In this document: positions 1-64,000 of the stretch, piece by piece
Layout of the letters: every line of letters starts with the position of its first letter
Position numbering within the stretch: the stretch's first letter is position 1
Virus record (IMG/VR): IMGVR_UViG_3300042261_001312
Span: 186,001 to 250,000 of that record
Strand: one strand, 5' to 3'
Length of the DNA stretch: 64,000 nt
The notes under the pieces: model-generated
What the model was told of the DNA's origin: nothing
What the model saw: only the letters and a program-made list of their open reading frames with translations
Databases searched by the model: none
Translations under genes and position numbers: made by a program

Positions 1-345
1 TCACGTAAAGATGGCATTATTGAAATAACACTTGCATCCAAACAATTAATTAAAGATATTCAATTTATTGTACAGTCTTTAGGTGGAATTGGAAGATTAA
101 AAGAAAAATGGGTATTATATAATGGAAGTAAACGTTTATATTGGAGACTAACAATTAAATTGCCTCCAGAATTTATACCATTTAAATTAAAAAGAAAAAT
201 TGAAACGTTTGTTGCACCAACAAAATATCTACCAAATCGTGCAATCATTGATGTTAAATATTTTGGAACGGAATTAGCGCAATGTATTTTAATCGAATCT
301 GATGACCATTTATATGTAACAGATAATTGTATATTAACACATAAT
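1..345 (+). mobile_element. C-terminal part of a LAGLIDADG-type intein inserted in the helicase P-loop
   Basis: Second endonuclease block (DGIIEITLASKQLIKDIQFIVQSLGG), Hint block F/G (AQCILIESDDHLYVTDNCILTHN) ending His-Asn at 340-345, with +1 Thr at 346. Confidence 0.88.
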
Positions 346-1641
346 ACTCTTTCGAGTATTCTTTACGTTGAAATGAATGGTTTTGAAAAAGTCGTTGTTG
401 TCACGCCAAATTCCCTTAAATTCAATTACTATAATGAGGTTGAAAAGTTTACCAAAAGCAATTCACATATAGTAAAATGGAAAAAGAATAAATGTAGTAT
501 TGAAGATGCTAAATACATAATTCTTAATTACGATTTTTTTAATCCAAGCAATAAGGATAAATTTAAGGAAAAGTGGAAAAAATTAAATATTGGTAAAATT
601 GATGCAGTTATTTGTGATGAAAGTCAAAAACTGAAAAACAACAAAGCCAATACCTATAAAAATTTCAATAAAACATTTAAAAAGGAAATATTCAGAGGAG
701 AGAAAATAAGTAAAATATTTCTTTCTGGAACACCTGCGCCAAATCGTGCATATGAATTATTTACAGTTTTAAATCAAATATCGCCATTGGACTTTGGAAC
801 AAAAAAATATTTTTACGAATATTATTGCGGTATGACCTATGATTTTGCAGGTGGATGGGGATATGTTACAGATACTGCAGAACAAAAACTTGAAGAATTG
901 TATCACAAAATTGCACCATTCACTCATAGGAAAAGGAAATTTGAAGTATTGAACGATCTTCCTGATAAAATATATCAGAAGGTTATGTTGGAAATGGAAG
1001 ATAATGAATTTTCAATTTATGATGAAATTGAAACTGGCGTTGCAAATGAATTTGTAGAGCATCCGACATCCAACCCATTAACAGTTATGATTCGTTTGAG
1101 GCAATATACATCTCATTTGAAAATTAAGCCAGTTGTTGAATTGATTGAAAATATTTTGGAGACTGGTGAAAAGGTAGTTATTGTTGATACTTTCAAAGAA
1201 CCACTTTATGAACTCAAAAGACTTTTGGGTGATGTTGCAGGACTTCATACTGGTGATCAATCAGTTGAAGAACGTGCTGAAATTGTTAAGCAATTTCAAG
1301 ACCCAAATAGCAATATGAAAGTTTTCATTGGTTCAATACAGACTTGTAACTATGGGTTGACATTAACCGCAGCGAGTAAGTTATTTATTATGACTTTACC
1401 ATATTCTGTCGGTGAATACGATCAAGTTAGTGACCGTTTACATAGAATTGGTCAGAAAAGTGTGGTGAATATATATCCGTTAATGTTTAGAGATACAATT
1501 GATGATTATATATTTTCAGCAATTGAAAGCAAGAGAAAAGAAATTGTTAAGGTGATGGATAATGAAGATTATACATCAAATGTTGCTGAATCTGTTCTTG
1601 GTGAAGTAATTAAAAAAATTAAAGATAAGCATGGCAAGTAG
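1..1641 (+). CDS. SNF2/SWI2-family (SF2) helicase/ATPase, intein-containing, 5'-truncated by window edge
   Basis: Frame 1 is open from base 1 into the ORF-track ORF at 160. Motifs: VVVVTPNSLKFN, DAVICDESQ (Walker B), FLSGTP, C-terminal GLTLTAA and QVSDRLHRIGQ (HELICc). Walker A Thr follows the intein end (HN/TLSSILY). Confidence 0.9.
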   Translation, partial: SRKDGIIEITLASKQLIKDIQFIVQSLGGIGRLKEKWVLYNGSKRLYWRLTIKLPPEFIPFKLKRKIETFVAPTKYLPNRAIIDVKYFGTELAQCILIESDDHLYVTDNCILTHNTLSSILYVEMNGFEKVVVVTPNSLKFNYYNEVEKFTKSNSHIVKWKKNKCSIEDAKYIILNYDFFNPSNKDKFKEKWKKLNIGKIDAVICDESQKLKNNKANTYKNFNKTFKKEIFRGEKISKIFLSGTPAPNRAYELFTVLNQISPLDFGTKKYFYEYYCGMTYDFAGGWGYVTDTAEQKLEELYHKIAPFTHRKRKFEVLNDLPDKIYQKVMLEMEDNEFSIYDEIETGVANEFVEHPTSNPLTVMIRLRQYTSHLKIKPVVELIENILETGEKVVIVDTFKEPLYELKRLLGDVAGLHTGDQSVEERAEIVKQFQDPNSNMKVFIGSIQTCNYGLTLTAASKLFIMTLPYSVGEYDQVSDRLHRIGQKSVVNIYPLMFRDTIDDYIFSAIESKRKEIVKVMDNEDYTSNVAESVLGEVIKKIKDKHGK

Positions 1642-1990
1642 ATATAAATTAGGATTGAATCCTATTCAGGATTTTTTGTTTACAACGATTAATTATGGTG
1701 TCGATATTTCAAGTAAAAAACACAGAAGAGATGTCGTAGAAGCAGTCAAACTTATTTTGGAAAACATTTTGGAAGATGAAAATGTTTCTCTATATTTGGA
1801 CTTTGAAATTAAGAAGAAAGACAATTATTTCAAGGTGATTGCAAATAATGCGATAACAGCATTGTGGTTCAGTGGTGTTATGGTTGAAAATGTAGAAGAT
1901 ACTTTTAAAAGTGATTATTTTATTATTGGCGATAAAAGATACCACTATGACAGAAAAACGAAAAAATTAACATATAAAACAAAATCATGA
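1631..1990 (+). CDS. hypothetical protein
   Basis: 119-aa ORF overlapping both neighbours; no recognisable motif. Confidence 0.7.
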   Translation: MASRYKLGLNPIQDFLFTTINYGVDISSKKHRRDVVEAVKLILENILEDENVSLYLDFEIKKKDNYFKVIANNAITALWFSGVMVENVEDTFKSDYFIIGDKRYHYDRKTKKLTYKTKS

Positions 1991-2853
1991 GTAAAAATGT
2001 TGCAGTATTATTTTCAGGTGGACTTGATTCGACATACTTAGTATGGAAAAATCTTTCAGAAGGTAATCATGTAATTCCGATTTATATTGAAATTGAAAAC
2101 AATGAAATGAAATCAATTTTGGAGAAAAATCGAATTGAATTATTGCGGGAAGAATTTTTGAAAGAATTTAGCAGTAGAATGTCTTACATCCGCTATGTTT
2201 TTAAAGCAAGTATCAGTGCCAATGAGAGTGGTTTGTATTTTAAACAAATACCAATATGGATACTTGGTATTATATATTCACAAAGTCTACCTGTCGATGA
2301 AATACAAATTGGATATGTCATGAATGATGATGCGATTTCATATTTGGATGATATTCAAAATATTTATAAATCATATCAACCAATTTGCGACACATTAACG
2401 CCATTAGTTTTTCCATTGACAAAAAAAAGTAAATGGCAGATGGCTGATGAATTACCCAAGCAATACTTAAATTTAATTGTTAGTTGTGAAAATCCAAGGA
2501 TAATCGGGTCTAAAGATGCTAGAATTGTCCAATATGAGCCATGTTGTGAATGTGTTCCATGTTCACATATTATTGAAAGTCAATATTATCATACATATAG
2601 ATTTCCTGATAATTACAAGGATAATTTGCTTCGGAAACACGTAAAAGCGTTAAGAAATAATGGATATGAAGTAGTTGACGAAGATGGCAATAAATATCGT
2701 CATAAATATGATTTATTATATCAAAATGAACCGTTTCAACTATACATTAATTTCGATTTTACTCTTGATAATGAATATCAGGTGGATAAAGCAAGAAATC
2801 AAATGAAAGAAGCGTCAGGGACGAAAGACTTTAAAAATAACTCAAAAGATTAG
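1987..2853 (+). CDS. queC: QueC-like 7-cyano-7-deazaguanine synthase (PP-loop ATPase)
   Basis: N-terminal AVLFSGGLDST PP-loop; C-terminal SC...CCECVPC zinc-binding cysteine cluster typical of QueC. Confidence 0.7.
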   Translation: MSKNVAVLFSGGLDSTYLVWKNLSEGNHVIPIYIEIENNEMKSILEKNRIELLREEFLKEFSSRMSYIRYVFKASISANESGLYFKQIPIWILGIIYSQSLPVDEIQIGYVMNDDAISYLDDIQNIYKSYQPICDTLTPLVFPLTKKSKWQMADELPKQYLNLIVSCENPRIIGSKDARIVQYEPCCECVPCSHIIESQYYHTYRFPDNYKDNLLRKHVKALRNNGYEVVDEDGNKYRHKYDLLYQNEPFQLYINFDFTLDNEYQVDKARNQMKEASGTKDFKNNSKD

Positions 2854-2858
2854 TATCG

Positions 2859-5800
2859 ATGGATAAATTACAAGTATTGGGAGAAATCAAAGGATTTCTT
2901 GAAGGCTATAATAATGATTTAAAATATTTGGTGAATGTCGAGACTGACCCAAGTAACTGTATCGCAGAATGTGTGATACATGAGCCAAATAAACAGTCCA
3001 GAATCGAAAAGATTTATTATGAACCGTTCATGTACATGAAGGATTTGTCTAAATTGGGCATTAAATTATATGCTGGTGAAACAGATGAATTCATTGTAAA
3101 GAAAAGGATTAAACACGGCATTAAAATTACCAAATTAAAAACTGGAAATCAAAAAAGGTTGGTCAATGGTTATTGTTATAAATTGACAAGCAATAGATCA
3201 TATAATGAAATTGTTACATATTTGAGGGATGGTGGTATAAATCCATATGAAAAGGCTGTCGATGGCGATGGCAATTTTATCAGAGATGCCAAAGGCGATA
3301 TCATTTATCCAAACCGTGATTTATTTTATGCTCCGAGAACTACGGAGCAATTTTTTATATCCACGCAGACAAGACTTTTCAAAGGTTTTGAAGAATATAA
3401 AAATGTTCATAAACTCACATTTGACATTGAAACCACTGGTTTGAGACATCAAATATCAAGGGTATTTGCAATTGGTGTCAGAGATAATCGTGGATATGAA
3501 ACAATTCTTGAAGCAGAAAAATTGGATGACGATGTTGCTGAAGCAACTCTTATTCAAGACTTTTTTAATTTAATTGATATTTTAAAACCTGCCGTAATTT
3601 CGGGGTATAACTCTGAAATGTTCGACTTTGAATTCCTTTTGGGTAGAGCAAAAATACTTAAAATGGATTTGAAGAAACTTCCACAAGGACTTAAATCAGG
3701 TATTGATTTAAGGCGAAGGGCAAATACTTCCGTTAAATATGGCAATACTGCTGATAAGTATACCGCTACTGAAATGTGGGGTTATTCTATCATTGATATT
3801 ATGCATGCGGTAAAGAAAACAATTGCGGTGAATAGTGACTTGAAAGAAAGTAAATTAAAATACATCGCAAAGTACGAAAAAATTGCCAAGCCAAATAGAA
3901 CATATATTAAGGGTGAAGATAATTCCATCGGTAGATTCTATGCCCAAAATAAAATGTTTTTGGCTAATGAAAATAATGACTATATTGAAATTCCTACAGA
4001 ATATCAAGATACTGCAAAGAAATTATATGTTCTTCAAGGAAATAAAGGAAGAATTTCTGACGAAGAATATAAAGTAATGAGAAAGAAATATCTTGATGCC
4101 GATAGTGGTTTCGTTTCATGGCTCAAAAGTGCGGCATTGCCCAAAGGAACTGTTTTATTTACCAGTGGCAGAAAACTTGTAAAACAATACCTTTTGGATG
4201 ACTTATGGGAAACTGAACAGGTTGATGAATTATACAATCAATCTTCATTCATGTTGGCAAAAATTGTTCCAACCACATATCATCGTGTTTGTACTATGGG
4301 TACTGCATCGATTTGGAACTTATTGATGACCGCATGGAGTTATGAAAACGATCTAGCAATTCCAATTCCTGATAAAATCGAAAGATTTTCAGGGGGTTTG
4401 GCAAGATGTTATAAAGTAGGATTCTCAAAGAGAATTAAAAAGATTGACTATGCATCACTTTATCCAATGATTCAATTAACGGATAATGTATTTCCAATGT
4501 TTGATGTTACGAATGTGTTGAAGAAGATGTTATTGTATTTGACAACTACTCGTAACATCTATAAAAAAATGGCAAATGGGGATAACTTGAATAATGAAGA
4601 GGTTACTTTGTTGAAGCAAATTGACCACGAAATGCACGTTAAATATATTAACAATAAATTGAGTCCTGCTGATTTGTTAATGTGTAAGGTAAAACAATTG
4701 CCTATCAAAATTTTGAACAACTCTTTGTTCGGTGCTTTGGGTTCGGCAATATCATTCAACTGGTCTGATAACGTATGTGCGGCAAGGATTACCTGTACTG
4801 GTAGGTTACATTTGCGTCATGCTATCAGTTACTTCACCAAATATGGTTGTACCGCATTACTTGCAGTAACTGACGGTATTAACTTTAGTTATCCAGAAAC
4901 AACAACAATTAAAGTAACTGATACAGAAGTTATTGAAGGTGTTCAAGAAGGCAAGATTGAAGATTTATGGCAATATGGTGGCAAAGTTGGATTGAATGCA
5001 TTGATTGAGAAATACAATAAAGAAGAAATGAAGCCACCGTTTATGTCTGTTGATGATGATGGTGATTCGTTGTCTTGTTTGAATCTTTCACGTATTAATT
5101 ATGCTTCACTTTCTTTGGCTAAAGATAAGAAGACTGGTGAAATGAAAGAAAGGGTCAAATTGACTGGTAATACAATCAAGTCTAAAATAATGCCTGAATA
5201 CATTGAAGAATTTATTGATAAGGGTTTGAATATGGTATTGCATGGTCAAGGTAGTGAATTTGTTAAGTATTATTACGATTATTGTGATGATATTCGTTAT
5301 ATGCAAATTCCGTTGAAAAAGATTGCAAGCAAAAGTAAGATAAAAACCACATTGACTGCATATAAGAAAAGAGGTACTGACAAAAATGGTAGGGAAAAGG
5401 GTGTTCAGGCACATATGGAACTCTTAATTGAAAAGAGGAATAAAATTGCCGAAGAACTTTTTGAAAAACATAGGGAATCATTGGATTTGAGTAAAGTTAA
5501 AAAGGAATTGACCATTGACGATAAATTAAAATATATTGCAAATTATATGCCACCAGAACCTGAGTTGGATAGTGTTGTATATTATGTAAATTCGGGATAT
5601 AAGAAATCGCATGGTGACTCTAGAATTATTGTTGATAAAGTTACTGGCAAGGAAAGATATTGTGCTACTCTTATTAGCAATGAAGACTTGCTTGAGAATC
5701 CAAATATGAAAGGCGAGTATAATTATGAAAAATATCTTGATGCGTTTAATAAACGTGTTGAATCATTGTTGGTTGGATTTGACCCTGAAATACAAAAGAA

Positions 5801-6509
5801 AATTTTGGTTAAAATTGGTAAAGAGGGTGATTTGAAAAAAGAAGACTTTACAAGCGATGAGTTGGTATTGAAAAATTTCGATGATGACGATTACGATGAT
5901 TCAATGTTTTTGGAAGAACTTGAAGTTGATTTTTGGAATAAAACTGGTTATGATCCACGAAAAGTGTGGAATGGATTTAAAATGTACGATGATAGCAAAG
6001 TATATTATGAAATATACGACAATGCATTAAATCATTTGAATAAATTAATGACCGAAAGTAATAAGCCAAGAATCAGATCAATCAATGATGATTACAAAGA
6101 TGGTGATTTAGTGCTAATTAAAGATGGAAGTGAATATCATGTGGCTGCATATAATGGCGAATACATGCAAATTGTCAGAGAAAATGTTCAAGTTCCAAAA
6201 AGTGAGATAGAATTGGAACTTGATAGGATTAGGGAAGAAAAGGAAAGGAAAATTGAAGAACTACGTGCAATTGATTTAACTTCAAAAACTGATACCGAAA
6301 TTCAATTGGAATCGGAAATGGCTAAACGTGAAAAATATTTTCCACTCTTTTTGAAACAATATGGTCTTTCTCCTGAACAATATACAATAGATAAATTTTT
6401 CATTGAGGTAGCGGAAGCAATTGAACCATTTAATTATTTCATTTCACAAATGGAAAACGAAAATGAACCAGAACCTGAATATGATGATGGTGGTGATGGT
6501 GCTTATTAA
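2859..6509 (+). CDS. polB: family B DNA polymerase (T4 gp43-like) with 3'-5' exonuclease
   Basis: ExoI TFDIETTG, ExoII GYNSEMFDF, ExoIII YLLDD; region II IDYASLYPMI, region III KILNNSLFG, region I variant AVTDGINF; long acidic C-terminal extension. Confidence 0.93.
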   Translation: MDKLQVLGEIKGFLEGYNNDLKYLVNVETDPSNCIAECVIHEPNKQSRIEKIYYEPFMYMKDLSKLGIKLYAGETDEFIVKKRIKHGIKITKLKTGNQKRLVNGYCYKLTSNRSYNEIVTYLRDGGINPYEKAVDGDGNFIRDAKGDIIYPNRDLFYAPRTTEQFFISTQTRLFKGFEEYKNVHKLTFDIETTGLRHQISRVFAIGVRDNRGYETILEAEKLDDDVAEATLIQDFFNLIDILKPAVISGYNSEMFDFEFLLGRAKILKMDLKKLPQGLKSGIDLRRRANTSVKYGNTADKYTATEMWGYSIIDIMHAVKKTIAVNSDLKESKLKYIAKYEKIAKPNRTYIKGEDNSIGRFYAQNKMFLANENNDYIEIPTEYQDTAKKLYVLQGNKGRISDEEYKVMRKKYLDADSGFVSWLKSAALPKGTVLFTSGRKLVKQYLLDDLWETEQVDELYNQSSFMLAKIVPTTYHRVCTMGTASIWNLLMTAWSYENDLAIPIPDKIERFSGGLARCYKVGFSKRIKKIDYASLYPMIQLTDNVFPMFDVTNVLKKMLLYLTTTRNIYKKMANGDNLNNEEVTLLKQIDHEMHVKYINNKLSPADLLMCKVKQLPIKILNNSLFGALGSAISFNWSDNVCAARITCTGRLHLRHAISYFTKYGCTALLAVTDGINFSYPETTTIKVTDTEVIEGVQEGKIEDLWQYGGKVGLNALIEKYNKEEMKPPFMSVDDDGDSLSCLNLSRINYASLSLAKDKKTGEMKERVKLTGNTIKSKIMPEYIEEFIDKGLNMVLHGQGSEFVKYYYDYCDDIRYMQIPLKKIASKSKIKTTLTAYKKRGTDKNGREKGVQAHMELLIEKRNKIAEELFEKHRESLDLSKVKKELTIDDKLKYIANYMPPEPELDSVVYYVNSGYKKSHGDSRIIVDKVTGKERYCATLISNEDLLENPNMKGEYNYEKYLDAFNKRVESLLVGFDPEIQKKILVKIGKEGDLKKEDFTSDELVLKNFDDDDYDDSMFLEELEVDFWNKTGYDPRKVWNGFKMYDDSKVYYEIYDNALNHLNKLMTESNKPRIRSINDDYKDGDLVLIKDGSEYHVAAYNGEYMQIVRENVQVPKSEIELELDRIREEKERKIEELRAIDLTSKTDTEIQLESEMAKREKYFPLFLKQYGLSPEQYTIDKFFIEVAEAIEPFNYFISQMENENEPEPEYDDGGDGAY

Positions 6510-6518
6510 CAATTAATA

Positions 6519-6527
6519 GTATTTATA
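6519..6527 (+). promoter_or_regulatory. GTATTTATA putative phage late promoter
   Basis: Recurrent motif, 24 nt before ATG 6543. Confidence 0.7.
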
Positions 6528-6542
6528 TAGAAATATGCTGTT

Positions 6543-7160
6543 ATGAGAATAAATAAGAAAGAATTGTTTGAAATAATTAATGCCAATGGGGAATTGATTG
6601 GTAATGATGGTATTCCAACAAATGGTGCAGATTTGGAATCACAAGCCAATAACACAACGGATTATAATGCAAAAATTGGTAATCAACCATTCAGATACGA
6701 TATGTTGGGTAGATTTGGATTCACACTTTTACCTTTCTTTGAAGGAGAAGAAAATCAAGATCAACTTGAACTTTTCAGTGATTTACAAGAATTGATGTTT
6801 GAGAGATATGTAGAAATTTTGAAGTTCTATTATAAAAATCCAAATAAACTTAAATCTGATTATAGGAAAATCGTTGATGGTGACAGCAATGTGAATAAAG
6901 AAGTAAATGCAGAATATGCAAAGAAAATAATCAAAATTGTTGAGAAACACTTTGAAAACGCATTTAAAGAACCTGAACAAATCGATGAATCTAAAGTTGC
7001 TGAAGATAAAGTAGTTGAAAAGAAAAATGAAGATGAAATCAGTAAAAAGGGTGAGGGAAATGAAGTCAGAGAAAAAAAACTTGAAAAGATTGCAGATTTG
7101 ATTCTTAAATTGGATAAGAAGGATGTAAATAAATTGAAAAATTTATTAGAGAGAAAGTAA
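6543..7160 (+). CDS. hypothetical protein (possible head-associated protein)
   Basis: 205-aa ORF behind the late motif; charged C-terminus with IDE/LLE linker-like motifs. Confidence 0.7.
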   Translation: MRINKKELFEIINANGELIGNDGIPTNGADLESQANNTTDYNAKIGNQPFRYDMLGRFGFTLLPFFEGEENQDQLELFSDLQELMFERYVEILKFYYKNPNKLKSDYRKIVDGDSNVNKEVNAEYAKKIIKIVEKHFENAFKEPEQIDESKVAEDKVVEKKNEDEISKKGEGNEVREKKLEKIADLILKLDKKDVNKLKNLLERK

Positions 7161-7996
7161 TGGCTAATCAAGAATTGTACAATAAGACCTATTCTGTGCC
7201 CTCTAGTGTATTAAAATATATACATGCAACCCTAGTATCCAATCCAAGTGGTACTGGCGTTAAACGAGCCAAATTCGTGCTTAAAAACGGTGTATTAACT
7301 TATCAGGCATTGAAGAGATTGAAAAATTTCTTCGATACTTTTAATCCAGAAACTGGTGATAAAGTTCAATATGCACTTGCTGGTGGAACTTTGATGAAAG
7401 ATTTTATTGAAAAAACGTTAAGTACTGACAGAGATGCAATTAGAAGGTCTAAAGAAGTAAGACGTGATATGACGACAAATCCAAATTCTGAATTAAAGCC
7501 ATATCAGAATCCAAGACTAAATGAAGAAAGCGGTGTTGATTATTTGGTGAGAACAATTGATAGGGAAATACTTCAATCGATACTTAATGAAAATAAAGAT
7601 GAATTGAAGAAAAATGCAATTGCTGTTATTGTCAATAATGAGAATAAAATATTGTTATTAAAAAGAGCAGACGAGGAAGATACTTGGATGCCTAATAAGT
7701 GGGCATTAGTTGGTGGTGGAGTTGAAAAGGGCGAAACTCCTGAAAAGGCAGTTAAAAGAGAAATTCAGGAAGAAACTGGTTTGGATGTTAAGAAATTCGT
7801 AAATTCATTCACAATACAAAGGCACAAGAGCAGTATTGAACATGTGTTTGCATGTAGATATGATGGTGAACCAACTGATGTGGTTCTTGATCATGAAAAC
7901 ACAAATTATGGTTGGTTCGATGTTCAGGAAATGAAATTTTTAGATATTGTACCACATTTGATAGAATACATTACTTTGGCTTTCAAATCCTATTAA
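7160..7996 (+). CDS. two-domain protein: uncharacterised N-terminal helical domain plus C-terminal Nudix hydrolase
   Basis: Complete Nudix box GGGVEKGETPEKAVKREIQEETGL; TAATG coupling to the upstream gene; RLNEES/ILNENK linkers between the domains. Confidence 0.85.
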   Translation: MANQELYNKTYSVPSSVLKYIHATLVSNPSGTGVKRAKFVLKNGVLTYQALKRLKNFFDTFNPETGDKVQYALAGGTLMKDFIEKTLSTDRDAIRRSKEVRRDMTTNPNSELKPYQNPRLNEESGVDYLVRTIDREILQSILNENKDELKKNAIAVIVNNENKILLLKRADEEDTWMPNKWALVGGGVEKGETPEKAVKREIQEETGLDVKKFVNSFTIQRHKSSIEHVFACRYDGEPTDVVLDHENTNYGWFDVQEMKFLDIVPHLIEYITLAFKSY

Positions 7997-7997
7997 A

Positions 7998-8921
7998 ATG
8001 AAAACAAGTAATAGAGAAGAATTTATTTATAAAGCCGTTCAATTACATAGTAATAGTTATGATTATTCTGAAGTTATTTATTTAAATAATAAGACTAGTG
8101 TAAGAATAAAATGTAATAAATGTGGTAAAATTTTTAATCAAACTCCTAATAATCATTTACGCAATCACGGATGTCCATATTGTTTTTCATTAAATATAGG
8201 TAATTTGAAAAGACATTCAAATAATATTTTTATTGAAAGAGCGAATGCCATACATGGTTATAAATATAATTATGATGATATATGTTATGTAAATGCTAAT
8301 ACAAAAATTAATATTATTTGTGAAAAACATGGAACGTTTAAGCAAACTCCTTCAATGCACTTAAAAGGTAGAGGTTGTCATATTTGTGGATTAGAGAAGA
8401 GATGTGATAGTAAGAAAAAAACATTAAACAGTTTTATTGAAGATGCTAAGATTATGCATGATGAAAAATATGATTATTCTTTGGTGCAATATGAAAAGTC
8501 AAACAAAAAAATATTAATTATTTGTAAATTACATGGTGTTTTTACACAAACCCCTAATAATCATTTGAATGGTGCTGGATGTCCCAAGTGTTGTGAATCA
8601 AAAGGTGAAATGAAAATTAGAAATTATTTTGAAAAAAATAATATAAGATATTTGAGACAAATGACATTTAATAATTGTAAAAATAAAAAGTCGTTATTTT
8701 TTGATTTTTATTTGCCTGATTATGATGTGTTGATAGAATATGATGGAGAATTACATTATAAAAGTGTTGAATATTTTGGTGGTGATGTGGGATTGCAATA
8801 TAGAAAATATAATGATAACATAAAAAATATGTATGTTATAGAAAATAATTTAAACTTAGTGAGAATTAGTTATATTGATTATGAAAATATTGATAACATA
8901 TTAAATCAATTATTACAATAA
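7998..8921 (+). CDS. free-standing putative homing endonuclease: DUF723-like Cys/His repeats plus C-terminal Vsr/DUF559-like PD-(D/E)XK domain
   Basis: Three repeats of the form FI..A...H...YdY...Y......i.C..hG.F.QTP..HL.g.GC..C, then ESKGE...FDFYLP...IEYDGELH...LVRISY. Confidence 0.8.
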   Translation: MKTSNREEFIYKAVQLHSNSYDYSEVIYLNNKTSVRIKCNKCGKIFNQTPNNHLRNHGCPYCFSLNIGNLKRHSNNIFIERANAIHGYKYNYDDICYVNANTKINIICEKHGTFKQTPSMHLKGRGCHICGLEKRCDSKKKTLNSFIEDAKIMHDEKYDYSLVQYEKSNKKILIICKLHGVFTQTPNNHLNGAGCPKCCESKGEMKIRNYFEKNNIRYLRQMTFNNCKNKKSLFFDFYLPDYDVLIEYDGELHYKSVEYFGGDVGLQYRKYNDNIKNMYVIENNLNLVRISYIDYENIDNILNQLLQ

Positions 8922-8924
8922 TTT

Positions 8925-8933
8925 GTATTTATA
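8925..8933 (+). promoter_or_regulatory. GTATTTATA putative late promoter
   Basis: 41 nt before ATG 8966. Confidence 0.65.
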
Positions 8934-8965
8934 GTAAATAACATAAAACAATTAAAATATAAAAA

Positions 8966-9205
8966 ATGAGCAGACTAGAAGGTTACAGTGAAGGGTTCAG
9001 AAAAACCAATGTCGCTAGAAATAGTTACAACAACAATAACGAGTACACTGCTGGACATCCCGATGCATTATCAACTGGTGATGAATTAGGAAAGGGTGAA
9101 GTGAATGGTGAAGTTGGTGGTGCTACTGACATCAAAGAAAGAAAAAGAGAAATTGTGAAAAATAAATTCAATAAGAATAAAGAATATAACGCAGGAACTG
9201 CATAA
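8966..9205 (+). CDS. small hypothetical protein
   Basis: 79-aa Gly/Asn-rich ORF with A-rich leader and late motif. Confidence 0.7.
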   Translation: MSRLEGYSEGFRKTNVARNSYNNNNEYTAGHPDALSTGDELGKGEVNGEVGGATDIKERKREIVKNKFNKNKEYNAGTA

Positions 9206-9206
9206 T

Positions 9207-10079
9207 ATGTTTAAAGAAGTTAAAATATTAATTGAGAACATTAAAAAATTTCGCAATCTTTTAACTGAAGGCGTTGATCAGAATGATATCGTGGATTATA
9301 TTAATAATCACGAATACATTTATATTTATTATGCTGGTGATGAAACAAACAAAAGAGGGTATCGAACAATAAGACCGTATGTTCTTGGCACGTCGAAAGT
9401 AAATGGTAATTTATTGTTAAGGGCATGGCAAGACAGAGGTAAAAGCGAAACCTTTGGAAATAGACCAACACGTCCTGACAGTGAAGAACACGATTATTGG
9501 ATGACCGAGAATGGTCAAGTACCCGGGTGGCGAATGTTCCGTGTGGATAAAATTGAAAAAGTATATCCCACAGGGAAAAGATTTGTCAAAACTGATGGTA
9601 CTGTAATGATACCACCGAAATATAAAGAAGGTTCTGATAAAAATATGGCTTCAATAATCGCTTATGTTTCAAGTAAAAAAGAACCTGTCGAACCAGAAGG
9701 AGTACCAACTACAACTGGTGTGACCAAAGTTAGTAAATGGGCGAATTTTACACATGGTAATAAAAACAATCGTACAATAACTGCAAGAGATGTTACTAAT
9801 TTGAGCAATATTGCAAGCAGGGTTTATAAAAAATCTAAAGGTAGTTTTTTGGTTGCCATTAACAATAATAATGATTTTGAGATTATTGATGTTAGAGACA
9901 AAGATAAAGTTCCAAAAGAAGCAATTGTTGGCAGTTTACCACATCTATTAGATACTTTGGTTAAAAAAGAAGCACCTGATAAGTTCTTCAATGACACAAA
10001 AAATAAATTACAAGGCGAATTAAAAGAATCAAAAATTCCTACAATTCCATTCGAAAGAAAGACTTTTTTCAAACAATAA
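9207..10079 (+). CDS. WYL-domain protein without N-terminal HTH
   Basis: IYYAG...RTIRPYVLG...LLLRAW...GWRMFRVDKIEKV matches the WYL SH3-like fold pattern (R.i.Py.l...y..a.....R.FR.dri). Confidence 0.7.
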   Translation: MFKEVKILIENIKKFRNLLTEGVDQNDIVDYINNHEYIYIYYAGDETNKRGYRTIRPYVLGTSKVNGNLLLRAWQDRGKSETFGNRPTRPDSEEHDYWMTENGQVPGWRMFRVDKIEKVYPTGKRFVKTDGTVMIPPKYKEGSDKNMASIIAYVSSKKEPVEPEGVPTTTGVTKVSKWANFTHGNKNNRTITARDVTNLSNIASRVYKKSKGSFLVAINNNNDFEIIDVRDKDKVPKEAIVGSLPHLLDTLVKKEAPDKFFNDTKNKLQGELKESKIPTIPFERKTFFKQ

Positions 10080-10080
10080 T

Positions 10081-10089
10081 GTATTTATA
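10081..10089 (+). promoter_or_regulatory. GTATTTATA putative late promoter
   Basis: 31 nt before ATG 10112. Confidence 0.7.
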
Positions 10090-10111
10090 AAAAATAATAA
10101 TATTTTATAAA

Positions 10112-10774
10112 ATGGCTAAAAATATAAATTTAAATAAACTCAGGGATGAAATTGAAACCCGCAAGGGAGAAAGAAACATGGTTTCATCCAAATTAGGTGA
10201 AACTGTTGGTGCTGGTCTTGCACCCAAAGATGTATTTTTAAATGGTTTGTTGGAATCGTTACATACTGGTAGAGAAACTGCATCAAGCAGTTTAATAAAA
10301 ACTGTTGACAATCAAGTTTCAATTAAAAAGGGTGAATCTGCTAAATTACAAATTAGCGAATCAGTACCTACTCAACAAAGAACTCCGATTCCAGTACCAA
10401 GAGAAAATTACGATATGTCTCCTGAGAGAGATGAGCAATTATATCGTGACTTGGAAGTCAGGAGAAAACAAACATTGGCTGAATCCATTGAAGGATATTC
10501 AAAAATTCCGCAAGTAGGTGCACCAATGAGCAATGGAGTACCACAACAAATTAATGAAGCATATTTAACCGAAAATGTAAAGAAAATTGTAAATAATTAC
10601 TTGATCGAAAATTTCGGTCCTGTCGTTGAGGAAGCAATAAAAAGTACAATTCTTGAAATGTACGCAGTGGAAAGAATTAAAGAAGTTCTGCATGAAAACA
10701 AAGATTTAGTGAAAACAATTGTCTATGAGACGATTCGAGAACTTCAATCAAAAAACAAGAATAAAGCGCAATAA
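10112..10774 (+). CDS. hypothetical protein (possible scaffold/head protein)
   Basis: 220 aa, helical, with several ISE/LAE/INE/LTE motifs. Confidence 0.7.
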   Translation: MAKNINLNKLRDEIETRKGERNMVSSKLGETVGAGLAPKDVFLNGLLESLHTGRETASSSLIKTVDNQVSIKKGESAKLQISESVPTQQRTPIPVPRENYDMSPERDEQLYRDLEVRRKQTLAESIEGYSKIPQVGAPMSNGVPQQINEAYLTENVKKIVNNYLIENFGPVVEEAIKSTILEMYAVERIKEVLHENKDLVKTIVYETIRELQSKNKNKAQ

Positions 10775-10792
10775 GAATTGCGCTTTTTTTTT
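10763..10792 (+). terminator. Rho-independent terminator
   Basis: Stem AAAGCGCAAT / ATTGCGCTTT, 4-nt loop, followed by a T-run. Confidence 0.85.
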
Positions 10793-10804
10793 ATAGTTAA
10801 TTCT

Positions 10805-10812
10805 GTATTTAT
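10805..10812 (+). promoter_or_regulatory. GTATTTAT putative late promoter
   Basis: 32 nt before ATG 10837, directly after the terminator. Confidence 0.65.
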
Positions 10813-10836
10813 GGATATACTATAATTATTTAAAAC

Positions 10837-13800
10837 ATGACATACAACGAATTCTTACAGAATTTCTTACCTGAATTTTCTAAAATCAAATCATATAAAG
10901 GCAGAATTGAATATGCTAATCAGTATCTAACCAAACTAGGTAGTGGTAGTGGTAGAGTTGTTTATGATATTGACGGAACAAAAGTTTTTAAAGTCGCAAA
11001 AAATACTAAAGGAGTTGCACAAAATGAGGTTGAATCAAGTATTGGTAGAGATTATTATACTCAAGATTTGGTCACTGAAGTATTTGAATCTGCAGATGAT
11101 GATAGTTGGATTATTGCAGAAAAAGCAAAAAAAGTTTCGGAAAAAAGAATCATTCAACTAACTGGTATTCCAAATTTAAGTGAATTATATTATTATCTCA
11201 GAAATAACGAACTTCGTAATAAAGGAAGTAGAGGTATACATCATCAAGATGATGATATTGTTGAGCAGTTAAATGAAAATGAATTTGCAGCAAATATTCT
11301 CGATTTTATTATAAATTATAATCAAAGTGCTGGTGATTTGGGTAGATATAGTAGTTATGGTGAAGTAGTGCGTAATGGGCAATCTCAAATAGTAATAACT
11401 GATTATGGATTAAATGATGAAGTATATCAGACACACTACACACGAAAAGATAAGCAACCATATCGCATGTATGAATTATTCAATCATGCTGACGGAAATG
11501 ATGATGATCTCTCATACGTTGATGATGGTGATATTATAAGACATGGCATGTGGGCATTAATTCCTTATGGTGTTGGGGATGGTACTGATACAATTAATGA
11601 AGATTTTATTAACTTTGTTTCGAATAGAGATAATTATCCATCAAGACCATTGACGGTAATGCCATATTTAATGGAAGTTTTCCATGAATGTGTAAATAAT
11701 CTCGAAGAAGTATTAAATAAGGTTGAGGATAAGAAGAAGTTTTATATTAATTTATTAAAACTTCAAGAATATTTGATTGAACAGAAATTTTATGATAGAG
11801 AACCATTAAAATTATATGAAGGTGAAATGATGGACGAAAAATACGATGTTAATACTGCTGAAGCAATAGCAAAAAAAATTGCTGAAAAGTACGGATTTAA
11901 GAAATTAGAATATATTGGTGGTGGTAATTTTGGAGTTGCTTATGATGTTGGTGAAAATAAAGTATTGAAAATAACCAGCGATAGAACAGAAGCAAATGAA
12001 AATCTTAAATTAAAAGGCAAACCATTGCAATATATTGCAGAGCCATATGAAGTGATAAGAATTTCTCCAAAGACAACTCAAATACCTGAAACATATGCAA
12101 TTATATTGGAGAAATTACAAACAGATGTGAATGAATTTAGAAGGCTTATCGATAGAATGGAATTTGCCTTCAAGAGAATTATGGGTGTTGACTACTATGA
12201 TGTAATTTTACATTACACCGACCAAGAAGATTTTAGTGTGGATGAGGATAAGGTGAATGCATATATGAAAAGAAATCCACAAGATGCTGAATTCTTTTAT
12301 GGAATTATAAGGATTGCAGAAGAGTTGAAGAAATATGGTATTGAAAGCGTTGATTATATCAATCCCAGCAATCTTGGATATAAACAAAATGGTGCATTGG
12401 CGTTTTTTGATGTTGGGTTTGGTAGCGAATCACCTTCAAGTGAGAAACCAAGAAATTTTGAAATTGATGAAGATGGAAGTGCTAAATTTTCACAAGTTGA
12501 TTCAATTGGTCGTGATGATTTTCCAACATATGACCAAAATGATACGTCACCATTAACTGATAATAATATTCCAACAACTACTGATGAAGATTTGGAATAT
12601 CGACATGCAGATGATGCGACACAAGACGAATACATAATTGATGAAGATATGGAATTTGTCGGTGGTAGCGAAATGACCGATGACACACATGAATTGGATG
12701 AACGTATTCTATCAGCAATGAAAGGTAGTAGTACGGTTGATGTTAAGAAGAAATGTAGATTAGGCGGTTTGGGAAGTACAAGTGTTGCTTGTAATCAAGG
12801 TGACATTAAAAATTTGAAGATCAGATCATTAAAGGAAGATACAATAAGGCATAATGAAGATGTTTGGGCATGGGTATCTCCTGATAATAGATTAATTCGT
12901 GTTCCTAAACTAAATCATAAAGGATATATAATGAATGTCTATAGGAATTTTAGTTGGGATTACGATCAAGTGTTTGATAAAGCAATTGAAGATGGATGGG
13001 TCAGAGTTATTTACGAATATTTTCCAAAACAATATAAGTCTTCGTTGTCATTAAATGGCTATGATAAAGAACGTGTTATTTCTGTTTTTAAAGAAATGTT
13101 TTATAATTTGGTTAAATATGGAAATAATAATGTATATTTGGAGTATGAAAATCCAAAGGGGTATGATTCATTTAACATGGGTACTGCTGATGGAAAAGAA
13201 AAGATGAGTTCGATAATTGGCGAAGAATATCTAAATGAAGACGTTGTTCCAAATAGACGAAAATTTTGGGCATGGGTATCTCCTAACAATGAATTTATTG
13301 AAATACCTAAAATGGGGCATGTCGAATATATTGAAGATAAATATCCAAATTCTGATGATGTATATGCAGATGCAATTAGAGATGGTTGGGTTAGTGCGAT
13401 GTATTCTCATTATAATGATGGAGAAGGTAGTGAATTGTCATTGAATGGAATTGATAAAAATAGAGTGAAAGATGTTCTTAAAAATGTTTTTGGAAATTTG
13501 GTAAAAGGTGGAAATCTTTCAATATATATGGACTATGAAGATGGTACAATGAGTGATATTATTCATACACAAAATATGGATGGAAAAATGAAATTATTTG
13601 ACTTTCTTCGTGAAAATCTTGATGAAACAATTGAAGCATCAGATGCGTATAGTGACGGAGATGCGTTGCAGTCAATGATTGATGGCAAGAAAGATGTTGG
13701 ATTTATTCATTTTAAAGGTCACAGGAATGCAGAGGTGGGTAATAATTTAAAAAAACTTGCAATTGAAAATGGTTTTAAATTTATTCCTGTGGAGCAAGCA

Positions 13801-14130
13801 CATCATAATATTGACATGAATGTTGTTTATCGAGATACTCCAAGAGGTGAAAGAAATGCTAAGAGATTATACGATATTGCAATGAGTCATAATGGATATC
13901 TTGCTGATAAATCACCAGAAGAAGCGTGGGAAATTGGTAAGTTGTTAGATTATAGCGAACAATCGATAAAAGAATATATTAAAAGGAGATATGTTGATAA
14001 AACAGATGCTTATGGTAGAAAATATCCCGAAGATATGTTTCCTTCAGATATGGTTGTTGACCCAAAATATTATATGAATGAAGCAGAAATAATTATAAAT
14101 AATATTAAAGTGGCTAGATTATTAATGTAA
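10837..14130 (+). CDS. multidomain polyprotein: two protein-kinase-like domains, a tandem pair of ~130-aa WAWVSP domains, and an uncharacterised C-terminal domain
   Basis: Kinase 1: LGSGSGRVVY, FKVAK, QNEVE, GDL, TDYG. Kinase 2: IGGGNFGVAY, VLKIT, EANE, DYINPSNLG, FFDVG. WAWVSP repeats begin at 12865 and 13267. Confidence 0.75.
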   Translation: MTYNEFLQNFLPEFSKIKSYKGRIEYANQYLTKLGSGSGRVVYDIDGTKVFKVAKNTKGVAQNEVESSIGRDYYTQDLVTEVFESADDDSWIIAEKAKKVSEKRIIQLTGIPNLSELYYYLRNNELRNKGSRGIHHQDDDIVEQLNENEFAANILDFIINYNQSAGDLGRYSSYGEVVRNGQSQIVITDYGLNDEVYQTHYTRKDKQPYRMYELFNHADGNDDDLSYVDDGDIIRHGMWALIPYGVGDGTDTINEDFINFVSNRDNYPSRPLTVMPYLMEVFHECVNNLEEVLNKVEDKKKFYINLLKLQEYLIEQKFYDREPLKLYEGEMMDEKYDVNTAEAIAKKIAEKYGFKKLEYIGGGNFGVAYDVGENKVLKITSDRTEANENLKLKGKPLQYIAEPYEVIRISPKTTQIPETYAIILEKLQTDVNEFRRLIDRMEFAFKRIMGVDYYDVILHYTDQEDFSVDEDKVNAYMKRNPQDAEFFYGIIRIAEELKKYGIESVDYINPSNLGYKQNGALAFFDVGFGSESPSSEKPRNFEIDEDGSAKFSQVDSIGRDDFPTYDQNDTSPLTDNNIPTTTDEDLEYRHADDATQDEYIIDEDMEFVGGSEMTDDTHELDERILSAMKGSSTVDVKKKCRLGGLGSTSVACNQGDIKNLKIRSLKEDTIRHNEDVWAWVSPDNRLIRVPKLNHKGYIMNVYRNFSWDYDQVFDKAIEDGWVRVIYEYFPKQYKSSLSLNGYDKERVISVFKEMFYNLVKYGNNNVYLEYENPKGYDSFNMGTADGKEKMSSIIGEEYLNEDVVPNRRKFWAWVSPNNEFIEIPKMGHVEYIEDKYPNSDDVYADAIRDGWVSAMYSHYNDGEGSELSLNGIDKNRVKDVLKNVFGNLVKGGNLSIYMDYEDGTMSDIIHTQNMDGKMKLFDFLRENLDETIEASDAYSDGDALQSMIDGKKDVGFIHFKGHRNAEVGNNLKKLAIENGFKFIPVEQAHHNIDMNVVYRDTPRGERNAKRLYDIAMSHNGYLADKSPEEAWEIGKLLDYSEQSIKEYIKRRYVDKTDAYGRKYPEDMFPSDMVVDPKYYMNEAEIIINNIKVARLLM

Positions 14131-14157
14131 GTTTCGATTCTTTTCGTAGACGTGTTA

Positions 14158-14166
14158 GTATTTATA
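14158..14166 (+). promoter_or_regulatory. GTATTTATA putative late promoter
   Basis: 23 nt before ATG 14181. Confidence 0.7.
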
Positions 14167-14180
14167 TTAAAAACAATGCC

Positions 14181-15005
14181 ATGGGAAGACCAAGAATTTA
14201 TAGTTTAAATGAAAATTATTTTAATATTATTGATAGTAATGAAAAAGCATATATATTGGGATTTATTTATGCTGATGGTAGTGTATTTAGAAATTATTTG
14301 ACAATTGGATTATCAGATAAAGATGTTGAAATATTGGAACATATTAAAAAGTGTTTGGGATATGATGGAATTATTTATAAAAGATTTGATGCGAAAAAAA
14401 ATAAATCATATGTTATATTATCAGTAAGTTCGAAAAATATTGTAAAAACATTAATTGATTTGGGTGTTATTAATAATAAAACATATCTTTCAAAGGAATT
14501 CCCAACATACGAAAAAAAATACGAATGGGCGTTTTTGAGAGGATTTTTCGATGGAGACGGGTCAATATATTGCAATTTTCGTAATAATAATATTAAAACA
14601 ATTGAGTATACTGTATGTTTTTCTGGTAATTTATCTGTATTAAATCAGTTGAAAAAAATTTTATATGAATATAATATATCAAGTTCAAACATAAGACATA
14701 GACGTGAAAATGAAGAATCATGTATGTTGGAAATAAGGGGTAATAATAATATTGAAAAAATTTATGGTCTAATGTATGAAGATGATGGATTCTATTTAAA
14801 GAGAAAAAAAAATAAATTTAATGACTTTAATAATATGTTGACGACATTAACCAAAAGAAATTTATCTAATAAAATTATTGACGACATTCTTGAATATTAT
14901 AACATGAAAATAAAACAGTCTGAAATCGCAAACATTTTAAAAATACCCAAAAGTTCTGTGAGAACAGTAATTCAAAGATTAAGAAAAAATGGAAAAATTG
15001 TATGA
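14181..15005 (+). CDS. free-standing double-motif LAGLIDADG homing endonuclease with C-terminal HTH
   Basis: AYILGFIYADGSV and AFLRGFFDGDGSI motifs; C-terminal QSEIANILKIPKSSVRTVI HTH. Confidence 0.88.
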   Translation: MGRPRIYSLNENYFNIIDSNEKAYILGFIYADGSVFRNYLTIGLSDKDVEILEHIKKCLGYDGIIYKRFDAKKNKSYVILSVSSKNIVKTLIDLGVINNKTYLSKEFPTYEKKYEWAFLRGFFDGDGSIYCNFRNNNIKTIEYTVCFSGNLSVLNQLKKILYEYNISSSNIRHRRENEESCMLEIRGNNNIEKIYGLMYEDDGFYLKRKKNKFNDFNNMLTTLTKRNLSNKIIDDILEYYNMKIKQSEIANILKIPKSSVRTVIQRLRKNGKIV

Positions 15006-16578
15006 ATTTATTGAAAATTTAAGAAATAAACCTTTTATTAAAAATTTAATAGAAAGTGAATATAGTGTTTATGCCGTTGGCGGTGTTGTTAGGGATTTAA
15101 TATTAAATAAGCCGAATAAAGATATTGATTTGGTGGTTGGTAACATTGATATTGATGATTTGATTTTTGTTTTAAAAAAATTTGGAAAAGTTGATGTTGT
15201 TGGAAAATCGTTTGGGGTAATTAAATTCGTAGATTCTGATGGTACTGATTATGATATTGCACTTCCACGAAGAGATAAAAAAAATGACAATGGCGGTCAT
15301 CGTGGCTTTGATGTTCAATACGATAAAAATATCCCGATTGAGTCAGAATTAATTCGCAGGGACGCAAAGTTCAACGCAATGGCGATTAATATTAATACTG
15401 GTAAATTTATTGACCCTTTAGGCGGTTTAAATGACATCGAAAATAAAAGTATTTCTGCAGCAAATCCTGAAGCATTTAGTGATGACCCATTAAGAATGTT
15501 GCGCATGATTAGTTTCGCAAGTCGTTTTGGTTTCAATATTGAGCCAAAAACAATGCAAAAAATCATTCAAAATGCTGACAGAATAAAAGAAATTACACCT
15601 GAAAGAATCTTAACAGAATTCGATAAAATTGTTAAAAAAGGCAATATATTCTTGGGTGCAAAACTATTGGGTGCTACTGGTTTATATGAAGCAATATTTG
15701 GAGTACAGCCACAAATTGATATGTACAAATCCAAAAATCTATTCAATAATGCCAAGACAATGGGTGATTTTATTTATCTATTGACCAAAGATTCTCTTGA
15801 TAGTCCTGCTGAATTTTATAAAGATAAATTAAAAGGTGATAACGATACATATAAGGAATTGAAGGCATTGGAAACTGCATACAGCATGGATAGTACTAAT
15901 CCAATTGCAAGTAGATCAGTTGCCCATAATATGTATTTATATTCGCCGCAATCACTTAATAGTCAAATTGTTCCCGATAATGTAAAGAATGCAGCACAAG
16001 AATTACTAACAGGTAAATATCCTAAAACAACAACTGAATTGGCTGTTAATGGTACTGATTTGATGAATCTTGGATTAAAGGGTAAAGAGATTGGCGATAT
16101 GCAGAAATCATTATTGATTAAAGTTTATTCGGATAAAGTTAGAAATAATAAAGAAGAATTATTATCTTTGGCAGGTGGTAATAATACATTAACTGAAGAT
16201 ATGAATGTTCTTTACAGTGCAGTTGTTCTTGACGAACAATCACACGATAAATTGGTAAAAGTTTTTAGGATGATGATTCCTGAAGGCTGGGAAATAATTG
16301 CGCATCATATGACAATTAATATGGGTGCGATAAAACCTGAGTTTCAAGATGATTTGGGTGATAAAATAAATTTATCAGTAATTGATTATGCTATTGATGA
16401 TAAAGTTATGGCAGTTGGTGTTGAAGGATATCCAACAATGAATGCCAAACCACATATAACAATTGCTGTTAATAGAAGTGCTGGTGGTAAACCAGTAATG
16501 TCGAATAATTTAACTGATTGGAAAGAAATTAAATTTAAATTGGAATTAACTGGAATTGTAACTGAAATTAAAAGATAA
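14989..16578 (+). CDS. cca: class II CCA-adding tRNA nucleotidyltransferase (no HD domain) fused to a C-terminal 2H cyclic phosphodiesterase (Trl1-CPD-like)
   Basis: VYAVGGVVRDLIL...KDIDLVV, RRDAKFNAMA, FSDDPLRMLR, ITPERI, tail ELAVNGTDLMNLGLKGKEIG; then, after the LTED linker, two HxT motifs (HHMTI at 16303, PHITIA at 16453). Confidence 0.85.
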   Translation: MEKLYEFIENLRNKPFIKNLIESEYSVYAVGGVVRDLILNKPNKDIDLVVGNIDIDDLIFVLKKFGKVDVVGKSFGVIKFVDSDGTDYDIALPRRDKKNDNGGHRGFDVQYDKNIPIESELIRRDAKFNAMAININTGKFIDPLGGLNDIENKSISAANPEAFSDDPLRMLRMISFASRFGFNIEPKTMQKIIQNADRIKEITPERILTEFDKIVKKGNIFLGAKLLGATGLYEAIFGVQPQIDMYKSKNLFNNAKTMGDFIYLLTKDSLDSPAEFYKDKLKGDNDTYKELKALETAYSMDSTNPIASRSVAHNMYLYSPQSLNSQIVPDNVKNAAQELLTGKYPKTTTELAVNGTDLMNLGLKGKEIGDMQKSLLIKVYSDKVRNNKEELLSLAGGNNTLTEDMNVLYSAVVLDEQSHDKLVKVFRMMIPEGWEIIAHHMTINMGAIKPEFQDDLGDKINLSVIDYAIDDKVMAVGVEGYPTMNAKPHITIAVNRSAGGKPVMSNNLTDWKEIKFKLELTGIVTEIKR

Positions 16579-16583
16579 TTGAA

Positions 16584-17138
16584 GTGAGCGAATTTAAAGA
16601 AGCAAAAATTGCTGGTGATATTGGTGAAGAAGAAATATTGAAATTAATACAAAATCCTGATCACTATCTATATGATCCAGATGCTTATATTGATAATACA
16701 GGTAAAGCAAATAGTGATTGGGATATCGTAAGACCTCGTACAGGTAAAAATGTTGAAGTTAAAAATGATTTTAAATCAAAATTTACTGGAAATATACTTT
16801 TAGAGATTTTTATGAATGGTAAATTGTCTGCATTATCTGTAACGAAAGCCGAATATTGGGTGTTTATTACGGGGTATAGATATATCTGGATTAAACCTAT
16901 TGAAATATATCGTTTTCTTGAACAACATTTCGAATATGGTAGAACACCAATAACTGGTGATGGGGATACTAAAGAAAAATTAGCATATCTTGTTAGGCAT
17001 GACGTTTTGGTTATGCACATTTATAATAATTTAACCAAAGAACAGGGTTGGGTTGATATGATTGGTGAAAATGAGGTTATGTATTATGATAATTTTACTA
17101 AAACATTAAAAGATAAAGGAATAGAAACATATGATTAA
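16584..17138 (+). CDS. PD-(D/E)XK restriction-endonuclease-like protein
   Basis: GDIGEEE helix, WDIV...VEVKND, TGNILLEI pattern; GTG start. Confidence 0.65.
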   Translation: MSEFKEAKIAGDIGEEEILKLIQNPDHYLYDPDAYIDNTGKANSDWDIVRPRTGKNVEVKNDFKSKFTGNILLEIFMNGKLSALSVTKAEYWVFITGYRYIWIKPIEIYRFLEQHFEYGRTPITGDGDTKEKLAYLVRHDVLVMHIYNNLTKEQGWVDMIGENEVMYYDNFTKTLKDKGIETYD

Positions 17139-17697
17139 AAGATTAATAGCATTCGATTTTGATGGTACACTTTCCAATTCACCTGAACCACAGGAAGGTA
17201 TGCAAATTTGGAAAGAAAAAACTGGACAGGATTATCCACATAAAGGTTGGTGGGGTAGACCAGAAAGTCTTGACACAAACATATTTGATATACAATTGTT
17301 TGATGGTGTATTGAATTTATTGAAAATGGAAGACAAAGACCCTGAAGCGTATGTTATAATATTAACATCACGAAGGGAGAAATTACGTCCACAACTGGAA
17401 AAAATATTAGCAGATAATAAAGTGCATGTTGATAAAGTTGACATGAAAACTCTTGAAATATCAAAAGGTCAAAAAATTCTTGACTATATTAAAGAATTTC
17501 CTGATCTAAGAGAGATTGATGTATTTGACGATAGAGAATCGGATATTGAATCATATAAACAAATTCAGTCACAAATTCCTGAGAAAATAAATTTCAGAAT
17601 ATTTTGTGCGAATAATGGTCAACTACATTTAGTTGAAGGAAATAATAAACTAACCAACATAATAAACGAAGAACTCCTAAATCTATTCGTAACATGA
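17131..17697 (+). CDS. HAD-superfamily phosphatase, 'Swiss Army Knife' RNA-repair-like type
   Basis: Motif I FDFDGTL, GWWGRPESL cap signature, motif II ILTSRR, motif III SKG, motif IV VFDDRE. Confidence 0.75.
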   Translation: MIKRLIAFDFDGTLSNSPEPQEGMQIWKEKTGQDYPHKGWWGRPESLDTNIFDIQLFDGVLNLLKMEDKDPEAYVIILTSRREKLRPQLEKILADNKVHVDKVDMKTLEISKGQKILDYIKEFPDLREIDVFDDRESDIESYKQIQSQIPEKINFRIFCANNGQLHLVEGNNKLTNIINEELLNLFVT

Positions 17698-18062
17698 AAA
17701 CAATATTAATTGCCGAAGATAATGCCTATAATTTTAGGATGTATCCAATAATTCTTAAAGATTTGGGTATTAATATATTACACGCTTTAAATGGAAAGGA
17801 AGCAATTGAGATTACTACATCAAATCCAGAGATATCCTTAATATTAATGGATATGAATATGCCAGAAATGAGTGGTGAAGAAGCGGCAGTTATAATTAAA
17901 GAAGCGTATTCAAATATTCCAATAATATCCATAACAGCATATACTGTTATGGGAAAAGTGAATGATGAAAATCGAAAATATTTTTGTGAATTCATTACAA
18001 AGCCTTTTAATGTAAATAATTTAAAGGAAATTGTAAGAAAATATTTATCCGATGAAAATTAA
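17694..18062 (+). CDS. stand-alone response-regulator receiver domain (CheY-like)
   Basis: ILIAEDN, LILMDMNMPEMSG (phosphoacceptor Asp), ITAY, ITKPF: all canonical receiver residues are present. Confidence 0.9.
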   Translation: MKTILIAEDNAYNFRMYPIILKDLGINILHALNGKEAIEITTSNPEISLILMDMNMPEMSGEEAAVIIKEAYSNIPIISITAYTVMGKVNDENRKYFCEFITKPFNVNNLKEIVRKYLSDEN

Positions 18063-18069
18063 ATTATCC

Positions 18070-18078
18070 GTATTTATA
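18070..18078 (+). promoter_or_regulatory. GTATTTATA putative late promoter
   Basis: 23 nt before ATG 18093. Confidence 0.7.
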
Positions 18079-18092
18079 TTAAAATATTTACA

Positions 18093-18908
18093 ATGATTGA
18101 TATGAGATATAAACCATATTTTCTTCCGCAAGTCAGTGCACCATATACGATTGTGTTACAAAGACTTGATGATGAAGATGTGGATTACGATGTGATTGAG
18201 ACAAATCCCGAAGAGTTGAATCCGTCTCAGGGGATTACGCTGTCAGATGAAGTAGGAAATGTGGAACTTGATGATTTAAACCCTATTTGGGTTGATAATG
18301 AAATGAATGTTCTTGATGGTCATCATAGATGGGTTAAAGCAATGGTTGATAATGTTCCGTTGAAAGCAGTTAAAATCAATTTAAATAATAAAGATGCTTG
18401 TAGAATTTTAAATAAGATTCAAGACATTTATGAATATGAACATCAACAGGGGTTAGAAGAAGTTGAAATGCAAAGTGCTATTAATTATTATGGTGATGAT
18501 GAAAATCAATTTCTAACAGAATTGGAAGGGTATAATACCGAAATTCAGAAAGAATTTCCCCATGCTAATGAACAAACAATCACAGCGTATAGAAAAAATC
18601 CAATTAAAGAAAATTCTGCAGTTGGTAATTTTTTCACATTAAGTCCAATTGAGGGATATAGTAAATATCAGATTGATTTTGATAATCTCTTAGATACTAA
18701 TGCATTGGGTGTCACTTATAAAGATGGTCAAGAACCAGTTGATATTATTGCAAGAATATGGTTTCCACATATAAATTTTGAAAAATTGGGTGAACAATAT
18801 AACATGCCAGCCATTAACCTAAAAAATAAGGCAGTTGCAGAAAAAGCAATGAAACTTGGGTATGATGGAATAAAATACGGCGATAAATTAATTCAAGGAC
18901 TAAAATAA
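18093..18908 (+). CDS. ParB/sulfiredoxin-like N-terminal domain plus C-terminal domain ending GYDGIKY
   Basis: LNPSQ...IWVDNEMNVLDGHHRW is a ParB-like motif; the C-terminal assignment is uncertain. Confidence 0.6.
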   Translation: MIDMRYKPYFLPQVSAPYTIVLQRLDDEDVDYDVIETNPEELNPSQGITLSDEVGNVELDDLNPIWVDNEMNVLDGHHRWVKAMVDNVPLKAVKINLNNKDACRILNKIQDIYEYEHQQGLEEVEMQSAINYYGDDENQFLTELEGYNTEIQKEFPHANEQTITAYRKNPIKENSAVGNFFTLSPIEGYSKYQIDFDNLLDTNALGVTYKDGQEPVDIIARIWFPHINFEKLGEQYNMPAINLKNKAVAEKAMKLGYDGIKYGDKLIQGLK

Positions 18909-18916
18909 TTAAAATC

Positions 18917-19258
18917 ATGAGCACATACAAAATTACAAACATTACACATCTTCTTGGCAAACGTGAACATAAATATAATTCGAATTTAGATATCGAATAT
19001 GTAGATAGTATGAATAAAAAAACAATAGTGTTGAAGCCGAATGAAAGTGTGTTTTTATCCATTGTATCATTGCCATTATCAGTACACAGGTTAAGAGTAA
19101 AAAATTTAATTATTGTTACAGAAACGGGGCAAAGTACACCAAATGATGCAGTTAAAAAAGTGGAAAAACCTGTAGTTAATAAAACAGAAACAAAAAAAGA
19201 AGAAGTTGAGAAAAAGTTTGAAAAGAAAAAACTCGATAAAAAAGAACACACTGAATAA
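18917..19258 (+). CDS. hypothetical protein
   Basis: 113-aa ORF with Lys/Glu-rich tail, followed by a terminator. Confidence 0.7.
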   Translation: MSTYKITNITHLLGKREHKYNSNLDIEYVDSMNKKTIVLKPNESVFLSIVSLPLSVHRLRVKNLIIVTETGQSTPNDAVKKVEKPVVNKTETKKEEVEKKFEKKKLDKKEHTE

Positions 19259-19283
19259 GTATTAATTAATTAATTTACAACAG

Positions 19284-19310
19284 AAGTCAACAGAAATGTT
19301 GACTTTTTTT
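19284..19310 (+). terminator. Rho-independent terminator
   Basis: Stem AAGTCAACA / TGTTGACTT, GAAA loop, T-run. Confidence 0.85.
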
Positions 19311-19399
19311 GCAATTATTTTTAAAAAATTCAAGATTTCCGTTTAAATTACGTATTTAATAATAAATTACATTATTTTATAATATTTTATAAGTAAGAC

Positions 19400-20782
19400 A
19401 TGGACGGAAAAATTAGAATACTTTTTCATAATCTCGACGGTGCGGGTGTAAATTATTTTAGAACATTAACTCCTGCGATGGAACTAGAAAGAAATCATTC
19501 GGATGATTTTCATGTTGAAATCAATCCACAAATAGATTTCAATGACCCAAACATTATTGATTATTTAAAAACATTTCATATTATACATTATCATCGTCAA
19601 TTTTTAAATGACACAAGGCAGATGTATAATTTAGCAATGGAATTAAGAAAGTCTGGTACTATCTTAATGGTTGATATTGACGACTATTGGTATTTGCATC
19701 AAGATCATCCATATTATATGGTTGGAAAAGAAAGAAAATTACACATTCCAATTCTTGAGAATTTGAAAATTGCTGATTATGTTACAACAACTACTGATTT
19801 GTTTGCACAAGAGATTCGTGCAGTAACGGGAAGAGATAATGTTGGTGTTTTCTATAACTCAATTGACTCCGTCTGGATGAAGCAATTCCAAAATAATTGG
19901 AAACCTGATCCTGATGGTCGTGTTAGAATCACATACATGGCAGGTTCTTCTCACAGGGGTGATATTAGACAACTTGAAACAGTAATGAATGTTATTTCAA
20001 GTGATGTTGATTTAAAAGATAAATTTAAGATAATTATTGCTGGTTGGGATACTGAAGGAAGTACTACGGATGTTACATTCAATCAAGAATTTGGTGAAGA
20101 ACTCAAGAAAAGAGGTTTATGGACGACTGAAGTAGTTAAATCAATTAATAATTCAAGGGGTAATGTGGATTTAATTCATAAAATACCTGATGCGTTAAGG
20201 GAAAAATATAGAAATAATGTTTTTAGTGAAAAACAAAGAGATATTAATTCTGAAGAAAGTGTATATTATTACTATGAACAAATCCTAACAAATAATCATA
20301 GAATGATTAACAATCCAGATTATCTTCAATGGCTTATGAATTTTGAGAGAAATGTTACATATGATAATGAAGGTAATTTTGCAAGACGTTGGACACAAAA
20401 AGCAAATTTATATGCACAAGTATTGGATGAAACCGATATTGTTATCGCACCGCTTGCAGACAATCCGTTCAACAGAATGAAATCAAATCTAAAACAAGTT
20501 GAATGTTGGACAAGGAAACTTCCTATTGTATGTTCAGATATTCCACCATATAATGTTCATGGCAGGCATATGGAAAATTGTATATTGATTCCTGCAGAAA
20601 AAAATGCACATAAATATTGGAAGAAATATCTAAAAAGGCTTATCTTAAATGCCGATTTAAGAAAACAACTTGGTGAGCAGTTATATGAAGACTTTAAAGA
20701 AGAATATAATCTTGCCAACGTAACTAAGAAACGTGCTGAATTTTATAAAGCAGCAGTTGTAAAAACATTAGAATCAGTTTAA
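19400..20782 (+). CDS. GT-B fold glycosyltransferase (GT4-like)
   Basis: GAGVNYFR, VDIDDYW, ADYVTTTT, and C-terminal DIVIAPLADNPFNRMKSNLKQVE...IVCSDIPPY nucleotide-sugar-binding region. Confidence 0.75.
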   Translation: MDGKIRILFHNLDGAGVNYFRTLTPAMELERNHSDDFHVEINPQIDFNDPNIIDYLKTFHIIHYHRQFLNDTRQMYNLAMELRKSGTILMVDIDDYWYLHQDHPYYMVGKERKLHIPILENLKIADYVTTTTDLFAQEIRAVTGRDNVGVFYNSIDSVWMKQFQNNWKPDPDGRVRITYMAGSSHRGDIRQLETVMNVISSDVDLKDKFKIIIAGWDTEGSTTDVTFNQEFGEELKKRGLWTTEVVKSINNSRGNVDLIHKIPDALREKYRNNVFSEKQRDINSEESVYYYYEQILTNNHRMINNPDYLQWLMNFERNVTYDNEGNFARRWTQKANLYAQVLDETDIVIAPLADNPFNRMKSNLKQVECWTRKLPIVCSDIPPYNVHGRHMENCILIPAEKNAHKYWKKYLKRLILNADLRKQLGEQLYEDFKEEYNLANVTKKRAEFYKAAVVKTLESV

Positions 20783-20792
20783 TTTTAATATT

Positions 20793-21293
20793 ATGTGGAA
20801 AATATTTAAGATTTTTAAAAAGAAAAAAGTTCTTTCAATGAAAGAATATGACGAATTGGTTGATAAAAAGGCAAATGATATTCGTGCTTTTATTTTATCT
20901 AATTTAACCATTAGGGATGATGATAATCCTGAAAAATTGGGAAATTTCATGAAAGAATTTGACAAAGCATTTACAAAATATCAAGCACATATTTTAATTA
21001 AACTTCTCAGAGAAAGCGAACGTAAGGGCAAACAAAATGTTAAAAGTCCATACTTCAAGTTTGAAGAGTTCTATAAAAAATATGGGAAGAAAAGGAAAAG
21101 TAAGTGGAGTTTTTTGCTTAACTTCATTTACAAAGCAAAAGTTAGGGTGCGATTGTTCTTTTATCAGGTTTGGATGTATTTTCAAATTAGGAAAATAAAA
21201 AAATTGTTTCCTGATATGAAAATATCTAGCAAAACAGCACTTAATTTAATTAATTCTGCAAAAATAAATAAGAGATTAATGGCAGTTAAATGA
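20793..21293 (+). CDS. hypothetical protein
   Basis: 166-aa basic ORF in an operonic arrangement. Confidence 0.6.
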   Translation: MWKIFKIFKKKKVLSMKEYDELVDKKANDIRAFILSNLTIRDDDNPEKLGNFMKEFDKAFTKYQAHILIKLLRESERKGKQNVKSPYFKFEEFYKKYGKKRKSKWSFLLNFIYKAKVRVRLFFYQVWMYFQIRKIKKLFPDMKISSKTALNLINSAKINKRLMAVK

Positions 21294-22219
21294 AGAGATT
21301 TTTTCAAAAATTTATACTCAGAATATACTTATCAATTCATAGTTTTCTAATTAAAGTTGGTATTGCAATGGTCAATACTGATTATGAAATATTGAAAGCA
21401 AATCCTGATGATCTGGCTGAAAAAGATAAAAGAACAACAAGAAAACTGCATAGAAGCAATTTACTTGAAAAGTTTTATGCGGGTCAGCGTGATGAAAAAT
21501 ATGTTCAGGACTATTATGAAATTCTAAAGAAAGCAGATAAATTTATCAGGACTGCAACCCCACACAAGGTTGCAGTCACTGCTGATAAACATCGTTTGAA
21601 TTATGGCATGAAAGATCAGTATGGCAGAAGATATGAACATTATGGTTTTTTTGACGATAAACACAAGCATGCTGGTAAAACAATTGGCGAAGTAATTGAA
21701 CTCGAATTCGAAGAAAGACGAACCAAAGATGATTCATATGAATTGTTGTACATATTTGACAACACTCCAATAGAAGTCGGTTTTTCAAAAGCATTTGATG
21801 TGTTGAAAAAAATCGATGAAAAAAAAGATGAGAAAACTGATGATGTTCATGAAGTTTTTGAAGTATTGGATATTGCAACAAAGTCAAAAACATTTGAATT
21901 TCCAATTAAAGTGAGTAGAAATGAAGAAGTTGCAAATAAAATCGAACAACTTGCAGAATATGTTCACGTTAAGAAAATTGGTTTTGAATATAGGCAATTG
22001 GAATTTTTCATTCCATTAAAATTTAAAACCGATGAAATCGAAGAAAATTCTCAAATTTTTCTTGAACTTACGAATTTTAATAGTATCTTTGCAAAGAATG
22101 AATATGGAGAATTAATGGGATTTGGAATCATTGGATTCAAAAAAAGAATAAAACATAACAATACATTTGAAGTTTGGAAATTCGAAGGAATTGAAATGGA
22201 GAATGTAAGAATAATTTAA
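21290..22219 (+). CDS. hypothetical protein
   Basis: 309-aa ORF with ATGA coupling to the upstream gene. Confidence 0.7.
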   Translation: MKRFFQKFILRIYLSIHSFLIKVGIAMVNTDYEILKANPDDLAEKDKRTTRKLHRSNLLEKFYAGQRDEKYVQDYYEILKKADKFIRTATPHKVAVTADKHRLNYGMKDQYGRRYEHYGFFDDKHKHAGKTIGEVIELEFEERRTKDDSYELLYIFDNTPIEVGFSKAFDVLKKIDEKKDEKTDDVHEVFEVLDIATKSKTFEFPIKVSRNEEVANKIEQLAEYVHVKKIGFEYRQLEFFIPLKFKTDEIEENSQIFLELTNFNSIFAKNEYGELMGFGIIGFKKRIKHNNTFEVWKFEGIEMENVRII

Positions 22220-22229
22220 AAAAGTAATT

Positions 22230-22685
22230 ATGGCATCAGATTTTTTAAATAAATTGAAAAATGCAGTTGAGAATGGGGAATTTAATTCAGAGGCTGCGAA
22301 AAAAATCGTCGAAATTGATAAATTAGCAGATAATGTAAAAATACCATCAAGTAATAGAGAAATTGCTGAAAGATTAGATGAATTGAAGAATGAACTTGGT
22401 GGCGAAGCGAAACAAGTTACCGAAGAAGAAGCAGCAGCAATAAATGCTGAATATGAAAAGCAAATGGAAATAATCAAAAAACAAGACGCAATAAACACTC
22501 AATTGGCAACATTAATTGAGATTGAAGATATGGTAACTCTTTCAATTCAAGATATGTTGACATTTGTAAACGAACTTGAAGAAAAATTCAAAGTTGAATT
22601 AAGTGAGGGTAATCCCGCATTTAATGATTTGACAACAAAACTTGTAGAGGTTAAAAGGAAATATAATACATTTATTAACAATTAA
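22230..22685 (+). CDS. hypothetical coiled-coil protein
   Basis: 151-aa acidic helical ORF. Confidence 0.7.
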   Translation: MASDFLNKLKNAVENGEFNSEAAKKIVEIDKLADNVKIPSSNREIAERLDELKNELGGEAKQVTEEEAAAINAEYEKQMEIIKKQDAINTQLATLIEIEDMVTLSIQDMLTFVNELEEKFKVELSEGNPAFNDLTTKLVEVKRKYNTFINN

Positions 22686-22698
22686 AATTAATTATTTT

Positions 22699-23163
22699 AT
22701 GGCAAAGTTGATTGAAGCATCTGATGAAGTAGTAGAACTATTTGACAAGGTTAGGGACAATACCACCATCAGAAGTTGGGTTGAATTTAAGGTTTTTTGC
22801 AACAACAAACAAAAAAAAGATGTTTGTAAAGCAATCAAATCAAATGAGTTGGTTGAAAAACTCAGTGATGGCGTTAATTTCGCAATCGTTATTAACGAAT
22901 CAATTTTCAATGAATTACCTGCTGATTTGCAGTGGATCGCAATTGAAGATTGTCTTGCAGGTGTCGCTGTTTCAGAATCTGATACAGTATCTTATGAACA
23001 GCCAGATTTGGCAATACATTCTGGAATATACCACAAGTATAAAGACAAAGCAATTGTATTGAAAGAATCCATCAAAAGTCTCTACGATAAGCAGAAACAG
23101 CAAGAGGATGAAGCAAAGGCAATGGCTGGTGGAAAGCGAGGTCGAAGACCCAAAGGACAATAA
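22699..23163 (+). CDS. hypothetical protein, weakly similar to the putative phage metallopeptidase family
   Basis: Layout EASDEV...CKAIKSN...FAIVINE..F..L resembles that family, but the HExxH/HELxH motif is absent (EDCLAG). Confidence 0.45.
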   Translation: MAKLIEASDEVVELFDKVRDNTTIRSWVEFKVFCNNKQKKDVCKAIKSNELVEKLSDGVNFAIVINESIFNELPADLQWIAIEDCLAGVAVSESDTVSYEQPDLAIHSGIYHKYKDKAIVLKESIKSLYDKQKQQEDEAKAMAGGKRGRRPKGQ

Positions 23164-23178
23164 AAAACAATTCAAAGT

Positions 23179-23208
23179 AAAATCCCGATTAATAGTCGGG
23201 ATTTTTTT
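23179..23208 (+). terminator. Rho-independent terminator
   Basis: AAAATCCCGATT / AGTCGGGATTTT stem (one G-U pair), T-run. Confidence 0.85.
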
Positions 23209-23216
23209 GTTTATAA

Positions 23217-23225
23217 GTATTTATA
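23217..23225 (+). promoter_or_regulatory. GTATTTATA putative late promoter (baseplate operon)
   Basis: 24 nt before ATG 23241. Confidence 0.75.
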
Positions 23226-23240
23226 TGAAAATCTTTTATA

Positions 23241-23639
23241 ATGGTATCATATAATATTAATTTTCCACTTAGGGATGATGTTTCGACAAATACCTATTTT
23301 TTAATGACAAAAGTAACCAAAACTGCATTCAGTTCTGATTTACTTTTATTATTGCTAACACAAAGGGGCGAAAGATATTATGAACCAGATTATGGTACGA
23401 ATCTATTGAAATTTATTTTCGAGCCAAATGACTCCCTCACTGCGAATGATATTGAACAGGAAATAAAAAGAACTGTTTCTATGTACATTCCAGCACTCAC
23501 CATCAATAGTATCAATTTTAATTGGAATTATGATGATAATGGTCAACAAATTCCTGATACTCAATTAAACGTTAACATTAAATTTACATATGCAGAAGAT
23601 GCATTTAGTGAACAAGGAAGTCTTGATTTACAATTTTAA
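23241..23639 (+). CDS. baseplate wedge/sheath-initiator protein, T4 gp25-like (GPW/gp25 fold)
   Basis: LLLTQRGERYYEPDYGTNLLKFIFEPN is the typical gp25 signature. Confidence 0.88.
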   Translation: MVSYNINFPLRDDVSTNTYFLMTKVTKTAFSSDLLLLLLTQRGERYYEPDYGTNLLKFIFEPNDSLTANDIEQEIKRTVSMYIPALTINSINFNWNYDDNGQQIPDTQLNVNIKFTYAEDAFSEQGSLDLQF

Positions 23640-23649
23640 TACAAATACA

Positions 23650-24552
23650 ATGCGAAAAAAAATAACAACAGAAGAATTTATAAAAAAAGCACAATTGGTA
23701 CACGGTGATAAATATAAATATCATCATGTTGAATATACTGGATGTAAGAATAAAATAAATATTATTTGTGATAAGCATGGAGTTTTTAAACAAACGCCAG
23801 ATAAACATTTGTCGGGTCATGGCTGTGATAAATGTGTTGGATATGGTAAAACAACCAAAGATTTTATTATATCATCGAAATTAATTCATGGTGATAAGTA
23901 TGATTATTCTAATGTAAAATATTGTGGCATGAAAACCAATGTTAATATAATTTGTAATATACATGGAGTATTTACACAAACACCTGATGACCATTTACAT
24001 GGTCGTGGCTGTTATAAATGCGGATATGACAAAAATAGTAAATATTTTTCAAGCACAACAAACGAATTTATTGAAAAATCTAAATTAATTCATGGTGATA
24101 AATATGATTACTCTAAGACAAACTACGTTAATGCAAAAAATAAAATAACTATTGTTTGTAGAATACATGGTGAATTTACTCAAACACCAACAAATCATTT
24201 AAGTGGTAAAGGCTGTAAATTATGTTCAGAATCCAAGGGTGAATTAATAATTAAAAAATATTTGGATGTGAATAATGTTAAATACATTAGAGAAAAAACA
24301 TTTGACGAATGTAAAAATAAATTTAAATTATTTTTTGATTTTTACTTACCAGAAAAAAACATACTTGTTGAATATGATGGTGAACAACATTATAAATCAA
24401 TTGATTTTTTTGGAGGTAGAAGTGCATTTGAAAAATTAAAAACGAATGATAATATTAAAAATAATTTTGCACGTGCAAATGGCATTCAACTATTGCGAAT
24501 TAAATTTAATGAAATTAATAATATTGATAAAATTTTAAAAAATATCATATAA
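23650..24552 (+). CDS. free-standing putative homing endonuclease (DUF723-like repeats plus Vsr/DUF559-like domain)
   Basis: Three HGdKYdYS...C..HG.F.QTP..HL.G.GC repeats plus ESKGE...FDFYLP...VEYDGEQH. Start set to ATG 23650 (MRKKITTEEF) rather than 23590. Confidence 0.8.
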   Translation: MRKKITTEEFIKKAQLVHGDKYKYHHVEYTGCKNKINIICDKHGVFKQTPDKHLSGHGCDKCVGYGKTTKDFIISSKLIHGDKYDYSNVKYCGMKTNVNIICNIHGVFTQTPDDHLHGRGCYKCGYDKNSKYFSSTTNEFIEKSKLIHGDKYDYSKTNYVNAKNKITIVCRIHGEFTQTPTNHLSGKGCKLCSESKGELIIKKYLDVNNVKYIREKTFDECKNKFKLFFDFYLPEKNILVEYDGEQHYKSIDFFGGRSAFEKLKTNDNIKNNFARANGIQLLRIKFNEINNIDKILKNII

Positions 24553-26402
24553 TGACAACAGATACAACAACAAATGTAATACGCTATGGTTCAAGAACAT
24601 TTGGCGAAATAAGAACCGACTTAATTTCATTAATTAAGCAAACATATCCTGAAGTACTTAGTGATTTTACGGATAGTTCTGTGGGTGCAATGCTTATTGA
24701 CCTTAATGCAGGTGTCGCTAATAATTTGAGCATAAATACCGATAGGGTATTTCAAGAAACTCAACTTGAATATGCTCAACAAAGAACATCGATATTGAAT
24801 ATTGCAAAAAATATGGGATTCAATATTCCTGCAAAAAGACCGTCAGTTACTGTGGTGGATTTTACAGTATTCATTCCAGTACTTGGTGATAAACCAGATG
24901 CATCATATTATCCAACTTTGGCTGCTGGTGCGCAAGTAGTTGGCGGTGGAAAAATATTTGAAACACAAAATGTCATTGATTGGAATTCCCCCGTTAGCAA
25001 TTTAGGTGATCCTAATCGTTCAATTATTCCTAATTTAGATTCAAATGGTGTTGTTGTAAGTTATAGTGTTACTAAAAGAGAAGTAGTTATTAACGGTTCT
25101 TCAAATATTTTCAAAAGAGTAATTACTGTTAATGATGTTGTACCATTTTTTAGTATTGTATTACCTGATCCAGACGTAATTGAAGTGGAGAGCATAATTT
25201 TATTAGAAGGCACGAATTATATAACAAATCCAACCGCAGCAGAATTTAATGATTCTGCAAATAGATATTATGAGGTGGATTATCTAGCACAACAAAGAAT
25301 TTTTGTGGAAAATTATTTAAGTTCATCAGCAAATACAAATACCAATGGATTAAAGGCGGCACATTGGATTGATGTTACCAAAAAATTCATTAAAGAATTC
25401 ACAACCAATGGCTATTGCAAAATAACATTTGGTTCTGGTGATCCAGATGCTGACGCATTTAAAAATGGTTTTCTTAAAGAAGGCGTTAGTAATAAATATT
25501 TTCTTGAAAATTTCTTAAATAATACCGCATTAGGTGAAAAATTGAAAGCAAATTATACATTATTTGTTAAATATCGTACTGGTGGCGGTGTAAATTCAAA
25601 TGTCGGTGCAAGAGTATTGACACAAATCGGTAATTATACATTAACATCAAATGGTTCTCGTCTAGACTTTAAACAATCAGTTGAGAGAAGTTTAAAAGTA
25701 AGTAATCCAATTCCTGCAATTGGTGGTAATGACGGATTAAGTACTGAGCAAATCAGGCAGTTAATTAAATATAATTTCTCATCACAAATGAGAGATGTGA
25801 CATTAACAGATTATTTGTTACAGATTTATAAGATGCCCGGGCAGTTCGGCTCACCATTTCGTGCAAACGCATTCAAAATCAACAATAAGGTTGTGATTTC
25901 AATGCTTGATATTGGTTCGGATGGTAAATTATCGAATACCAGTAATACGTTATTGAAAACGAATATTACTGAATATCTCAGCCAATATAGAATGGTAAAT
26001 GACTATGTTGAAGTAAAAGACGGTAAGATATTCAATTTGGCATTTGATATTGACGTATATGTTGAAAATATTGCGGATAATCAAATTGCTAATAGTATTA
26101 TAACAATTGTTAGAAATTATTTTGATATTAATAATTATGAAATGAATCAAGACGTTTTCTTAGGTAGACTTCAAAGACAAATTCTTGATGCAAATGGTGT
26201 TATAAATATTGTTAGTATTAAAGTATATAATAAAGTGGGTGGTCAATATTCAAATAATACAATTTCACAGGCAATTACAGATACGTCCACTGGAGAAATA
26301 ACAATTATTAATAATACGATATACTCAACAGAAGATTCTATGTTTGAAATACGTTTTCCCGAAAAAGATATACGAGTATTTTTACGTAAAAAGACAATAT
26401 AA
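24552..26402 (+). CDS. baseplate wedge protein, T4 gp6/baseplate J-like
   Basis: YGSRTFGEIR...DFTDSSVGAMLIDL...ETQLEYAQQRTSILNIAKNMGF N-terminus and GGND...QMRDVTLTDY C-terminal gp6 pattern. Confidence 0.88.
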   Translation: MTTDTTTNVIRYGSRTFGEIRTDLISLIKQTYPEVLSDFTDSSVGAMLIDLNAGVANNLSINTDRVFQETQLEYAQQRTSILNIAKNMGFNIPAKRPSVTVVDFTVFIPVLGDKPDASYYPTLAAGAQVVGGGKIFETQNVIDWNSPVSNLGDPNRSIIPNLDSNGVVVSYSVTKREVVINGSSNIFKRVITVNDVVPFFSIVLPDPDVIEVESIILLEGTNYITNPTAAEFNDSANRYYEVDYLAQQRIFVENYLSSSANTNTNGLKAAHWIDVTKKFIKEFTTNGYCKITFGSGDPDADAFKNGFLKEGVSNKYFLENFLNNTALGEKLKANYTLFVKYRTGGGVNSNVGARVLTQIGNYTLTSNGSRLDFKQSVERSLKVSNPIPAIGGNDGLSTEQIRQLIKYNFSSQMRDVTLTDYLLQIYKMPGQFGSPFRANAFKINNKVVISMLDIGSDGKLSNTSNTLLKTNITEYLSQYRMVNDYVEVKDGKIFNLAFDIDVYVENIADNQIANSIITIVRNYFDINNYEMNQDVFLGRLQRQILDANGVINIVSIKVYNKVGGQYSNNTISQAITDTSTGEITIINNTIYSTEDSMFEIRFPEKDIRVFLRKKTI

Positions 26403-27112
26403 TGAGAGATAGTTTAACAAATATCAAATTTATTGAACGTGCAAAATTAGTGCATGGTAATAAATACATATATAGTGCCTCGACATATACGGATGCTAGG
26501 CATAGTGTTGTGATATTGTGTCCCAAACATGGTCTTTTTACACAAAGACCTTTTGACCATTTAAATGGTTGTGGATGTAAAAAATGTGTTGGATTAAATC
26601 GCAAGACAAATGATGAATTTATTATTGAATCAAAAAAAATATTTGGTGATTTATTTTCTTATGATGATACAAATTATATAAATTCACAAACAAAGGTAAT
26701 TGTTAAATGTGTGCAACACGGAAATTTTCAAGTAACACCAAATAATCATTTATCTAAAAAACAGGGATGTCCCATATGTAAAGAATCAAAAGGTGAAAAG
26801 AAAATTGCTCAATTATTATATGACATGAAAGTTCAATTTATTAGAGAAAAAACTTTTGAGAATTGTGTTAGGAAAAAAAGAAAATTACCATTTGATTTTT
26901 ATTTACCCAATCATAATTTAGTTATTGAATATGATGGTAGACATCATTTCGAAATAATTGATGCTTTTGGTGGAAAAAATGGTTTTTCTGAAACACAAGA
27001 GAATGATAAGTTTAAAAATAATTTTTTACATGATAATAATATTAAATTATTGAGAATTCCATATAATCAATATGATAATATTGAAAAATTATTACAAAAT
27101 AATATATTTTAA
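26402..27112 (+). CDS. free-standing putative homing endonuclease (DUF723-like repeats plus Vsr/DUF559-like domain)
   Basis: Two Cys/His repeats plus ESKGE...FDFYLP...IEYDGRHH; TAATG overlaps at both ends. Confidence 0.8.
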   Translation: MRDSLTNIKFIERAKLVHGNKYIYSASTYTDARHSVVILCPKHGLFTQRPFDHLNGCGCKKCVGLNRKTNDEFIIESKKIFGDLFSYDDTNYINSQTKVIVKCVQHGNFQVTPNNHLSKKQGCPICKESKGEKKIAQLLYDMKVQFIREKTFENCVRKKRKLPFDFYLPNHNLVIEYDGRHHFEIIDAFGGKNGFSETQENDKFKNNFLHDNNIKLLRIPYNQYDNIEKLLQNNIF

Positions 27113-29694
27113 TGGAAGTAATCAAAAAAACTATATTACAAATAGTAACGACTGGAACTACAGGTGGCGATACTATTATTATTCCAGATTTGACCAAAGT
27201 CTATCATATGAAGATTGGGTTAATTGCTGAAGTAACTGATATTGGTTTTTTTGATGCATTTGGTGAATTTGTTCCAGTACCAACATCTACTACAACCACT
27301 ACAACAAGCACATCTACAACAACGACGTCTACAAGTACTTCCACTACAAGCACAACTAGTACGTCTACTAGTACATCCAGTACATCTACTACTTCAACAA
27401 GTACGTCTACAAGTACAACCAGTACTTCAACAACTAGTACAACAACTACGTTACCATATACTGGCTCATCAACAACGACAACAACTAGTACTTCAACCAC
27501 ATCAACATCAACAACTAGTACTTCAACCACATCAACATCAACAACAAGTACAAGTACGTCAACAACAAGTACCAGCACTTCAACGACTAGTACAACAACA
27601 TCATCACCCGATTGTTTATTTGGAAGTGGAACTGCTGAAGAATTAACAGCAGTGGTAATAAATGACCAAAGTTTTGATGTTTATGAAAATTCTCCAAATA
27701 GTACATTCATTGGTGATGTTATTTCGCCAGATGATCCTAATGTTACATATTCAATAATTGGTGGAAATACTGGCAATACGATGTCAATTGCTTCAAATAA
27801 TGGTGATTTAACTGTTGGCGATAATACGTTACTTGTATATGACACACACCCATTATTCTCATTGGATGTGAAAGTAACAAGCATTGCAGAACCATTATTA
27901 ACAGATACTGCAATAATAAGTGTTAACGTATTAAAAGTATGTACGGCAGCAACAACTTATGATTTAAGGTTTGTATCATCTTCAGGTGGTATTGGTGCAT
28001 TCAGTGTAGGAAAACTCACTGGAAATACATTAACAATTACTGATTATGTAATTGAATGGAGAAATGGTTCAAGAACAGGCGATGTAGTCTTTATTTCTGG
28101 TATGGGAACTGATGTCGCAATACAAGCACAACATCCATTTGTAAATGAACCAGTTGAGGGTGGTACATTATATCCAGTAATTAAATATGTAATAATTGGT
28201 GGTGTAACATATACTTCGATTAAAAATGTGCCAAATACATGCTATTCACCTGATCTTATAACATATATTAGTCCAATAGTGGTTCAAGCATATAATTGTA
28301 GCAACGGAACAACTGGCACATATTCACATATACTTACATATATTAATACATCAATGCCTGCAGACCAAGCCACACGTTCATTTAGATTTATTATTGGTAA
28401 TGATACGACAGAATTTGCGTTTATGTTTTATGGTTATAGTGTCGCTGACCGTATCACAATTAAACTTGTATCGAATGATGTAGAAACAACAATGGAAGAT
28501 TGGGTTGTTGGTGACGATAATATTGCCGATAATTTAACATCAATGCCTAGAATATATAAAAATCAATGGTATAGAGGTGTTATCGATTTAAAACAGCGCA
28601 CGTATGTTAGTGGTGATTATTTAAAAATTACGGTAGCACCAAGTTATAATGTACCATCACAAACAGATACTAACTGGCAATTGCAAATGAAATGTTTCAC
28701 AACTGCACTTCCTTTCAACTACGCACCCGCAAGTAATAGCGTTAATTATATTGATCCAAATTCATTTGTTGTAACTTGGAATAATGCAAATTGTGCATAC
28801 GATTTTGACTTTGTAACTGGTGCAGGACCTGCAAGCATATCAAGTACAAATGTTGGTACATATATGAGAGCATATTTTTATTGGTCAGTTAATTGGCAAT
28901 CAGCACAAAGAATATCAATACCGAGAAGCACATATGGCGGTTGGGGGTGGATTAAAGGCGGTTATACGTACACTACATTAAATGGGGTAATGACGATCAA
29001 GAAAGTCGGTTCAACATTAACATATAGTTTTACTAATGCAACTGACTACAATAATTATAAATCGGGATACAATACCACGATAGCAAATGCAAATTGGACG
29101 AATTATAGTACTGATACACAATCAGCCAATCATTATAAATTGTTTGAATTTGATCATAGGATTTCGATGACTGGTGGTGATACATATACTACAAAATACA
29201 TGTATTTTGGTCATGATTCAATATTTACTTTTGATGATATTAATTATAAAATAACGATTAATATGGCACAAATGCCTAATGAATATATTGACCAGACTTG
29301 TAGTAATGTATATGAAATAATAACGTCAGGACAAGGCACGGGAAGTCAATATGTATCAAATTTTATTGCAAGTGCTGATTTTGAAGTATCCACTATATTA
29401 GGAGAAGTTTCAAAATTTGATGCGAGATATTTATATACTGGTGTTTTGAATGCAACAACATACGATGTTGATTTACATCTAGAACTCCCATTCCCAGCAT
29501 TCTATGGAAACAATGCACCAAATTTATTACCGAATTGGTATCTTTATGGTAATGCATGGAAATTCCATAAATACTATTTAAGAATTGAAATAACAAATAA
29601 TTCAGACCCGATAAATAATTACAAAATTTACTCAAGACTAAATGCAAGTGGATATGACACTGGTGTATGGACGTTAATTAAATCAGTACCGTAA
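27112..29694 (+). CDS. virion-associated protein with mucin-like Thr/Ser stalk, cadherin-like domain and large distal domain
   Basis: ~108-aa T/S tract, then FDVYENSPNSTFIG...VTYSIIGGN...SIASNNGDLTV...FSLDVKVT...DTAIISVNV (cadherin pattern); located in the baseplate operon. Confidence 0.7.
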   Translation: MEVIKKTILQIVTTGTTGGDTIIIPDLTKVYHMKIGLIAEVTDIGFFDAFGEFVPVPTSTTTTTTSTSTTTTSTSTSTTSTTSTSTSTSSTSTTSTSTSTSTTSTSTTSTTTTLPYTGSSTTTTTSTSTTSTSTTSTSTTSTSTTSTSTSTTSTSTSTTSTTTSSPDCLFGSGTAEELTAVVINDQSFDVYENSPNSTFIGDVISPDDPNVTYSIIGGNTGNTMSIASNNGDLTVGDNTLLVYDTHPLFSLDVKVTSIAEPLLTDTAIISVNVLKVCTAATTYDLRFVSSSGGIGAFSVGKLTGNTLTITDYVIEWRNGSRTGDVVFISGMGTDVAIQAQHPFVNEPVEGGTLYPVIKYVIIGGVTYTSIKNVPNTCYSPDLITYISPIVVQAYNCSNGTTGTYSHILTYINTSMPADQATRSFRFIIGNDTTEFAFMFYGYSVADRITIKLVSNDVETTMEDWVVGDDNIADNLTSMPRIYKNQWYRGVIDLKQRTYVSGDYLKITVAPSYNVPSQTDTNWQLQMKCFTTALPFNYAPASNSVNYIDPNSFVVTWNNANCAYDFDFVTGAGPASISSTNVGTYMRAYFYWSVNWQSAQRISIPRSTYGGWGWIKGGYTYTTLNGVMTIKKVGSTLTYSFTNATDYNNYKSGYNTTIANANWTNYSTDTQSANHYKLFEFDHRISMTGGDTYTTKYMYFGHDSIFTFDDINYKITINMAQMPNEYIDQTCSNVYEIITSGQGTGSQYVSNFIASADFEVSTILGEVSKFDARYLYTGVLNATTYDVDLHLELPFPAFYGNNAPNLLPNWYLYGNAWKFHKYYLRIEITNNSDPINNYKIYSRLNASGYDTGVWTLIKSVP
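27283..27606 (+). repeat. Thr/Ser low-complexity coding tract 1
   Basis: About 108 codons, almost all ACN/TCN/AGY, interrupted once by LPYTG. Confidence 0.95.
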
Positions 29695-31163
29695 TGTTAA
29701 TAAAATTAAAATATAGTGGTCTAGGTGGCGATACAGGTCCTAATTTTTCGGTAACTCCCGATGTGGGTGTATCTGTTCCCGCAACTGTAACTAAAACAGA
29801 GTTACTTAATGGGGTTCTTGTGACTGTGGATGACTTAACTAATTCTATTACAATCACTTCCGAGGGTACATGTACTAATTCAAATGTTTTGAGTGTTATT
29901 CGTATAACAACCACAACCACGACAACAACTAGTACATCAACTACTTCAACGTCAACAACCAGTACATCTACGACAAGTACGTCAACCAGTACGTCTACAT
30001 CGACTAGTACCAGTACTTCAACAACTAGCACAAGTACATCTACATCGACTAGTACTTCAACAACTAGCACAAGTACTTCAACAACTAGCACAAGTACATC
30101 TACATCAACAAGTACCAGTACATCAACAACAAGTACTTCAACAACTAGCACAAGTACTTCTACAAGTACCAGTACGTCAACAAGTACTACTTCTACAACA
30201 AGTACTACAACAGCAGCACCACAAGATTATTATAGGTTGTATATGTGTCCGTCAAGTTCATATTATCAATCAGGACCGTACTCTCAAGGGACATATTCAA
30301 TAAATGATAGTTTTTATCTTGCGATAGGTGTTGATTTGTTTGCAACTTTTGTTATTGATGGTATTTCAAACTCAAGTTATGGATATACTAATATTCCAAG
30401 TTTAGGTACTCCAACTGGAACAGGATGCCCGGGTACAAGCACATCTACAACTACGTCAACCAGCACAAGTACTTCAACATCATCAACGAGCACAAGTACA
30501 TCTACATCGACTAGTACTTCAACAACTAGCACAAGTACTTCAACAAGTACAAGTACTTCAACAACTAGCACAAGTACTTCAACAAGTACAAGTACTTCAA
30601 CAACTAGCACAAGTACTTCAACAAGTACAAGTACTTCAACAACTAGCACAAGTACTTCAACTACTACTGCAAGTCCATCGCAAGTATATTTTTCATCAAA
30701 TGCATTAGCAATTAATAACAGTCAAGGTCAAACTTTCTCAATAACATTTGGTTATGATATTACTGCTTATTGTGATAATAATGGAACTAGTGGAGAAGAC
30801 CCAGTTCAAGCCACTACAACAATATCAGTTTCAACTAATGGTGGTGGTAGTTGGACTCAGATTGATAGTGTAACTGCTTCAGTATCTGGTGGTAATTATC
30901 CAGTCGAACAAAATGATACACAAAACGTAACTAATACTTATACAATTTATGGTATTACTGATGTTACACAAATACTCGTGACAGGTAGTTTCGATTGTTC
31001 TATTGGACTTAATACTCAGAATGGCTATATGACGGTTACAATAGATTCGGTAATGCCAGACTTTGGTATGACATCGATAATTTGTAATAATCAATATCTT
31101 GATGGATGTGGTGGTAGTAGTAATAATTGTACAATAGTTTCAACAACCACATCTTTTATGTAA
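29694..31163 (+). CDS. virion-associated protein with two mucin-like Thr/Ser tracts separating small beta-rich domains
   Basis: TAATG coupling; tracts at 29907-30212 and 30435-30668; Cys-containing beta-rich segments lie between them. Confidence 0.7.
   Translation: MLIKLKYSGLGGDTGPNFSVTPDVGVSVPATVTKTELLNGVLVTVDDLTNSITITSEGTCTNSNVLSVIRITTTTTTTTSTSTTSTSTTSTSTTSTSTSTSTSTSTSTSTTSTSTSTSTSTSTTSTSTSTTSTSTSTSTSTSTSTTSTSTTSTSTSTSTSTSTSTTSTTSTTTAAPQDYYRLYMCPSSSYYQSGPYSQGTYSINDSFYLAIGVDLFATFVIDGISNSSYGYTNIPSLGTPTGTGCPGTSTSTTTSTSTSTSTSSTSTSTSTSTSTSTTSTSTSTSTSTSTTSTSTSTSTSTSTTSTSTSTSTSTSTTSTSTSTTTASPSQVYFSSNALAINNSQGQTFSITFGYDITAYCDNNGTSGEDPVQATTTISVSTNGGGSWTQIDSVTASVSGGNYPVEQNDTQNVTNTYTIYGITDVTQILVTGSFDCSIGLNTQNGYMTVTIDSVMPDFGMTSIICNNQYLDGCGGSSNNCTIVSTTTSFM
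29907..30212 (+). repeat. Thr/Ser low-complexity coding tract 2
   Basis: 102 consecutive Thr/Ser codons. Confidence 0.95.
30435..30668 (+). repeat. Thr/Ser coding tract 3, containing three exact 39-bp tandem copies
   Basis: ACAAGTACTTCAACAAGTACAAGTACTTCAACAACTAGC at 30531, 30570 and 30609, plus a partial copy. Confidence 0.95.
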
Positions 31164-31184
31164 TATTTAATTTAAATTTGAAAA

Positions 31185-31631
31185 ATGGTAATAACGGGGA
31201 CATCAAGTAGCAGATTAAGTGAATTGCGTAAATACACTGTAACAAATGTATTTACGAAACAATATATCACTGGTGGCACTGTCAATATTGACGGTGTAGA
31301 CCTTTCTGTTTCTAATCCAGCAGATAAAATAGTTTATTATCTTGGTGGTATTAAATATATTGATATTATGTCGGGGGAAACTTCTGGGACAACATTGAAT
31401 ATTTATACACCACAAGGAACTGCTAGTGCAAATTTTATTAATGTACCATATTATAAAAATCCAAACAAAGAAAACATTATCAGCAACCCAAAAATTAATG
31501 ATGATGTATTTATATCAAGACAGGAATTATCCGCATTTGATAAAAATTACAGATTAGAATATATAAAAAATTTAAGTGATTTGGAAACATATGCAGGTGG
31601 TAATTATTTTAAAATAGTAAATAACTCATAA
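31185..31631 (+). CDS. putative structural protein
   Basis: 148-aa ORF (SSSRLSELRKY) in the baseplate operon. Confidence 0.65.
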   Translation: MVITGTSSSRLSELRKYTVTNVFTKQYITGGTVNIDGVDLSVSNPADKIVYYLGGIKYIDIMSGETSGTTLNIYTPQGTASANFINVPYYKNPNKENIISNPKINDDVFISRQELSAFDKNYRLEYIKNLSDLETYAGGNYFKIVNNS

Positions 31632-31632
31632 C

Positions 31633-32532
31633 ATGGCAATTGGAACAATAGGAATAACCAGACCTTCAGATGTTAATATCAGTGATATTGACATGTATTA
31701 CGATTATACCCCAAATAGACAAACACCTGCTGGTACAATTACCAAGGTCGATAATACCGCAGATTTTTTAGCACCCGTGCAATATGATGAAGGAATTGTA
31801 GGTTATACTGAAAATCTTTTGGAAGGTTTATATGATTTGAAATTACCTGCATCAATATTTAGTCAATTGGGAATATATACAATTTACTTAAAGCCTAAAT
31901 TAGTTCCCACAGTAATTGCTGATTGCAGTGTATTATCAGCATTGCCAACAATTAAAGGAATTGTTATCGACATGAATTCAATTCCAGAAGATTTAAGAGC
32001 CAATAACGCATTGCAGGGATATAGAATTGAATATGTTAATTCTGACGGGACTAAATTAAGAAATGTTGTTAGATACGTTGTTACATCAAATAAAGTATCT
32101 GCGATTAATGAAAATATTGGAAATACAACGCAAAAAGCAATTAGATATCGTTTTGATGATGCAGGTACATTAATTTTCTTACAAGTAACACCAAGTAGTT
32201 CTTCTGATGTAAAGGCAAATGCATTGCCATTTATTGGTAATATTGGACAAACAATATTAATGTCAAACACGTATTTTTCACCCGTAGTTGTTGAGGTTGA
32301 AATGGTTGAAAATACCATTGATACATTAACCAATTATGTTGCAGGTGAACAGATTAAGGATGTTCAAAATGGTATTTTAACATATTATGATGAAAATAGA
32401 GTAATTACAAGACAATTTAATTTATTTGAAATTAAAGATGATATAAGTAATGTTCCATTGTATGAAGTTAAGGAAAGAAGAACAAATATTGACGTTACAG
32501 AAAACTTTGATGATGTTACTGCTGGAATTTAA
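31633..32532 (+). CDS. putative baseplate/tail structural protein
   Basis: 299-aa beta-rich ORF; last gene before a strong terminator. Confidence 0.65.
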   Translation: MAIGTIGITRPSDVNISDIDMYYDYTPNRQTPAGTITKVDNTADFLAPVQYDEGIVGYTENLLEGLYDLKLPASIFSQLGIYTIYLKPKLVPTVIADCSVLSALPTIKGIVIDMNSIPEDLRANNALQGYRIEYVNSDGTKLRNVVRYVVTSNKVSAINENIGNTTQKAIRYRFDDAGTLIFLQVTPSSSSDVKANALPFIGNIGQTILMSNTYFSPVVVEVEMVENTIDTLTNYVAGEQIKDVQNGILTYYDENRVITRQFNLFEIKDDISNVPLYEVKERRTNIDVTENFDDVTAGI

Positions 32533-32553
32533 TTATTAATAACTCAAAATTAG

Positions 32554-32590
32554 GAAAAATCCCAATGCAACCCATTGGGATTTTTCTTTT
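32554..32590 (+). terminator. Rho-independent terminator
   Basis: 14-bp stem GAAAAATCCCAATG / CATTGGGATTTTTC, T-rich tail. Confidence 0.9.
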
Positions 32591-32594
32591 TATC

Positions 32595-32603
32595 GTATTT
32601 ATA
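32595..32603 (+). promoter_or_regulatory. GTATTTATA putative late promoter
   Basis: 25 nt before GTG 32620. Confidence 0.75.
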
Positions 32604-32619
32604 GTAAAATGTAAAGTTT

Positions 32620-35600
32620 GTGGCAAAAGTAAAAGTAGTAAATAATAATCTTGACCAGAATTTAAATGGTAATTATTTTAACAATACTGCATCCGAAACA
32701 ATATTTTCGTTTGGCAGTTTCAGAGTAACATCAAATTTTGATGGTAGAAAGTATATTGATTATACTAATACTTTGAGTTCATTTGTGCGTCCAGTAACAT
32801 TAGAAACAATAGGCATTTCAGATACTCAATCAAGCATTATTTATCAGTATGCAACAAATGCTGTTTTAAATTTAGATAAAACTGATTTAAACACATTTAT
32901 TAGATTTGGTTCGGCGTATGAATTTTTGAGAGTATCTGTTCAAAATATTATTACTTCGTACCCGGGTAGTTTGTTCGTAAACTCCCAAATATCCAGAGGT
33001 GGGAATATCACATACACTAATTATTCATATGATTGGTCAACCAATACTTCAACATTTAGAGTACCTGTAAACTGTATTGTAAATACATTTAGTTTGGTTT
33101 ATAATTATGGCAATACCAGTTTGCCAAATGACGAAGAATTAAAAAATCTTAATCTATCATACAGCAAATATGTTGTTTGGTCTTCATTATATCCCGACAA
33201 CAATACATTTAATATTGTAGGATTTACTGGAAATACAACAGGACGTAATTATTTAATGCTTAAAGTAAATGGAAATCCATTTGCCAAGGTTGCCGAAGTT
33301 AGTGGAAGTACCGCTTCTGTTCTTGATTTTCATATTAAACCAAATAGTTTTGTTTTTGAAGAATTTAGGTCATTATTGAATGAATATGAGAAATACATAA
33401 TTTCTAATAGAGAAAGTACCAATGGATTTAAATTCACACTTAAAGACCCGACATTATTAGATGACGGTAGTATAATTTATGTAGATACCACATTATTATG
33501 GACAACTAGCGATTATTATAACATTGATATTAATACACCAAGTTATCAAAGATTTTTAGAGTCTTTATTAACCATTGGTGCTAAATATGATAAAATAAAA
33601 ACCGATTTAATTGCAAGATTTTTAACACCTGCTTCAATGAAGGCATATGACCTCACAGAAGAAGGAAAAATGACTAAATTGTTGAGAATTTACGGTAGAG
33701 AATTCGATCAAATACGAGAATTTATTGATTCTCTGGTGTATATTAATACAGTAACGTATAACAAGATCAATAATATTCCAGACCAGTTAATTAAAAATAT
33801 GTCAAACACGTTTGGGTGGGACTATTTCTCATTAGTTAACGAAATGGAATTGGTTAATAGTTTCTTAACTGTTGACGAAAACGAGAGAAATCTAACAACA
33901 GATTTACTTCCTGCGGAAATTAATATTGAACTTTGGCGAAGAATATTAATGAATACTGGTTACTTTTGGAAATCAAAAGGAACTAGGGACGCAATTAAAT
34001 CAATGTTTCTTTTAATTGGCATACCCGAACCATTTATTAATATCACAGAATACGTATATACCGTTGATGGTAAAATTAATCCAAATACTGTTGAATTATC
34101 AATCAATGACTTCCCAACAAATTCATTTTCATACGACGGTGACGGATATCCCAAAGCACCATTAGAAACAAGTGAATTCTTTTTTCAAATATCTGGCGAC
34201 ACTGATAGTGGTCAAGCATATTTGGATGTATTCCGCATGGCAGGATTTAATTTAACAAGAACTGTTGATAACAAAAAATCATGGAATCTTAGCGGTGCAA
34301 CGTATAGAATTGACGATACAACCCCAATTTATTATCAAGATGATAGTAGATTGGTAATCAATACAAAAGAAGTTGATGTTTCACTCGATACTTCAAGAGG
34401 AATTGAATATGATGTATATGATTACATTAAGAAAGATTTTGCAATTAATTCAAGTGGATATACATTACCATATTCATATGTGAATATATCTTTAGGTGTA
34501 ACTGGTTCACAAAACACATTCCCACTTCCAGCAACATACACGTCAAATAAAGTTTTGGGTGATTTGGAAGTTCGTTTTAACGGAATATTATTAAATGCAC
34601 CAAAAACTGGAACAACTACTGGTATTACATATCAGGCAGACTATAGTATTAACGAAGTTACAAAAACATTTACAATATTAAATGGAAATTTCGCAGAAAA
34701 TTCAACCAGAAGAAGAGACGTAATTCAAGCAACATTCATTTATAGTGGTGGAACACATTCAATTAGTGGGGTTACGGTTGATTATGTTGTGACAAGAGTA
34801 AAAGCAAACCCAACTGGAACTGCAATTCCATTACCATCATATCCACGTGGGGATGTTCAGGTGACAATTAACGGTATTGCACTTACTAAAGGCACGCCTC
34901 AATTCATTGGTGATTATATTATCGACCCAAATAATACATCAAGTTCTAGTCAAATTATTATTCAAAATCCTGAAGTCATATCGTATTTGCAGGCAAATCC
35001 TGATATACAAGTAGCATATGTTGAAGTAGATGGTAGTGATGATATTTCTGCCAGAAGCGAAATTCATAGAATTGATAGTTTTAATAGCAGTAAATTATAT
35101 TACAATAGTCTAGCAAGTAAATATGTTTATAAACTTAATTATAAGGCAAATAACACCACTGATATTAAAATTTTAGTTGACGGTATTGCATTAGAACCTA
35201 ATAAGGATTATACAATAAATGCATTGAATCCATATGAAATATTTTTGCCAAATGGTCTTAGATATGGTATGGTTATAAGCGTATACTATCTTGTTGGTGG
35301 AAATGCGCTTTTTAATCCAGTAATTTCTGATGTGTTTGGTGTGGGTGATATCAGTCAACTATCTTTCCTTGAATTCATTGATTTGATTCAAAAACGAATG
35401 GTAAATGCTAGAAATAGAAAGACTATCAGTGATTTTAAAGGTGGCTGGTATCCTGCATTGTTAAAGATTTATGTTGAATATTTAAAAAGAGCGAATCTTC
35501 CAGATGATAATCCATTAAAATCTAATGGTTATACGTTTCATAACTTATATTCGTTTTTAAGTAAATATAATGCATTTTTCCAAAGATTTGTGGATCAATT

Positions 35601-36996
35601 ATTACCAGCAACAATTATTTTAAGAAGAGGTGGATTATTGGTTAGAAATAGTGTGTTTACTAAACAAAAATTCATGTATAGAAGAGGGGTTAACATATAT
35701 TCTGGTTCATCAACAACCACAGATATGAGAGGTAACCCAATTCTTCAATATTATGGTAGTGATGGTGCAAAATTTATGATTGCCCAAACAATACCTGCTC
35801 CACCACCACCTCCGCCAATATTATTTGTAGAAACAATGTCAGGTGTAACAATAAGTGGTTTGCCAGTTACTGGATTCTATAGTGGTGGCAAAAATATTCA
35901 GGGATATGATGTTCTTACTGAATATGGTATACTATATAGAGAATTAAATGGTGTTTGGAAAAAAGTGTCACAATATGGTTCATTGGCTGTCGATAATTAT
36001 TCTTTAGTTATTACAGGCTTAACAGTTGGTACTCAATATGAATATAGAGCATATATTAAATCAGGTATTTATGAATATTTTGGTAATAGTATGACTATAA
36101 CAATACCAGTACCATTGGCAACGCCATACATTGAAACAAAAATAGGGACAACAGGTGTGAATACGATTAATAATACTGGTGGTATGAATATAATTCGTTA
36201 TGGAGATGCAGAATATTATGGTATGCAATATAGAGAATTGGGCGCAAGTACGGCAGATATTTGCATTAGTCCAACACTATTGAATTTAAGTAATTCAAGT
36301 AGTGTTAACAATATCAGTGTCACTGGTGATACATGGAATACATATACAACATGCATAAATCCATTATATAGTTGGATAACTGCTGCTTCACCAATACCAC
36401 CGTCACCAACTGGAACAATTAATCAACTTACCGTTGCAGCAAATTCTGGTGATGCAAGAATTGGTGTTGTATGTTATGTGCCGCTTTATGGTACAACTAA
36501 ACAAGTTGTTATTAATCAAGCAACTGGATTATCACCACAAAACATTGTAGAAATGAAATGTTGTACTGGAGGATTCGCATATCAATTAAGTGGATTGAGT
36601 TGTGGTAGGGTAGATTCATTTACACCTGTGGCTTATAATGAATGTTATTCAACGACACTTTATTGGTATGCAAGTCACCCTGCAGCGGGAATCGCATTAA
36701 TGAGTTGTTTGGATGTTTATTGCAATGGCAATTCAATATACTCATGTATGTTTAGTTCTAAATTGGCTAAGACCTGCAGTGGCACATGGGGTCCAATCCT
36801 TGTTAAATACGGTGATGATATAGGTGTTAGGGTATATACTGATGCACAATCTATTACAGGAGCACCAAGTATTGCAGCGATAACAATTCAAAGCGTTACA
36901 AACGGTGTGGGTAATTTTGTTAAAGGTACTACACCAACATATATGTTGACACTAAAAGCACAAACTGATAGTACAGTAGTGCCACCAGAATTATAA
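32620..36996 (+). CDS. large baseplate wedge protein (T4 gp7/P2 gpI-like module) with C-terminal FN3-like and Cys-rich domains
   Basis: LRIYGREFD...IPDQLIKNMSNTFGW...WRRILMNTGYFWKSKGTRDAIK (gpI/gp7-type); FN3-like ITGLTVGTQYEYRAYI; polyproline hinge PAPPPPPP. Confidence 0.7.
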   Translation: MAKVKVVNNNLDQNLNGNYFNNTASETIFSFGSFRVTSNFDGRKYIDYTNTLSSFVRPVTLETIGISDTQSSIIYQYATNAVLNLDKTDLNTFIRFGSAYEFLRVSVQNIITSYPGSLFVNSQISRGGNITYTNYSYDWSTNTSTFRVPVNCIVNTFSLVYNYGNTSLPNDEELKNLNLSYSKYVVWSSLYPDNNTFNIVGFTGNTTGRNYLMLKVNGNPFAKVAEVSGSTASVLDFHIKPNSFVFEEFRSLLNEYEKYIISNRESTNGFKFTLKDPTLLDDGSIIYVDTTLLWTTSDYYNIDINTPSYQRFLESLLTIGAKYDKIKTDLIARFLTPASMKAYDLTEEGKMTKLLRIYGREFDQIREFIDSLVYINTVTYNKINNIPDQLIKNMSNTFGWDYFSLVNEMELVNSFLTVDENERNLTTDLLPAEINIELWRRILMNTGYFWKSKGTRDAIKSMFLLIGIPEPFINITEYVYTVDGKINPNTVELSINDFPTNSFSYDGDGYPKAPLETSEFFFQISGDTDSGQAYLDVFRMAGFNLTRTVDNKKSWNLSGATYRIDDTTPIYYQDDSRLVINTKEVDVSLDTSRGIEYDVYDYIKKDFAINSSGYTLPYSYVNISLGVTGSQNTFPLPATYTSNKVLGDLEVRFNGILLNAPKTGTTTGITYQADYSINEVTKTFTILNGNFAENSTRRRDVIQATFIYSGGTHSISGVTVDYVVTRVKANPTGTAIPLPSYPRGDVQVTINGIALTKGTPQFIGDYIIDPNNTSSSSQIIIQNPEVISYLQANPDIQVAYVEVDGSDDISARSEIHRIDSFNSSKLYYNSLASKYVYKLNYKANNTTDIKILVDGIALEPNKDYTINALNPYEIFLPNGLRYGMVISVYYLVGGNALFNPVISDVFGVGDISQLSFLEFIDLIQKRMVNARNRKTISDFKGGWYPALLKIYVEYLKRANLPDDNPLKSNGYTFHNLYSFLSKYNAFFQRFVDQLLPATIILRRGGLLVRNSVFTKQKFMYRRGVNIYSGSSTTTDMRGNPILQYYGSDGAKFMIAQTIPAPPPPPPILFVETMSGVTISGLPVTGFYSGGKNIQGYDVLTEYGILYRELNGVWKKVSQYGSLAVDNYSLVITGLTVGTQYEYRAYIKSGIYEYFGNSMTITIPVPLATPYIETKIGTTGVNTINNTGGMNIIRYGDAEYYGMQYRELGASTADICISPTLLNLSNSSSVNNISVTGDTWNTYTTCINPLYSWITAASPIPPSPTGTINQLTVAANSGDARIGVVCYVPLYGTTKQVVINQATGLSPQNIVEMKCCTGGFAYQLSGLSCGRVDSFTPVAYNECYSTTLYWYASHPAAGIALMSCLDVYCNGNSIYSCMFSSKLAKTCSGTWGPILVKYGDDIGVRVYTDAQSITGAPSIAAITIQSVTNGVGNFVKGTTPTYMLTLKAQTDSTVVPPEL

Positions 36997-37021
36997 TAAT
37001 AAAATTTTAAAATGATTTAAT

Positions 37022-37552
37022 ATGCCAACTTGGACAGAAGCAAAACCTATAAACGTTGGAGCAATTCCTGCCGATAATTATAATTATACAATTACTGGAA
37101 TGTCTGCTTCCACCATATATGAATATCGTGCATATATGGTGGTCGATGGTGTGCCTTATTATGGCAATACACGATCAACAATAACATTACCAATTCCAAC
37201 AGCACCACCAGCATTAGTAACTGGAGTTGCATATGATATAAACTATAATTCTATGGGTATTTGTAATAATTATTTAACGGATAAAGGTAATTTATGTGTT
37301 TGTGAATATGGTGTACTGTACACACAGTCAAATAGTTATGTCACAGAAGCCAACATGATTTATGAAAACGCAAATATTTGTAAACAATCTATCTGCTCTG
37401 ATATTGCAATTAGCGTTAATTATTTTACTGGTGCTGGAAATTTATTAACTGGTTTGTCACCCAATACTCAAACATTTTACAGGGCATTTGCAAAGAATAG
37501 TGCTGGTACTGGATATGGGACAATTCTTTCTCAATTAACACCTTTACCATAA
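37022..37552 (+). CDS. FN3-like repeat virion accessory protein
   Basis: TGMSASTIYEYRAYM and TGLSPNTQTFYRAFAKNSAGTGYG are FN3 terminal-strand patterns. Confidence 0.7.
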   Translation: MPTWTEAKPINVGAIPADNYNYTITGMSASTIYEYRAYMVVDGVPYYGNTRSTITLPIPTAPPALVTGVAYDINYNSMGICNNYLTDKGNLCVCEYGVLYTQSNSYVTEANMIYENANICKQSICSDIAISVNYFTGAGNLLTGLSPNTQTFYRAFAKNSAGTGYGTILSQLTPLP

Positions 37553-37568
37553 AAAAAGAATAAGTTGA

Positions 37569-37576
37569 GTATTTAT
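37569..37576 (+). promoter_or_regulatory. GTATTTAT putative late promoter
   Basis: 25 nt before GTG 37594. Confidence 0.7.
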
Positions 37577-37593
37577 GTTTAAATTGTTGAAAA

Positions 37594-40167
37594 GTGGCAT
37601 TTATCGATAAAAGAGACCCAGTTGTTTTAAATGTGATGTTAACATCAAAGGGTAGAGAATTACTATCCACTGGTGATTTAACATTTAAGTATTTTGCTAT
37701 TGGTGATAGCGAAATTGATTATGGATTAACAAATGAAATCAATGCTGTTGAAAGTCATTTAAATTATAAACCATATCCATTTGATTTTAGTATAGCAAGA
37801 CCTGTTGATAAAAATCCCAAAATAATTTCATTCATACCCAGAAGTGTGTCTGCTACTACAACTGGTACATTATCTGGTGATCCATATAATTTAATAACTG
37901 CTGTACCAACAGTTCCATTTGAAATCGTTAATAAATCATCATCAATTGGTTTTTTCACGAATACTGGCACAACATTTATTACTGACACCAATCATGTTAA
38001 ACAACCTGATGTGATGATCGATGCATCTACAATAGTGGGTGGTAGAGACTTAGCATTAAGAAAATCACCAACATATGGAACAAATTTTAATGAACCATCA
38101 GTGGGTGATTTATTGTTGATAAAATGGAATATCTATACAAACACAACTGGAAATACAATAAATAAATATTCTCCATCACCATACTTATTTTATCAGATTG
38201 TGGCTAAAACAGGTATGTTAAGTAGCGATAATTTAACTATTACGGTTGATAGAAATTTACCGAATTTCTACGGATTTAATCCAACTGCAAATATAGGTGC
38301 AATTGTTTATTATAATTACATTAATTATAGCGGCGCAACAGTATTTTTAGACACACCTGCAGATTATATATCTAAAAGTGAATTATCTTTTATAAACAAT
38401 TCCGAATGTCCAACTATCATTTTCCCGTATTGGAATATGACAATCATTTATACTGAGGAAATTAGTGGTGTTCAGACTGGAGATAGAAAATACACGCAAT
38501 TTAACAACAAGTCTTTCGGTGGTTTTGTTTCGTACATTCAAAATCAAGCACCAATCAATAAAAAATTGGGTATAATTCATTATACGAATAATTCACCAGC
38601 AAATGTTTATGGCGAAGAATTCTATTTGAAAACTCCCAAGTTGGAAATTCCAACAATAATGTGGCACAAATCTACTGGTGCAACAATGGGTTTAACTTTA
38701 GTTCCGACAGGTGATAGTAAATTATTAACTGGTGAGACCAAATCGTTAAATACCACATATTATGATCTTGCAGATTTGAGTGGAAATATTGTTGGAAAAG
38801 TATTAACTGATTTAAAGATGTTTTTGATTGAAGATCAAGAATTATTGTTTGCTATGTCCTATAAATCAAATAGGTCATGGACTCTTCCTGATTTTCTTGT
38901 TGATAATGTTGGTGCTCCAGTAATTGCACCGCCAACTCCTGAACCACCAATACCAAATACGTCAACAACAACAAGTACGACAAGTACTACATCGACTAGT
39001 ACGACTACAACAAGTACGACAAGTACGTCTACATCAACAACCACAGTGCAACCAAATGCGAAAATATTCATTAATAATGATACCACTTCTGGTGTAATTG
39101 TAACTGGAGTAACGGTTAATAATATTGCAACAACTAACGTATATCCTGTATATCCTGCACATACTGCATTGGCTATATCATATAAATTGGGTACTTGTAT
39201 TATTAAAGTAGGAATTGTTGTTGTAGTAAGCGGTGGAACTATTGATTTCACTGACTCAAACAACATATTGACATCTAAATTAATTACGACTAGTGGTGTT
39301 TACCAGTTTACGGGAATGACATTAACTAATGGTACTACTTTGAATATGTCGTTATACACTGGTGTTGTACCTACTACCACATCAACAACTACGACTACAA
39401 GTACATCTACTACAACTACTAGTACATCTACAACTACGTCAACAAGTACTTCGACTACGTCAACAAGTACAACTAGTACAACTACTTTACCGCCTGCTCC
39501 TACGGTAGATACTCTCACATCAACAGGTTCAACATATACAACTGCAAATGTTAGAGGTGATGTTTTAAGTGCAGGAAGTTTAACTGTTATTGCAAGAGGT
39601 GTTGTTTACATTACTGCTACAGAATATGATAATGGCAACGGTATACCACCAGAAGCAGGAACAAGAGTATATGATGTTACAGGTGGAACTGGTACATTTA
39701 GTTTCTACGTATCAGGCTTAATGAGTGGTACTGAATATGTGTATAAGTCATTTGCAATCAATGAATTAAATAATATTGGATATTCAGATAATACTGAAAC
39801 ATTTACCACATTAGCAGCAACAACAACGACTACATTGCCAGTTGGAACTACAAATTTTAATGCGGGTGTTAGTAACGAAGTGACAGCACCATATACGATT
39901 ACGAGTGTTAAAGCAAATTCAGTAGAATTACTTACACATCCAGTGACGGCAGGTAATGGTGACGTTCATCCAATAATGCCTCAGACAAATGCAACAGTAG
40001 TTGTGAGTTTTACTGGCACATTAACTAGTCCATATACCCAGATAGTTTTGTGGAGAGATAGTGGCACTATAATAAGAAGTATAAATCCAACTGTATTGGC
40101 TGCTGGCTCATATACTTTCTATAATATAACGTATAATAATTTCTTGTGGATTACCTTAGTTCCTTAA
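37594..40167 (+). CDS. tail/baseplate protein, paralogue A: conserved N-terminal ~430 aa, two T/S tracts, FN3/Ig-like distal domains
   Basis: N-terminus nearly collinear with 40198 (LNVMLTSKGRELLSTG...GDSEIDY ... AMSYKSNRSWTLPD); FN3-like SGLMSGTEYVYKSFAIN. Confidence 0.7.
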   Translation: MAFIDKRDPVVLNVMLTSKGRELLSTGDLTFKYFAIGDSEIDYGLTNEINAVESHLNYKPYPFDFSIARPVDKNPKIISFIPRSVSATTTGTLSGDPYNLITAVPTVPFEIVNKSSSIGFFTNTGTTFITDTNHVKQPDVMIDASTIVGGRDLALRKSPTYGTNFNEPSVGDLLLIKWNIYTNTTGNTINKYSPSPYLFYQIVAKTGMLSSDNLTITVDRNLPNFYGFNPTANIGAIVYYNYINYSGATVFLDTPADYISKSELSFINNSECPTIIFPYWNMTIIYTEEISGVQTGDRKYTQFNNKSFGGFVSYIQNQAPINKKLGIIHYTNNSPANVYGEEFYLKTPKLEIPTIMWHKSTGATMGLTLVPTGDSKLLTGETKSLNTTYYDLADLSGNIVGKVLTDLKMFLIEDQELLFAMSYKSNRSWTLPDFLVDNVGAPVIAPPTPEPPIPNTSTTTSTTSTTSTSTTTTSTTSTSTSTTTVQPNAKIFINNDTTSGVIVTGVTVNNIATTNVYPVYPAHTALAISYKLGTCIIKVGIVVVVSGGTIDFTDSNNILTSKLITTSGVYQFTGMTLTNGTTLNMSLYTGVVPTTTSTTTTTSTSTTTTSTSTTTSTSTSTTSTSTTSTTTLPPAPTVDTLTSTGSTYTTANVRGDVLSAGSLTVIARGVVYITATEYDNGNGIPPEAGTRVYDVTGGTGTFSFYVSGLMSGTEYVYKSFAINELNNIGYSDNTETFTTLAATTTTTLPVGTTNFNAGVSNEVTAPYTITSVKANSVELLTHPVTAGNGDVHPIMPQTNATVVVSFTGTLTSPYTQIVLWRDSGTIIRSINPTVLAAGSYTFYNITYNNFLWITLVP
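38959..39045 (+). repeat. Thr/Ser coding tract 4
   Basis: 29 consecutive Thr/Ser codons preceded by a Pro-rich segment. Confidence 0.9.
39373..39486 (+). repeat. Thr/Ser coding tract 5
   Basis: 38 consecutive Thr/Ser codons. Confidence 0.9.
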
Positions 40168-40171
40168 ATTA

Positions 40172-40179
40172 GTATTTAT
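40172..40179 (+). promoter_or_regulatory. GTATTTAT putative late promoter
   Basis: 26 nt before ATG 40198. Confidence 0.7.
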
Positions 40180-40197
40180 TTATAAATTTTCAAAAAA

Positions 40198-42027
40198 ATG
40201 GCATTTATTGATATAAAAGACCCGCTAGTTTTAAATGTAATGTTAACATCGAAAGGTAGAGAATTATTATCTACTGGAAATTTAACATTCAAATATTTCG
40301 CTGTGGGTGATAGTGAAATTGATTATGGTTTTATTAAGGAAGTAAATATCGATGATGCCGAATATTCTGCATATGATTCAACAATTTTACAACCAACGGA
40401 TAAAAATCCAAGGATAATTTCTTTTATACCAAGTTTGCCGTCTGGTGATACATATAACACAATATCAGGACTTACAGCCACATCATATAATGTTACACAT
40501 CAAGTAGAACCAATTGGATTTTTTTCAAGCGGAGCAACTCAATTTATTGTGGATGCAGACCATGTTAAACAACCTGATGCAATGGTTTATGTAAATGGTG
40601 TAACTGGCGGTACTACATTGAGATTGAGAAAAGCACCAACATATGGAACAAGCGGTCAAGAACCAGCAATTGGTGATTTAGTTTTGGTTAAATGGGTGCA
40701 TTATGGACATACAACAGGGTATACTGTAAATAAAAATGTGCCAAGTCCATATTTAACCTATCAAATTATAGGCAAAAGCGGTATGTTGGCAAATGATGAC
40801 CTTACAGTCATTGTGGATAGAAGTCTACCAAATTTTAAAGGATTTAATTATTATAATGGTATTGCTGGTGCAATGATTTATTACAACTTCTCTAACTATA
40901 CTGGAAGCACAATATATAATGATTTAGAAACTGATTATATTAGTGAAAGCGTGTTGTCATTCACTCAAAATAATCAATGCCCAATTCCAGCATTTCCTTT
41001 TTGGAATATGTCAATTGTATATACCAGTGAAATTGCTGGTGTTATGTCTTTTCATAGAAAATATACTCAGTTTGATAGTAGAACGTATGGTGGTTTTGTT
41101 ACATATATACAAAATCAAATGCCAGTGTATGATAAATTAGGTATTATACACTATAGTAATGAATCACCAGCAAACACATATGGTGATGCGTTTAATTTAA
41201 AAACAGCCAGATTGGAAATTCCAACAATAATGTGGCATAAATCTATCACAAGAACATTGGGTGTTACATTAGTACCAACTGGTAGTACTAAGACCTTGGC
41301 AGGACTTGAAACTCAATATTATGATCTTGCAGATTTAAATGGAAATATTGTTGGAAAAGTGTTTATTGATTTGAAAATGTTTTTGATTGAAGATCAGGAA
41401 TTATTGTCAGCAATGTCATATAAATCAAATAGATCATGGACACTTCCAGATTATTATGTTGATGAAAAAATACCTACAACAACCACAACTAGTACAAGTA
41501 CTTCTACAACAACCACAACTAGTACAAGTACTACAAGTACAACCACAACTAGTACAAGTACAACTAGTACGAGCACAACTAGTACGAGCACAACAAGTAC
41601 CTCAACATCAACAACTAGTACAAGTACAACTAGTACAAGTACAACTAGTACGAGCACAACAAGTACTTCAACTACTAGTACGAGCACAACAAGTACTTCA
41701 ACTACTACAACTACATGTGCATTAACATTTAATGCTCCTTCATCTGAAGATGGTAACTTGATAGTTACAAATTCTTCTTCAAGTTTATATCATAACATAT
41801 TTGATTACATCAATATTATATTCACACCAGAGAATGCAATGCAATCATCAGGATATGATGTTTGGTATCAAGTATTCAGAATTAGAAGTGGAATAGGTTC
41901 AATCGTTTTGCAAGATAAGATTACAAATTGTGAAAATGGTGTACAAGCAAATGTATCTCCACAAATTCCTAATACGATTTGCGATGATGAATATTTTGTT
42001 TATTTATACTTAATTGAGCCAGTTTAA
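40198..42027 (+). CDS. tail/baseplate protein, paralogue B: conserved N-terminal domain, 80-aa T/S tract, short distal domain
   Basis: Shares the N-terminal domain with 37594; the two diverge completely after SWTLPD. Confidence 0.7.
   Translation: MAFIDIKDPLVLNVMLTSKGRELLSTGNLTFKYFAVGDSEIDYGFIKEVNIDDAEYSAYDSTILQPTDKNPRIISFIPSLPSGDTYNTISGLTATSYNVTHQVEPIGFFSSGATQFIVDADHVKQPDAMVYVNGVTGGTTLRLRKAPTYGTSGQEPAIGDLVLVKWVHYGHTTGYTVNKNVPSPYLTYQIIGKSGMLANDDLTVIVDRSLPNFKGFNYYNGIAGAMIYYNFSNYTGSTIYNDLETDYISESVLSFTQNNQCPIPAFPFWNMSIVYTSEIAGVMSFHRKYTQFDSRTYGGFVTYIQNQMPVYDKLGIIHYSNESPANTYGDAFNLKTARLEIPTIMWHKSITRTLGVTLVPTGSTKTLAGLETQYYDLADLNGNIVGKVFIDLKMFLIEDQELLSAMSYKSNRSWTLPDYYVDEKIPTTTTTSTSTSTTTTTSTSTTSTTTTSTSTTSTSTTSTSTTSTSTSTTSTSTTSTSTTSTSTTSTSTTSTSTTSTSTTTTTCALTFNAPSSEDGNLIVTNSSSSLYHNIFDYINIIFTPENAMQSSGYDVWYQVFRIRSGIGSIVLQDKITNCENGVQANVSPQIPNTICDDEYFVYLYLIEPV
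41476..41715 (+). repeat. Thr/Ser coding tract 6
   Basis: 80 consecutive Thr/Ser codons, built largely of TTSTS units. Confidence 0.95.
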
Positions 42028-42111
42028 AATGGGGATATTTGTAGATATATCTTGAATACACAAAATTTTTACAAAAAATCAATAAAACATGAATCAATTT
42101 TGAAATTATAA

Positions 42112-42120
42112 GTATTTATA
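42112..42120 (+). promoter_or_regulatory. GTATTTATA putative late promoter of the glycosylation operon
   Basis: 37 nt before ATG 42149. Confidence 0.7.
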
Positions 42121-42148
42121 ATAAATAATAAAAAATTATAAATAACTT

Positions 42149-43171
42149 ATGAAGCAATTAAGATTTGTTAGCGCACAACCTGCAACGAAATATTATGCAT
42201 GGCAGGTAGAAGTGATGATAAATAATTTTATCGAGATGGGTATTAATGCAAATCACATTGATGTAATTGCATGGAAAGAAAATGGCATAATACCTGAAGA
42301 ATGGAGTAAACTTGCCAATAGATACGCAGCAAGATTCTTTTTTTATGATGACACGAGAGATACCAAATATTATGTGTCATCAATCCGACCAAACATATTA
42401 AAACAACATTTTAAAGCACATTCATATTTAAAATATGATGTGATATTTTATCATGATTGCGACATTATATTCACAAAAAATCCAAGAGAATGGATTACCG
42501 ATGAAATGCTAAGTGACGACATTTGGTATGGTTCTGACACTCGCTGGTACATTTCACACTCATACATTAAAAGCAAAGGCGATGATGTGATGAAAAAAAT
42601 GTGTGACATCATGCAGATTGATGAACAAATTGTTGAAGAAAATGAATTAAACTGTATTGGTGCTCAATATCTTATGAAAAATATCGATTATTCGTTTTGG
42701 GATATGGTTGAGAAAGACAGCGAGAAACTGTTTAAGGATGTCACGAATTTAAACACACAAAAGATCATGCTGGATAAAATGAGATTCGAAGAAGAAAAAA
42801 AAGAATGGGAAAAAAATAATCCAGAAGCACTTGCCAAAGGTGAAAAATATTCAAGACCTCTTTATCACGAACTCCAAATTTGGTGTGCAGATATGTGGGC
42901 AGTTCTTTGGGGTGCATGGAGATTAGGATATAAAACAAATTGCCATCCAAATTACGAATTTAGTTGGGCGACATCAAATGAAGAAGAATATCAAAGAATG
43001 AATATCATGCATAATGCTGGGGTTGCATCAGCAAATGAGGGATTGTTTTATAAGGCATCGTATATGAATGAATATCCCTACAATAAAAATTTAACAATAA
43101 GAGAAGGCACTTCCAGTAAAAAATACTACGAGTGGGTTCAAAAAACAGAAAAAATAACAGCATTACAATAA
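42149..43171 (+). CDS. GT-A glycosyltransferase resembling plant peptidyl-serine alpha-galactosyltransferase / hydroxyproline O-arabinosyltransferase (GT96/GT95)
   Basis: Ordered motifs YYAWQ, YVSSIRP, FYHDCDII (DxD), IGAQYLMK, IWCADMWAVLWGAWRLG parallel the remembered SERGT1/HPAT pattern YxxWQ, YxxxNKP, ILDADMI, GG..xM, WxxEMYxYxFGAA.xG. Confidence 0.65.
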   Translation: MKQLRFVSAQPATKYYAWQVEVMINNFIEMGINANHIDVIAWKENGIIPEEWSKLANRYAARFFFYDDTRDTKYYVSSIRPNILKQHFKAHSYLKYDVIFYHDCDIIFTKNPREWITDEMLSDDIWYGSDTRWYISHSYIKSKGDDVMKKMCDIMQIDEQIVEENELNCIGAQYLMKNIDYSFWDMVEKDSEKLFKDVTNLNTQKIMLDKMRFEEEKKEWEKNNPEALAKGEKYSRPLYHELQIWCADMWAVLWGAWRLGYKTNCHPNYEFSWATSNEEEYQRMNIMHNAGVASANEGLFYKASYMNEYPYNKNLTIREGTSSKKYYEWVQKTEKITALQ

Positions 43172-43824
43172 TGGAAAAAATAATACATCAAATATGGGTC
43201 GGTCCTTATGAAATTCCAGAAAGGGAACAATATTTTATCGAAACAGTAAAAAAATATAATCCGACATTTCAACATATGCTATGGAAAGATGATAATTTGC
43301 CAGAATTACCTGAAAAAATTCAAATATTATGTGATGCATTTAAAAAACAAAAAGATTATGCACATATTGCAGATGTCTTGAGAATTTTTTTGGTTAAACA
43401 ATATGGTGGTTTGTATATTGATGTTGATTTTAAGCCGATCAAACCTTTTGATTTGTTTGACAATAATAATAATTCATTATTTGTCTGTTATCATGGTGGT
43501 AATGACTATACAATGCCAAACGGAGTTTTTGGTGGTAAAAAAGATTCGGAACAAGTTAATTTCATTTATGACTTGGTTGATATTAAACTTGGTGGATGGT
43601 ACGGACCGAGTTGGCTCGGTGGCGCAGTCAAAAAATATTTAAATTTAGACTACGAAACTGATCATGAAGTGGTGAAAGAAAAATGTGTTGAGAATAATAT
43701 CGAATATTGCTTATTTCCATTATTTGAACAATATTTTCAACATTTAGCATTATATTCATGGTCGCCAGAAAATAAGAGAAATTTTGAAACAGGTAATATT
43801 AATTATTTAGAATGGACGAAATAG
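43171..43824 (+). CDS. GT32-family (OCH1/A4GALT-like, DxD) glycosyltransferase
   Basis: KIIHQIWVG, AHIADVLRI, YGGLYIDVDF, GP.WL. Start set to ATG 43171 (TAATG overlap). Confidence 0.88.
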   Translation: MEKIIHQIWVGPYEIPEREQYFIETVKKYNPTFQHMLWKDDNLPELPEKIQILCDAFKKQKDYAHIADVLRIFLVKQYGGLYIDVDFKPIKPFDLFDNNNNSLFVCYHGGNDYTMPNGVFGGKKDSEQVNFIYDLVDIKLGGWYGPSWLGGAVKKYLNLDYETDHEVVKEKCVENNIEYCLFPLFEQYFQHLALYSWSPENKRNFETGNINYLEWTK

Positions 43825-44438
43825 AAAAAATATTTTCAGGAGATAATCATCTATATGGTAGAACAGATATAGATACTTTTAGTGTAAGTGGCTGTGGGTC
43901 ACAAATGGATAACTCAACATTAAATGTCAGGGAAAATTTATATAATTTCTTAATTAAATATAATATTAAAAGCATTTTCGATGCACCATGTGGCGATTAT
44001 TGGTGGATGAGACATGTTGATTTAAAGGAAATTGAATATATTGGCGGTGATATAATTACCGAACAAATGAAGAAATTGAATAAGAATTTCCCTGATAAAA
44101 AATTCATAAGATTTGATGTTATTAAAGACAAATTCCCAGATGTTGATTTATTGTTTTGTCGTGATTGTCTATTTCATTTTAGCAAAAAGGATAAAATAAT
44201 GACATTTGAAAATTTTATTAATTCAAACATAAAATATTTGTTAATGAGTAATCATCCATTGAGTACAAATAATTTAGACATTTCCACTGGTGATTTTACA
44301 CACATTAACTGGCAATTATCTCCGTGGAATTTCGGTGAACCAGTTGACATCTTATATGATAGTAATAGTGGATATGATACCAAAGAATTACAATTATATA
44401 CTAAAGAACAAATTTTAAAATATTTAAAAAATGGGTAA
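43812..44438 (+). CDS. class I SAM-dependent methyltransferase (possible glycan O-methyltransferase)
   Basis: SGCGS N-terminal motif, motif I SIFDAPCGD, YIGGDII, FDVI, DLLFCRDCLFHF. Confidence 0.8.
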   Translation: MDEIEKIFSGDNHLYGRTDIDTFSVSGCGSQMDNSTLNVRENLYNFLIKYNIKSIFDAPCGDYWWMRHVDLKEIEYIGGDIITEQMKKLNKNFPDKKFIRFDVIKDKFPDVDLLFCRDCLFHFSKKDKIMTFENFINSNIKYLLMSNHPLSTNNLDISTGDFTHINWQLSPWNFGEPVDILYDSNSGYDTKELQLYTKEQILKYLKNG

Positions 44439-45225
44439 GAAAGTAAGTTTTGTCTGTACGACATATGGAAGATTTTATTGTGTTAGGCGCATTGTTGCAC
44501 AATATCATGCACAAACATATCAAAATAAAGAATTAATTATTTTCAATCAAGATATGGAACATCCTTTTGAATTAGGTTTTGAAGATGATTCAATCATTGT
44601 CATCAATAATGATACAAATTACATAACAGGAATGTTATATACAAATAGAGGTGATATTTGTAGAGATGCTGTAACACATGCAACTGGTGATTATTTCATG
44701 TTGGCTGATGATGATGATATTTATTTACCTTGGCATTTACAACAGGCTGTTGAAGGTATTGAGGAAATGGGTACAGATGCATGGAAACCTGAAAAAAGTT
44801 TATTCGCTGTTGCTGATAGAGTTGAACTTTGCCAAAATACTATGGAAGCAAGTGTCATTATTAAAATGGATAGAATCAGAGAAATTGGATTTAGAAATGA
44901 TTTAACTGGTTACGAGGGATTGAGTTGGTATACCAAATTAAGAGACGAAAAACAGTTATTGGAAAATAATAAAAATTATATTCCGTCATATTGTTTTAAT
45001 TGGAGTGATCCTTCTGAAATTGCTGGGCATAAACAAAGTGGTGACATTGACAACCCAAATAATTTTGAAAATCATAGAAGAGCCAGTTGTGATTATGCAA
45101 CAGAACCATTAACGCCAATTACCGCAGATGAATTGGTAAGCGTATATGAAAAGTATTTTAATTGGTTGAGAAATAACCAAGATAAAATTAATAAAGATTA
45201 CTATGTGAGGTATTTTGATAATTAA
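44431..45225 (+). CDS. GT2-family glycosyltransferase
   Basis: VSFVCTTYGR...QTYQNKELIIFN...ATGDYFMLADDDDIYLPWHL. Confidence 0.88.
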   Translation: MGKKVSFVCTTYGRFYCVRRIVAQYHAQTYQNKELIIFNQDMEHPFELGFEDDSIIVINNDTNYITGMLYTNRGDICRDAVTHATGDYFMLADDDDIYLPWHLQQAVEGIEEMGTDAWKPEKSLFAVADRVELCQNTMEASVIIKMDRIREIGFRNDLTGYEGLSWYTKLRDEKQLLENNKNYIPSYCFNWSDPSEIAGHKQSGDIDNPNNFENHRRASCDYATEPLTPITADELVSVYEKYFNWLRNNQDKINKDYYVRYFDN

Positions 45226-45238
45226 ATTTAGATTATCA

Positions 45239-45247
45239 GTATTTATA
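45239..45247 (+). promoter_or_regulatory. GTATTTATA putative late promoter
   Basis: 22 nt before ATG 45261. Confidence 0.75.
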
Positions 45248-45260
45248 GAAAAAAATAAAT

Positions 45261-46013
45261 ATGGCAGACGGATATTCAATATTTACGACATACATTTTAG
45301 TACCAACAGGAACGACATCAGGTTTAGGTTATAATTATAGTGAAGCAATTCATTGCAACTATATTAAAAAAACGCAATCAACAATTGCCAATCAAAGTAT
45401 GGGTCAAATTACTATTAATTTCCCCAATATCAGTGATTTTAAATTTCTGAGTGATGACCCTGTTAATAATACTGGATATACGGCAAATAAAATATATGCA
45501 TTGGTACAAATTATAAGTAATAGTGGCTATACAAGCATTGATGAAGTAAAAGCAATTTCTACTGAATGGAGAATGGTTGATATTACAAATCAAATTCCCA
45601 CACATACCGATGGAAATGCATTAACCGCAGCAGAATTGACAAGTGTGGTATTTAAAGTTCCATTCAATAATTATTATAGTTATCCAATATATAATTTAAA
45701 TTATCTCAATTATCCAACAAAAGAAGTTGGAGATGATGATAAATTGTCTTTTGGTGACGAAATTTATTTTTTTGGTAATGTTTCCACTGAAATAAAAGCA
45801 ATTGCATATACAACAGACCTTTCAATTAATTTACCTTTAAATCAATTCAATTCATCTACGAATAGCACTTGGACACAAGATGATAGCGTAGCAATTAGTG
45901 AAATTGGAATTTATGATGCCAATAAGAATTTGGTTGCTATTGGTAAATTAAATAACCCAATTTTAAAAGACGAAACAATCGCCAGAACTATAGTTTTCAA
46001 CATTGATTTCTAA
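45261..46013 (+). CDS. tail/baseplate structural protein
   Basis: C-terminal ISEIGIYDANKNLVAIGKLNNPILK resembles the EIGL(F/Y)D..G.L(I/V)A module of tail-fibre attachment/collar proteins. Confidence 0.6.
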   Translation: MADGYSIFTTYILVPTGTTSGLGYNYSEAIHCNYIKKTQSTIANQSMGQITINFPNISDFKFLSDDPVNNTGYTANKIYALVQIISNSGYTSIDEVKAISTEWRMVDITNQIPTHTDGNALTAAELTSVVFKVPFNNYYSYPIYNLNYLNYPTKEVGDDDKLSFGDEIYFFGNVSTEIKAIAYTTDLSINLPLNQFNSSTNSTWTQDDSVAISEIGIYDANKNLVAIGKLNNPILKDETIARTIVFNIDF

Positions 46014-46060
46014 TTATAGAAAAAAAATCATAAAATTTTACTATTTTTTATAAATTCTTA

Positions 46061-46068
46061 GTATTTAT
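46061..46068 (+). promoter_or_regulatory. GTATTTAT putative late promoter
   Basis: 41 nt before ATG 46102. Confidence 0.6.
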
Positions 46069-46101
46069 TATAAATTATTAGAATATTAGTTTATAATAAA
46101 C

Positions 46102-46299
46102 ATGAAAGAATTATTAACACTTGACGAAACAAAGCCAAAGTCTATTATTATAGATGGAAATCTACATAATAGATTTAAAATGCTATGTAAGGGAAAAAGC
46201 ATGAAGATTGGCGGGGTTATTGAAGATTTAATTAAATTATACTTAAATAATTCAAAAGTAGTACAAAAAATGATAGATGAGCACAAAGAAAGTCTATAA
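46102..46299 (+). CDS. small ribbon-helix-helix-like DNA-binding protein
   Basis: KSIIIDGNLHNRFKMLC...IGGVIEDLIKLYL fits the strand-helix-helix (CopG/Arc/ParG) pattern. Confidence 0.6.
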   Translation: MKELLTLDETKPKSIIIDGNLHNRFKMLCKGKSMKIGGVIEDLIKLYLNNSKVVQKMIDEHKESL

Positions 46300-46300
46300 T

Positions 46301-46912
46301 ATGGAAAAATACATATGGTCTTTGGATATAAGCACCACAAATATTGGTAGTGCATTGTGGGATTCTAAAGGAAAATTGATTGAATTAAAACACCTTGAAT
46401 TGAAAACTGATAAGAATGTGCCAGTTGAGGATAGAGATATTCATAAGGCAGAAATCTTCAGAAAATATGTTCATGAATATAAGGAACGAATCTTGAATGA
46501 ACTAAATGGTGAAATTATTCATATTGTTGTTGAAGAACCTCTTGGTGGAAGCAACAATGCGAATACTGTTTCACTATTGTATGGATTTAATGGCATTTGT
46601 AGATATATTTTGTATATGGCATTCGACAAATACCCAATGAAAATTTCCGTACATGATTCACGAAAGTTATTCTGTCATGAATTGGTAAAAGTGAGTTTTA
46701 ATAAGAAAGGTGAAAAATCTGAAGTATTATCGTTCCCAAAAGAATATATTAAGGATAAAAAGTTGTATATCTGGAAAAAAGTTTGTAAATTAGAACCCCA
46801 AATTGAGTGGTTTTACAAGAAAGACGGTCAACCAAAAGATATGAATTACGATATGAGCGATTCATATTGTGTCGGCTATGCTGGACTGAAGACACTGGGG
46901 ATAATAAAATGA
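46301..46912 (+). CDS. ruvC: RuvC-like Holliday-junction resolvase
   Basis: IWSLDISTTNIG (D1), IVVEEP (E), DMSDSYC (DxxD). Start set to ATG 46301. Confidence 0.75.
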   Translation: MEKYIWSLDISTTNIGSALWDSKGKLIELKHLELKTDKNVPVEDRDIHKAEIFRKYVHEYKERILNELNGEIIHIVVEEPLGGSNNANTVSLLYGFNGICRYILYMAFDKYPMKISVHDSRKLFCHELVKVSFNKKGEKSEVLSFPKEYIKDKKLYIWKKVCKLEPQIEWFYKKDGQPKDMNYDMSDSYCVGYAGLKTLGIIK

Positions 46913-47217
46913 AATACATATACTTAATTAAGTCAGTAGAGGACAGTTATTACAAAATTGGAATATCTAAACATCCAAACAAACGTTTATCACAATTACA
47001 AACGGGAAATTCAGCACATTTAAAATTAATTGGTACGTATCAATCTGAATATGCCAATCAGATTGAAGGAACATTGCAAAGACGATATTCACATTTACAT
47101 AAAGAGGGTGAATGGTTTGACATGCCTATTGACATCGAACTTTCATTTCTGAATGAATGTAAGAAAATAGAAGAAACATTAAGTTCATTAAAAAGAAGCG
47201 GTAATATTTTCATTTGA
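46909..47217 (+). CDS. T5orf172/MUG113-type GIY-YIG nuclease domain protein
   Basis: YIYLIK...YKIGISKHPNKRLSQLQTGN...E..L...GEWF; ATGA overlap at 46909. Confidence 0.85.
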   Translation: MKYIYLIKSVEDSYYKIGISKHPNKRLSQLQTGNSAHLKLIGTYQSEYANQIEGTLQRRYSHLHKEGEWFDMPIDIELSFLNECKKIEETLSSLKRSGNIFI

Positions 47218-47240
47218 ACTTGGTTTAATTGTTTTTTTTT

Positions 47241-47248
47241 GTATTTAT
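47241..47248 (+). promoter_or_regulatory. GTATTTAT putative late promoter
   Basis: 43 nt before ATG 47284. Confidence 0.6.
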
Positions 47249-47283
47249 TTTAAAAATAATATACAAATTAAAACATTAAAACT

Positions 47284-49041
47284 ATGTTTGAATATAAGGG
47301 AATTTATAATAGTAGTAATACTGAATCACGTAATTATGCACGTACTGGCATGAAAATTCCAGATTCACCGACCGTGAACGAAAAATTTACCGAAATCGCA
47401 ACATCAATCAATCAATTATCCTCCTTGACTGGCTCTAGTGGTGGTGCAATTAATGTAACCTATGCTGAATTGGTAAGTTTAATCAATATTTCTGGACTAA
47501 CCATTAATCAAACTTATAAACTAACAGATTATCGAACAGTTCATTATATGTTTGATTATAATGTAAGGTTAAATGAAATTAATACTGGCGAATTAGAACC
47601 ATTGTTGTTAACAGCAATATCTACAAATAGTTTATCCCAAATTGCTAAATCTACTTTATATCCACAAGATATAATTAATTATGATTGGAAATCGGATTAT
47701 TGGATTCAAGATATAGCATTTGCTACTGCTGAAAATATCAGTGGAACTACTATGAGTCCAGATTTAACTAATGTTACGTTAATACCTAATTATAAGGGTG
47801 TTATATATCGCAGAGAAGATACTAAAAATAATGTAATATTGGGTTATGATTTCAGACATGTTAAGTTTAGAAGATGGAAATTTAACTATCCAATATGGGA
47901 TTCTGGAACTACATATAATTTAGACGAAAGGGTTCAAGTGCCATCTGATGGAGTGTATTTTTCTTCAGTAAGTGGAAATACTGATAATTTGGTTACTGAT
48001 ACCACAAAATGGTCGAAAATTATTGATTATAATTTAACAGAATATTGGTGTTGTAATTCGTCAGATGCTTTAGATGTTAATGATTTTATTGATGCATATA
48101 CTTTTCACGGATTTGATCAGTGGAATACCTATGATATTAGTGTAAAAGATGTTATAATTAATTCACTTAATGATACATATACGCAATTTTGGGGATATAT
48201 TGGATCAAGTTTAAGTAATTCAGTTTTTTATTTGGGAACTAATAATGATACATATCAAAGTTATACAACATTTGATATAAATATTGCCCCTTTTTTTGAA
48301 TTAAATACTATTGGAGATGATTTTAATAGCAATAACATTGGAATTTTATCCAATACCAACATCATAGGAAATGCTTTCATTCTAAACAAAATAGGAAATT
48401 ATTTTCAAAGCAATATCATAGGAAATACTTTTGGAATGAACATCGCAGGAAATGATTTTCAAGGCAATATCATAGAATATCAATCTGTTTACAATATTAT
48501 TGGAAATTCTTTTCAATCCAACACAATAGGAATTGGTTTTCAAAAAAACAACATAGGAGATGATTTTAAAAACAATAATTTGGAATATAATTTTTTTCAA
48601 AATACCATAGGAAATAGTTTTACTCAAAATAAAATAAAAAATAATTTCTATAACAACACCATAGAAACTTATTTCTTTAGTAATACCATAGGATATAGAT
48701 TTAATAAAAATAGCATAGGAAATAGTTTCAATCAAAACACAGTTGGAAATGATTTTAAAAATAATACTATAGGGCATGGCTTACAATTCAATACTATTGG
48801 AAATGATTTTAAAATCAATACAGTTTTTAGTAAAATATACAACTTAACAATACCAACTGGCGTAACATTTCAATACAATACAATAAGAGATGGTATAGAT
48901 TTCACTGGTATTGATTTCAGTTCCTCAACACATGTTTACTCTACATATAACTGTGATTTATTTACAACGCCAAATGGAACAATAAAATTAAGTTATTGTG
49001 ATAATTCTGGAGTAATTCAGGTAGTAAATGCTAATGCTTAA
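47284..49041 (+). CDS. putative tail fibre/spike protein with (N-x-I-G-N-x-F) beta-solenoid repeats
   Basis: Many imperfect ~11-aa repeats N[TI]IG[NY]xFxxN in the C-terminal third; N-terminal YKLTDYRTVH module. Confidence 0.65.
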   Translation: MFEYKGIYNSSNTESRNYARTGMKIPDSPTVNEKFTEIATSINQLSSLTGSSGGAINVTYAELVSLINISGLTINQTYKLTDYRTVHYMFDYNVRLNEINTGELEPLLLTAISTNSLSQIAKSTLYPQDIINYDWKSDYWIQDIAFATAENISGTTMSPDLTNVTLIPNYKGVIYRREDTKNNVILGYDFRHVKFRRWKFNYPIWDSGTTYNLDERVQVPSDGVYFSSVSGNTDNLVTDTTKWSKIIDYNLTEYWCCNSSDALDVNDFIDAYTFHGFDQWNTYDISVKDVIINSLNDTYTQFWGYIGSSLSNSVFYLGTNNDTYQSYTTFDINIAPFFELNTIGDDFNSNNIGILSNTNIIGNAFILNKIGNYFQSNIIGNTFGMNIAGNDFQGNIIEYQSVYNIIGNSFQSNTIGIGFQKNNIGDDFKNNNLEYNFFQNTIGNSFTQNKIKNNFYNNTIETYFFSNTIGYRFNKNSIGNSFNQNTVGNDFKNNTIGHGLQFNTIGNDFKINTVFSKIYNLTIPTGVTFQYNTIRDGIDFTGIDFSSSTHVYSTYNCDLFTTPNGTIKLSYCDNSGVIQVVNANA

Positions 49042-49055
49042 TAATAAAAGCATTA

Positions 49056-49099
49056 AATAATGCCCATCCTATATTATTAATGGATGGGCATTATTATTT
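49056..49099 (+). terminator. Rho-independent terminator/hairpin
   Basis: 14-bp stem AATAATGCCCATCC / GGATGGGCATTATT, 12-nt loop. Confidence 0.75.
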
Positions 49100-49126
49100 A
49101 ATAAATCATGTATTTATTTAAAATCC

Positions 49127-49157
49127 TTGCATTTTCAACTAATTTGTTGTATGTTTG
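49127..49157 (+). promoter_or_regulatory. Bacteroidota housekeeping-sigma-type promoter (-33 TTG / -7 TAnnTTTG)
   Basis: TTG at 49127-49129, 20-nt spacer, TATGTTTG at 49150-49157. Confidence 0.6.
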
Positions 49158-49196
49158 GAAAAATTTTTGTAAATAACTTTATCTAAATTATTCAAA

Positions 49197-50645
49197 ATGA
49201 ATAAAGAACGAATTTTAAAAGCCATTGAAATTATTAACTATGCCATAGTAAATCAAATTTCTGTCAAAGAAGCATCGGTTAAATGTGGATACGCCGATAC
49301 CTATGTAAAGAATATCAAAGCACTGGTTTATGAAAAATATGAAAATGGAACACTTGATGATGAACTTTTTGCTCTGTTTGATAATGCGTACAAACAATAC
49401 ACCGATTATAGAGGTTTTGGATTGAAAGGGAGCAATGAATCCGATACCGAAAAACCTCAAACCCCTGAAAATCTAACACTGAAAGTAGAAGGTGACAATG
49501 CTACAATTGAGTGGAAAAGTGCTTCAAATTATCCCCTAAACCACATAAAAACACTTGATGAGTTGTTGAAAGCAAGCGATGTTGATTTGACACTTTGGAA
49601 TGTAAAAGACTATGTGGTTAATAAATGGGATGTTACTAGTTGGAAAAATGAAAATGCTGAGACAATTCAAAATTTCCAAGTAAAAGCACGTCTGGAGAAA
49701 AATCTCACAAATACTAAAGAAAGAATGATGGGTGAGATGTTCAAAGAAATGATTAAAAATTATGAACCACCCATTTTTACTCCTCAAAAAGGCATTTATC
49801 TTCCAAATTTAAATGGTGAAAACAATTTATTTGAAATCACGATGTTTGACTTGCATATGGGCAAACTTGCATGGGGTGGTGAAACTGGCGAAAATTATGA
49901 CACCAAAATTGCACGTGACAGATTTCTCAAAACATTGGAAACACTCGTTGACAGAGCGTCTGGTTTCAACTTTAATAGAATTTTATTCCCTATCGGTAGT
50001 GATTTTTTCAACAGTGACACGATTTACAATACAACCACCAAAGGCACACCACAAGACGAAGATTTGCGTTGGCAAAAAACATTCCAAGTTGGTGTGAAAC
50101 TTTATGTTGATGCAATTAACTTTTTGAAACAAACAGGTGTTCCTGTTGATGTGATGGTCATACCGGGTAATCATGATTTCGAGCGCAGTTATTATATGGG
50201 TGCATATCTTGAAGCATGGTTTAATGACGATAATCTAGTAAATATCAACAATGGTGCATCACCAAGAAAATATTATCGATTCGGTAAGGTATTGCTTGGT
50301 CTTACACATGGTAGCGAAGAAAAAGAATCTTCATTACCATTATTAATGGCTAGTGACATAGAATCAAAACCATTGTGGAGTGAAACAACATTTCATGAGT
50401 GGCATTTGGGTCATATCCACCGCAAAAGGGATATGAAATATATAACATTGGATAAATCAAGAATGACCAACGAAGATTTAGGTGTTACTGTTAGATATCT
50501 CTCAAGTCTTACTGGTACAGAAGAATGGCATCATAAAAAAGGATTTGTTGGTGCAACTAAAGCAGGGGAAGCATTCATTTGGAATGATGAAACTGGAATG
50601 GTTGCTCACTTAAATGCCAATTTAATAATTGAACAATATGAGTAA
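49197..50645 (+). CDS. calcineurin-like metallophosphoesterase with N-terminal HTH-like domain
   Basis: DLHMG, GSDFF, PGNHD, THG, HLGHIH metal-binding motifs. Confidence 0.8.
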   Translation: MNKERILKAIEIINYAIVNQISVKEASVKCGYADTYVKNIKALVYEKYENGTLDDELFALFDNAYKQYTDYRGFGLKGSNESDTEKPQTPENLTLKVEGDNATIEWKSASNYPLNHIKTLDELLKASDVDLTLWNVKDYVVNKWDVTSWKNENAETIQNFQVKARLEKNLTNTKERMMGEMFKEMIKNYEPPIFTPQKGIYLPNLNGENNLFEITMFDLHMGKLAWGGETGENYDTKIARDRFLKTLETLVDRASGFNFNRILFPIGSDFFNSDTIYNTTTKGTPQDEDLRWQKTFQVGVKLYVDAINFLKQTGVPVDVMVIPGNHDFERSYYMGAYLEAWFNDDNLVNINNGASPRKYYRFGKVLLGLTHGSEEKESSLPLLMASDIESKPLWSETTFHEWHLGHIHRKRDMKYITLDKSRMTNEDLGVTVRYLSSLTGTEEWHHKKGFVGATKAGEAFIWNDETGMVAHLNANLIIEQYE

Positions 50646-51156
50646 TAAAACAAGTAATTTAGTAAAACTAGCGAAAGGCAGTAGCAAAAAACCTGCACCT
50701 GTTGCTAAAAAACCAGTGGTTAAAGAGGTTGAAAAACCAAAAACCCCTGAAGAAGAAAGAGACTTGAAAGCAAAGCAGAAAGTCGAAGAACTATTACAAG
50801 ACGTTGATCTATCCCTAAAAAAGGAAGATGAACTTCTTGAAATTGAAGAACCAAAGGCAGATGGAAGCATTCAATGGCTTGAAGAACAAGTTTCTTCGTT
50901 GTCTGCCGAAAATGAACTCCTTAGAAATGAATTGGCAGCAGCAAGAGGAGATTTAAATAAAGTTATGAGTGGTAATGTTCATGATGATGGTACAAGAGAT
51001 AAAGTTCGTCAATTGTTCCATGAATTGCAAAGTGCTCATCTTTCAATGGGATTTAATCCTGCAACAAATGCACCTAATCTAATAATTGCACCAATTGCAT
51101 TTATGAATAGGTTAATCTTGTTTTTTCCATTTCTTGAAAAAGAGAAAAGATACTGA
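50638..51156 (+). CDS. hypothetical coiled-coil protein
   Basis: ATG 50638 overlaps the upstream gene; followed by a terminator. Confidence 0.7.
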   Translation: MSNKTSNLVKLAKGSSKKPAPVAKKPVVKEVEKPKTPEEERDLKAKQKVEELLQDVDLSLKKEDELLEIEEPKADGSIQWLEEQVSSLSAENELLRNELAAARGDLNKVMSGNVHDDGTRDKVRQLFHELQSAHLSMGFNPATNAPNLIIAPIAFMNRLILFFPFLEKEKRY

Positions 51157-51174
51157 ACTCATAAGAATTAGTAT

Positions 51175-51213
51175 AAATTGCTTCAAAACTATTTGTTTTG
51201 AAGCAATTTTTTT
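51175..51213 (+). terminator. Rho-independent terminator
   Basis: 15-bp stem AAATTGCTTCAAAAC / GTTTTGAAGCAATTT plus T-run. Confidence 0.9.
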
Positions 51214-51222
51214 ATATATTTG
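51192..51222 (+). promoter_or_regulatory. Bacteroidota-type promoter (TTTG-N19-TATATTTG)
   Basis: TTTG at 51192-51195 and TATATTTG at 51215-51222, upstream of the primase operon. Confidence 0.55.
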
Positions 51223-51283
51223 TTGCATGGTTAAATAGTTGAAATAAAAATAGTATTTATACTACTTTTATTCGGTCATTTAA

Positions 51284-51292
51284 GTATTTATA
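51284..51292 (+). promoter_or_regulatory. GTATTTATA putative late promoter (second copy at 51253)
   Basis: 25 nt before ATG 51309. Confidence 0.7.
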
Positions 51293-51308
51293 TTAAAAAT
51301 ATGTTGTA

Positions 51309-51458
51309 ATGGGTAGGAAAAAAATTGATAATGGTAAAATGAAATGTAAAATATCGATAACAATTTTACCTGAAGTAAATAATAAACTTGAAACATTGAA
51401 AATTAATAAATCAAAATTAATTAATTCACTGCTTCAAGAATATTTAAAAAATTTTTAA
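51309..51458 (+). CDS. 49-aa ribbon-helix-helix-like protein (not in ORF track)
   Basis: MGRKKIDNGKMKCKISITILPEVNNKLETLKINKSKLINSLLQEYLKNF; strand ISITI followed by helices, with NKSKLINSLL resembling CopG/MetJ-Arc; ends 1 nt before the next ATG. Confidence 0.65.
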   Translation: MGRKKIDNGKMKCKISITILPEVNNKLETLKINKSKLINSLLQEYLKNF

Positions 51459-51459
51459 T

Positions 51460-52239
51460 ATGAAAATTAAATGGACTAAAGAGAAATGCGAAGAAGAAGC
51501 ATTAAAATATTCAGGTAGAAATGAATTTAATCTTGGTTCACGTTCTGCATATAATTCAGCACGTAAAAATGGATGGCTTGATGATATTTGTTCTCATATG
51601 AAAAAGGGTGGAAATAAATTATATCGATGTATATATGTTTATGAATTTTCTGATAATTGTGCATATATTGGTTTGTCATATAATTTAAATAAAAGAAGTG
51701 AAATACGTAAAACCCAACAAAACGATGCGGTGACTAGACATATTAATAAAACCAATTTAGTTCCTAAAATTAAACAATTGAGCGAATATGTCTATGTTGA
51801 CATTGCCGCTGAATTAGAAAATGATTGCATTGAAACATATAAAATACTTGGGTGGAATGTTTTGAATAAACATCGTGGTGGAAATATCGGTGCAAGTGAA
51901 ATTATTTGGACTAAAGAATTATGTCATGTTGAAGCATTAAAATTTAAATCAAGAAGTGAGTTTTATTATCGAAGTAATAAAATATATACTGCAGCACAAA
52001 GACAAGGTTGGTTAAATGATATTTGTAAACACATGAATAATAAAATTCATCATTGGACTATTGATGAAGTTAAAGCAGAAGCATTTAAATATAAATCTAG
52101 ATATGAATTTCAACTAAATAATAAAGCAGCGTATACGTGGGCAATTAGAAATAATTGCTTGAATGAAATTTGTACACATATGCAATCAATGATAGGGAGT
52201 AATCAATATGGGAAATATTCAAGGACTGGAATTTCATAG
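51460..52239 (+). CDS. GIY-YIG-type putative homing endonuclease with flanking ~45-aa helical repeats
   Basis: CIYVYEF...AYIG...KR...ELE...VLN core; three repeats W(T).e.c..EA.K...R.EF...AY..A...wL..IC.HM. Confidence 0.75.
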   Translation: MKIKWTKEKCEEEALKYSGRNEFNLGSRSAYNSARKNGWLDDICSHMKKGGNKLYRCIYVYEFSDNCAYIGLSYNLNKRSEIRKTQQNDAVTRHINKTNLVPKIKQLSEYVYVDIAAELENDCIETYKILGWNVLNKHRGGNIGASEIIWTKELCHVEALKFKSRSEFYYRSNKIYTAAQRQGWLNDICKHMNNKIHHWTIDEVKAEAFKYKSRYEFQLNNKAAYTWAIRNNCLNEICTHMQSMIGSNQYGKYSRTGIS

Positions 52240-53281
52240 TATTATTCAAAATATTTTTGGCGATGTTAATGGTCTTAATGTATCTGAGCAATTGCAAGTA
52301 AATTGCCCACGTTGTCAGGAAAGAGATGGATTGCGACATCCTGATGGTAAATATAACCTTGAGATTAACACACGTAGAAGACTTTATCGTTGTTGGCGTT
52401 GTGATGAACCAAAGTTTAGTGGTTCATTGGGTAGATTAATCAGAATGTTAGGTTCGAATGCTGATTATGAGATTTATAAATCATATGCAGGAATTCTTAC
52501 TGATTATGAATATAGTGAAGATGAAAAAGAATATGTTCAAGTAAAATTACCAGAAGAAATGATTTTATTTTCACAAATGGAAGCAGGAAATTTACAACAT
52601 TTCGAAGCATATAATTATTTAGTGAATGAAAGAAAAATATCAAGGGATATTATTTTAAAATATCGGCTTGGTTTTTGTACTACTGGAAGATATGCAAATA
52701 GAATAATTATACCATCCTACGATATGAATGGGGAAGTTAATTATTTTGTTGCCAGAACTTATGACCCCAAGGAAAAAAAGAGAAAATATGATAATCCTAA
52801 ATCAGATAAAGATGTAATCATATTTAACGAAGGATTTATTAATTGGGATTCTACTGTATATTTAGTTGAAGGTGTGACTGATATGTTTTCACTTCCAAAT
52901 GCTATTCCAATGCTTGGAAAAACCATATCTTCCACGTTGTATATGAAATTGAAGAAAATGATGCCAGATGTCGTCATTTTGTTAGACCCTGACGCTTATA
53001 AAAATAGTATTGAATTGTTTTACAAATTGCAAACTATTTATGTTGGCTGTGAGGAAAAAGTTAAAATTGTCAAACTACCAACAACTGAAGATATTGATGA
53101 ACTTCGTAGAAATCAAGGTATTGAGGAAGTTATTAAGTCATTATATACTGCAAGAGGTTTGACAATAGATGATTACTTTATTAATAAGTTACGAAAACCC
53201 TATGAATATAAACGAGGAGGATTTGATTCTAGTTCCAAAGATTATGAATGGAAATCGGGAAGCACAAGAAGTTTTTTATAA
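52208..53281 (+). CDS. dnaG: DNA primase (zinc finger plus TOPRIM)
   Basis: CPRC...CWRC zinc finger, RIIIP, YFVAR, VYLVEGVTD, LDPDA, DIDE. Confidence 0.88.
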   Translation: MGNIQGLEFHSIIQNIFGDVNGLNVSEQLQVNCPRCQERDGLRHPDGKYNLEINTRRRLYRCWRCDEPKFSGSLGRLIRMLGSNADYEIYKSYAGILTDYEYSEDEKEYVQVKLPEEMILFSQMEAGNLQHFEAYNYLVNERKISRDIILKYRLGFCTTGRYANRIIIPSYDMNGEVNYFVARTYDPKEKKRKYDNPKSDKDVIIFNEGFINWDSTVYLVEGVTDMFSLPNAIPMLGKTISSTLYMKLKKMMPDVVILLDPDAYKNSIELFYKLQTIYVGCEEKVKIVKLPTTEDIDELRRNQGIEEVIKSLYTARGLTIDDYFINKLRKPYEYKRGGFDSSSKDYEWKSGSTRSFL

Positions 53282-53831
53282 AAAATACCAAAAAACAGTA
53301 AAAGATTATTTAAAACATAGTTTTCCAAAATATAGTGTCGATGATATTGATGATTGTGTGTCATCAATTTTAATTAAAGTGTTTGATAGTTTGCATTTAT
53401 ATGATTCAGAAAAATCAAGTGTTAAAACTTGGATTCTATCTATAGCAAAACATTATATGATTGATTTGAATAGAAAAAATTCAACTAAATTAACATCATT
53501 CGCAAACACTATAACTACGACAGATACCGCATTCACTGATTATCAAACCACTACAAGTGTATGTAATACTGCTTTTTTATCAAATGCTATAAGTAGTTAT
53601 CAAACGTTTACCACTTGCAGCACAGATTTTGAAAACTGTAGTTCAATTAAATATATTACCTCACAATTAACCCCACAAGAATATACTTTATTGGATATGA
53701 AGTATGTTCAAGGCTATAACTATAATGAAATTGGAAAAGAATTTCAATTAACAAGTAGCACTGTGAGTAATAAGATTAACTATATAAAAACAAAATTGAA
53801 GAAGAATATACAAGAAGAAATATATGATTAA
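53202..53831 (+). CDS. ECF-type sigma-70 factor
   Basis: Region 2: GNREAQEVFYKKYQ...DDCV...VKTWILSIAKHYMID; region 4: LTPQEYTLLDMKYVQGYNYNEIG...TVSNKI. Start set to ATG 53202. Confidence 0.85.
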   Translation: MNINEEDLILVPKIMNGNREAQEVFYKKYQKTVKDYLKHSFPKYSVDDIDDCVSSILIKVFDSLHLYDSEKSSVKTWILSIAKHYMIDLNRKNSTKLTSFANTITTTDTAFTDYQTTTSVCNTAFLSNAISSYQTFTTCSTDFENCSSIKYITSQLTPQEYTLLDMKYVQGYNYNEIGKEFQLTSSTVSNKINYIKTKLKKNIQEEIYD

Positions 53832-53843
53832 CAAGTTATTATC

Positions 53844-53883
53844 AAAAAAATGCACTATTATCTTTGGATTGATAATAGTGCAT
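53844..53883 (-). terminator. terminator between convergent sigma and hsp20 genes
   Basis: 13-bp stem ATGCACTATTATC / GATAATAGTGCAT; the + strand A-run at 53844-53850 gives the U-tail on the - strand. Confidence 0.8.
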
Positions 53884-53902
53884 GATAGGACTTTAACTTT
53901 TA

Positions 53903-54322
53903 TTACTTAATCTCAATCATCTTCTTTTCTAATTTTAATGGTTCTTTTTTTGGTATTGTTACGGTTAGTACTCCATCAGTGAATGATGCTATAATATTTT
54001 CTTTATCTACAGTTTCTGGAAGTTTGAATGATCTTTTGTATATGCCCGTAAAAGATTCTTTGCGATTATATTTCAAATCTTTTACTTCTTTTCGTTCTGC
54101 AGTTATTGTTAGTAAATCATCGTCTACTTCAATGGCTGTATCTTCTTTCTTAACGCCAGCCAACATCATATCAACAACGAATTCATTATCGTTTTCAATG
54201 ATATCATGTATTGGCACAAAAGTGTCTTTTGTTGATGGAATAATTGAATTAATTTCGAATAAATCATCAAAAAGGTCGGTAAATAATTTTACTTGCGGGT
54301 TTGTACGTCTAATTGCTAACAT
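53903..54322 (-). CDS. hsp20: small heat-shock protein (Hsp20/alpha-crystallin)
   Basis: PIHDIIENDNEFVVDMMLAGVKKEDTAIEVDDDLLTITAER...YKRSFKLPETVD...ASFTDGVLTVTIPK. Confidence 0.95.
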   Translation of the reverse strand: MLAIRRTNPQVKLFTDLFDDLFEINSIIPSTKDTFVPIHDIIENDNEFVVDMMLAGVKKEDTAIEVDDDLLTITAERKEVKDLKYNRKESFTGIYKRSFKLPETVDKENIIASFTDGVLTVTIPKKEPLKLEKKMIEIK

Positions 54323-54367
54323 ATCTTTTAAGTTTTAAATATAATTGTTATTTTTACACCATATATT

Positions 54368-54462
54368 ACGAAAATTATACCAATATGTTGATGATGACAA
54401 AACTACGGTTTAAATTATTAAAACAATGAAAATATTTTAAATATTTATGACTTTTTGTCATA
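54368..54462 (-). promoter_or_regulatory. possible sigma54-type promoter plus upstream palindrome for hsp20
   Basis: - strand TTGGTATAATTTTCGT (GG-N10-G) at 54383-54368; perfect inverted repeat TATGAC-N5-GTCATA at 54446-54462. Confidence 0.4.
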
Positions 54463-54490
54463 GTTTACATTTTTTTATGTAATTTTGAAT

Positions 54491-54499
54491 GTATTTATA
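54491..54499 (+). promoter_or_regulatory. GTATTTATA putative late promoter
   Basis: 31 nt before ATG 54522. Confidence 0.65.
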
Positions 54500-54521
54500 A
54501 TTGTAAGTGATTTATGTTAGT

Positions 54522-56213
54522 ATGGAAAATTTAAAATCTTATTTTCTTGATGATAAAAATGGTGCACATAAAAGAGAATCATTTTTAATCAAATATCATT
54601 CAGACCTATTGAATGATATTTTAAATTATAAAATTAACCTAAATAAAAATTATCCGTTAATTCAAAAAATATATAATTATATTTTCGCTTTGAATGAAGT
54701 TCCAAAATGTTATTGCGGTAATGAAGTCAAATTTAATGAAACTATAAATAAAGGATATAGAAAATATTGTTCAACTAAATGCGGTAGAAATGATCCTTTA
54801 GTTAAAGATAAAATAAGAAAAACGAATTTTGAAAAATATGGTGTAGATGCTCCATTACAATCAAAATTAATACAAGATAAACAAAAAGAGACGAACATAA
54901 AAAAATATGGTGTTGAAAATCCACAAAAAAATAGTATAATTAAAAATAAAACCAAACAGACAAACATAAAAAAATATGGTGTCGAGAATCCATTCCAATC
55001 AGAAATAATTAAAGATAAAATAAAACAAACAAATTTAAAAAAATATAATGTTGAAAACGTATCTAAACTGACGGCAATTAAAGAAAAAAAGAAAGAAACA
55101 TCAAGAATTAATTATGGTCAGGATTATTATACACAAACTAATGAATATAAAAAAAGACAAGCAAATACTTTTCTAAAAAAAATAAATAATTTAGATATTT
55201 CTGTTTTTGATTTAGATAATTTAATTTTTTTAGTGAAAAATCATTGTGAAAAGCATGAAGAATTTTTAATTAAAAAAGATACACTATATAATAGGTATTT
55301 TGTTTCTAAGCAAAATAATATTTGTACTGAATGTTTACCACCAGAAAGAACGCATGATTCAAATATTTTCAATGAAATAAAAAAATTTTTATTGAAATAT
55401 AATATAAATTTCATTGAAAATGATAGAAATGTTGTTAAGCCATATGAAATTGATTTATATTTGCCTGACCATAATTTTGGAATTGAAATAAATGGTTCTT
55501 ATTATCATTCCGATTTTTATAAAACCCCCAATTATCATCAAAATAAAACATTATTGGCTAGAAAACATAATATTTTTATATTTCATCTTTGGGATTTTGA
55601 TTATTATAATAACAAAAACTTGATTTTATCAATGCTGTTAAGTAAATTATCTTTAATTGAAAATAAAATATATGCAAGAAATACGAAAATTCGTGAAATT
55701 GAAGATAACGTCTGTAAAGAATTTTTAAATAAAAACCACATTCAAAAATGGTGCGTTTCACGATATCGTTATGGGTTGTATTGCGATAATAAACTAATTA
55801 GTGTCATGACATTTGGAAAATTGCGAAATAATTTAAATAGTGCTGGGAAAGAAGGTCAATTTGAATTATTACGTTTTTGTTCAGAACAAAATATGACCAT
55901 TGTTGGTGGTGCACAAAAATTATTAAACTTTTTTGAAAAAAACCATAATGTTACGAAAATTATATCATATTCAAATAATGACATCAGTAATGGTAATTTA
56001 TATAAAATTTTGGGATTTGATTTAATTAAAGAAACTAAACCAACATATTGGTGGATTAAACATATGGTAAAATACAATAGATATAACTTCAGGAAGGATA
56101 GATTAATTCAAGACGGTTTTGATGCCAATAAAACTGAAGATGAAATTATGAAAGAACGTGGATATTTAAAAGTATATAATTCAGGGAATCAACTTTACGA
56201 AAAACTCTTGTAA
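54522..56213 (+). CDS. Hef-like putative homing endonuclease (zinc finger, KYGVENP repeats, PD-(D/E)XK core, conserved C-terminal domain)
   Basis: CYCG...KGYRKYCSTKC; about five T(N).KKYG(V)EN repeats; EIDLYLP...IEINGSYYHS; C-terminal IYARNT...ELLRFC...GGAQKLL...RGYLKVYNSG. ORF track starts at GTG 54507. Confidence 0.75.
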   Translation: MENLKSYFLDDKNGAHKRESFLIKYHSDLLNDILNYKINLNKNYPLIQKIYNYIFALNEVPKCYCGNEVKFNETINKGYRKYCSTKCGRNDPLVKDKIRKTNFEKYGVDAPLQSKLIQDKQKETNIKKYGVENPQKNSIIKNKTKQTNIKKYGVENPFQSEIIKDKIKQTNLKKYNVENVSKLTAIKEKKKETSRINYGQDYYTQTNEYKKRQANTFLKKINNLDISVFDLDNLIFLVKNHCEKHEEFLIKKDTLYNRYFVSKQNNICTECLPPERTHDSNIFNEIKKFLLKYNINFIENDRNVVKPYEIDLYLPDHNFGIEINGSYYHSDFYKTPNYHQNKTLLARKHNIFIFHLWDFDYYNNKNLILSMLLSKLSLIENKIYARNTKIREIEDNVCKEFLNKNHIQKWCVSRYRYGLYCDNKLISVMTFGKLRNNLNSAGKEGQFELLRFCSEQNMTIVGGAQKLLNFFEKNHNVTKIISYSNNDISNGNLYKILGFDLIKETKPTYWWIKHMVKYNRYNFRKDRLIQDGFDANKTEDEIMKERGYLKVYNSGNQLYEKLL

Positions 56214-56238
56214 TTTTAATTGGTTTTTCATATATTTG
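56208..56238 (+). promoter_or_regulatory. Bacteroidota-type promoter (TTG-N20-TATATTTG)
   Basis: TTG at 56208-56210 and TATATTTG at 56231-56238, upstream of the Mre11-Rad50 gene. Confidence 0.6.
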
Positions 56239-56257
56239 CATACCAAATAACATTAAA

Positions 56258-59200
56258 ATGAATATTAATAAGATATGCCATTTGGCAGACATCCACATCC
56301 GAAAAACACCTACTCGTAATGAAGAATACCAATTGGTATTCAATAATTTGTTAAAATCATTGAGTAAAAATAAACCAGATAGAATTGTAATTGTTGGCGA
56401 TTTGGTTCATGACTACCTTGATTTACAGGGGGAACAATTAATATTGGCTTCAGATTTTTTAAATGAATTGGCTGAGATTGCACCTGTTCGAATCACAAGA
56501 GGAAATCACGATTGTAGAAAAAAAACCCTGAATAGAGTTGATAGTGTTAAAGCAATTGTCGAAACACTACACAATCCAAAAGTTATTTATTATGATACAT
56601 CAGATGTTTATTATGATGATAATGTTGCTTGGATGGTTTGGCATCATGGAGACTCAAAAGGGAATCCTTGGAAGACGAAAGAAGGTAAAATTTATGAAAA
56701 ATTAAGAACAACTTCTCAACAGTATATTTCAATTGATTTATTTCATGATCCAATTAGTGGCTATTTGACTACTGGTGGTCTTGAAATGAAAAGCAAGTCA
56801 TATTACCAAGCATCTGATTTTAAGGGTGATTTGTCATTCTTTGGGGATATTCATAGAATGCAATACATGAATAAGGCAAAAACCAAAGCATATTGTGGGT
56901 CACTTATTGCACAAGACGTTAGTGAAGGTGATGATAACTTTCATGGATATTTATTGTGGGACATAACAACAAAAACGGCAGAAGAAATACCAATTGATAA
57001 TGATTGGTCTTATAAAAACGTGAGAATTACACCATACACTGACTTCGATGACTTGGATTTTGAAATTGGAAATCCGACAAAGCATATGAAGGTTAGGTTT
57101 CTCTGGGGTACATTACCTCAAACAAGAACAAAAGATAATGAAAGAAAATTAGCGATTTATCTCAAATCAAAATATGATAATGTAACAATTTCACATAAGA
57201 ATCAATTCATTGAAAGTGAGAAAATCGATGTTAATGAGAACATCACAATTCAAAACATTGAAGACAAAGCGGTTCAACATGAAATTTTCAAAGAATACCT
57301 AACCAAAATAGGTTCAAGTGAAGAAGTAATTAATGATGTTATTGCACTTGACGAAGAAATTTTAAATGAAATTGAATTTGATGATATTGCTAGTATTGAA
57401 TGGAATGTAGTTAAATTTGGAGGTAAGAATTTCATGTCATATGAAACACTTGATATTGATTGGCGTGATAATGACGGATTGTATCAAATAACTGGAATGA
57501 ATACTGCAGGAAAGACCACAATAATGAAGTTATTATCATATATTTTGTTCAGCAAGACATTGGAAACCGAAACAAGAGTTAAATATGGTGATATGCGTTT
57601 TGTTAACAACCGAAATGGTGCAGACTATTGTGAAGGTTATCTTGTATTAGAAGCAGGTGGTGAATATTACGGTATTAAGAAAAGAACTGAAATTGAAAAA
57701 AATAGGTCTGGTGAAATAAAAGGTGCGCCTACTACATTGAATTATTATCTACTTTCCAATCCAGACGAAGCAATGGATGAAAAAACATCGTTGGATGTAT
57801 TGGTTGAAGACCGTAAGTATAAAACGCAGAAGAAAATTGAATCTATTATTGGGTCATATGATAATTTCATGCGTATTGTAATGACGACATCTGATACGCT
57901 AAACAGAATATTATCAAACGATATGGCTGTTTTCATCGATTCAATTCTCTTTGATAGCGGATGTGATATATTCGATAAAAAACTCGAAGGATTGAAAGCA
58001 TATCAAAAACGAGTTAATGAGAAATCAAGGGTGAGTTGTAATGTTGAATTCACCACGACTGAAAATGCTACATTAAAACAAGAAATCCGTGTTCTCAAAG
58101 GTGAAATTACTGAAATTGAAACAACAAAGTTACCAGACATTCAAATAAGAATTTCCAAAGGCAGAAAATATGTTGAAGATTTAACGAAGAAACTCTTTAA
58201 AATTGATGCCGAAATTTATAATTTGGATATTGATGCCACAAAAGGATTGATTGAACGACATAATGGTATTATTGATGATTTTAAGGCACGTAAGAGCGTT
58301 TTAGAGACAAGCATTCTTGCTTTGAGGGAAACGTATGACGAAGAGAAATTAAATGCTCTAATCGCAAAAAAAGACACTCACAAGACAAATGAGTACTCAA
58401 TGAAGATGAAGATTAAAGAGCATGAACAAACCAAAAGAAATCATGAACATTCAATCGAAATATTAAATGGTGACATTTTTAGATTAAAAAAACAAGGCAC
58501 TGAATATAAGGAAGAAATTATCAAATTAAAAAACAGCAAGACTTGTCCTACTTGTGGTCAGTTATTAACTGCAGATCATAGAAAACATATTGACGATAAA
58601 ATAAAAGAAATCGAAGGTCAAATGTTTCCAATTGCAGACCAAATAAAGGACATTCAAAATGTAAAAATAAAAGAACAACAAGATATTATTGATAGTACTG
58701 TTAAGGAAATCGATAAAATTAAAAAGGATATTGATGATAAGTCATTGGAAATGGAAGGCGTTCTTACCGAAATAGGCGTTCTTACAAACGACAAGAATGA
58801 TGTGGATAGACGAAAGGAATTGATGATTGAGTATGACCAAATCCCAACAAAAATCCAAAACGAAGAATTGAAAATCAGTATACATCAACAAAAAATTGAT
58901 AATCACGACAATAGTCTGAAGCAAATCGAAGAGAATCAAAGGATTGAAAAAGGTATTACTGCCGCTAAATTAAAATTGAAAGAACTTGAAGATGAAGAGA
59001 GCGATGAAAAAGAAAATGTCTACATCAAGAAAACAGGTGTTGCTGAAAAAGAATTGAAAATTAAGAATAATGAAATTCTTATTGCCGAATTCAAAATACA
59101 GGAGCATCGTGATATGGTTATTAGTCTTTATAAGCAATGTGTACATAGGGATGGGATTCCAAGACAAATGTTGAGCAATTATATTTTACCGAATATCAAC

Positions 59201-59590
59201 ATAACTTTGGAAAATATCTTATCGGTTTCACCATTCAAGGTTTGGTTAGACCCTGTTGATTTAAGACCAAAATTGGTGTATAACGACAGACCTCAAGCAA
59301 TTGTTGATTGTATAAGTGCATCGGGAAAAGAAAGAACTTTTTCAAGTGTTGTGTTAAAATTCGCATTGAATCAGATTAACGTAAAGGCAAAACCTTCAAT
59401 CTTCCTGTTGGACGAAGTTATGGGTAAATTAAGTGAAGAAAGCATTGAAGAGTTCATTGAAATTCTTCAAATGATTAAAGCAAATATGAAAAAAGTACTG
59501 GTCATTGAGCATAATCACGAAATCAATCCAGACTATTTATTAAACGTACAATTGAATGATGATGGAATATCATCAGTAACAATGGAATAA
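56258..59590 (+). CDS. Mre11/SbcD nuclease - Rad50/SbcC ATPase fusion (T4 gp47-gp46-like)
   Basis: DIHIR, GDLVH, GNHD, GDIH phosphoesterase motifs; Walker A GMNTAGKTT, zinc hook CPTCGQ, signature SASGKE, Walker B LLDEVMG, H-loop VIEH. Confidence 0.92.
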   Translation: MNINKICHLADIHIRKTPTRNEEYQLVFNNLLKSLSKNKPDRIVIVGDLVHDYLDLQGEQLILASDFLNELAEIAPVRITRGNHDCRKKTLNRVDSVKAIVETLHNPKVIYYDTSDVYYDDNVAWMVWHHGDSKGNPWKTKEGKIYEKLRTTSQQYISIDLFHDPISGYLTTGGLEMKSKSYYQASDFKGDLSFFGDIHRMQYMNKAKTKAYCGSLIAQDVSEGDDNFHGYLLWDITTKTAEEIPIDNDWSYKNVRITPYTDFDDLDFEIGNPTKHMKVRFLWGTLPQTRTKDNERKLAIYLKSKYDNVTISHKNQFIESEKIDVNENITIQNIEDKAVQHEIFKEYLTKIGSSEEVINDVIALDEEILNEIEFDDIASIEWNVVKFGGKNFMSYETLDIDWRDNDGLYQITGMNTAGKTTIMKLLSYILFSKTLETETRVKYGDMRFVNNRNGADYCEGYLVLEAGGEYYGIKKRTEIEKNRSGEIKGAPTTLNYYLLSNPDEAMDEKTSLDVLVEDRKYKTQKKIESIIGSYDNFMRIVMTTSDTLNRILSNDMAVFIDSILFDSGCDIFDKKLEGLKAYQKRVNEKSRVSCNVEFTTTENATLKQEIRVLKGEITEIETTKLPDIQIRISKGRKYVEDLTKKLFKIDAEIYNLDIDATKGLIERHNGIIDDFKARKSVLETSILALRETYDEEKLNALIAKKDTHKTNEYSMKMKIKEHEQTKRNHEHSIEILNGDIFRLKKQGTEYKEEIIKLKNSKTCPTCGQLLTADHRKHIDDKIKEIEGQMFPIADQIKDIQNVKIKEQQDIIDSTVKEIDKIKKDIDDKSLEMEGVLTEIGVLTNDKNDVDRRKELMIEYDQIPTKIQNEELKISIHQQKIDNHDNSLKQIEENQRIEKGITAAKLKLKELEDEESDEKENVYIKKTGVAEKELKIKNNEILIAEFKIQEHRDMVISLYKQCVHRDGIPRQMLSNYILPNINITLENILSVSPFKVWLDPVDLRPKLVYNDRPQAIVDCISASGKERTFSSVVLKFALNQINVKAKPSIFLLDEVMGKLSEESIEEFIEILQMIKANMKKVLVIEHNHEINPDYLLNVQLNDDGISSVTME

Positions 59591-59603
59591 TAATTTAAAA
59601 CAT

Positions 59604-59783
59604 ATGATAATGGAAGAAAATGTTGAAAAATCTAAATTAATCAAGGAAGCCTTGATAATAGTGGATGAATTAGGAAAATGCACATTTAATGATGAAGATG
59701 ATTTAATAAAAGTGCAAGATAGGTTGAAAACATTGGCAAGAAAAGCCAAACAACTTAAAAATAATAGATATTGGAAACTATAA
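59604..59783 (+). CDS. 59-aa hypothetical protein (not in ORF track)
   Basis: MIMEENVEKSKLIKEALIIVDELGKC...KNNRYWKL fills the gap after the Rad50 fusion. Confidence 0.55.
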   Translation: MIMEENVEKSKLIKEALIIVDELGKCTFNDEDDLIKVQDRLKTLARKAKQLKNNRYWKL

Positions 59784-59832
59784 TTTATTTTACACATTTT
59801 TGAACAAATCTACACATTTTTATTTTTTTACA

Positions 59833-59840
59833 GTATTTAT
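59833..59840 (+). promoter_or_regulatory. GTATTTAT putative late promoter
   Basis: 22 nt before ATG 59855. Confidence 0.7.
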
Positions 59841-59854
59841 GGTAAAAGTTAATT

Positions 59855-60028
59855 ATGAAATTGATATCAATAAGTAAGGCTAGTGTTATTTTGGGTGTTA
59901 CTCCAAAGACTTTAAGAATTTGGGAAAAAGAAGGTAAAATAACTCCAACATATACTCCAAATGGACATAGAAGATATGATATTGACCAAATAAATAAATT
60001 TTATTCGTCAAATAATTTAAAAAAATGA
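59855..60028 (+). CDS. 57-aa MerR-family/excisionase-like HTH protein (not in ORF track)
   Basis: ISISKASVILGVTPKTLRIWEKEGKITPTYTPNGHRRYD is the MerR/IS607-TnpA N-terminal HTH pattern; ATGA overlap with the next gene. Confidence 0.8.
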   Translation: MKLISISKASVILGVTPKTLRIWEKEGKITPTYTPNGHRRYDIDQINKFYSSNNLKK

Positions 60029-60801
60029 AAATATGGACTTTTGAAAAGTGCAGAGAAGAAGCATTAAAATACACAACCAAAATAGAATTCAAAAAAAATT
60101 CAATGTCTGCATATACGATTTCAAATAGAAATGGATGGATGCCCGAAATATCAACCCATATGGTTAAAATTGGCAGTAAATATAAAAGATGTATATATAC
60201 TTACGAATTTCCTGATAATCATGTTTATGTTGGCTTAACTTTTAATTTAAATGAAAGACAAGTTAATAGAGATTGTCATGACAATGATAAAGTCACAAAA
60301 TACATAAAAGAGACCAATTTAACCCCAATTAGAAAGCAATTAACAGATTATGTTGATGTAGAAACAGCAATTAAATTAGAGGGCGAATTTCTTAATGTAT
60401 ATAGTGATAATGGCTGGCAAATATTAAATGTTGCTAAAACTGGGGGTATTGGAGGAGATACTTTATTTTGGACGAAGGAAAAATGTATAGATGTTGCTAA
60501 AAAATCTAAGAATAGAACAGAATTCGGTATAAAATATAGGGGAGCATATTCATCATCAATGAAAAATGGATGGATTAGTGAAATATATGAAATTTTAGGA
60601 AAAACACAAAAAGGTGGTAAACGAATACATTCTTTCGAATCATGTAAAGAAAAAGCAACTTTGTGCAGAACAAGAGCAGAATTTAAAATAAAATTTCCTC
60701 ACGAATTTAATGCTGCATATAACAATAAATGGCTTAATGAAATATGCTCACATATGATAAATGGTAAATTGAAACAAAATAAAAAATTATATTATGAATA
60801 A
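60025..60801 (+). CDS. GIY-YIG-type putative homing endonuclease with helical repeats (paralogue of 51460)
   Basis: CIYTYEFPDNHVYVGLTFNLNER...KLEGE...ILN; same repeat architecture as 51460-52239. Confidence 0.75.
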   Translation: MKIWTFEKCREEALKYTTKIEFKKNSMSAYTISNRNGWMPEISTHMVKIGSKYKRCIYTYEFPDNHVYVGLTFNLNERQVNRDCHDNDKVTKYIKETNLTPIRKQLTDYVDVETAIKLEGEFLNVYSDNGWQILNVAKTGGIGGDTLFWTKEKCIDVAKKSKNRTEFGIKYRGAYSSSMKNGWISEIYEILGKTQKGGKRIHSFESCKEKATLCRTRAEFKIKFPHEFNAAYNNKWLNEICSHMINGKLKQNKKLYYE

Positions 60802-61252
60802 ATGGGATGTAAAATTTAATGAATTGGCTAAACATGTTTCGAGTTGGTCAAAAGATAAATCAGTTAAAGTAGGTGCGGTCATCGTTAATCCAGATGATAA
60901 AAATCCAATTTCAATGGGTTTTAATGGATTTCCGTCAAAAGTAAATGAAGATATTGCTGAAAGACATGAAAGACCGTTGAAGTATTTTTATACTGTTCAT
61001 GGAGAAATTAATGCAATTGCAAATGCTGCAAAAAATGGACAAAGAACTAAAGGATGTGATATGTATGTAACTTATTTCCCTTGTTGCAATTGTGCGGGGG
61101 CAATAGTGAATGCAGGAATTAAACGTGTTTTTTGTGATGAAGCACCTGATTTCAATCATGAAAGATGGGGCGAAAATTGGAAAATTTCATCAACAATATT
61201 AGAAGAAGGTGGTGTAGAAGTAATTTATATGAATTATGATGCAAATAGATGA
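60794..61252 (+). CDS. dCMP deaminase
   Basis: SKDKSVKVGAVIV, GFNG, HGEINAI (HxE), PCCNC (PCxxC). Confidence 0.92.
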   Translation: MNKWDVKFNELAKHVSSWSKDKSVKVGAVIVNPDDKNPISMGFNGFPSKVNEDIAERHERPLKYFYTVHGEINAIANAAKNGQRTKGCDMYVTYFPCCNCAGAIVNAGIKRVFCDEAPDFNHERWGENWKISSTILEEGGVEVIYMNYDANR

Positions 61253-61850
61253 ATTAACATATAAGACAAAAGAAATTAATAGATATAAGACACAATCTCC
61301 AAAAACTCAGATTGTATTGGCTACAAGTCTTAGGAAAAATAGTTATCATATTACCAGACTATTACATAAAGAATTTGGAAAAACCAAGAAATGGAATACA
61401 TATACCATTTCCAGAAGTGGCTTGATTTACAAGCATTTTGATCCAAAGCATCATAGTGATTTTTTGGGTATTAAGGAGGCAGATAAGCAATCAATTTCAA
61501 TTGTTTTGGAAAATATGGGCAGTTTATTTGAAACTGCGGATGGAAAACATATTAACTGGATTAATGAAATATGTGAAGAAGATAGAATGGTCAAAAGAAA
61601 TTGGATGGGTTATAATTATTGGGAGAATTTCACAGAGGAACAAATTAAAAGCACTGTTGAGTTATGTAAACAACTGTGTGATGAATTCGGCATACCAAAA
61701 GTTTTGATTGATTTTCATCATTATCATAAAGATACATTAAAATTTAAAGGAATTGTGTTCAGAAGTAATTATATCGAAGACAGTTCCGATATGAATCCGT
61801 TGTTTGACATCAATAAATTCAATGAAATGATCAATAGTGAAATCATTTAA
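61236..61850 (+). CDS. N-acetylmuramoyl-L-alanine amidase-fold (Amidase_2) protein with degenerate zinc ligands
   Basis: Fold pattern YTISRSGLIY...HSDFLG...SISIVLEN...FTEEQIKSTVEL...GIVFRSN...SDMNP; the usual HHT and GH motifs appear as ATS and FRS. Confidence 0.65.
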   Translation: MMQIDELTYKTKEINRYKTQSPKTQIVLATSLRKNSYHITRLLHKEFGKTKKWNTYTISRSGLIYKHFDPKHHSDFLGIKEADKQSISIVLENMGSLFETADGKHINWINEICEEDRMVKRNWMGYNYWENFTEEQIKSTVELCKQLCDEFGIPKVLIDFHHYHKDTLKFKGIVFRSNYIEDSSDMNPLFDINKFNEMINSEII

Positions 61851-61857
61851 ATTAATA

Positions 61858-61866
61858 GTATTTATA
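61858..61866 (+). promoter_or_regulatory. GTATTTATA putative late promoter
   Basis: 23 nt before ATG 61881. Confidence 0.75.
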
Positions 61867-61880
61867 TAGAAACTACAAAT

Positions 61881-62399
61881 ATGAGTAATATCAATAAAAA
61901 AAGTACGCCAGACCAAATGAGAGTATTTCTACGTAGAATGCGTGGAAAAGATGTCATTGTCAATGAAGAAGTAATAACCAAAAAATATATGGAAGTGCGT
62001 GATATGCTTAAAATTACACGCAAATTAAATGAAGATGTCAGTGCGGAGGATGCTGAAGATAATGAATTAAAAAAATCACCAAATAAAGTAACTATTTTTG
62101 ATCAAAAAATTGAAGAAGATAAATTCTTGAATATTTTCAAAGATATGGAGAGTGATGTAAATGTTAAATTCCTTGAATTAGAAGTAACTGATAATCTCGT
62201 ATTTTGGGGAGGAACAATTGATGGTATTATTCAATTTACATATGCAGTAACACCGTATGAAGATAAGAATAATGTATTATTTAATTATTTAGAGGACTTT
62301 ACACCAGATAATCCACAAAATACGGAAATTGTGAAAAGAGTTGAAGATTATTATAATACATTCGCAAAATATTGGCAAAATAATATAATTCAAAAATAA
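61881..62399 (+). CDS. hypothetical protein
   Basis: 172 aa, with VNEE/LNED motifs. Confidence 0.7.
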   Translation: MSNINKKSTPDQMRVFLRRMRGKDVIVNEEVITKKYMEVRDMLKITRKLNEDVSAEDAEDNELKKSPNKVTIFDQKIEEDKFLNIFKDMESDVNVKFLELEVTDNLVFWGGTIDGIIQFTYAVTPYEDKNNVLFNYLEDFTPDNPQNTEIVKRVEDYYNTFAKYWQNNIIQK

Positions 62400-62400
62400 T

Positions 62401-63195
62401 ATGGCAAACTTTAATGTGAATCTAAATTTAAGTACTATAATTCTTATAGGTGTTATAGCATTTTTATTATTTGGTGGTAGCATCAAATTATATCAAAATA
62501 AGGTTGATAACCTTAAAGATAAACTTGAGACCGAAATTAAACTAAAAGATGCACTGATGGATAGCATCAGGTATCATAAAAATAAGTATAATGAATTGGT
62601 AGCGGAAAAACTTACCATTCAGGAAACTATTAAAAATCTAGAAAAAATCAACGGTCAACTCACTGCTTCACAGAAAGAATTAATGAGAAGGGTTATTGAA
62701 CTAAATGATAAAAATGCAGTAATTGCTGCAGCGTTAGTTCAGAATCAAATAATTATAGATTCATTGATACATCAAGGTCAGACGACAATAGATACGACAA
62801 AAAAGACAATTAATTTCAATGATAACTATAAGGAAGGTAAAAAGGAATTTTCGTATAGTTTTACAATTGGTAAAGTATTGCCTGCATATATGAACGAAAA
62901 ACCAACATTGCGTATTGATTCACTATATTTTCCAAATAAACAATTTATTTCATTCCAGTGGAAAAAGGTGAAAGGAAAAAACTATCCAATATCTTTCAGT
63001 GTTTCAAATTCAAACGATTTTTTCAAAACTGTTAATCTTGATAGTTATGCAATTCCCGCATTGAAAAAAGACGAAATTGATCCAAATAAATGGCAAAAAA
63101 TTGGAAATTTTTTCAGAAAAAATGGTCAGACTTTAATGTATATTGGTATTGGTGGTGCAGTTGGTGTAGGTACTTATATAATAATGACGAAATAA
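62401..63195 (+). CDS. membrane-anchored coiled-coil protein (spanin-like candidate)
   Basis: N-terminal TM segment STIILIGVIAFLLFGG, long heptad coil, C-terminal hydrophobic LMYIGIGGAVGVGTYIIM. Confidence 0.5.
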   Translation: MANFNVNLNLSTIILIGVIAFLLFGGSIKLYQNKVDNLKDKLETEIKLKDALMDSIRYHKNKYNELVAEKLTIQETIKNLEKINGQLTASQKELMRRVIELNDKNAVIAAALVQNQIIIDSLIHQGQTTIDTTKKTINFNDNYKEGKKEFSYSFTIGKVLPAYMNEKPTLRIDSLYFPNKQFISFQWKKVKGKNYPISFSVSNSNDFFKTVNLDSYAIPALKKDEIDPNKWQKIGNFFRKNGQTLMYIGIGGAVGVGTYIIMTK

Positions 63196-63229
63196 TATAC
63201 TCACTTAGATGGGGACACTTATATTCAAC

Positions 63230-63270
63230 AAAGAACGCATGTTATATTTAATATGCGTTCTTTTCTTTTT
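63230..63270 (+). terminator. Rho-independent terminator
   Basis: Stem AAAGAACGCAT / ATGCGTTCTTT followed by a T-rich tail. Confidence 0.8.
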
Positions 63271-63296
63271 ATGATCAATTTTTTATGCTATGTGAA

Positions 63297-63305
63297 GTAT
63301 TTATA
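63297..63305 (+). promoter_or_regulatory. GTATTTATA putative late promoter
   Basis: 28 nt before ATG 63325. Confidence 0.7.
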
Positions 63306-63324
63306 AGCAACAGATATACATGGC

Positions 63325-63531
63325 ATGGATTCAAATGAAGTAAAAAAGATTGTAAATGACGAGATTAAGAAATTTGTCAATGATGAATTAGACAAAGAAA
63401 TGAAAAGAATTTTACATACTTCTAATAGTAAAACTAGAGGAGAAATGGTAACGTCATTGAAGGATGCATTGGAAGCAGTTGTTAAAGTATTATGGCAGAA
63501 AAAAGATTTCTGGAAAGTTGACATTAAATAA
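63325..63531 (+). CDS. small hypothetical protein
   Basis: 68-aa helical ORF behind the late motif. Confidence 0.7.
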   Translation: MDSNEVKKIVNDEIKKFVNDELDKEMKRILHTSNSKTRGEMVTSLKDALEAVVKVLWQKKDFWKVDIK

Positions 63532-63539
63532 TATGTGAC

Positions 63540-64000
63540 ATGGGAAGAAGTGTTGAATATAAAGGAGTTACAATTGAAATTAATTTCGACGATAAACGAA
63601 ATTCATATTCTTATATGATTTATAGAAATGGTAAACCTTTAAGGGGTAATATGGGAATTAAAAATGATGTAGAAGCACTAATGAGAGCAAAAGACTATGT
63701 TGATACTCGTCTTACAAATGAAGAAGTTAAACCAACACTTAAAAATCCAGTAAGTACACAATCAAAGAACTTTGAAAAAATTTTTAAAAACACTATGAAC
63801 AAAAATGATATCAAATTGAATGAGGTTGATGAATTATTGACCGAAAAAGAACAGTCGCTAAAAAAGAAAATTTTTAGTTTGGCTAAAATGGAATCATTGG
63901 TATTTTCTGATCCAAAATTATCGGCAGTATATGATGAAATGGCTGAAAATGGTGAAGAAAAATATGGTTATCACTACAATGAAACCATTCAGAATATGAT
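63540..64000 (+). CDS. hypothetical protein, 3'-truncated by window edge
   Basis: Open frame MGRSVEYKGVTIEINF...KLNEVDELLTEKE...YGYHYNETIQNM running off the end of the window. Confidence 0.7.
   Translation, partial: MGRSVEYKGVTIEINFDDKRNSYSYMIYRNGKPLRGNMGIKNDVEALMRAKDYVDTRLTNEEVKPTLKNPVSTQSKNFEKIFKNTMNKNDIKLNEVDELLTEKEQSLKKKIFSLAKMESLVFSDPKLSAVYDEMAENGEEKYGYHYNETIQNM

Follow-up and report, generated by a model that had tools for sequence, protein, structure and literature searches.

Gene content of the locus

The window analysed here is a stretch of 64,000 nucleotides from a 328-kb freshwater phage. It carries a gene in which the body of a class II CCA-adding enzyme is joined to a 2H phosphodiesterase domain (CCA::2H) and, with one gene in between, a gene for a HAD phosphatase (Table 1). 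The order of CCA::2H followed by HAD is kept in four related loci (L004, L006, L008, and L016), whose CCA enzymes are 59 to 74% identical. The genes are packed tightly, with a gap of 5 nt between CCA::2H and ORF184, an 8-nt overlap between ORF184 and the HAD gene, and a 4-nt overlap between the HAD gene and the ORF at 17694-18062. An earlier note on this DNA had described a coupled run of genes; the overlaps and spacing agree with that description, but the intervening ORF184 appears to be a selfish PD-(D/E)xK nuclease and no part of the module.

Table 1. Features in and around the CCA::2H and HAD genes (nucleotide positions are those of the window; residue numbers are those of the respective protein)
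Feature	Position (nt)	Strand	Basis
1097-aa ORF, two protein-kinase-like domains	10837-14130	+	Atlas feature search of aa 1-215
LAGLIDADG homing endonuclease gene	14181-15005	+	PF14528 (E 6e-16), PF00961, phrog_4645 (E 5e-48)
CCA::2H fusion gene, 529 aa	14989-16578	+	ORF listing; Pfam, PHROG, and NCBIfam profile matches
Class II CCA-adding enzyme body, Bacillus type, aa 27-394	15067-16170	+	Pfam, NF009814, 1MIV
CCA motif A: GGVVRD 31-36, DID 45-47			
CCA motif B: RRDAKFNA 123-130			
CCA motif C: DPLGG 142-146			
CCA motif D: DDPLRMLR 165-172			
CCA motif E: ERILTEFDK 205-213			
Compact 2H domain, aa 401-529 (~125 aa)	16189-16575	+	Alignment, AF2 model, structure matches
ORF184, 184 aa, GTG start	16584-17138	+	ORF listing
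HAD_SAK_1 phosphatase ORF, 188 aa	17131-17697	+	ORF listing
HAD motifs: I DFDGT 9-13; II T79; III K112; IV D133/D134; cap GWWGRPESL 39-47			
Stand-alone receiver (Rec) domain ORF	17694-18062	+	PF00072 (E 5e-18)

The model of ORF184 had a pLDDT of 90, and its top matches in a wide structural search were the NhoI restriction endonuclease (Z 8.1), the I-Ssp6803I homing endonuclease (Z 7.7), and Hjc resolvases. Residues E15, D47, E58, and K60 are invariant in 27 homologues. Homologues were found in unrelated contexts and also at the same CCA::2H/HAD junction, and the gene is missing from the closest relative, L004. Most likely, ORF184 is a PD-(D/E)xK nuclease that entered between CCA::2H and HAD as a free-standing selfish or homing endonuclease; it is a sporadic insertion and lies outside the conserved module. 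The LAGLIDADG gene is located at the junction between the large upstream ORF and CCA::2H, with its 3′ end overlapping the CCA start codon; its counterpart in L004 has the same location and 74% identity, and L006 and L016 lack the gene. Downstream, the Rec ORF is translationally coupled to the HAD gene, is also found in L004 and L016, scores 65.6 bits against PF00072, and retains the canonical D9, D53, T81, and K103. We considered and rejected a cREC identity for this ORF, which had no PF20274 match and no similarity to the PF20274 protein from L014.

The kinase-like domains of the 1097-aa ORF span aa ~1-215 and ~340-620, and its C-terminal region contains repeated segments. Pfam gave no match to it, a PHROG family of unknown function (phrog_4301) matched aa 29-208, and the atlas feature search of aa 1-215 listed Phage_T7_kinase, Kinase-PolyVal, Pkinase, and OspG clusters. 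The fusion of CCA and 2H noticed earlier is present, but in many relatives a giant, multidomain protein of polyvalent type has CCA::2H at its C-terminus and the counterpart of the 1097-aa ORF at its N-terminus. Segments of this ORF, the CCA enzyme, and the 2H domain are united in one polypeptide in at least 20 representative proteins with lengths of 1000-2300 aa (1453 aa in L016). Many giant relatives, encoded by single ORFs of 1400-2300 aa, bear kinase-like, ART-PolyVal, or GNAT domains in addition to CCA and 2H; in the present phage the ORF is in pieces. In the polyvalent-protein concept, reportedly put forward by Iyer and colleagues in 2017, a giant protein strings together unrelated counter-defence domains and is delivered with the DNA. 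The giant relatives count against a single-substrate reading, as the domains of such proteins need not share one substrate.

The three enzymes

In Pfam, the ORF at 14989-16578 matched PolyA_pol (PF01743; aa 27-155, E 8e-20), PolyA_pol_RNAbd (aa 181-243, E 1e-14), and tRNA_NucTran2_2 (aa 346-394), and neither Pfam nor NCBIfam gave any match to an HD family, in agreement with its earlier description as a class II nucleotidyltransferase without HD that is fused to 2H. The top NCBIfam match of the CCA body was NF009814, which aligned over profile positions 9-389 of 396 but reached only 151 bits against an equivalog cut-off of 290. NF008137 matched the head and neck (aa 26-218) only, and the PcnB and A-adding models scored below the CCA models. 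Among solved structures, the B. stearothermophilus CCA enzyme (1MIV) is the closest relative, and the residues of motifs B to E align to it. Across 22 relatives, GGVVRD 31-36 and D45/D47 of the Pol-beta head are invariant, as are R123, R124, D125, N129, D142, G146, D166, R169, and R172, and E205, R206, E210, and K213 of motif E. Judged by its sequence, the body is a divergent Bacillus-type class II member that NF009814 does not name. The proposal that the phage had replaced an HD domain does not hold, since the body is a full-length enzyme of the Bacillus type (NF009814, 1MIV), which never carried HD.

The AF2 model of the 2H domain (pLDDT 96.4) places two HxT motifs on strands E40-45 and E89-94. 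Both had been located correctly beforehand: the first, HHMT, starts at nt 16303 and contains the HxT itself (H440-M-T442) at 16306-16314, and the second motif, HIT (H489-I-T491), lies at 16453-16461. The two H/T pairs are invariant across 54 homologous domains (alignment A1). CNPase matched the model with Z 13.6 and an rmsd of 2.1 Å over 125 residues and RICH with Z 10.7; a Burkholderia phage phosphodiesterase (Z 7.4), LigT (6.4), and rotavirus VP3 (5.5) came far lower. The top Swiss-Prot structural matches were the CPD domains of plant, S. pombe, and yeast tRNA ligases together with CNPases, which bears out the likeness to Trl1 CPD and CNPase that had been suspected. In Pfam, tRNA_lig_CPD (PF08302) matched aa 434-510 with 21.7 bits, under the cut-off of 23, which three relatives exceed (P0015, 32.5; P0182, 27.4; P0043, 27.0). 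On the evidence of the model, the domain falls in the CNPase/Trl1-CPD clade and not with LigT, AKAP7/VP3, or Acb1. An Acb1 identity was rejected, with no PF23474 match in Pfam and a poor structural match (rank 15 in Swiss-Prot, TM 0.48, E 0.22). It is from clade membership only that we would expect the domain to convert 2′,3′-cyclic phosphates to 2′-phosphates, and its substrate range could differ from that of CNPase because it has ~125 aa where CNPase has ~210.

The HAD ORF scored 31.4 bits against HAD_SAK_1 (PF10307), over the Pfam cut-off of 25.6, and the GWW..P.SL signature by which it had first been recognized is its cap motif, GWWGRPESL at aa 39-47. Invariant in 36 homologues (alignment A2) are D9, D11, T79, K112, and D134, and the cap residues G39, W40, W41, E45, S46, and L47. 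Similarity to Pnkp-type HAD proteins is weak (phrog_415, E 2.5e-7); a HAD_PNKP match is present in the relative P0145. From these sequence features, the enzyme is a putative phosphatase for 2′- or 3′-phosphates at RNA ends.

Recurrence of the three-activity link

We took a census of 80 IMG/VR loci, mostly from related phages, covering 5 kb on each side of the 2H domain. A CCA enzyme and a HAD phosphatase both lay within this distance in 56 of the 80, and among these 56 loci the 2H domain was fused to CCA in 29 and all three were fused in 3. In other phages, homologues of the three parts are fused in several orders: 2H::CCA::HAD (P0182 and P0257), 2H::X::CCA::HAD (P0142), ..CCA::2H::HAD (P0139), 2H::HAD (P0145), and HAD::2H (P0224). 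The link between the three activities recurs, often in fused form, across many uncultured phages, so the co-occurrence that the earlier note had thought worth surveying is there. The observation is far beyond chance; the 2H domain alone matches 1229 representative clusters at E ≤ 1e-3 (585 at E ≤ 1e-10).

In none of the 56 loci with CCA and HAD, nor in any of the 65 loci with a CCA/HAD context, did a kinase or Rnl1 lie in the 5 kb on either side of the 2H domain. Another 12 of the 80 loci have a 2H domain fused or adjacent to a polynucleotide kinase, with an Rnl1 ligase in 11 and a HAD within 5 kb in none. Other large phages encode, 2 kb from Rnl1, a polynucleotide kinase joined to a 2H domain that is ~50% identical to the present one. 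Trl1 combines kinase, CPD, and ligase, and its ligase uses the 2′-phosphate; the pairing of kinase::2H and Rnl1 without HAD resembles this arrangement and fits the chemistry. Along the 2H tree there are ~12 switches between the fused and the stand-alone form, of which well-supported branches force at least 4, and the neighbourhood persists across them. The kinase context originated only once or twice, so the contrast between HAD with CCA and no HAD with ligase rests on few independent events.

tRNA and RNA-repair genes elsewhere in the genome

The genome has 39 tRNA genes, and only 5 of them encode CCA; the CCA enzyme would also have the everyday job of serving the ~34 phage tRNAs that lack it. 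The main tRNA array is ~135 kb from the module. An Rnl1-family ligase gene sits inside the tRNA gene region, roughly 150 kb away, and a kinase-only, Pnk-like protein of 178 aa, which has no phosphatase domain, is encoded roughly 100 kb away. RtcB, Rnl2, LigT, and Tpt1 were absent from the genome inventory, as was any candidate metal-independent processing nuclease. The phosphatase of the module is the sole HAD_SAK gene, and the only other HAD-like gene sits in a sugar-nucleotide operon.

Proposed mechanism and alternatives

We think it probable that CCA::2H and the HAD phosphatase form a ligase-independent tRNA 3′-end repair unit of three enzymes. The activities, product, order of steps, tRNA substrate, and counter-defence role that we infer for this unit would be as follows. 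A metal-independent RNase would cut a tRNA in or just past its CCA tail, and the 2H domain, physically joined to a CCA enzyme that binds tRNA, would open the 2′,3′-cyclic phosphate on the cut tRNA; the expected product, as for CNPase and Trl1-CPD, would be a 2′-phosphate with a free 3′-OH. The HAD_SAK phosphatase would then take off the remaining phosphomonoester to give a 2′,3′-diol, and the class II nucleotidyltransferase would restore CCA, which would make the tRNA chargeable again. A CCA enzyme cannot restore a tRNA whose cut lies further in than the discriminator base. The damage to be repaired, including any clipping of 3′ ends by a host nuclease, is hypothetical, because none of the bacterial anti-phage nucleases known to us cuts at the CCA end with a cyclic phosphate as the product.

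Joint, ligase-free work on 3′ ends had also been the proposal of the earlier note; the fusions and the kinase- and ligase-free neighbourhoods favour it, but the Rnl1 and Pnk genes elsewhere in the genome speak against it. Because this genome has both Rnl1 and a Pnk without phosphatase, the 2H domain and HAD may also, or even mainly, heal ends for ligation. Taken further, the two would be general 3′-healing enzymes for anticodon-loop repair by Rnl1 of the kind carried out by T4 Pnkp/Rnl1 and Trl1, with the CCA fusion serving only to dock the phosphodiesterase on tRNA and the rebuilding of CCA being a separate matter. They are the genome's only 3′-healing candidates, close relatives of the 2H domain are fused to kinase near Rnl1 as described above, and passages of a jumbo-phage survey (PMC7824862) assign 2H and SAK-type HAD to end-healing for ligases. 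We hold this reading to be unlikely given the distance of the ligase and kinase genes, the absence of kinase and Rnl1 from the 65 CCA/HAD-context neighbourhoods and of HAD from the kinase::2H loci, and the multidomain fusions, which link 2H and HAD to CCA and never to a ligase. It is compatible with the three-enzyme repair unit, and the two are not mutually exclusive.

A role in routine maturation only, in which the enzymes finish the 34 CCA-less phage tRNAs after an unconventional 3′-trailer nuclease has left phosphate ends and no host attack is involved, seems quite unlikely. The scarcity of encoded CCA is in its favour, as is the statement in parts of the same survey (PMC7824862) that tRNA-rich jumbo phages commonly encode CCA enzymes. 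Against it stand the distance of the module from the main tRNA array and the lack of a suitable nuclease candidate in the genome inventory. Moreover, the usual bacterial tRNA 3′ processing enzymes yield 3′-OH ends, for which healing is unneeded. It is very unlikely that the domains act independently in polyvalent counter-defence, with the 2H domain breaking down free 2′,3′-cyclic or cyclic-oligonucleotide immune signals as Acb1 does, the HAD dephosphorylating nucleotides, and the CCA enzyme a mere neighbour. Such a reading could draw on the many multidomain relatives of 1400-2300 aa with kinase-like, ART-PolyVal, or GNAT domains, on a second, LigT/Acb1-like 2H (PF13563/PF23474) that adjoins the present one in some relatives, and on the in vitro hydrolysis of free 2′,3′-cNMPs by CNPase-type enzymes (PMC5283653). 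However, the Acb1/LigT-like 2H, where present, is an addition to our domain and not a substitute, the Acb1 profile and structure fit our domain poorly, and both the polynucleotide kinase fusions and the lasting association of 2H, CCA, and HAD indicate RNA ends as the target.

Comparison with known systems

E. coli-type Cca is credited, in passages of PMC5283653 that cite Yakunin 2004, with opening 2′,3′-cyclic phosphates and removing the resulting 2′-phosphate. Like the proposed repair unit, it joins a class II CCA enzyme to end-cleaning that precedes CCA addition. It does so with one metal-dependent HD domain, whereas the phage has an unrelated 2H domain and a separate HAD, a Bacillus-type CCA body without HD, and a phosphatase that is usually encoded by its own gene and fused in some relatives. 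T4 Pnkp/Rnl1 is likewise a phage route for host-cut tRNAs in which a DxDxT acylphosphatase clears the 3′ end, and the present genome also has an Rnl1 and a Pnk-like kinase. In T4, however, a HAD joined to the kinase deals with cyclic, 2′-, and 3′-phosphates unaided. The HAD seen here is a SAK-family member (PF10307), is encoded separately or within a fusion to 2H/CCA, and has a dedicated (putative) cyclic phosphodiesterase as its companion, and the kinase lacks a phosphatase domain.

The relevant passages of Iyer et al. 2021 (PMC7824862) name 2H enzymes, stand-alone "Swiss-army-knife" HAD proteins, and CCA-adding enzymes as components of jumbo-phage RNA repair, with 2H and HAD tied to healing for ATP-grasp ligases and the CCA enzyme treated apart. 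Neither the triad of CCA, 2H, and HAD with its fusions nor the contrast with kinase::2H and Rnl1 is described in those passages; Burroughs and Aravind 2016 may contain more. Acb1, like the present domain, is small, phage-encoded, and a 2H superfamily member with two HxT/S motifs, but represents a separate 2H clade, as the profile and structure matches given above indicate. With Trl1 and CNPase the 2H domain shares its structural clade, though it has ~125 aa against 210-250 and is fused to a CCA enzyme instead of a kinase or ligase, and its phosphatase partner would strip the 2′-phosphate that Trl1 ligation requires. Sister phage proteins have the P-loop kinase::2H architecture of Trl1 and lie beside an Rnl1-family ligase, with which they make up a split Trl1.

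CCA enzyme body, 2H domain, and HAD phosphatase

In Pfam searches, the 529-aa protein (hereafter CCA::2H) shows the class II nucleotidyltransferase set of head, RNA-binding, and tail domains and lacks an HD domain, in agreement with the earlier note. Its top NCBIfam match, spanning the whole profile, is the Bacillus-type CCA enzyme; CCA models outscore the PcnB and A-adding models, and among solved structures the B. stearothermophilus CCA enzyme is its nearest relative. Motifs A to E can all be identified, among them the DxD carboxylates and the DDxxR residues that select the nucleotide, and they show no variation across 22 relatives. Because this body is of the Bacillus type, which itself has no HD domain, the suggestion that the phage had replaced an HD domain holds as an analogy only and not as an evolutionary description.

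With its roughly 125 aa, the 2H domain forms a compact module, and within it, at residues 434 to 510, Pfam gave a sub-threshold match to the cyclic phosphodiesterase (CPD) domain of fungal tRNA ligase. Its two HxT motifs lie where they had been reported, and H440, T442, H489, and T491 are invariant among 54 aligned copies. An AlphaFold model built from this alignment (pLDDT 96.4) was compared with PDB structures, where it matched the mouse CNPase catalytic domain over 125 of 129 residues (rmsd 2.1 Å, Z 13.6) and goldfish RICH (Z 10.7), with Burkholderia phage phosphodiesterase (7.4), LigT (6.4), and rotavirus VP3 (5.5) scoring far lower. The best matches among Swiss-Prot models were the tRNA ligases of Arabidopsis, S. 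pombe, and yeast, then CNPases and E. coli ThpR; Acb1 came 15th (TM 0.48), and an Acb1-like role was rejected as the main reading. Given the CNPase score and the lead of tRNA ligases in Swiss-Prot, we count the previously proposed fold comparison with Trl1 CPD and CNPase as positive, and the model assigns the domain to the CNPase/Trl1-CPD branch of the 2H superfamily, where it is a minimal representative, and not to the Acb1 type. Used as a profile against PDB sequences, the 2H alignment returned chance matches only, so the relationship is detectable by fold alone.

The domain occurs in four settings: alone, after a P-loop polynucleotide kinase (kinase::2H proteins of about 310 aa, called “predicted kinase” in some sources), fused to CCA enzymes, and at the end of 1400- to 2300-aa proteins. 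Several relatives (P0001:400-650, P0005, P0015, P0027, P0011, P0018, and P0139) have extra domains before or between CCA and 2H, consisting of a segment of about 250 aa, a second, LigT/Acb1-like 2H, an ART-PolyVal ADP-ribosyltransferase, or a GNAT acetyltransferase. Pfam had no match in the roughly 250-aa insert between CCA and 2H, and the window's CCA::2H is the minimal version among these relatives.

The 188-aa HAD protein scores above the Pfam cut-off for HAD_SAK_1. Its DxD, T, K, and D motifs and its GWWG..ESL segment are invariant in 36 homologs, which bears out the assignment as a HAD phosphatase with a GWW..P.SL signature. Such “Swiss-army-knife” (SAK) HADs were reportedly defined in a 2016 survey by Burroughs and Aravind. 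The C-terminal extension of HAD proteins of about 300 aa had no Pfam match.

Fusions and neighborhoods link the three enzymes

Homologs of 2H, CCA, and HAD are joined in single polypeptides in several orders: 2H::CCA::HAD (P0182, 698 aa; P0257, 711 aa), 2H::X::CCA::HAD (P0142), ..GNAT..CCA::2H::HAD (P0139), 2H::HAD (P0145), and HAD::2H (P0224). Catalytic motifs are kept in all of these fusions. To survey co-occurrence, as had been proposed, we took the best 80 IMG/VR loci with a 2H domain and scored neighbors within 5 kb. Both a CCA enzyme and a HAD were near the 2H at 56 of the 80 loci; there, the 2H lay in the open frame of the CCA enzyme in 29 cases and in a separate ORF of about 130 to 145 aa in 27, and all three were fused in 3. 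Only one of the two partners was near the 2H at nine more loci, several of them truncated. No polynucleotide kinase or Rnl1 was found within 5 kb at any of the 65 loci with CCA and/or HAD. The 2H was fused to or beside a kinase at 12 of the 80 loci, with an Rnl1-family ligase at most 5 kb away in 11 and a HAD within 5 kb in none.

On a tree of 2H domains, the fused or stand-alone state switches about 12 times, with at least four switches forced by well-supported branches, and the CCA/HAD neighborhood is retained throughout. This survival through repeated fusion and fission is good evidence that CCA, 2H, and HAD are functionally linked. The kinase context is essentially one clade on the same tree, with one or two changes, so only a few independent events underlie the clear-cut difference from the ligase context.

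A further gene pair was seen at L014, in the phage encoding P0182: a small AAA_33 kinase gene and, following it, a cREC_REC (PF20274) gene about 4 kb away, which form a putative second RNA-end processing pair.

Gene layout and extent of the module

The module sits in a long plus-strand gene run between DNA polymerase and baseplate genes, with homing endonuclease genes scattered along it. From CCA::2H to the receiver-domain ORF, successive genes are spaced by a 5-nt gap, an 8-nt overlap, and a 4-nt overlap.

Coordinates of features in the window, in the whole phage record (G000 C1), and at related loci
Feature	Coordinates	Strand	Size
DNA polymerase	2859-6509		
HNH homing endonuclease	7998-8921		
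Upstream protein with kinase-like domains	10837-14130		1097 aa
LAGLIDADG homing endonuclease	14181-15005		
CCA::2H	14989-16578	+	529 aa
ORF184, PD-(D/E)xK nuclease	16584-17138	+	184 aa
HAD	17131-17697	+	188 aa
Receiver-domain ORF	17694-18062	+	122 aa
ParB-like protein	18093-18908		271 aa
Baseplate genes	23241 onward		
HNH homing endonuclease	23590-24552		
Amber-suppressor tRNA	G000 C1:33976-34047		
Pnk-like kinase and next ORF	G000 C1:96570-97580 (L003:1423-2432)		178 aa; 157 aa
Apparent sugar-nucleotide operon	G000 C1:142750-144300 (L020:735-2279)		
AAA_33 kinase and cREC_REC gene pair	L014 1287-2140	-	
Kinase-like ORF upstream of kinase::2H	L012/L013 5279-5950		

Judged by its sequence relatives, the module extends further upstream than the earlier note had it. 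At least 20 representative relatives carry the upstream 1097-aa protein, CCA, and 2H in one ORF of 1000 to 2300 aa. A motif and feature search found two protein-kinase-like domains in the 1097-aa protein. Their motifs read GSGSGRVVY..KVAK..ITDYGL and GGGNFGVAYDV..KVLKI..FFDVGFG; the protein also contains two WAWVSP(D/N)N repeats, and its C-terminal half had no Pfam match. An ORF homologous to the first kinase-like domain lies directly upstream of kinase::2H at L012/L013, L084, L087, L094, and L095, so this domain goes with the 2H in its CCA/HAD and its kinase context alike. The junction between the 1097-aa protein and CCA is taken up, here and in the closest relative, by a LAGLIDADG homing endonuclease gene that overlaps the CCA start. 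Since the corresponding genes are separate in one relative with no endonuclease between them, we make no claim that the split was due to the endonuclease.

ORF184, which lies within the coupled gene run, was ruled out as a component of the module by its PD-(D/E)xK nuclease identity and sporadic distribution. Its homologs share an invariant E..D..ExK pattern, and a confident model of it, which gave no match in Foldseek, matched restriction endonucleases, the homing endonuclease I-Ssp6803I, and Hjc resolvases in a wide structural search. The closest relative, L004, lacks this gene at the CCA/HAD junction, and homologs of ORF184 occur at the same junction in some relatives and in unrelated contexts in others. 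In another relative, an opposite-strand LAGLIDADG gene is found at this CCA/HAD junction. Selfish endonuclease genes are dense in this region generally: LAGLIDADG and PD-(D/E)xK genes flank CCA::2H, and one of the two HNH homing endonuclease genes interrupts a gp25-like/gp6-like baseplate gene pair.

The gene after HAD, translationally coupled to it, encodes a stand-alone classical receiver with all phospho-acceptor residues present. It is kept after HAD in the closest relatives (L004, L016, L023, L025, and L027), and no histidine kinase was noticed near it. We rejected its identification with the “cRec” cyclic-phosphate enzyme of PMC7824862, as it is a classical receiver and not of the cREC family. 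In every relative examined, the conserved ParB-like protein comes after the module (62 to 77% identity); it has weak matches to phrog_620 (ParB-like) and the PADLOC candidate PDC-S06; a PADLOC scan gave nothing meaningful.

Proposed mechanism and alternative explanations

CNPase and the Trl1 CPD convert a 2′,3′-cyclic phosphate into a 2′-phosphate and a free 3′-OH. Trl1-type ligation consumes this 2′-phosphate, which makes a phosphatase unnecessary in a kinase::CPD plus Rnl1 set; CCA addition and later tRNA charging require a clean diol, and where a CPD supplies a CCA enzyme one would therefore expect a phosphatase next to it. Both observed 2H contexts match this chemical expectation. We consider it probable that the CCA-adding enzyme, its tethered CNPase/Trl1-type CPD, and the partner HAD form a unit that cleans and rebuilds tRNA 3′ ends. 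The CPD would open the cyclic phosphate on the tRNA 3′ end while tethered to the CCA enzyme, the HAD phosphatase would give a clean diol, and the CCA-adding enzyme would then rebuild the end. The fusions and the 56 shared neighborhoods make this central idea of the earlier note the best-supported reading, in which we infer the activity, the substrate, and the attacking nuclease.

The main rivals overlap with this reading to different degrees. The 2H and HAD might heal ends for Rnl1 ligation, a view partly compatible with a repair unit. In its favor, the genome encodes an Rnl1-family ligase in its tRNA region and a Pnk-like kinase that has no phosphatase domain, and the window's 2H and HAD are the sole copies of their families in it, so these healing enzymes may also serve ligation in trans. 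No RtcB, Rnl2, Tpt1, or LigT-type 2H was found in the genome, and its one other HAD-like ORF lies within a sugar-nucleotide operon. The ligase and kinase likewise count against the ligase-free route proposed earlier, which the lack of kinase or Rnl1 beside the CCA/HAD loci supports; the genome as a whole is not ligase-free. Routine maturation of the phage's CCA-less tRNAs, also partly compatible, is another main rival: a 3′ CCA is encoded in only 5 of the 39 tRNA genes of the genome; none of the 39 lies in the window. Alternatively, the enzymes could be independent signal-degrading domains of a polyvalent protein.

A broader proposal, which we regard as rather unlikely, is that a giant polyvalent protein (protein-kinase-like domains, repeats, CCA, 2H, HAD) has the triad as its catalytic end and pre-empts a hypothetical class of tRNA-disabling abortive-infection RNases, and that phages run two 2H-based healing routes. 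The protein would be delivered or made early, and the RNases would clip the CCA end and leave a cyclic phosphate. One route, made up of CPD, phosphatase, and CCA enzyme, would mend acceptor ends with no ligation step; the second, kinase::CPD with Rnl1, would act as a split, Trl1-like pathway for internal breaks.

If the tRNA 3′-end repair unit is real, it would add to phage RNA repair a second branch that works without a ligase and targets the tRNA acceptor end and not the anticodon loop. It would also be a non-homologous counterpart to the HD domain of E. coli Cca, to which the 2H and HAD are unrelated; that HD domain is reported to open 2′,3′-cyclic phosphates and to take off the 2′-phosphate left behind (Yakunin 2004, cited in PMC5283653). 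Freshwater bacteria would then be predicted to use tRNA-3′-clipping nucleases during infection, with the module as a concrete bait for these, and the 125-aa 2H is a possibly useful RNA end-healing reagent. The kinase::2H plus Rnl1 sets suggest that phages carry a split form of the eukaryotic Trl1 pathway.

Distribution and prior literature

Among GenBank phages, a DNA-level search found only a 142-bp match (74%) in an uncultured 642-kb phage, and a protein search with the 2H found only 33 to 34% matches, in Agrobacterium phage Atu_ph07 (“hypothetical protein”) and one uncultured phage. A search of 185,579 species genomes by a few peptide patterns yielded one contig with a 2H match, L022 (PLXT01000115.1, 170,662 bp), from palsa and binned as a Methanobacterium MAG; as the 2H is otherwise confined to phages, it may be a mis-binned phage contig. 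With close homologs missing from GenBank phages and nearly missing from cellular genomes, the 2H family is uncharacterized and essentially confined to uncultured phages, where it is abundant (1229 clusters at E ≤ 1e-3 among 1.84 billion representative proteins, with residues 401 to 529 as query).

Passages of PMC7824862 place 2H enzymes, stand-alone SAK HADs, and CCA enzymes among jumbo-phage RNA repair genes, tying 2H and HAD to ATP-grasp ligases and handling CCA addition apart. Full-text searches turned up no paper on CCA::2H fusions, on fusions of all three parts, or on the two contexts; Burroughs and Aravind 2016 (NAR 44:8525) may contain an earlier description of the fusion.

Genome setting

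The IMG/VR phage record, of which the window covers bases 186001-250000, is 327,676 bp long with a GC content of about 30%, and CheckV rates it complete. In a sequencing-run search, DNA metagenomes of lake and freshwater origin, belonging to two or more studies, contained the phage, and no RNA sequencing run did. The main tRNA array includes an amber-suppressor tRNA with anticodon CTA (“Pyl” per ARAGORN), and the window's ORFs read normally in code 11. Elsewhere in the genome, the Pnk-like kinase and the next ORF share the N-terminal peptide KQRLFE(V/I)M..NPDF, which suggests a common targeting or interaction tag. As read from its sequences only, the apparent sugar-nucleotide operon, which is plausibly an ADP-heptose-type one, comprises a PfkB-like sugar kinase, a 102-aa HAD phosphatase, and a cytidylyl/adenylyltransferase.

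What the first reader, a model, noticed from the sequence alone, without database searches (positions are those of the whole stretch)
27112..45225. Candidate phage mucin-type O-glycosylation system: Thr/Ser-tract virion proteins plus a dedicated GT/GT/MTase/GT operon
Seen: four baseplate/tail genes carry six near-pure Thr/Ser tracts (about 108, 102, 78, 29, 38 and 80 residues). Immediately after the last one sits a separately promoted, translationally coupled four-gene operon: a GT-A enzyme resembling peptide-O-glycosyltransferases (42149), a GT32 (43171), a SAM methyltransferase (43812) and a GT2 (44431). Structural genes then resume. The operon shares the GTATTTAT promoter motif with the structural genes. 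Established: GT32 includes enzymes that extend O-glycans; some mycobacteriophages glycosylate their virions with their own GTs; the Bacteroidota host O-glycosylation system acts in the periplasm and so could not reach virions assembled in the cytoplasm. Inference: the pathway is initiation on Ser/Thr, elongation by GT32/GT2, then methyl capping, giving rigid glycosylated 'bottle-brush' stalks on the virion like eukaryotic mucins or fungal adhesins. I know of no description of such a substrate-plus-enzyme module in phages.
Basis: partly seen in the sequence, partly recalled or inferred. Interest (0 to 1): 0.92.

Follow-up and report, generated by a model that had tools for sequence, protein, structure and literature searches.

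The report
Phage poly-Thr/Ser virion glycosylation module
A jumbo phage carries long pure threonine/serine stalks in its tail-fibre-like proteins next to a sugar-adding enzyme cassette, and the lead enzyme belongs to a large unnamed phage family that turns up almost only beside such stalks, which points to a widespread, undescribed way for phages to sugar-coat their particles.

Summary
Six near-pure Thr/Ser tracts (29-108 aa) lie in four genes at 27112-42027. They are followed by four overlapping genes: a GT-A-fold enzyme, a GT32, a SAM methyltransferase and a GT2.

Two details fail. The genes after the operon are recombination/repair genes, not structural ones. The first enzyme resembles retaining GT8/GT24 enzymes, not mucin-type GalNAc-transferases.

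The first enzyme (PHROG 4417, no Pfam, "hypothetical" everywhere) tracks Thr/Ser tracts closely:
- In 61 unrelated viral contigs, tract density peaks just upstream of it (44/56 loci, against 3/48 downstream).
- In the window's own clade, 3/3 tract-bearing relatives have it and 23/24 tract-less relatives lack it.
- In Enterococcus-type phages, 12/12 major tail proteins with a poly-Thr tail are followed by the gene, against 0/15 without the tail.

The accessory enzymes vary between phages and are sometimes fused to the lead enzyme.

The closest known systems are mycobacteriophage virion glycosylation (unrelated enzymes, no tracts) and bacterial serine-rich-repeat adhesin islands. I rate it a new variant of a known kind, of high interest, and testable in cultured phages of lactic acid bacteria.

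The parts
27112..29694 (+). Fibre-like protein T1 (860 aa): 53-aa N-terminal anchor, Thr/Ser tract of about 108 aa (nt 27271-27618), then a 690-aa distal part with a cadherin-like domain
   Evidence: Tract. Cadherin PF00028 at 4.6e-6, just below its cut-off. Only the first ~50 aa are conserved in relatives.
29694..31163 (+). Protein T2 (489 aa, 53% Ser+Thr): two tracts (nt 29892-30224 and 30420-30686) separating three small domains
   Evidence: Its C-terminal domain recurs on other fibres in relatives (L094, L134).
37594..40167 (+). Protein T3 (857 aa): conserved ~440-aa N-terminal domain, tracts at nt 38947-39057 and 39358-39498, distal domains
   Evidence: Its N-domain is a paralogue of T4's, and relatives carry one copy.
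40198..42027 (+). Protein T4 (609 aa): conserved ~420-aa N-terminal domain, 80-aa tract (nt 41464-41730), 98-aa distal domain
   Evidence: Tract-less relatives keep only the N-domain, or join it to a distal domain through a Pro/Thr/Ala linker (L094).
42112..42119 (+). GTATTTAT motif 37 nt before the first enzyme gene; a candidate promoter or leader element shared with many genes of the window
   Evidence: 27 matches against 9.7 expected. Distances to gene starts. Its function is inferred.
42149..43171 (+). Lead enzyme: soluble GT-A-fold glycosyltransferase (340 aa, PHROG 4417) with invariant D103-x-D105 and H288; the proposed Thr/Ser-tract O-glycosyltransferase
   Evidence: Association with tracts.
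43171..43824 (+). GT32-type glycosyltransferase (217 aa, DVD at residues 84-86); start at the ATG that overlaps the upstream stop (TAATG)
   Evidence: Pfam PF04488 at 1.6e-15. PDB: DXD region as in Och1/YeGT. The start is supported by the L093 orthologue.
43812..44438 (+). Class I SAM-dependent methyltransferase (208 aa); substrate unknown, proposed to be a sugar
   Evidence: PHROG 3382 at 4e-33. Pfam MT_11 at 18.5 bits, below its cut-off. PDB best hit 2e-3. Found only in the window and L093 among relatives.
44431..45225 (+). GT2-type glycosyltransferase (264 aa, DDDD at residues 93-96)
   Evidence: Pfam PF00535 at 2.8e-6. SpsA and S. parasanguinis GalT1 are the best PDB sequence hits. The same family follows the lead enzyme in 9 loci and is fused to it in P0277 and P0322.

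Best explanation
This is a phage-encoded cytoplasmic protein O-glycosylation module.

The lead enzyme (42149-43171) is a soluble GT-A-fold glycosyltransferase with a GT8/GT24-like fold, so it is probably retaining. I propose that it transfers a sugar from a nucleotide sugar onto the hydroxyls of the near-pure Thr/Ser tracts of the fibre-like proteins encoded just upstream.

The three genes coupled to it (GT32-type, SAM methyltransferase, GT2-type) then extend and methylate the glycan. The result would be extended, hydrophilic, protease-resistant stalks that hold distal, probably receptor-binding, domains away from the particle.

Shown:
- the tracts;
- the enzyme folds and families;
- the gene overlap;
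- the tight, repeated co-occurrence of the lead-enzyme family with Thr/Ser tracts in virion proteins of very different phages.

Inferred:
- that the tracts are the acceptor;
- the order of enzyme steps;
- the sugar;
- that the window's tract proteins are in the virion;
- the physical consequence.
For: 1. Fold. The AlphaFold model has pLDDT 96.9. The best PDB matches are WbbM, the UGGT catalytic domain, LgtC, glycogenin and XXYLT1, at E 1e-7 to 1e-4. D103, D105 and H288 are invariant across 55 sequences down to 24% identity. None of the four enzymes has a membrane segment.

2. Position. In 61 non-redundant IMG/VR loci, same-strand tract density is 41, 33, 23 and 12 aa per kb in the four kb upstream of the gene. 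It is zero in the three kb downstream. 44/56 loci have a tract within 5 kb upstream, against 3/48 downstream.

3. The window's own clade. Among 27 non-redundant relatives sharing the 1458-aa neighbour, tracts and the enzyme gene are both present in 3 and both absent in 23. There is one divergent exception (Fisher p = 0.0014). At least 3 concordant changes are needed on the tree. Tract-less relatives keep the fibre N-domain and go straight on to the 45261 homologue.

4. Enterococcus phiFL1A-type major tail proteins. 12 have a poly-Thr tail and the gene 3-13 bp downstream; 15 have neither; none is discordant. This takes 4 concordant changes.

5. All nine isolate phages checked have Thr-rich ends or tracts on capsid, tail-tube or Ig-like proteins beside the gene.

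6. Accessory genes. L093 has all four genes. Other loci carry other GT2/GT32-type genes. The lead enzyme is fused to the window's GT2 family and to a GT32-like family in other genomes.

7. Selection acts on the amino acids. 98% of tract codons encode Ser or Thr across ten different codons.

8. The host route is unlikely. The tracts contain no D-(S/T)-(A/I/L/V/M/T) sequon, and the proteins have no signal-like N-terminus. That the Bacteroidota system is periplasmic is established knowledge, not tested here.
Against: - There is no biochemical or mass-spectrometric evidence for any member of this family.
- The window's tract proteins match no virion family. A model of their shared N-domain was poor (pLDDT 58) and found no fold match.
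- In a sample of viral contigs with a poly-Thr run of 12 or more, only 8 of 57 informative cases have the enzyme nearby. Tracts therefore do not need an adjacent copy.
- 7 of 56 enzyme loci show no tract within 6 kb. A divergent subfamily (L169, L161) lacks tracts.
- The numbers of independent evolutionary pairs are small: 2-3 and 3-4. Neither sign test is significant on its own.
- The methyltransferase's substrate is unknown, and it is rare among relatives.
Confidence: 0.65

Rival explanations
1. The enzyme cassette modifies something other than the tracts: host surface polysaccharide, LPS or teichoic acid, or phage DNA. It merely travels with variable fibre genes as part of an exchangeable adsorption or host-range module.
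For: GT2 and GT32-type enzymes commonly build polysaccharides (weak NCBIfam hits to PglI, WcaA and TuaG). Accessory genes cluster at the ends of tail modules. The cassette composition varies a lot. The window holds another glycosyltransferase elsewhere (19400-20782).
Against: This does not explain why a 20-30-residue poly-Thr tail on otherwise 65-100% identical major tail proteins appears and disappears exactly with the gene. It also does not explain why capsid proteins in the same phages carry the same tail. All four enzymes lack membrane segments.
Confidence: 0.15
2. The tracts are unmodified flexible linkers. The GT-A-like protein is a non-catalytic chaperone or assembly factor that recognises them.
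For: Ser/Thr/Pro-rich linkers between domains are common. A tract-less relative uses a Pro/Thr/Ala linker in the same place (L094). Many poly-Thr tracts in viral contigs have no such gene nearby.
Against: The DxD aspartates and a histidine are invariant across the family down to 24% identity, as expected of an active metal-dependent enzyme. The gene is followed by, or fused to, further glycosyltransferases. The extreme purity of the tracts is not needed for a linker.
Confidence: 0.07
3. Host enzymes start the glycosylation of the tracts, and the phage enzymes only remodel or extend host-made glycans.
For: Bacteroidota and Bacillota hosts have protein O-glycosylation systems (established knowledge; streptococcal Ser/Thr-rich regions, PMC12041528).
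Against: The host sequon is absent from the tracts, and there is no export signal. The same phage enzyme family is linked to tracts in hosts from three phyla with unrelated glycosylation systems.
Confidence: 0.06

Closest known systems
Mycobacteriophage virion glycosylation (Che8 gp108-110, Corndog, Myrna; Freeman et al. 2023, as described in PMC12363180 and PMC12619734)
   Same: Phage-encoded cytoplasmic glycosyltransferases decorate the phage's own capsid and tail-tube subunits at their C-termini. The Che8 cassette also combines GT2 domains with a methyltransferase domain: gp108 is GT2 plus a TylF-like MTase, gp109 is GT2, gp110 is GT25.
   Different: There is no sequence relation to the lead enzyme (hhalign probability 0.06%). 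Che8 capsid and tail-tube proteins end in ...TGS and ...DGS with no Thr/Ser tract. Its enzyme genes lie at the far end of the genome from the substrates. Here the acceptor is a long low-complexity tract, often internal, and the genes are adjacent.
Serine-rich-repeat adhesin glycosylation islands of Gram-positive bacteria (GtfA/GtfB plus accessory glycosyltransferases; PMC7661464, PMC7948813)
   Same: Long Ser-rich repeats are O-glycosylated step by step in the cytoplasm. A conserved core enzyme sits with a variable set of accessory glycosyltransferases beside the substrate gene. The glycosylated repeat forms a stalk that projects a binding domain and resists proteolysis. The window's GT2 has weak similarity to S. 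parasanguinis GalT1.
   Different: The core enzyme there is a GT-B pair, not a GT-A. That system is cellular, coupled to an accessory Sec export system, with Ser-dominated dipeptide repeats. Here it is viral, with no export, and the tracts are Thr-dominated.
GT8/GT24 retaining GT-A glycosyltransferases (LgtC, glycogenin, UGGT catalytic domain, XXYLT1)
   Same: Best structural matches to the lead enzyme. The DxD follows a central strand, and there is a C-terminal conserved His. Several members act on proteins or protein-linked glycans.
   Different: No Pfam or PDB sequence match at all. TM-scores are only 0.45-0.6. The lead enzyme has a long helical insertion (residues 181-223). The acceptor is different.
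Chlorovirus and giant-virus capsid or fibril glycosylation by virus-encoded enzymes (PBCV-1 A111/114R, PMC7826918; the A064R methyltransferase domain is from my own knowledge)
   Same: Virus-encoded cytoplasmic glycosyltransferases, together with a sugar methyltransferase, build capsid glycans. GT8-like giant-virus proteins are among the BFVD structural matches.
   Different: These are eukaryotic viruses with N-linked atypical glycans on a folded capsid protein and no Thr/Ser tract acceptor.

Membership tests
GT-A fold glycosyltransferases (for 42149-43171) | Single Rossmann-like alpha/beta/alpha nucleotide-sugar-binding fold | tested here: met
   AlphaFold pLDDT 96.9. There are 144 PDB matches at E<=1e-3, and the top 50 listed are almost all GT-A enzymes.
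GT-A fold glycosyltransferases (for 42149-43171) | DxD metal/nucleotide-sugar motif after a central strand, plus a distal His ligand | tested here: inconclusive
   D103, D105 and H288 are invariant in 55 sequences. The DxD follows strand 98-101, and His288 lies in strand 286-288. The 3D geometry could not be measured because no coordinates were available.
CAZy GT8 (sequence family, Pfam Glyco_transf_8) | Significant match to the family profile | tested here: not met
   No Pfam family at E<=0.01. No PDB sequence hit with a profile of 43 sequences. The similarity is in fold only.
GT27 polypeptide GalNAc-transferases (mucin-type initiation) | GT27 catalytic domain with Gal/GalNAc-T motif, usually with a ricin-type lectin domain | tested here: not met
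   No Pfam match. No ppGalNAc-T appears among the top 50 structural matches. The protein is a single 340-aa domain.
Mycobacteriophage-type virion glycosylation system | Enzymes homologous to Che8 gp108-110 | tested here: not met
   The lead enzyme against gp110 gives hhalign probability 0.06%. No mycobacteriophage appears among the 77 tblastn hits. Only the generic GT2 class is shared.
Mycobacteriophage-type virion glycosylation system | Glycans demonstrated on capsid or tail-tube subunits | not testable with these tools
   This needs mass spectrometry or glycan staining of virions.
Serine-rich-repeat adhesin glycosylation islands | GtfA/GtfB core pair (GT-B) and accessory Sec genes beside the substrate | tested here: not met
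   No GT-B/Glycos_transf_1 or Sec-family match in any of the genes from 24552 to 49041.
GT32 (for 43171-43824) | Match to Gly_transf_sug (PF04488) above the curated cut-off, with a DXD | tested here: met
   58 bits against a cut-off of 23. DVD at residues 84-86.
GT2 (for 44431-45225) | Match to Glycos_transf_2 (PF00535) above the curated cut-off | tested here: met
   27.8 bits against 23.3, a narrow margin. SpsA is the best PDB hit at 6e-4.
Class I SAM methyltransferases (for 43812-44438) | Match to a methyltransferase profile and a glycine-rich SAM motif I | tested here: inconclusive
   PHROG 3382 'methyltransferase' at 4e-33. Pfam MT_11 scores 18.5 bits, below its 21.2 cut-off. A motif-I-like FDAPCGD is present.
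Host (Bacteroidota) general O-glycosylation substrates | D-(S/T)-(A/I/L/V/M/T) sequon on an exported protein | tested here: not met
   No sequon in any of the six tracts. The N-termini are hydrophilic.

The most novel reading that the evidence does not exclude
PHROG 4417 is a previously unrecognised, widespread family of phage protein O-glycosyltransferases, with about 1,000 clusters at 50% identity. Its portable acceptor signal would be simply a poly-Thr/Ser tract. Together with a variable set of accessory enzymes, it would give phages of Bacteroidota, Bacillota and Actinomycetota mucin-like glycan coats on tail fibres, tail tubes and capsids. This would be a second, mechanistically distinct and far more widespread virion glycosylation system than the mycobacteriophage one.
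Probability: 0.55. Interest if true: 0.85.

Novelty: new variant of a known kind. Interest (0 to 1): 0.78.

Why it matters
Phage virion glycosylation has so far been shown only in mycobacteriophages, where it alters antibody recognition.

If this family does glycosylate poly-Thr/Ser tracts, then many well-studied phages carry an unnoticed glycan coat. These include phages of Enterococcus, Lactococcus, Lactobacillus, Clostridium and Staphylococcus, as well as many uncultured aquatic and gut phages.

That would bear on several questions:
- immune recognition and clearance in phage therapy;
- adsorption and host range;
- virion stability;
- unexplained mass shifts and unresolved fuzzy density in structural work on tail tubes and capsids.

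It would also supply a simple enzyme-plus-tag pair for making defined O-glycoproteins in the bacterial cytoplasm.

The hypothesis can be tested directly in cultured, food-grade systems.

Tried and rejected
- DNA search of the operon against 50,697 phage records found no match.
- Sequence and profile searches of the lead enzyme against Pfam, NCBIfam and the PDB found nothing.
- Pfam and PHROG searches of the tract proteins found nothing usable, whether whole or cut into non-tract pieces. The exception is a sub-threshold cadherin-like domain.
- tblastn of the T4 N-domain and of the 1458-aa protein against isolate phages found no match.
- The AlphaFold model of the shared T3/T4 N-domain, built from 33 homologues, reached only pLDDT 58. 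Foldseek found nothing below E = 0.09. The virion role of the window's tract proteins therefore stays an inference.
- hhalign of the commonest unknown downstream partner families (C0, C3, C32, C18, C22, C15, C6) against the GT and MT families found no relation.
- PDB sequence searches of two fusion proteins (P0250, P0275) and of the second glycosyltransferase at 19400-20782 found nothing.
- Nine full-text literature searches found no description of this family or of poly-Thr tails on phage proteins. Freeman et al. 2023 itself is not held.
- Rejected: that the tracts are DNA slippage artefacts. Ten different Ser/Thr codons are used and only 2% of tract codons are other codons.
- Rejected: that the ORFs overlapping the tracts in other frames are genes. 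They are by-products of low complexity.

Full report
**What is in the window**

The window is part of IMG/VR contig UViG_3300042261_001312, a 327,676-bp jumbo phage. It has about 30% G+C, and almost all genes are on the + strand.

The best match among isolate phages for the key enzyme is a Chryseobacterium phage. That agrees with a Bacteroidota host. It also agrees with a recently described lineage of large aquatic phages in which several glycosyltransferases belong to the core genome (PMC12619734).

Gene order around the finding:
- Upstream: helicase, DNA polymerase, tRNA nucleotidyltransferase, a glycosyltransferase (19400-20782) and an HNH endonuclease.
- A baseplate-wedge gene (24552-26402, phrog_219) and a second HNH endonuclease.
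- The block 27112-42027.
- The four-gene cassette 42149-45225.
- Downstream: a conserved unknown gene (45261), a RuvC-like resolvase, SbcD, a third HNH endonuclease and SbcC.

The cassette therefore closes a fibre-like block that sits among replication and recombination genes. Structural genes do not resume after it.

**The observation**

Six near-pure Thr/Ser tracts lie in four ORFs at the stated places and with the stated lengths. They are the only such tracts in the 64 kb.

They are encoded by imperfect repeats with periods of 15-66 nt. Ten different Ser/Thr codons are used, from both serine codon classes, and only 10 of 441 codons encode anything else. The composition is thus held by selection on the protein, not by slippage of a single DNA unit.

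Each tract protein has the same layout: a conserved N-terminal part, one or two tracts, and small distal domains.

T3 and T4 share a paralogous N-domain of about 430 aa, which relatives have in single copy.

The four cassette genes overlap by 1, 13 and 8 nt. The motif GTATTTAT is about three times over-represented and lies 22-43 nt before many starts. One copy precedes the cassette and none lies inside it. This fits a single transcription unit, although promoter function is inferred.

**The enzymes**

- 43171-43824 is a GT32-type enzyme and 44431-45225 a GT2-type enzyme by Pfam.
- 43812-44438 is a methyltransferase by PHROG, with a sub-threshold Pfam match.
- 42149-43171 matches nothing by sequence except PHROG 4417, whose function is unknown.

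I modelled the 42149 protein with an alignment of 55 homologues spanning 24-80% identity. The model has pLDDT 96.9.

Foldseek places it among GT-A glycosyltransferases. The top matches are retaining enzymes of the GT8/GT24 type: WbbM, the UGGT catalytic domain, LgtC, glycogenin and XXYLT1.

In the viral structure library, its only close relatives are uncharacterised phage proteins, including Lactobacillus phage LP65 Orf49.

D103, D105 and H288 are invariant and lie where GT-A enzymes bind metal and nucleotide sugar.

None of the four enzymes has a membrane-like segment.

**Does the lead enzyme go with the tracts?**

I ran four tests.

(a) Position.
- 511 IMG/VR stretches encode a homologue. 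I fetched 80 and kept 61 after removing duplicates.
- Most share no other detectable gene with the window.
- Same-strand tract density rises to 41 residues per kb in the kilobase just upstream of the gene and is zero for 3 kb downstream.
- 44 of 56 loci have a tract within 5 kb upstream, against 3 of 48 downstream.
- Of the 12 exceptions, five have short poly-Thr runs or tracts on the other side, and seven have nothing within 6 kb.

(b) The window's own clade.
- I found relatives through the neighbouring 1458-aa protein and kept the 27 non-redundant loci with the whole interval present.
- Three have tracts and the enzyme. Twenty-three have neither.
- One has a divergent (37% identical) enzyme without tracts. 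None has tracts without the enzyme (Fisher p = 0.0014).
- On a tree of the neighbour protein, the joint state needs three changes.
- In tract-less relatives, the T3/T4 homologue is just the N-domain, followed at once by the 45261 homologue and RuvC. The long T1 and T2 genes are missing too.
- In L094, a Pro/Thr/Ala linker joins the N-domain to a T2-like distal domain.

(c) A distant lineage. Among Enterococcus phiFL1A-type major tail proteins, 12 end in a poly-Thr tail and have the enzyme gene 3-13 bp downstream. Fifteen have neither, and none is discordant. This takes four changes on the tree.

(d) Isolates. All nine isolate phages I inspected carry Thr-rich C-termini or tracts on capsid, tail-tube or Ig-like proteins beside the gene. 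They are:
- Chryseobacterium MA9V-3;
- Enterococcus phiFL1A and Planchet;
- Clostridium phiCTP1;
- Lactobacillus Semele and SAC12B;
- Lactococcus 1706;
- Lacticaseibacillus R3.3;
- Arcanobacterium TPWB06.

The reverse relation is weaker. I sampled viral contigs with a run of at least 12 Thr codons. Eight of 57 informative cases have the enzyme as the next gene, and 49 have none nearby. The 49 include giant viruses.

So the enzyme almost always has a tract beside it. Tracts exist without an adjacent copy. In those cases the enzyme may lie elsewhere in the genome, another enzyme may serve, or the tracts may be bare.

**The other three genes**

Their link to the tracts is indirect.
- They overlap the lead gene.
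- L093 carries all four in the same order. GT32, MT and GT2 there are 72-82% identical to the window's, while the lead enzyme is 58% identical.
- Other loci replace them with other GT2- and GT32-type genes, unknown families, or a radical SAM/SPASM enzyme.
- The family has 976 clusters at 50% identity, and 72 of the best 150 are fusions longer than 480 aa. The fused parts match the same families that elsewhere lie downstream as separate genes. These include the window's GT2 family and a GT32-like family.

A conserved core enzyme with a variable accessory set is the pattern of serine-rich-repeat adhesin islands (PMC7661464).

**Mechanism proposed**

In the cytoplasm, the lead enzyme adds a first sugar to tract hydroxyls. 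The linkage is probably alpha, given the retaining-type fold. GT32 and GT2 extend the glycan and the methyltransferase modifies a sugar. The densely glycosylated tract then stiffens into a stalk carrying the distal domain.

Only the parts list and the associations are shown. The acceptor, the order of steps, the sugar and the physical effect are inferred.

The host's own route is unlikely. The tracts lack the Bacteroidota sequon and the proteins lack export signals. The same phage family is tied to tracts in hosts of three phyla.

**Comparison with known systems**

Mycobacteriophage virion glycosylation is the only known phage case (PMC12363180, PMC12619734).
- Its Che8 cassette likewise mixes GT2 domains with a methyltransferase domain and a GT25.
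- It shares no homology with the lead enzyme.
- Its substrates have no tracts.
- Its enzyme genes are far from the substrate genes.

Serine-rich-repeat adhesins work in a very similar way but use a GT-B core and are cellular.

The lead enzyme fails the sequence tests for GT8 and for GT27 membership.

Nine literature searches found no description of this family or of poly-Thr tails on phage proteins. That is absence from the held library, not proof of novelty.

**Verdict**

- It is a new variant of a known kind (phage virion glycosylation). It rests on an uncharacterised and widespread enzyme family and can be tested in cultured phages.

Noticed in passing
window 23590-24552, 26402-27112 and 54507-56213: Three HNH/homing endonuclease genes (phrog_559/3339). 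Two of them directly flank the baseplate-wedge gene 24552-26402, with shared stop/start positions.
   Followed up: no
window, 24 + strand sites, e.g. 6519, 10081, 14158, 18070, 23217, 32595, 37569, 40172, 42112, 45239, 61858: GTATTTAT is about three times over-represented, strongly strand-biased, and usually lies 22-43 nt before a start codon. This holds for both structural-looking and replication genes. It is a candidate phage promoter or leader motif for a Bacteroidota-type host.
   Followed up: partly
window 19400-20782: A further glycosyltransferase-like gene (460 aa, phrog_7162 at 1e-30 over residues 324-447) lies among the replication genes. It has no PDB sequence match, and its relation to the cassette is unknown.
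   Followed up: partly
window 37594-38900 and 40198-41463: T3 and T4 share a paralogous N-terminal domain of about 430 aa (62% identity). Most relatives carry a single copy, so the window has a tandem duplication with different tracts and distal domains.
   Followed up: partly
L318:5720-5926 (Arcanobacterium phage TPWB06) and L315:5778-5873 (Enterococcus phage Planchet): A long poly-Thr stretch is encoded in another frame overlapping the 3' end of the major tail protein gene (TPWB06). In Planchet, one lies just past the stop of the major capsid gene. Both sit directly before the enzyme gene. A programmed frameshift or readthrough may give a Thr-rich extension to a fraction of subunits.
   Followed up: no
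L003:10960-13352; also L022, L045, L064, L068, L076; protein P0255: In several loci the lead enzyme is followed by a radical SAM/SPASM enzyme, usually with a 340-470-aa unknown protein, instead of further glycosyltransferases. In P0255 it is fused to one. This hints at a different chemistry on the same tracts.
   Followed up: partly
L169:13770-14687 and L161:11534-12451: A divergent subfamily of the lead enzyme (33-37% identity) sits between the 1458-aa protein and the fibre gene in relatives that have no Thr/Ser tracts. Its acceptor is unknown.
   Followed up: partly
L006-L008 (81% identical relatives), tract at L007:3777 (241 aa) against L008:3906 (198 aa): Tract length differs by tens of residues between near-identical relatives. 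A tract is present in their homologue of the 37022 gene but absent from the window's copy, so tracts are gained, lost and resized quickly.
   Followed up: no
window 27204-27578 (-), 27242-27646 (+), 29678-30151 (-), 38859-39266 (-), 41387-41725 (+): Open reading frames in other frames or on the other strand over the tracts are by-products of the low-complexity repeats and should not be annotated as genes.
   Followed up: yes
L059:2665-3534 (cluster C0, 28 loci) and L027:10939-11460 (cluster C3, 13 loci): The commonest genes after the lead enzyme in other phages are a 289-aa and a 173-aa protein. They have no Pfam match and no hhalign relation to the glycosyltransferase or methyltransferase families. 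C0 also occurs fused to the lead enzyme (P0250, P0337).
   Followed up: partly

What the first reader, a model, noticed from the sequence alone, without database searches (positions are those of the whole stretch)
32620..49041. [S/T]-G-x-T tetrapeptide strongly enriched in structural proteins: possible modification sequon
Hand counts of [ST]GxT outside the pure T/S tracts: 12 in the 1458-aa wedge protein (12 of 31 [ST]G dipeptides), 10 in 37594, 7 in 40198 (7 of 12), 3 in 45261 (3 of 4), 5 in 47284 (5 of 11) and 3 in 31185. Controls: 1 of 13 in the DNA polymerase and 0 of 7 in the Mre11-Rad50 fusion. The middle residue varies freely (A, Y, G, V, T, N, S, D, L, M, E, I), which argues against simple repeat descent. 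Inference: a dispersed recognition motif, for example for the phage glycosyltransferases, or a selected beta-turn.
Basis: partly seen in the sequence, partly recalled or inferred. Interest (0 to 1): 0.62.

Follow-up and report, generated by a model that had tools for sequence, protein, structure and literature searches.

The report
Enriched S/T-G-x-T motif in tail proteins
The tail, baseplate and fibre proteins of this uncultivated 328-kb T4-like jumbo phage and its relatives carry the short motif Ser/Thr-Gly-x-Thr about four times more often than chance, a real feature of this clade that is either an unusually favoured strand-connecting loop or a recognition site for a phage enzyme such as a glycosyltransferase.

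Summary
The enrichment survives every control I could run.

- **Size of the effect:** the six window proteins hold 40 sites against about 7 expected (z 12-13, also with 10-40-aa block shuffles). Same-composition permuted patterns give 6-16.
- **Unbiased rank:** among all 8000 'ab.c' patterns, SG.T and TG.T rank 3rd and 5th in this genome, and TG.T 1st and SG.T 3rd in a 349-kb relative.
- **Level:** it acts on protein, since the DNA words occur only in the sense frame. Repeat descent does not explain it (40 sites fall into 37 independent clusters).
- **Specificity:** [ND]G.T, [ST]A.T, [ST]G.S and [ST]G.[VI] are not enriched.
- **Distribution:** sheath insertion domains, wedge, fibres and decoration-like proteins carry it. 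The gp23-like capsid protein and non-virion proteins do not.
- **Outgroups:** T4, S-RIM2, Mel-JY01 and PA5oct virion proteins show only 0.2-2x.

The mechanism is unresolved because both AlphaFold models failed. Sites follow hydrophobic strand-like segments in indel-prone loops, with Gly nearly invariant, so I favour a selected structural connector (0.4). A modification sequon stays open (0.3): a GT2 is conserved across the clade. The glycosyltransferase cassette inside the window tracks the T/S tracts of one sub-clade, not the motif.

The parts
31185..31631 (+). 148-aa baseplate-module protein with 3 motif sites: aa 29 TGGT, 63 SGET, 67 SGTT (nt 31269, 31371, 31383)
   Evidence: Counts. Orthologues in 22 loci carry 1-12 sites each. 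In the long forms the motif links short hydrophobic strand-like segments.
32620..36996 (+). 1458-aa large baseplate ('wedge') protein with 12 sites at aa 203, 228, 525, 558, 612, 663, 667, 709, 716, 1074, 1132 and 1235. It has an FN3-like domain at aa 1093-1161.
   Evidence: 12 observed against 1.7+-1.3 in shuffles. In 22 homologues the eight sites at 203-716 except 667 are kept in 12-21 sequences. Another conserved column, ref 1154, is not a motif in the window. FN3 match; site 1132 TGLT sits in the FN3 'tGLxPgTxY' turn. The name 'wedge' is not verified: there are no Pfam, PHROG, PDB or T4 hits.
37594..40167 (+). 857-aa fibre-like protein, paralogue of 40198, with 10 sites. T/S tracts at aa 454-486 and 592-633.
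   Evidence: (54% identity to 40198 over the shared N-domain).
40198..42027 (+). 609-aa fibre-like protein. All 7 sites lie in the conserved N-terminal 420 aa. A T/S tract at aa 425-508 precedes a variable C-terminus.
   Evidence: Family of 21: the N-domain holds 97 sites against 10.3 expected, and the C-terminal parts hold 13 against 20.6. Only columns 173 and 235 are conserved in at least 15 of 21 sequences; the other sites turn over.
43132..45225 (+). Variable glycosyltransferase / methyltransferase / glycosyltransferase cassette: 43132 PF04488 DXD glycosyltransferase, 43812 methyltransferase-like, 44431 GT2. It lies between the fibre genes and 45261.
   Evidence: Pfam. No homologue in any of the 31 related loci. 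L003 has a GT6 and an FkbM methyltransferase at the same place. The cassette is found only in the sub-clade with T/S tracts. It is listed as context and is not shown to act on the motif.
45261..46013 (+). 250-aa structural protein with 3 sites at aa 16, 71 and 88
   Evidence: 3 of 4 [ST]G. Orthologues in 24 loci carry 1-6 sites against 0.2-0.4 expected.
47284..49041 (+). 585-aa structural protein with 5 sites at aa 70, 153, 207, 230 and 525
   Evidence: 5 observed against 0.78+-0.88 in shuffles. No family or PDB match.
27112..31163 (+). Two T/S-tract proteins (860 and 489 aa) that are NOT enriched in the motif: 3 observed against 2.9 expected, and 0 against 5.2. Tracts at nt 27277-27612, 29901-30218 and 30429-30680.
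   Evidence: Tracts are absent from 27 of 31 related loci and from the whole G001 genome.

Best explanation
[ST]-G-x-T is a short motif under selection at the protein level. It sits where a buried hydrophobic beta-strand ends and a surface loop begins, in the outward-facing parts of the tail: sheath insertion domains, large baseplate protein, fibres and decoration-like proteins.

My leading reading is structural. The Gly allows the chain reversal, and the two hydroxyl residues cap and stiffen the connector. This phage lineage has reused the solution again and again in unrelated domains.

**Shown:** the enrichment, its order- and residue-specificity, its restriction to peripheral virion proteins, its presence across the clade, its loop-like location, and the conservation of Gly.

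**Inferred:** that the selected property is local structure rather than recognition by another molecule.
For: **Reality and selection**
- z 12-18 against shuffles and permuted patterns.
- Top ranks among 8000 patterns in two genomes whose orthologues are only 56% identical at the median.
- The DNA words occur only in sense frame 0, 43 times against 0-2 in other frames. The T-ending codon bias at position 1 is shared by non-motif [ST]G.

**Structural context**
- Positions -5 to -1 are hydrophobic (0.41-0.51 against a baseline of 0.35). Positions +4 to +9 alternate (0.37, 0.30, 0.41, 0.29, 0.38, 0.34), like an amphipathic strand.
- In the 31185 family the motif joins successive short hydrophobic segments, for example KYVI-SGTT-AQIYV-TGGT-...-TGNT-IVYFLGG.
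- Sites lie close to indel columns.
- At conserved wedge sites Gly is kept in 18-21 of 21 sequences (15-21 sequences aligned per site). The x residue is conserved at some of those sites (612, 716, 525, 558). Position 1 tolerates Ala and position 4 tolerates Ser.
- One site is the known FN3 E-F turn.
- In the only stretches of the models with pLDDT above 55, wedge site 203 is strand-GN-strand and fibre site 136 directly precedes a strand.

**A general baseline exists**
- The coupling P(T|[ST]G.)/P(T|xG.) is about 1.25-1.6 in this phage's non-virion proteins, in T4 and in S-RIM2.
- TG.T ranks 2nd in S-RIM2 virion proteins (39 observed, 18.1 expected), where no PF00535 GT2 domain was found.
Against: **No usable 3-D model.** pLDDT was 46.5 and 44.2.

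**A generic turn or cap does not predict the strict chemistry**:
- [ND]G.T 0.95x, although Asx residues normally mimic Ser/Thr in such turns
- [ST]G.[VI] 0.82x
- [ST]G.S 1.10x
- [ST]A.T 1.03x

**It does not predict the amplification in this clade.** Coupling is 3.5 and 3.95 here, against 1.36 in T4, 1.64 in S-RIM2, 0.29 in Mel-JY01 and 0.35 in PA5oct.

**No fixed hairpin register.** Hydrophobicity at -1 and +4 is not positively coupled (OR 0.63).

**Sites turn over fast between orthologues.** There are 1-9 per fibre N-domain, 1-12 in the 31185 family, and 7 against 5 with about one clearly shared position in the sheath. They are therefore not needed for the fold.
Confidence: 0.4

Rival explanations
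1. The motif is a sequon. A phage-encoded enzyme, most plausibly the clade-conserved GT2 (genome 119296-120105, minus strand), recognises exposed [ST]-G-x-T loops on folded tail proteins in the cytoplasm. It O-glycosylates one of the hydroxyls, giving the tail a glycan coat. Sites are gained and lost under selection for number and exposure rather than for position.
For: - Hydroxyls are strictly required at both ends, and Asx, Val/Ile and Ser substitutes are not enriched.
- There is a three-way dependence: T follows [ST]G. in 35-45% of cases but follows xG. in only 10-11%.
- The amplification is seen in this clade and not in four outgroup phages. Those four returned no match to this GT2, although the tool notes that an empty answer proves nothing without a positive control.
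- The GT2 is a core gene: 68-72% identity in 4 of 5 large relatives, 66-79% across the best 80 of 139 IMG/VR matches, against a median orthologue identity of 56%.
- Enrichment is confined to outward-facing virion parts, and sites turn over between orthologues.
- Further glycosyltransferase and methyltransferase genes sit inside the tail-fibre module.
- Phage virion O-glycosylation by glycosyltransferases encoded next to structural genes has a precedent in mycobacteriophages, as summarised in PMC12619734.
Against: - There is no direct evidence of any modification.
- The correlation with the GT2 is confounded by phylogeny: any clade-specific gene would show it.
- The exposed gp23-like major capsid protein is not enriched (1 of 6).
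- S-RIM2 shows a weaker version of the enrichment, and no PF00535 GT2 domain was found there.
- Mel-JY01 has two GT2 genes and no enrichment.
- The cassette in the window follows the T/S tracts instead.
- No such sequon was found in the searched literature.
- Phage non-virion proteins do not avoid the motif (coupling 1.25).
Confidence: 0.3
2. The loops are ligand-binding 'nests'. A strand followed by [ST]-G-x-T resembles the phosphate-binding loop of flavodoxins (T/S-x-T-G-x-T after strand 1; recalled from memory, not tested). The many exposed copies would give the tail weak multivalent affinity for anionic or glycan polymers of the host envelope.
For: - The motif follows a hydrophobic strand.
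- At wedge site 525 the low-confidence model places a helix directly after it.
- Hydroxyls and Gly are strictly required.
- It is restricted to outward-facing tail parts.
Against: - This rests on analogy only.
- No helix follows most sites.
- There is no clustering of sites that would build a binding surface: 14 gaps of 10 residues or fewer, against 16.3 expected.
- No structural model is available.
Confidence: 0.08
3. Hidden common descent. Most sites descend from an ancient domain or repeat that carried the motif and has diverged beyond recognition, so the enrichment is inherited rather than selected.
For: - Some sites are parts of repeats: LGGTL-TGNT-TI.G, and the 17-residue ..ALYSN-TGGT-NNIAIGYQ.. 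units of the fibres at 162-178 kb. One cluster holds 25 sites.
- 37594 and 40198 share three sites.
Against: - 145 of 187 sites remain independent after all-against-all alignment, and 37 of the window's 40.
- The flanks carry almost no information.
- Sites arise at non-homologous positions in orthologues.
Confidence: 0.07
4. Composition or nucleotide-level artefact. T-, S- and G-rich loops, codon bias or a DNA word would produce the pattern without selection on the peptide.
For: These proteins are rich in T, S, G and N. Codons ending in T are preferred before GGN.
Against: - Block shuffles down to 10 aa keep z at about 12.
- Permuted patterns of identical composition are 2.5-6 times rarer.
- The DNA words are absent from the other five frames.
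- The codon bias is the same at non-motif [ST]G.
Confidence: 0.01

Closest known systems
Small hydrogen-bonded loop motifs (ST-turn, ST-motif, Gly-containing beta-turns), as catalogued in 'Motivated Proteins' (PMC2651126, seen)
   Same: A Ser/Thr is followed by Gly at a chain reversal after a beta-strand. A weak general preference for [ST]G.T (coupling 1.25-1.6) is seen in every larger control set.
   Different: Asx does not substitute for Ser/Thr here, and Thr is required at +3. No fixed hairpin register is detectable. The frequency is 3-4 times the general baseline and is specific to one phage clade's virion proteins.
Fibronectin type III E-F turn ('tGLxPgTxY')
   Same: Wedge site 1132 (TGLT...GTQYEY) lies in an FN3-like domain matched to FN3con structures, E 9e-5.
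   Different: It explains one of 40 sites. Thr at +3 is not part of the FN3 consensus and is kept in only 6 of 21 homologues.
Mycobacteriophage virion O-glycosylation (Freeman et al. 2023, cited through PMC12619734)
   Same: Phage glycosyltransferase genes lie within or beside the structural genes.
   Different: There the glycans sit at the C-termini of capsid and tail-tube subunits. Here the capsid protein is not enriched, the sites are internal loops of tail proteins, and no modification has been shown.
Autotransporter heptosyltransferases (TibC/AAH family), which recognise a strand - short acceptor loop - strand element (from my own knowledge, not checked here)
   Same: If the sequon reading is right, this is the nearest mechanism: a cytoplasmic glycosyltransferase modifying Ser in short loops between beta-strands of a folded, beta-rich surface protein.
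   Different: The enzyme family is different (here GT2 and PF04488 candidates). The substrates there are homologous repeats. No [ST]GxT rule is known for them.
Known prokaryotic and viral sequons: Bacteroidota D-[ST]-[AILVMT], N-x-[ST], and chlorovirus [AG]-N-T-x-T (the last from memory)
   Same: They are short linear motifs containing hydroxyl residues.
   Different: None is enriched in these proteins: 0.76x, 0.99x, and 5 observed against 3.4 expected.

Membership tests
Two-residue (2:2) beta-hairpin with type I'/II' turn | Gly at a turn position with a polar or small partner | tested here: inconclusive
   Gly is obligatory ([ST]A.T 1.03x, [ST]N.T 0.87x). The x residue is N, G, A, T, S or D in about 70% of sites and hydrophobic in 26%.
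Two-residue (2:2) beta-hairpin with type I'/II' turn | Flanking strands in fixed register, so that residues -1/+4 and -3/+6 face the same side | tested here: not met
   Hydrophobicity at -1 against +4 gives OR 0.63 (p 0.08), and -3 against +6 gives OR 0.73, over 276 sites of two genomes.
ST-turn / Asx-turn type capping motif | Asp/Asn can take the place of Ser/Thr at the first position | tested here: not met
   [ND]G.T is 0.95x while [ST]G.T is 3.86x.
ST-turn / Asx-turn type capping motif | Side-chain oxygen of residue i hydrogen-bonded to the main-chain NH of i+2 or i+3 | not testable with these tools
   Both AlphaFold2 models had mean pLDDT below 47, and no PDB relative exists.
Protein glycosylation sequon | A covalent glycan on the motif's Ser/Thr | not testable with these tools
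   This needs mass spectrometry of virions.
Protein glycosylation sequon | A cognate transferase that co-occurs with the motif | tested here: inconclusive
   A core GT2 is present in 4 of 5 large relatives and in 139 IMG/VR matches. Four outgroup phages that lack the amplification returned no match. The pattern is confounded with phylogeny. The glycosyltransferase cassette in the window does not co-occur with the motif.
Protein glycosylation sequon | Sites exposed on the assembled particle | tested here: inconclusive
   Sites lie near indel columns and in sheath insertion domains (7 of 16 [ST]G, against 0 of 4 in the core, p 0.25). There is no 3-D mapping.
Bacteroidota general O-glycosylation motif D-[ST]-[AILVMT] | Asp directly before the hydroxyl residue | tested here: not met
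   D[ST][AILVMT] is 0.76x. D[ST]G.T occurs 2 times against 1.7 expected. Position -1 is L, I or V.
Tandem or dispersed repeat family | Sites align with each other in significant local alignments | tested here: not met
   187 sites fall into 145 clusters, and the window's 40 into 37. Only some off-window fibre sites belong to repeats.
T4-like (gp23 / gp18 / gp25) myovirus | gp23-type capsid protein, contractile sheath and gp25-like wedge protein | tested here: met
   PF07068 at E 6e-64. phrog_23 sheath at 1e-58. gp25 hit to T4 and S-RIM2.

The most novel reading that the evidence does not exclude
[ST]-G-x-T is the acceptor sequon of a previously unknown cytoplasmic protein O-glycosylation system of an abundant, uncultivated clade of T4-like jumbo phages. 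A core GT2 starts glycans on exposed loops of sheath, baseplate and fibre proteins. Selection keeps about one site per 100 residues on the tail surface, forming a glycan coat. One sub-clade has extended the system with mucin-like T/S linkers and swappable glycosyltransferase / methyltransferase cassettes.
Probability: 0.3. Interest if true: 0.85.

Novelty: new variant of a known kind. Interest (0 to 1): 0.55.

Why it matters
Whatever its mechanism, this is one of the strongest short-peptide signals in two whole phage proteomes, and no description of it turned up in the literature searched.

If it is structural, it is a clean natural example of one loop solution being recruited repeatedly in unrelated domains. 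It would be a useful marker for outward-facing tail proteins in a clade where Pfam, PHROGs and PDB searches named none of the six window proteins.

If it is a sequon, it would be the first sequence-defined glycosylation motif of tailed-phage virions. It would make a glycan coat on phage tails directly testable. Sites could then be predicted from sequence in these related metagenomic genomes. The clade is large: one GT2 gene alone has 139 matches in IMG/VR.

Tried and rejected
**Structure and homology searches that gave nothing**
- AlphaFold2 on wedge aa 150-800 (22-sequence alignment) and on the 40198 family (21 sequences) gave pLDDT 46.5 and 44.2.
- PDB sequence and profile searches gave nothing except one FN3 domain.
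- The ESM Atlas feature search on the wedge gave no usable hit.
- PHROGs and Pfam gave nothing for the six window proteins.
- BLAST against T4, S-RIM2 and Mel-JY01 structural proteins found only gp25.

**Hypotheses tested and rejected**
- Composition artefact.
- DNA-level word or codon effect.
- Clustering of sites, which is no more than random.
- Repeat descent as the main cause.
- The known sequons.
- A fixed hairpin register.

**Leads that went nowhere**
- Link to the 'moraphage' lineage of PMC12619734: that paper reports heat-shock genes in all moraphage genomes. This genome has no HSP70, so I did not pursue it.
- Literature search for a TGXT or SGXT motif returned only OCR noise.
- The Freeman 2023 paper is not held in the library.

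**Tools deliberately not used**
- Complex prediction: my leading explanation does not claim binding, and an enzyme-substrate pair would be uninformative if it failed.
- Read laying and the look-up of sequencing runs: reads cannot show a protein modification.
- No other genetic code was needed.


Full report
**Setting**

The window is bases 186001-250000 of a single 327,676-bp IMG/VR virus record with 31% G+C. The record encodes three T4-type markers:
- a gp23-type major capsid protein (PF07068, E 6e-64)
- a 956-aa contractile sheath (phrog_23, 1e-58)
- a gp25-like wedge protein at window 23241

It is therefore a distant T4-like jumbo myovirus. The nearest cultured relative by sheath is Microcystis phage Mel-JY01, at 35% identity.

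The six proteins named in the finding have no Pfam, PHROG or INPHARED match. The PolB and the Mre11-Rad50 fusion used as controls are confirmed.

**Checking the observation**

Every hand count is exact.

- Whole-protein shuffles expect 7.4+-2.7 sites in the six proteins, which hold 40. Shuffling within blocks of 10, 20 or 40 residues removes local composition effects and leaves 6.6-7.7 (z 12-13).
- Sixteen of the 17 other orderings or spacings of {[ST], G, T} give only 6-16. TG.[ST], which overlaps the motif, gives 25.
- To guard against post-hoc choice of pattern, I scored all 8000 'ab.c' patterns over the whole proteome against within-protein composition. SG.T (93 observed, 29.4 expected) and TG.T (96 observed, 34.5 expected) rank 3rd and 5th. 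Only the patterns of the pure T/S tracts and CP.C rank higher.
- I defined virion-like proteins independently of the motif as K+E below 10% and at least 140 aa. In them [ST]G.T is 3.86x over shuffles (z 18.4).
- The close variants are flat: [ST]G.S 1.10x, [ST]G.[VI] 0.82x, [ST]A.T 1.03x, [ST]N.T 0.87x, [ND]G.T 0.95x.
- The signal is a three-way dependence. Thr follows [ST]G. in 35% of cases but follows any other xG. in 10%, which equals composition.

**Not DNA, not repeats**

The commonest DNA words for the motif occur 43 times in the sense reading frame and 0-2 times in each other frame or strand. The preference for T-ending codons at position 1 is a general NNT-GGN codon-pair effect, and non-motif [ST]G sites share it.

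All-against-all alignment of the motif-bearing proteins links 187 sites into 145 clusters, and the window's 40 into 37. Some off-window fibre sites do sit in repeats. The paralogues 37594 and 40198 share three sites. The flanks carry almost no information beyond a hydrophobic residue at -1.

**Which proteins carry it**

Outside the window the load is heavier:
- Five fibre-like, tail-spike-like or decoration-like proteins at 161-183 kb carry 8, 24, 13, 13 and 23 sites.
- A 750-aa protein at 67 kb carries 11.
- The sheath carries 7, all in its non-conserved insertion domains.

These are not enriched:
- the gp23-like capsid protein (1 of 6)
- the 616-aa protein after gp25 (0 of 3)
- the T/S-tract proteins 27112 and 29694
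- the non-virion proteome (37 of 507, coupling 1.25)

**The clade**

Homologues of 40198 were found on 31 IMG/VR contigs, at 52-71% identity.

- In all of them the large wedge-like protein carries 7-17 sites against 1.1-2.6 expected.
- Fibre and 45261 homologues are likewise enriched.
- Neighbouring non-structural ORFs carry almost none: nearly all have 0, a few have 1.
- I read the whole 349-kb relative G001 (26% G+C, median orthologue identity 56%). TG.T and SG.T rank 1st and 3rd of 8000, with 169 sites against 47.9+-6.7.

In the wedge alignment nine columns keep the motif in 12-21 of 22 sequences. About fifty others carry it sporadically.

At the conserved sites:
- Gly is nearly invariant.
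- x is conserved at some sites (612, 716, 525, 558).
- Position 1 accepts Ala.
- Position 4 accepts Ser.

Elsewhere turnover is fast:
- The 420-aa fibre N-domain carries 1 to 9 sites per orthologue. The family total is 97 against 10.3 expected.
- The 31185 family carries 1 to 12.
- The two sheaths clearly share only one aligned position.

**Outgroups**

The same statistics were run on virion proteins of four other phages.

| Phage | Observed vs expected | Coupling ratio |
|---|---|---|
| T4 | 18 vs 12.4 (gp34: 0 of 18) | 1.36 |
| S-RIM2 | 64 vs 31.4 | 1.64 |
| Mel-JY01 | 1 vs 5.3 | 0.29 |
| PA5oct | not computed | 0.35 |
| This genome | about 4x | 3.5 |
| G001 | about 4x | 3.95 |

In S-RIM2, TG.T ranks 2nd, together with TG.V. 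There is therefore a weak general tendency, strongest in a cyanophage with giant beta-rich proteins. The four-fold amplification and the strict Thr at +3 belong to this clade.

**Structural context**

- Residues -5 to -1 are hydrophobic without alternation (0.41-0.51 against 0.35).
- Residues +4 to +9 alternate weakly, as in an amphipathic strand.
- In long members of the 31185 family the motif visibly joins successive short hydrophobic segments.
- Sites lie near alignment indels, but so do all [ST]G dipeptides.
- A fixed two-residue hairpin register is not supported.
- One site is the FN3 E-F turn.
- Both AlphaFold2 runs failed and no PDB relative exists. Exposure and backbone geometry remain unknown.

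**Glycosyltransferases**

The window holds a PF04488 DXD glycosyltransferase, a methyltransferase-like gene and a GT2 (43132-45225) between the fibre genes and 45261.

- None of the three has a homologue in the 31 related loci.
- The closest relatives (L002-L004) carry a GT6 and an FkbM methyltransferase at the same spot.
- The other 24 loci that reach this point go straight from the fibre gene to the 45261 homologue.
- The pure T/S tracts show the same distribution. They occur in the window and L001-L004 only, and nowhere in G001.

The cassette therefore goes with the mucin-like linkers, in what may be a single evolutionary event, and not with [ST]GxT.

A different gene is the only clade-wide candidate enzyme. 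This is a 269-aa GT2 at genome 119296-120105.
- It is 68-72% identical in four of five large relatives. The fifth record is 63% complete.
- It is 66-79% identical across the best 80 of 139 IMG/VR matches.
- The four outgroup phages returned no match.

This correlation cannot be separated from phylogeny.

**Verdict**

The mechanism is not settled.

I rank a selected structural strand-connector first (0.4). The direct evidence (sequence context, Gly invariance, a general baseline) points that way. That reading does not explain the hydroxyl-only chemistry, the turnover, or the amplification in this clade.

A recognition motif, most plausibly an O-glycosylation sequon, explains those features but has no direct support (0.3). 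Ligand-binding loops (0.08) and hidden common descent (0.07) are minor. A composition artefact is excluded.

The costly protein search was used once, on gene 42149, which the family scans had left open.

Noticed in passing
window 27277-27612, 29901-30680, 38953-39492, 41470-41721; loci L001-L004: Pure T/S tracts (mucin-like linkers, 33-112 aa) occur only in the sub-clade formed by the window and L001-L004. The same sub-clade alone carries a swappable glycosyltransferase / methyltransferase cassette after the fibre gene: PF04488 glycosyltransferase, methyltransferase and GT2 here, GT6 and FkbM methyltransferase in L003. The tracts are the more conventional candidates for O-glycosylation.
   Followed up: partly
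window 6520, 10082, 14159, 18071, 23218, 32596, 40177, 42113, 45240, 54492, 61859 (+ strand word TATTTATA): The word TATTTATA lies 14-25 nt upstream of many + strand start codons, before both structural and non-structural genes. Both strands give 30 hits against 17.6+-4.2 expected. It may be a promoter or leader element of the clade.
   Followed up: no
window 42149-43171: A 340-aa protein with no Pfam or NCBIfam match has 2699 homologues, the best-listed ones at about 60-80% identity, in metagenomes on contigs up to 372 kb. It is missing from G001 and from most related loci at this position. It is a very widespread phage gene of unknown function.
   Followed up: partly
genome 119296-120105 (-), outside the window: A clade-core GT2, 66-79% identical across the best 80 of 139 IMG/VR matches. 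It is more conserved than the median orthologue (56%) and lies in the sheath / tail region. Four outgroup T4-like phages returned no match.
   Followed up: partly
genome 168373-178230 (+), outside the window: Fibre-like proteins are built of about 17-residue units (..N.A.G..AL..NT-[ST]G.T..). They resemble trimeric-autotransporter head repeats, and many carry Cys (patterns GC.N, C.N.A and N.A.G are strongly enriched). They match phrog_4636, 6002 and 23837 but nothing in the PDB.
   Followed up: partly
window 23590-24552, 26402-27112, 46807-47217; genome 113270-113896: Homing-endonuclease-like genes are scattered through the baseplate and tail module. They include GIY-YIG/T5orf172, GIY-YIG plus NUMOD3, and proteins with DUF4379 zinc-finger and DUF559/DUF2726 matches.
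   Followed up: no
window 35896-36102 (wedge aa 1093-1161) and 27670-27933 (27112 aa 187-274): An FN3-like domain sits in the C-terminal part of the 1458-aa protein (E 9e-5 to FN3con). A cadherin-like domain sits in the 860-aa T/S-tract protein, just below Pfam's cut-off.
   Followed up: no
whole genome: CP.C is the fourth most enriched ab.c pattern here (19 observed, 0.8 expected) and the second in G001 (21 observed, 1.1 expected). This points to many small CPxC (thioredoxin-like or zinc-ribbon) proteins.
   Followed up: no
window 14989-16578: A CCA-adding / poly(A) polymerase family enzyme has a C-terminal stretch resembling the cyclic phosphodiesterase domain of fungal tRNA ligase. No tRNA gene was found in the window.
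   Followed up: no
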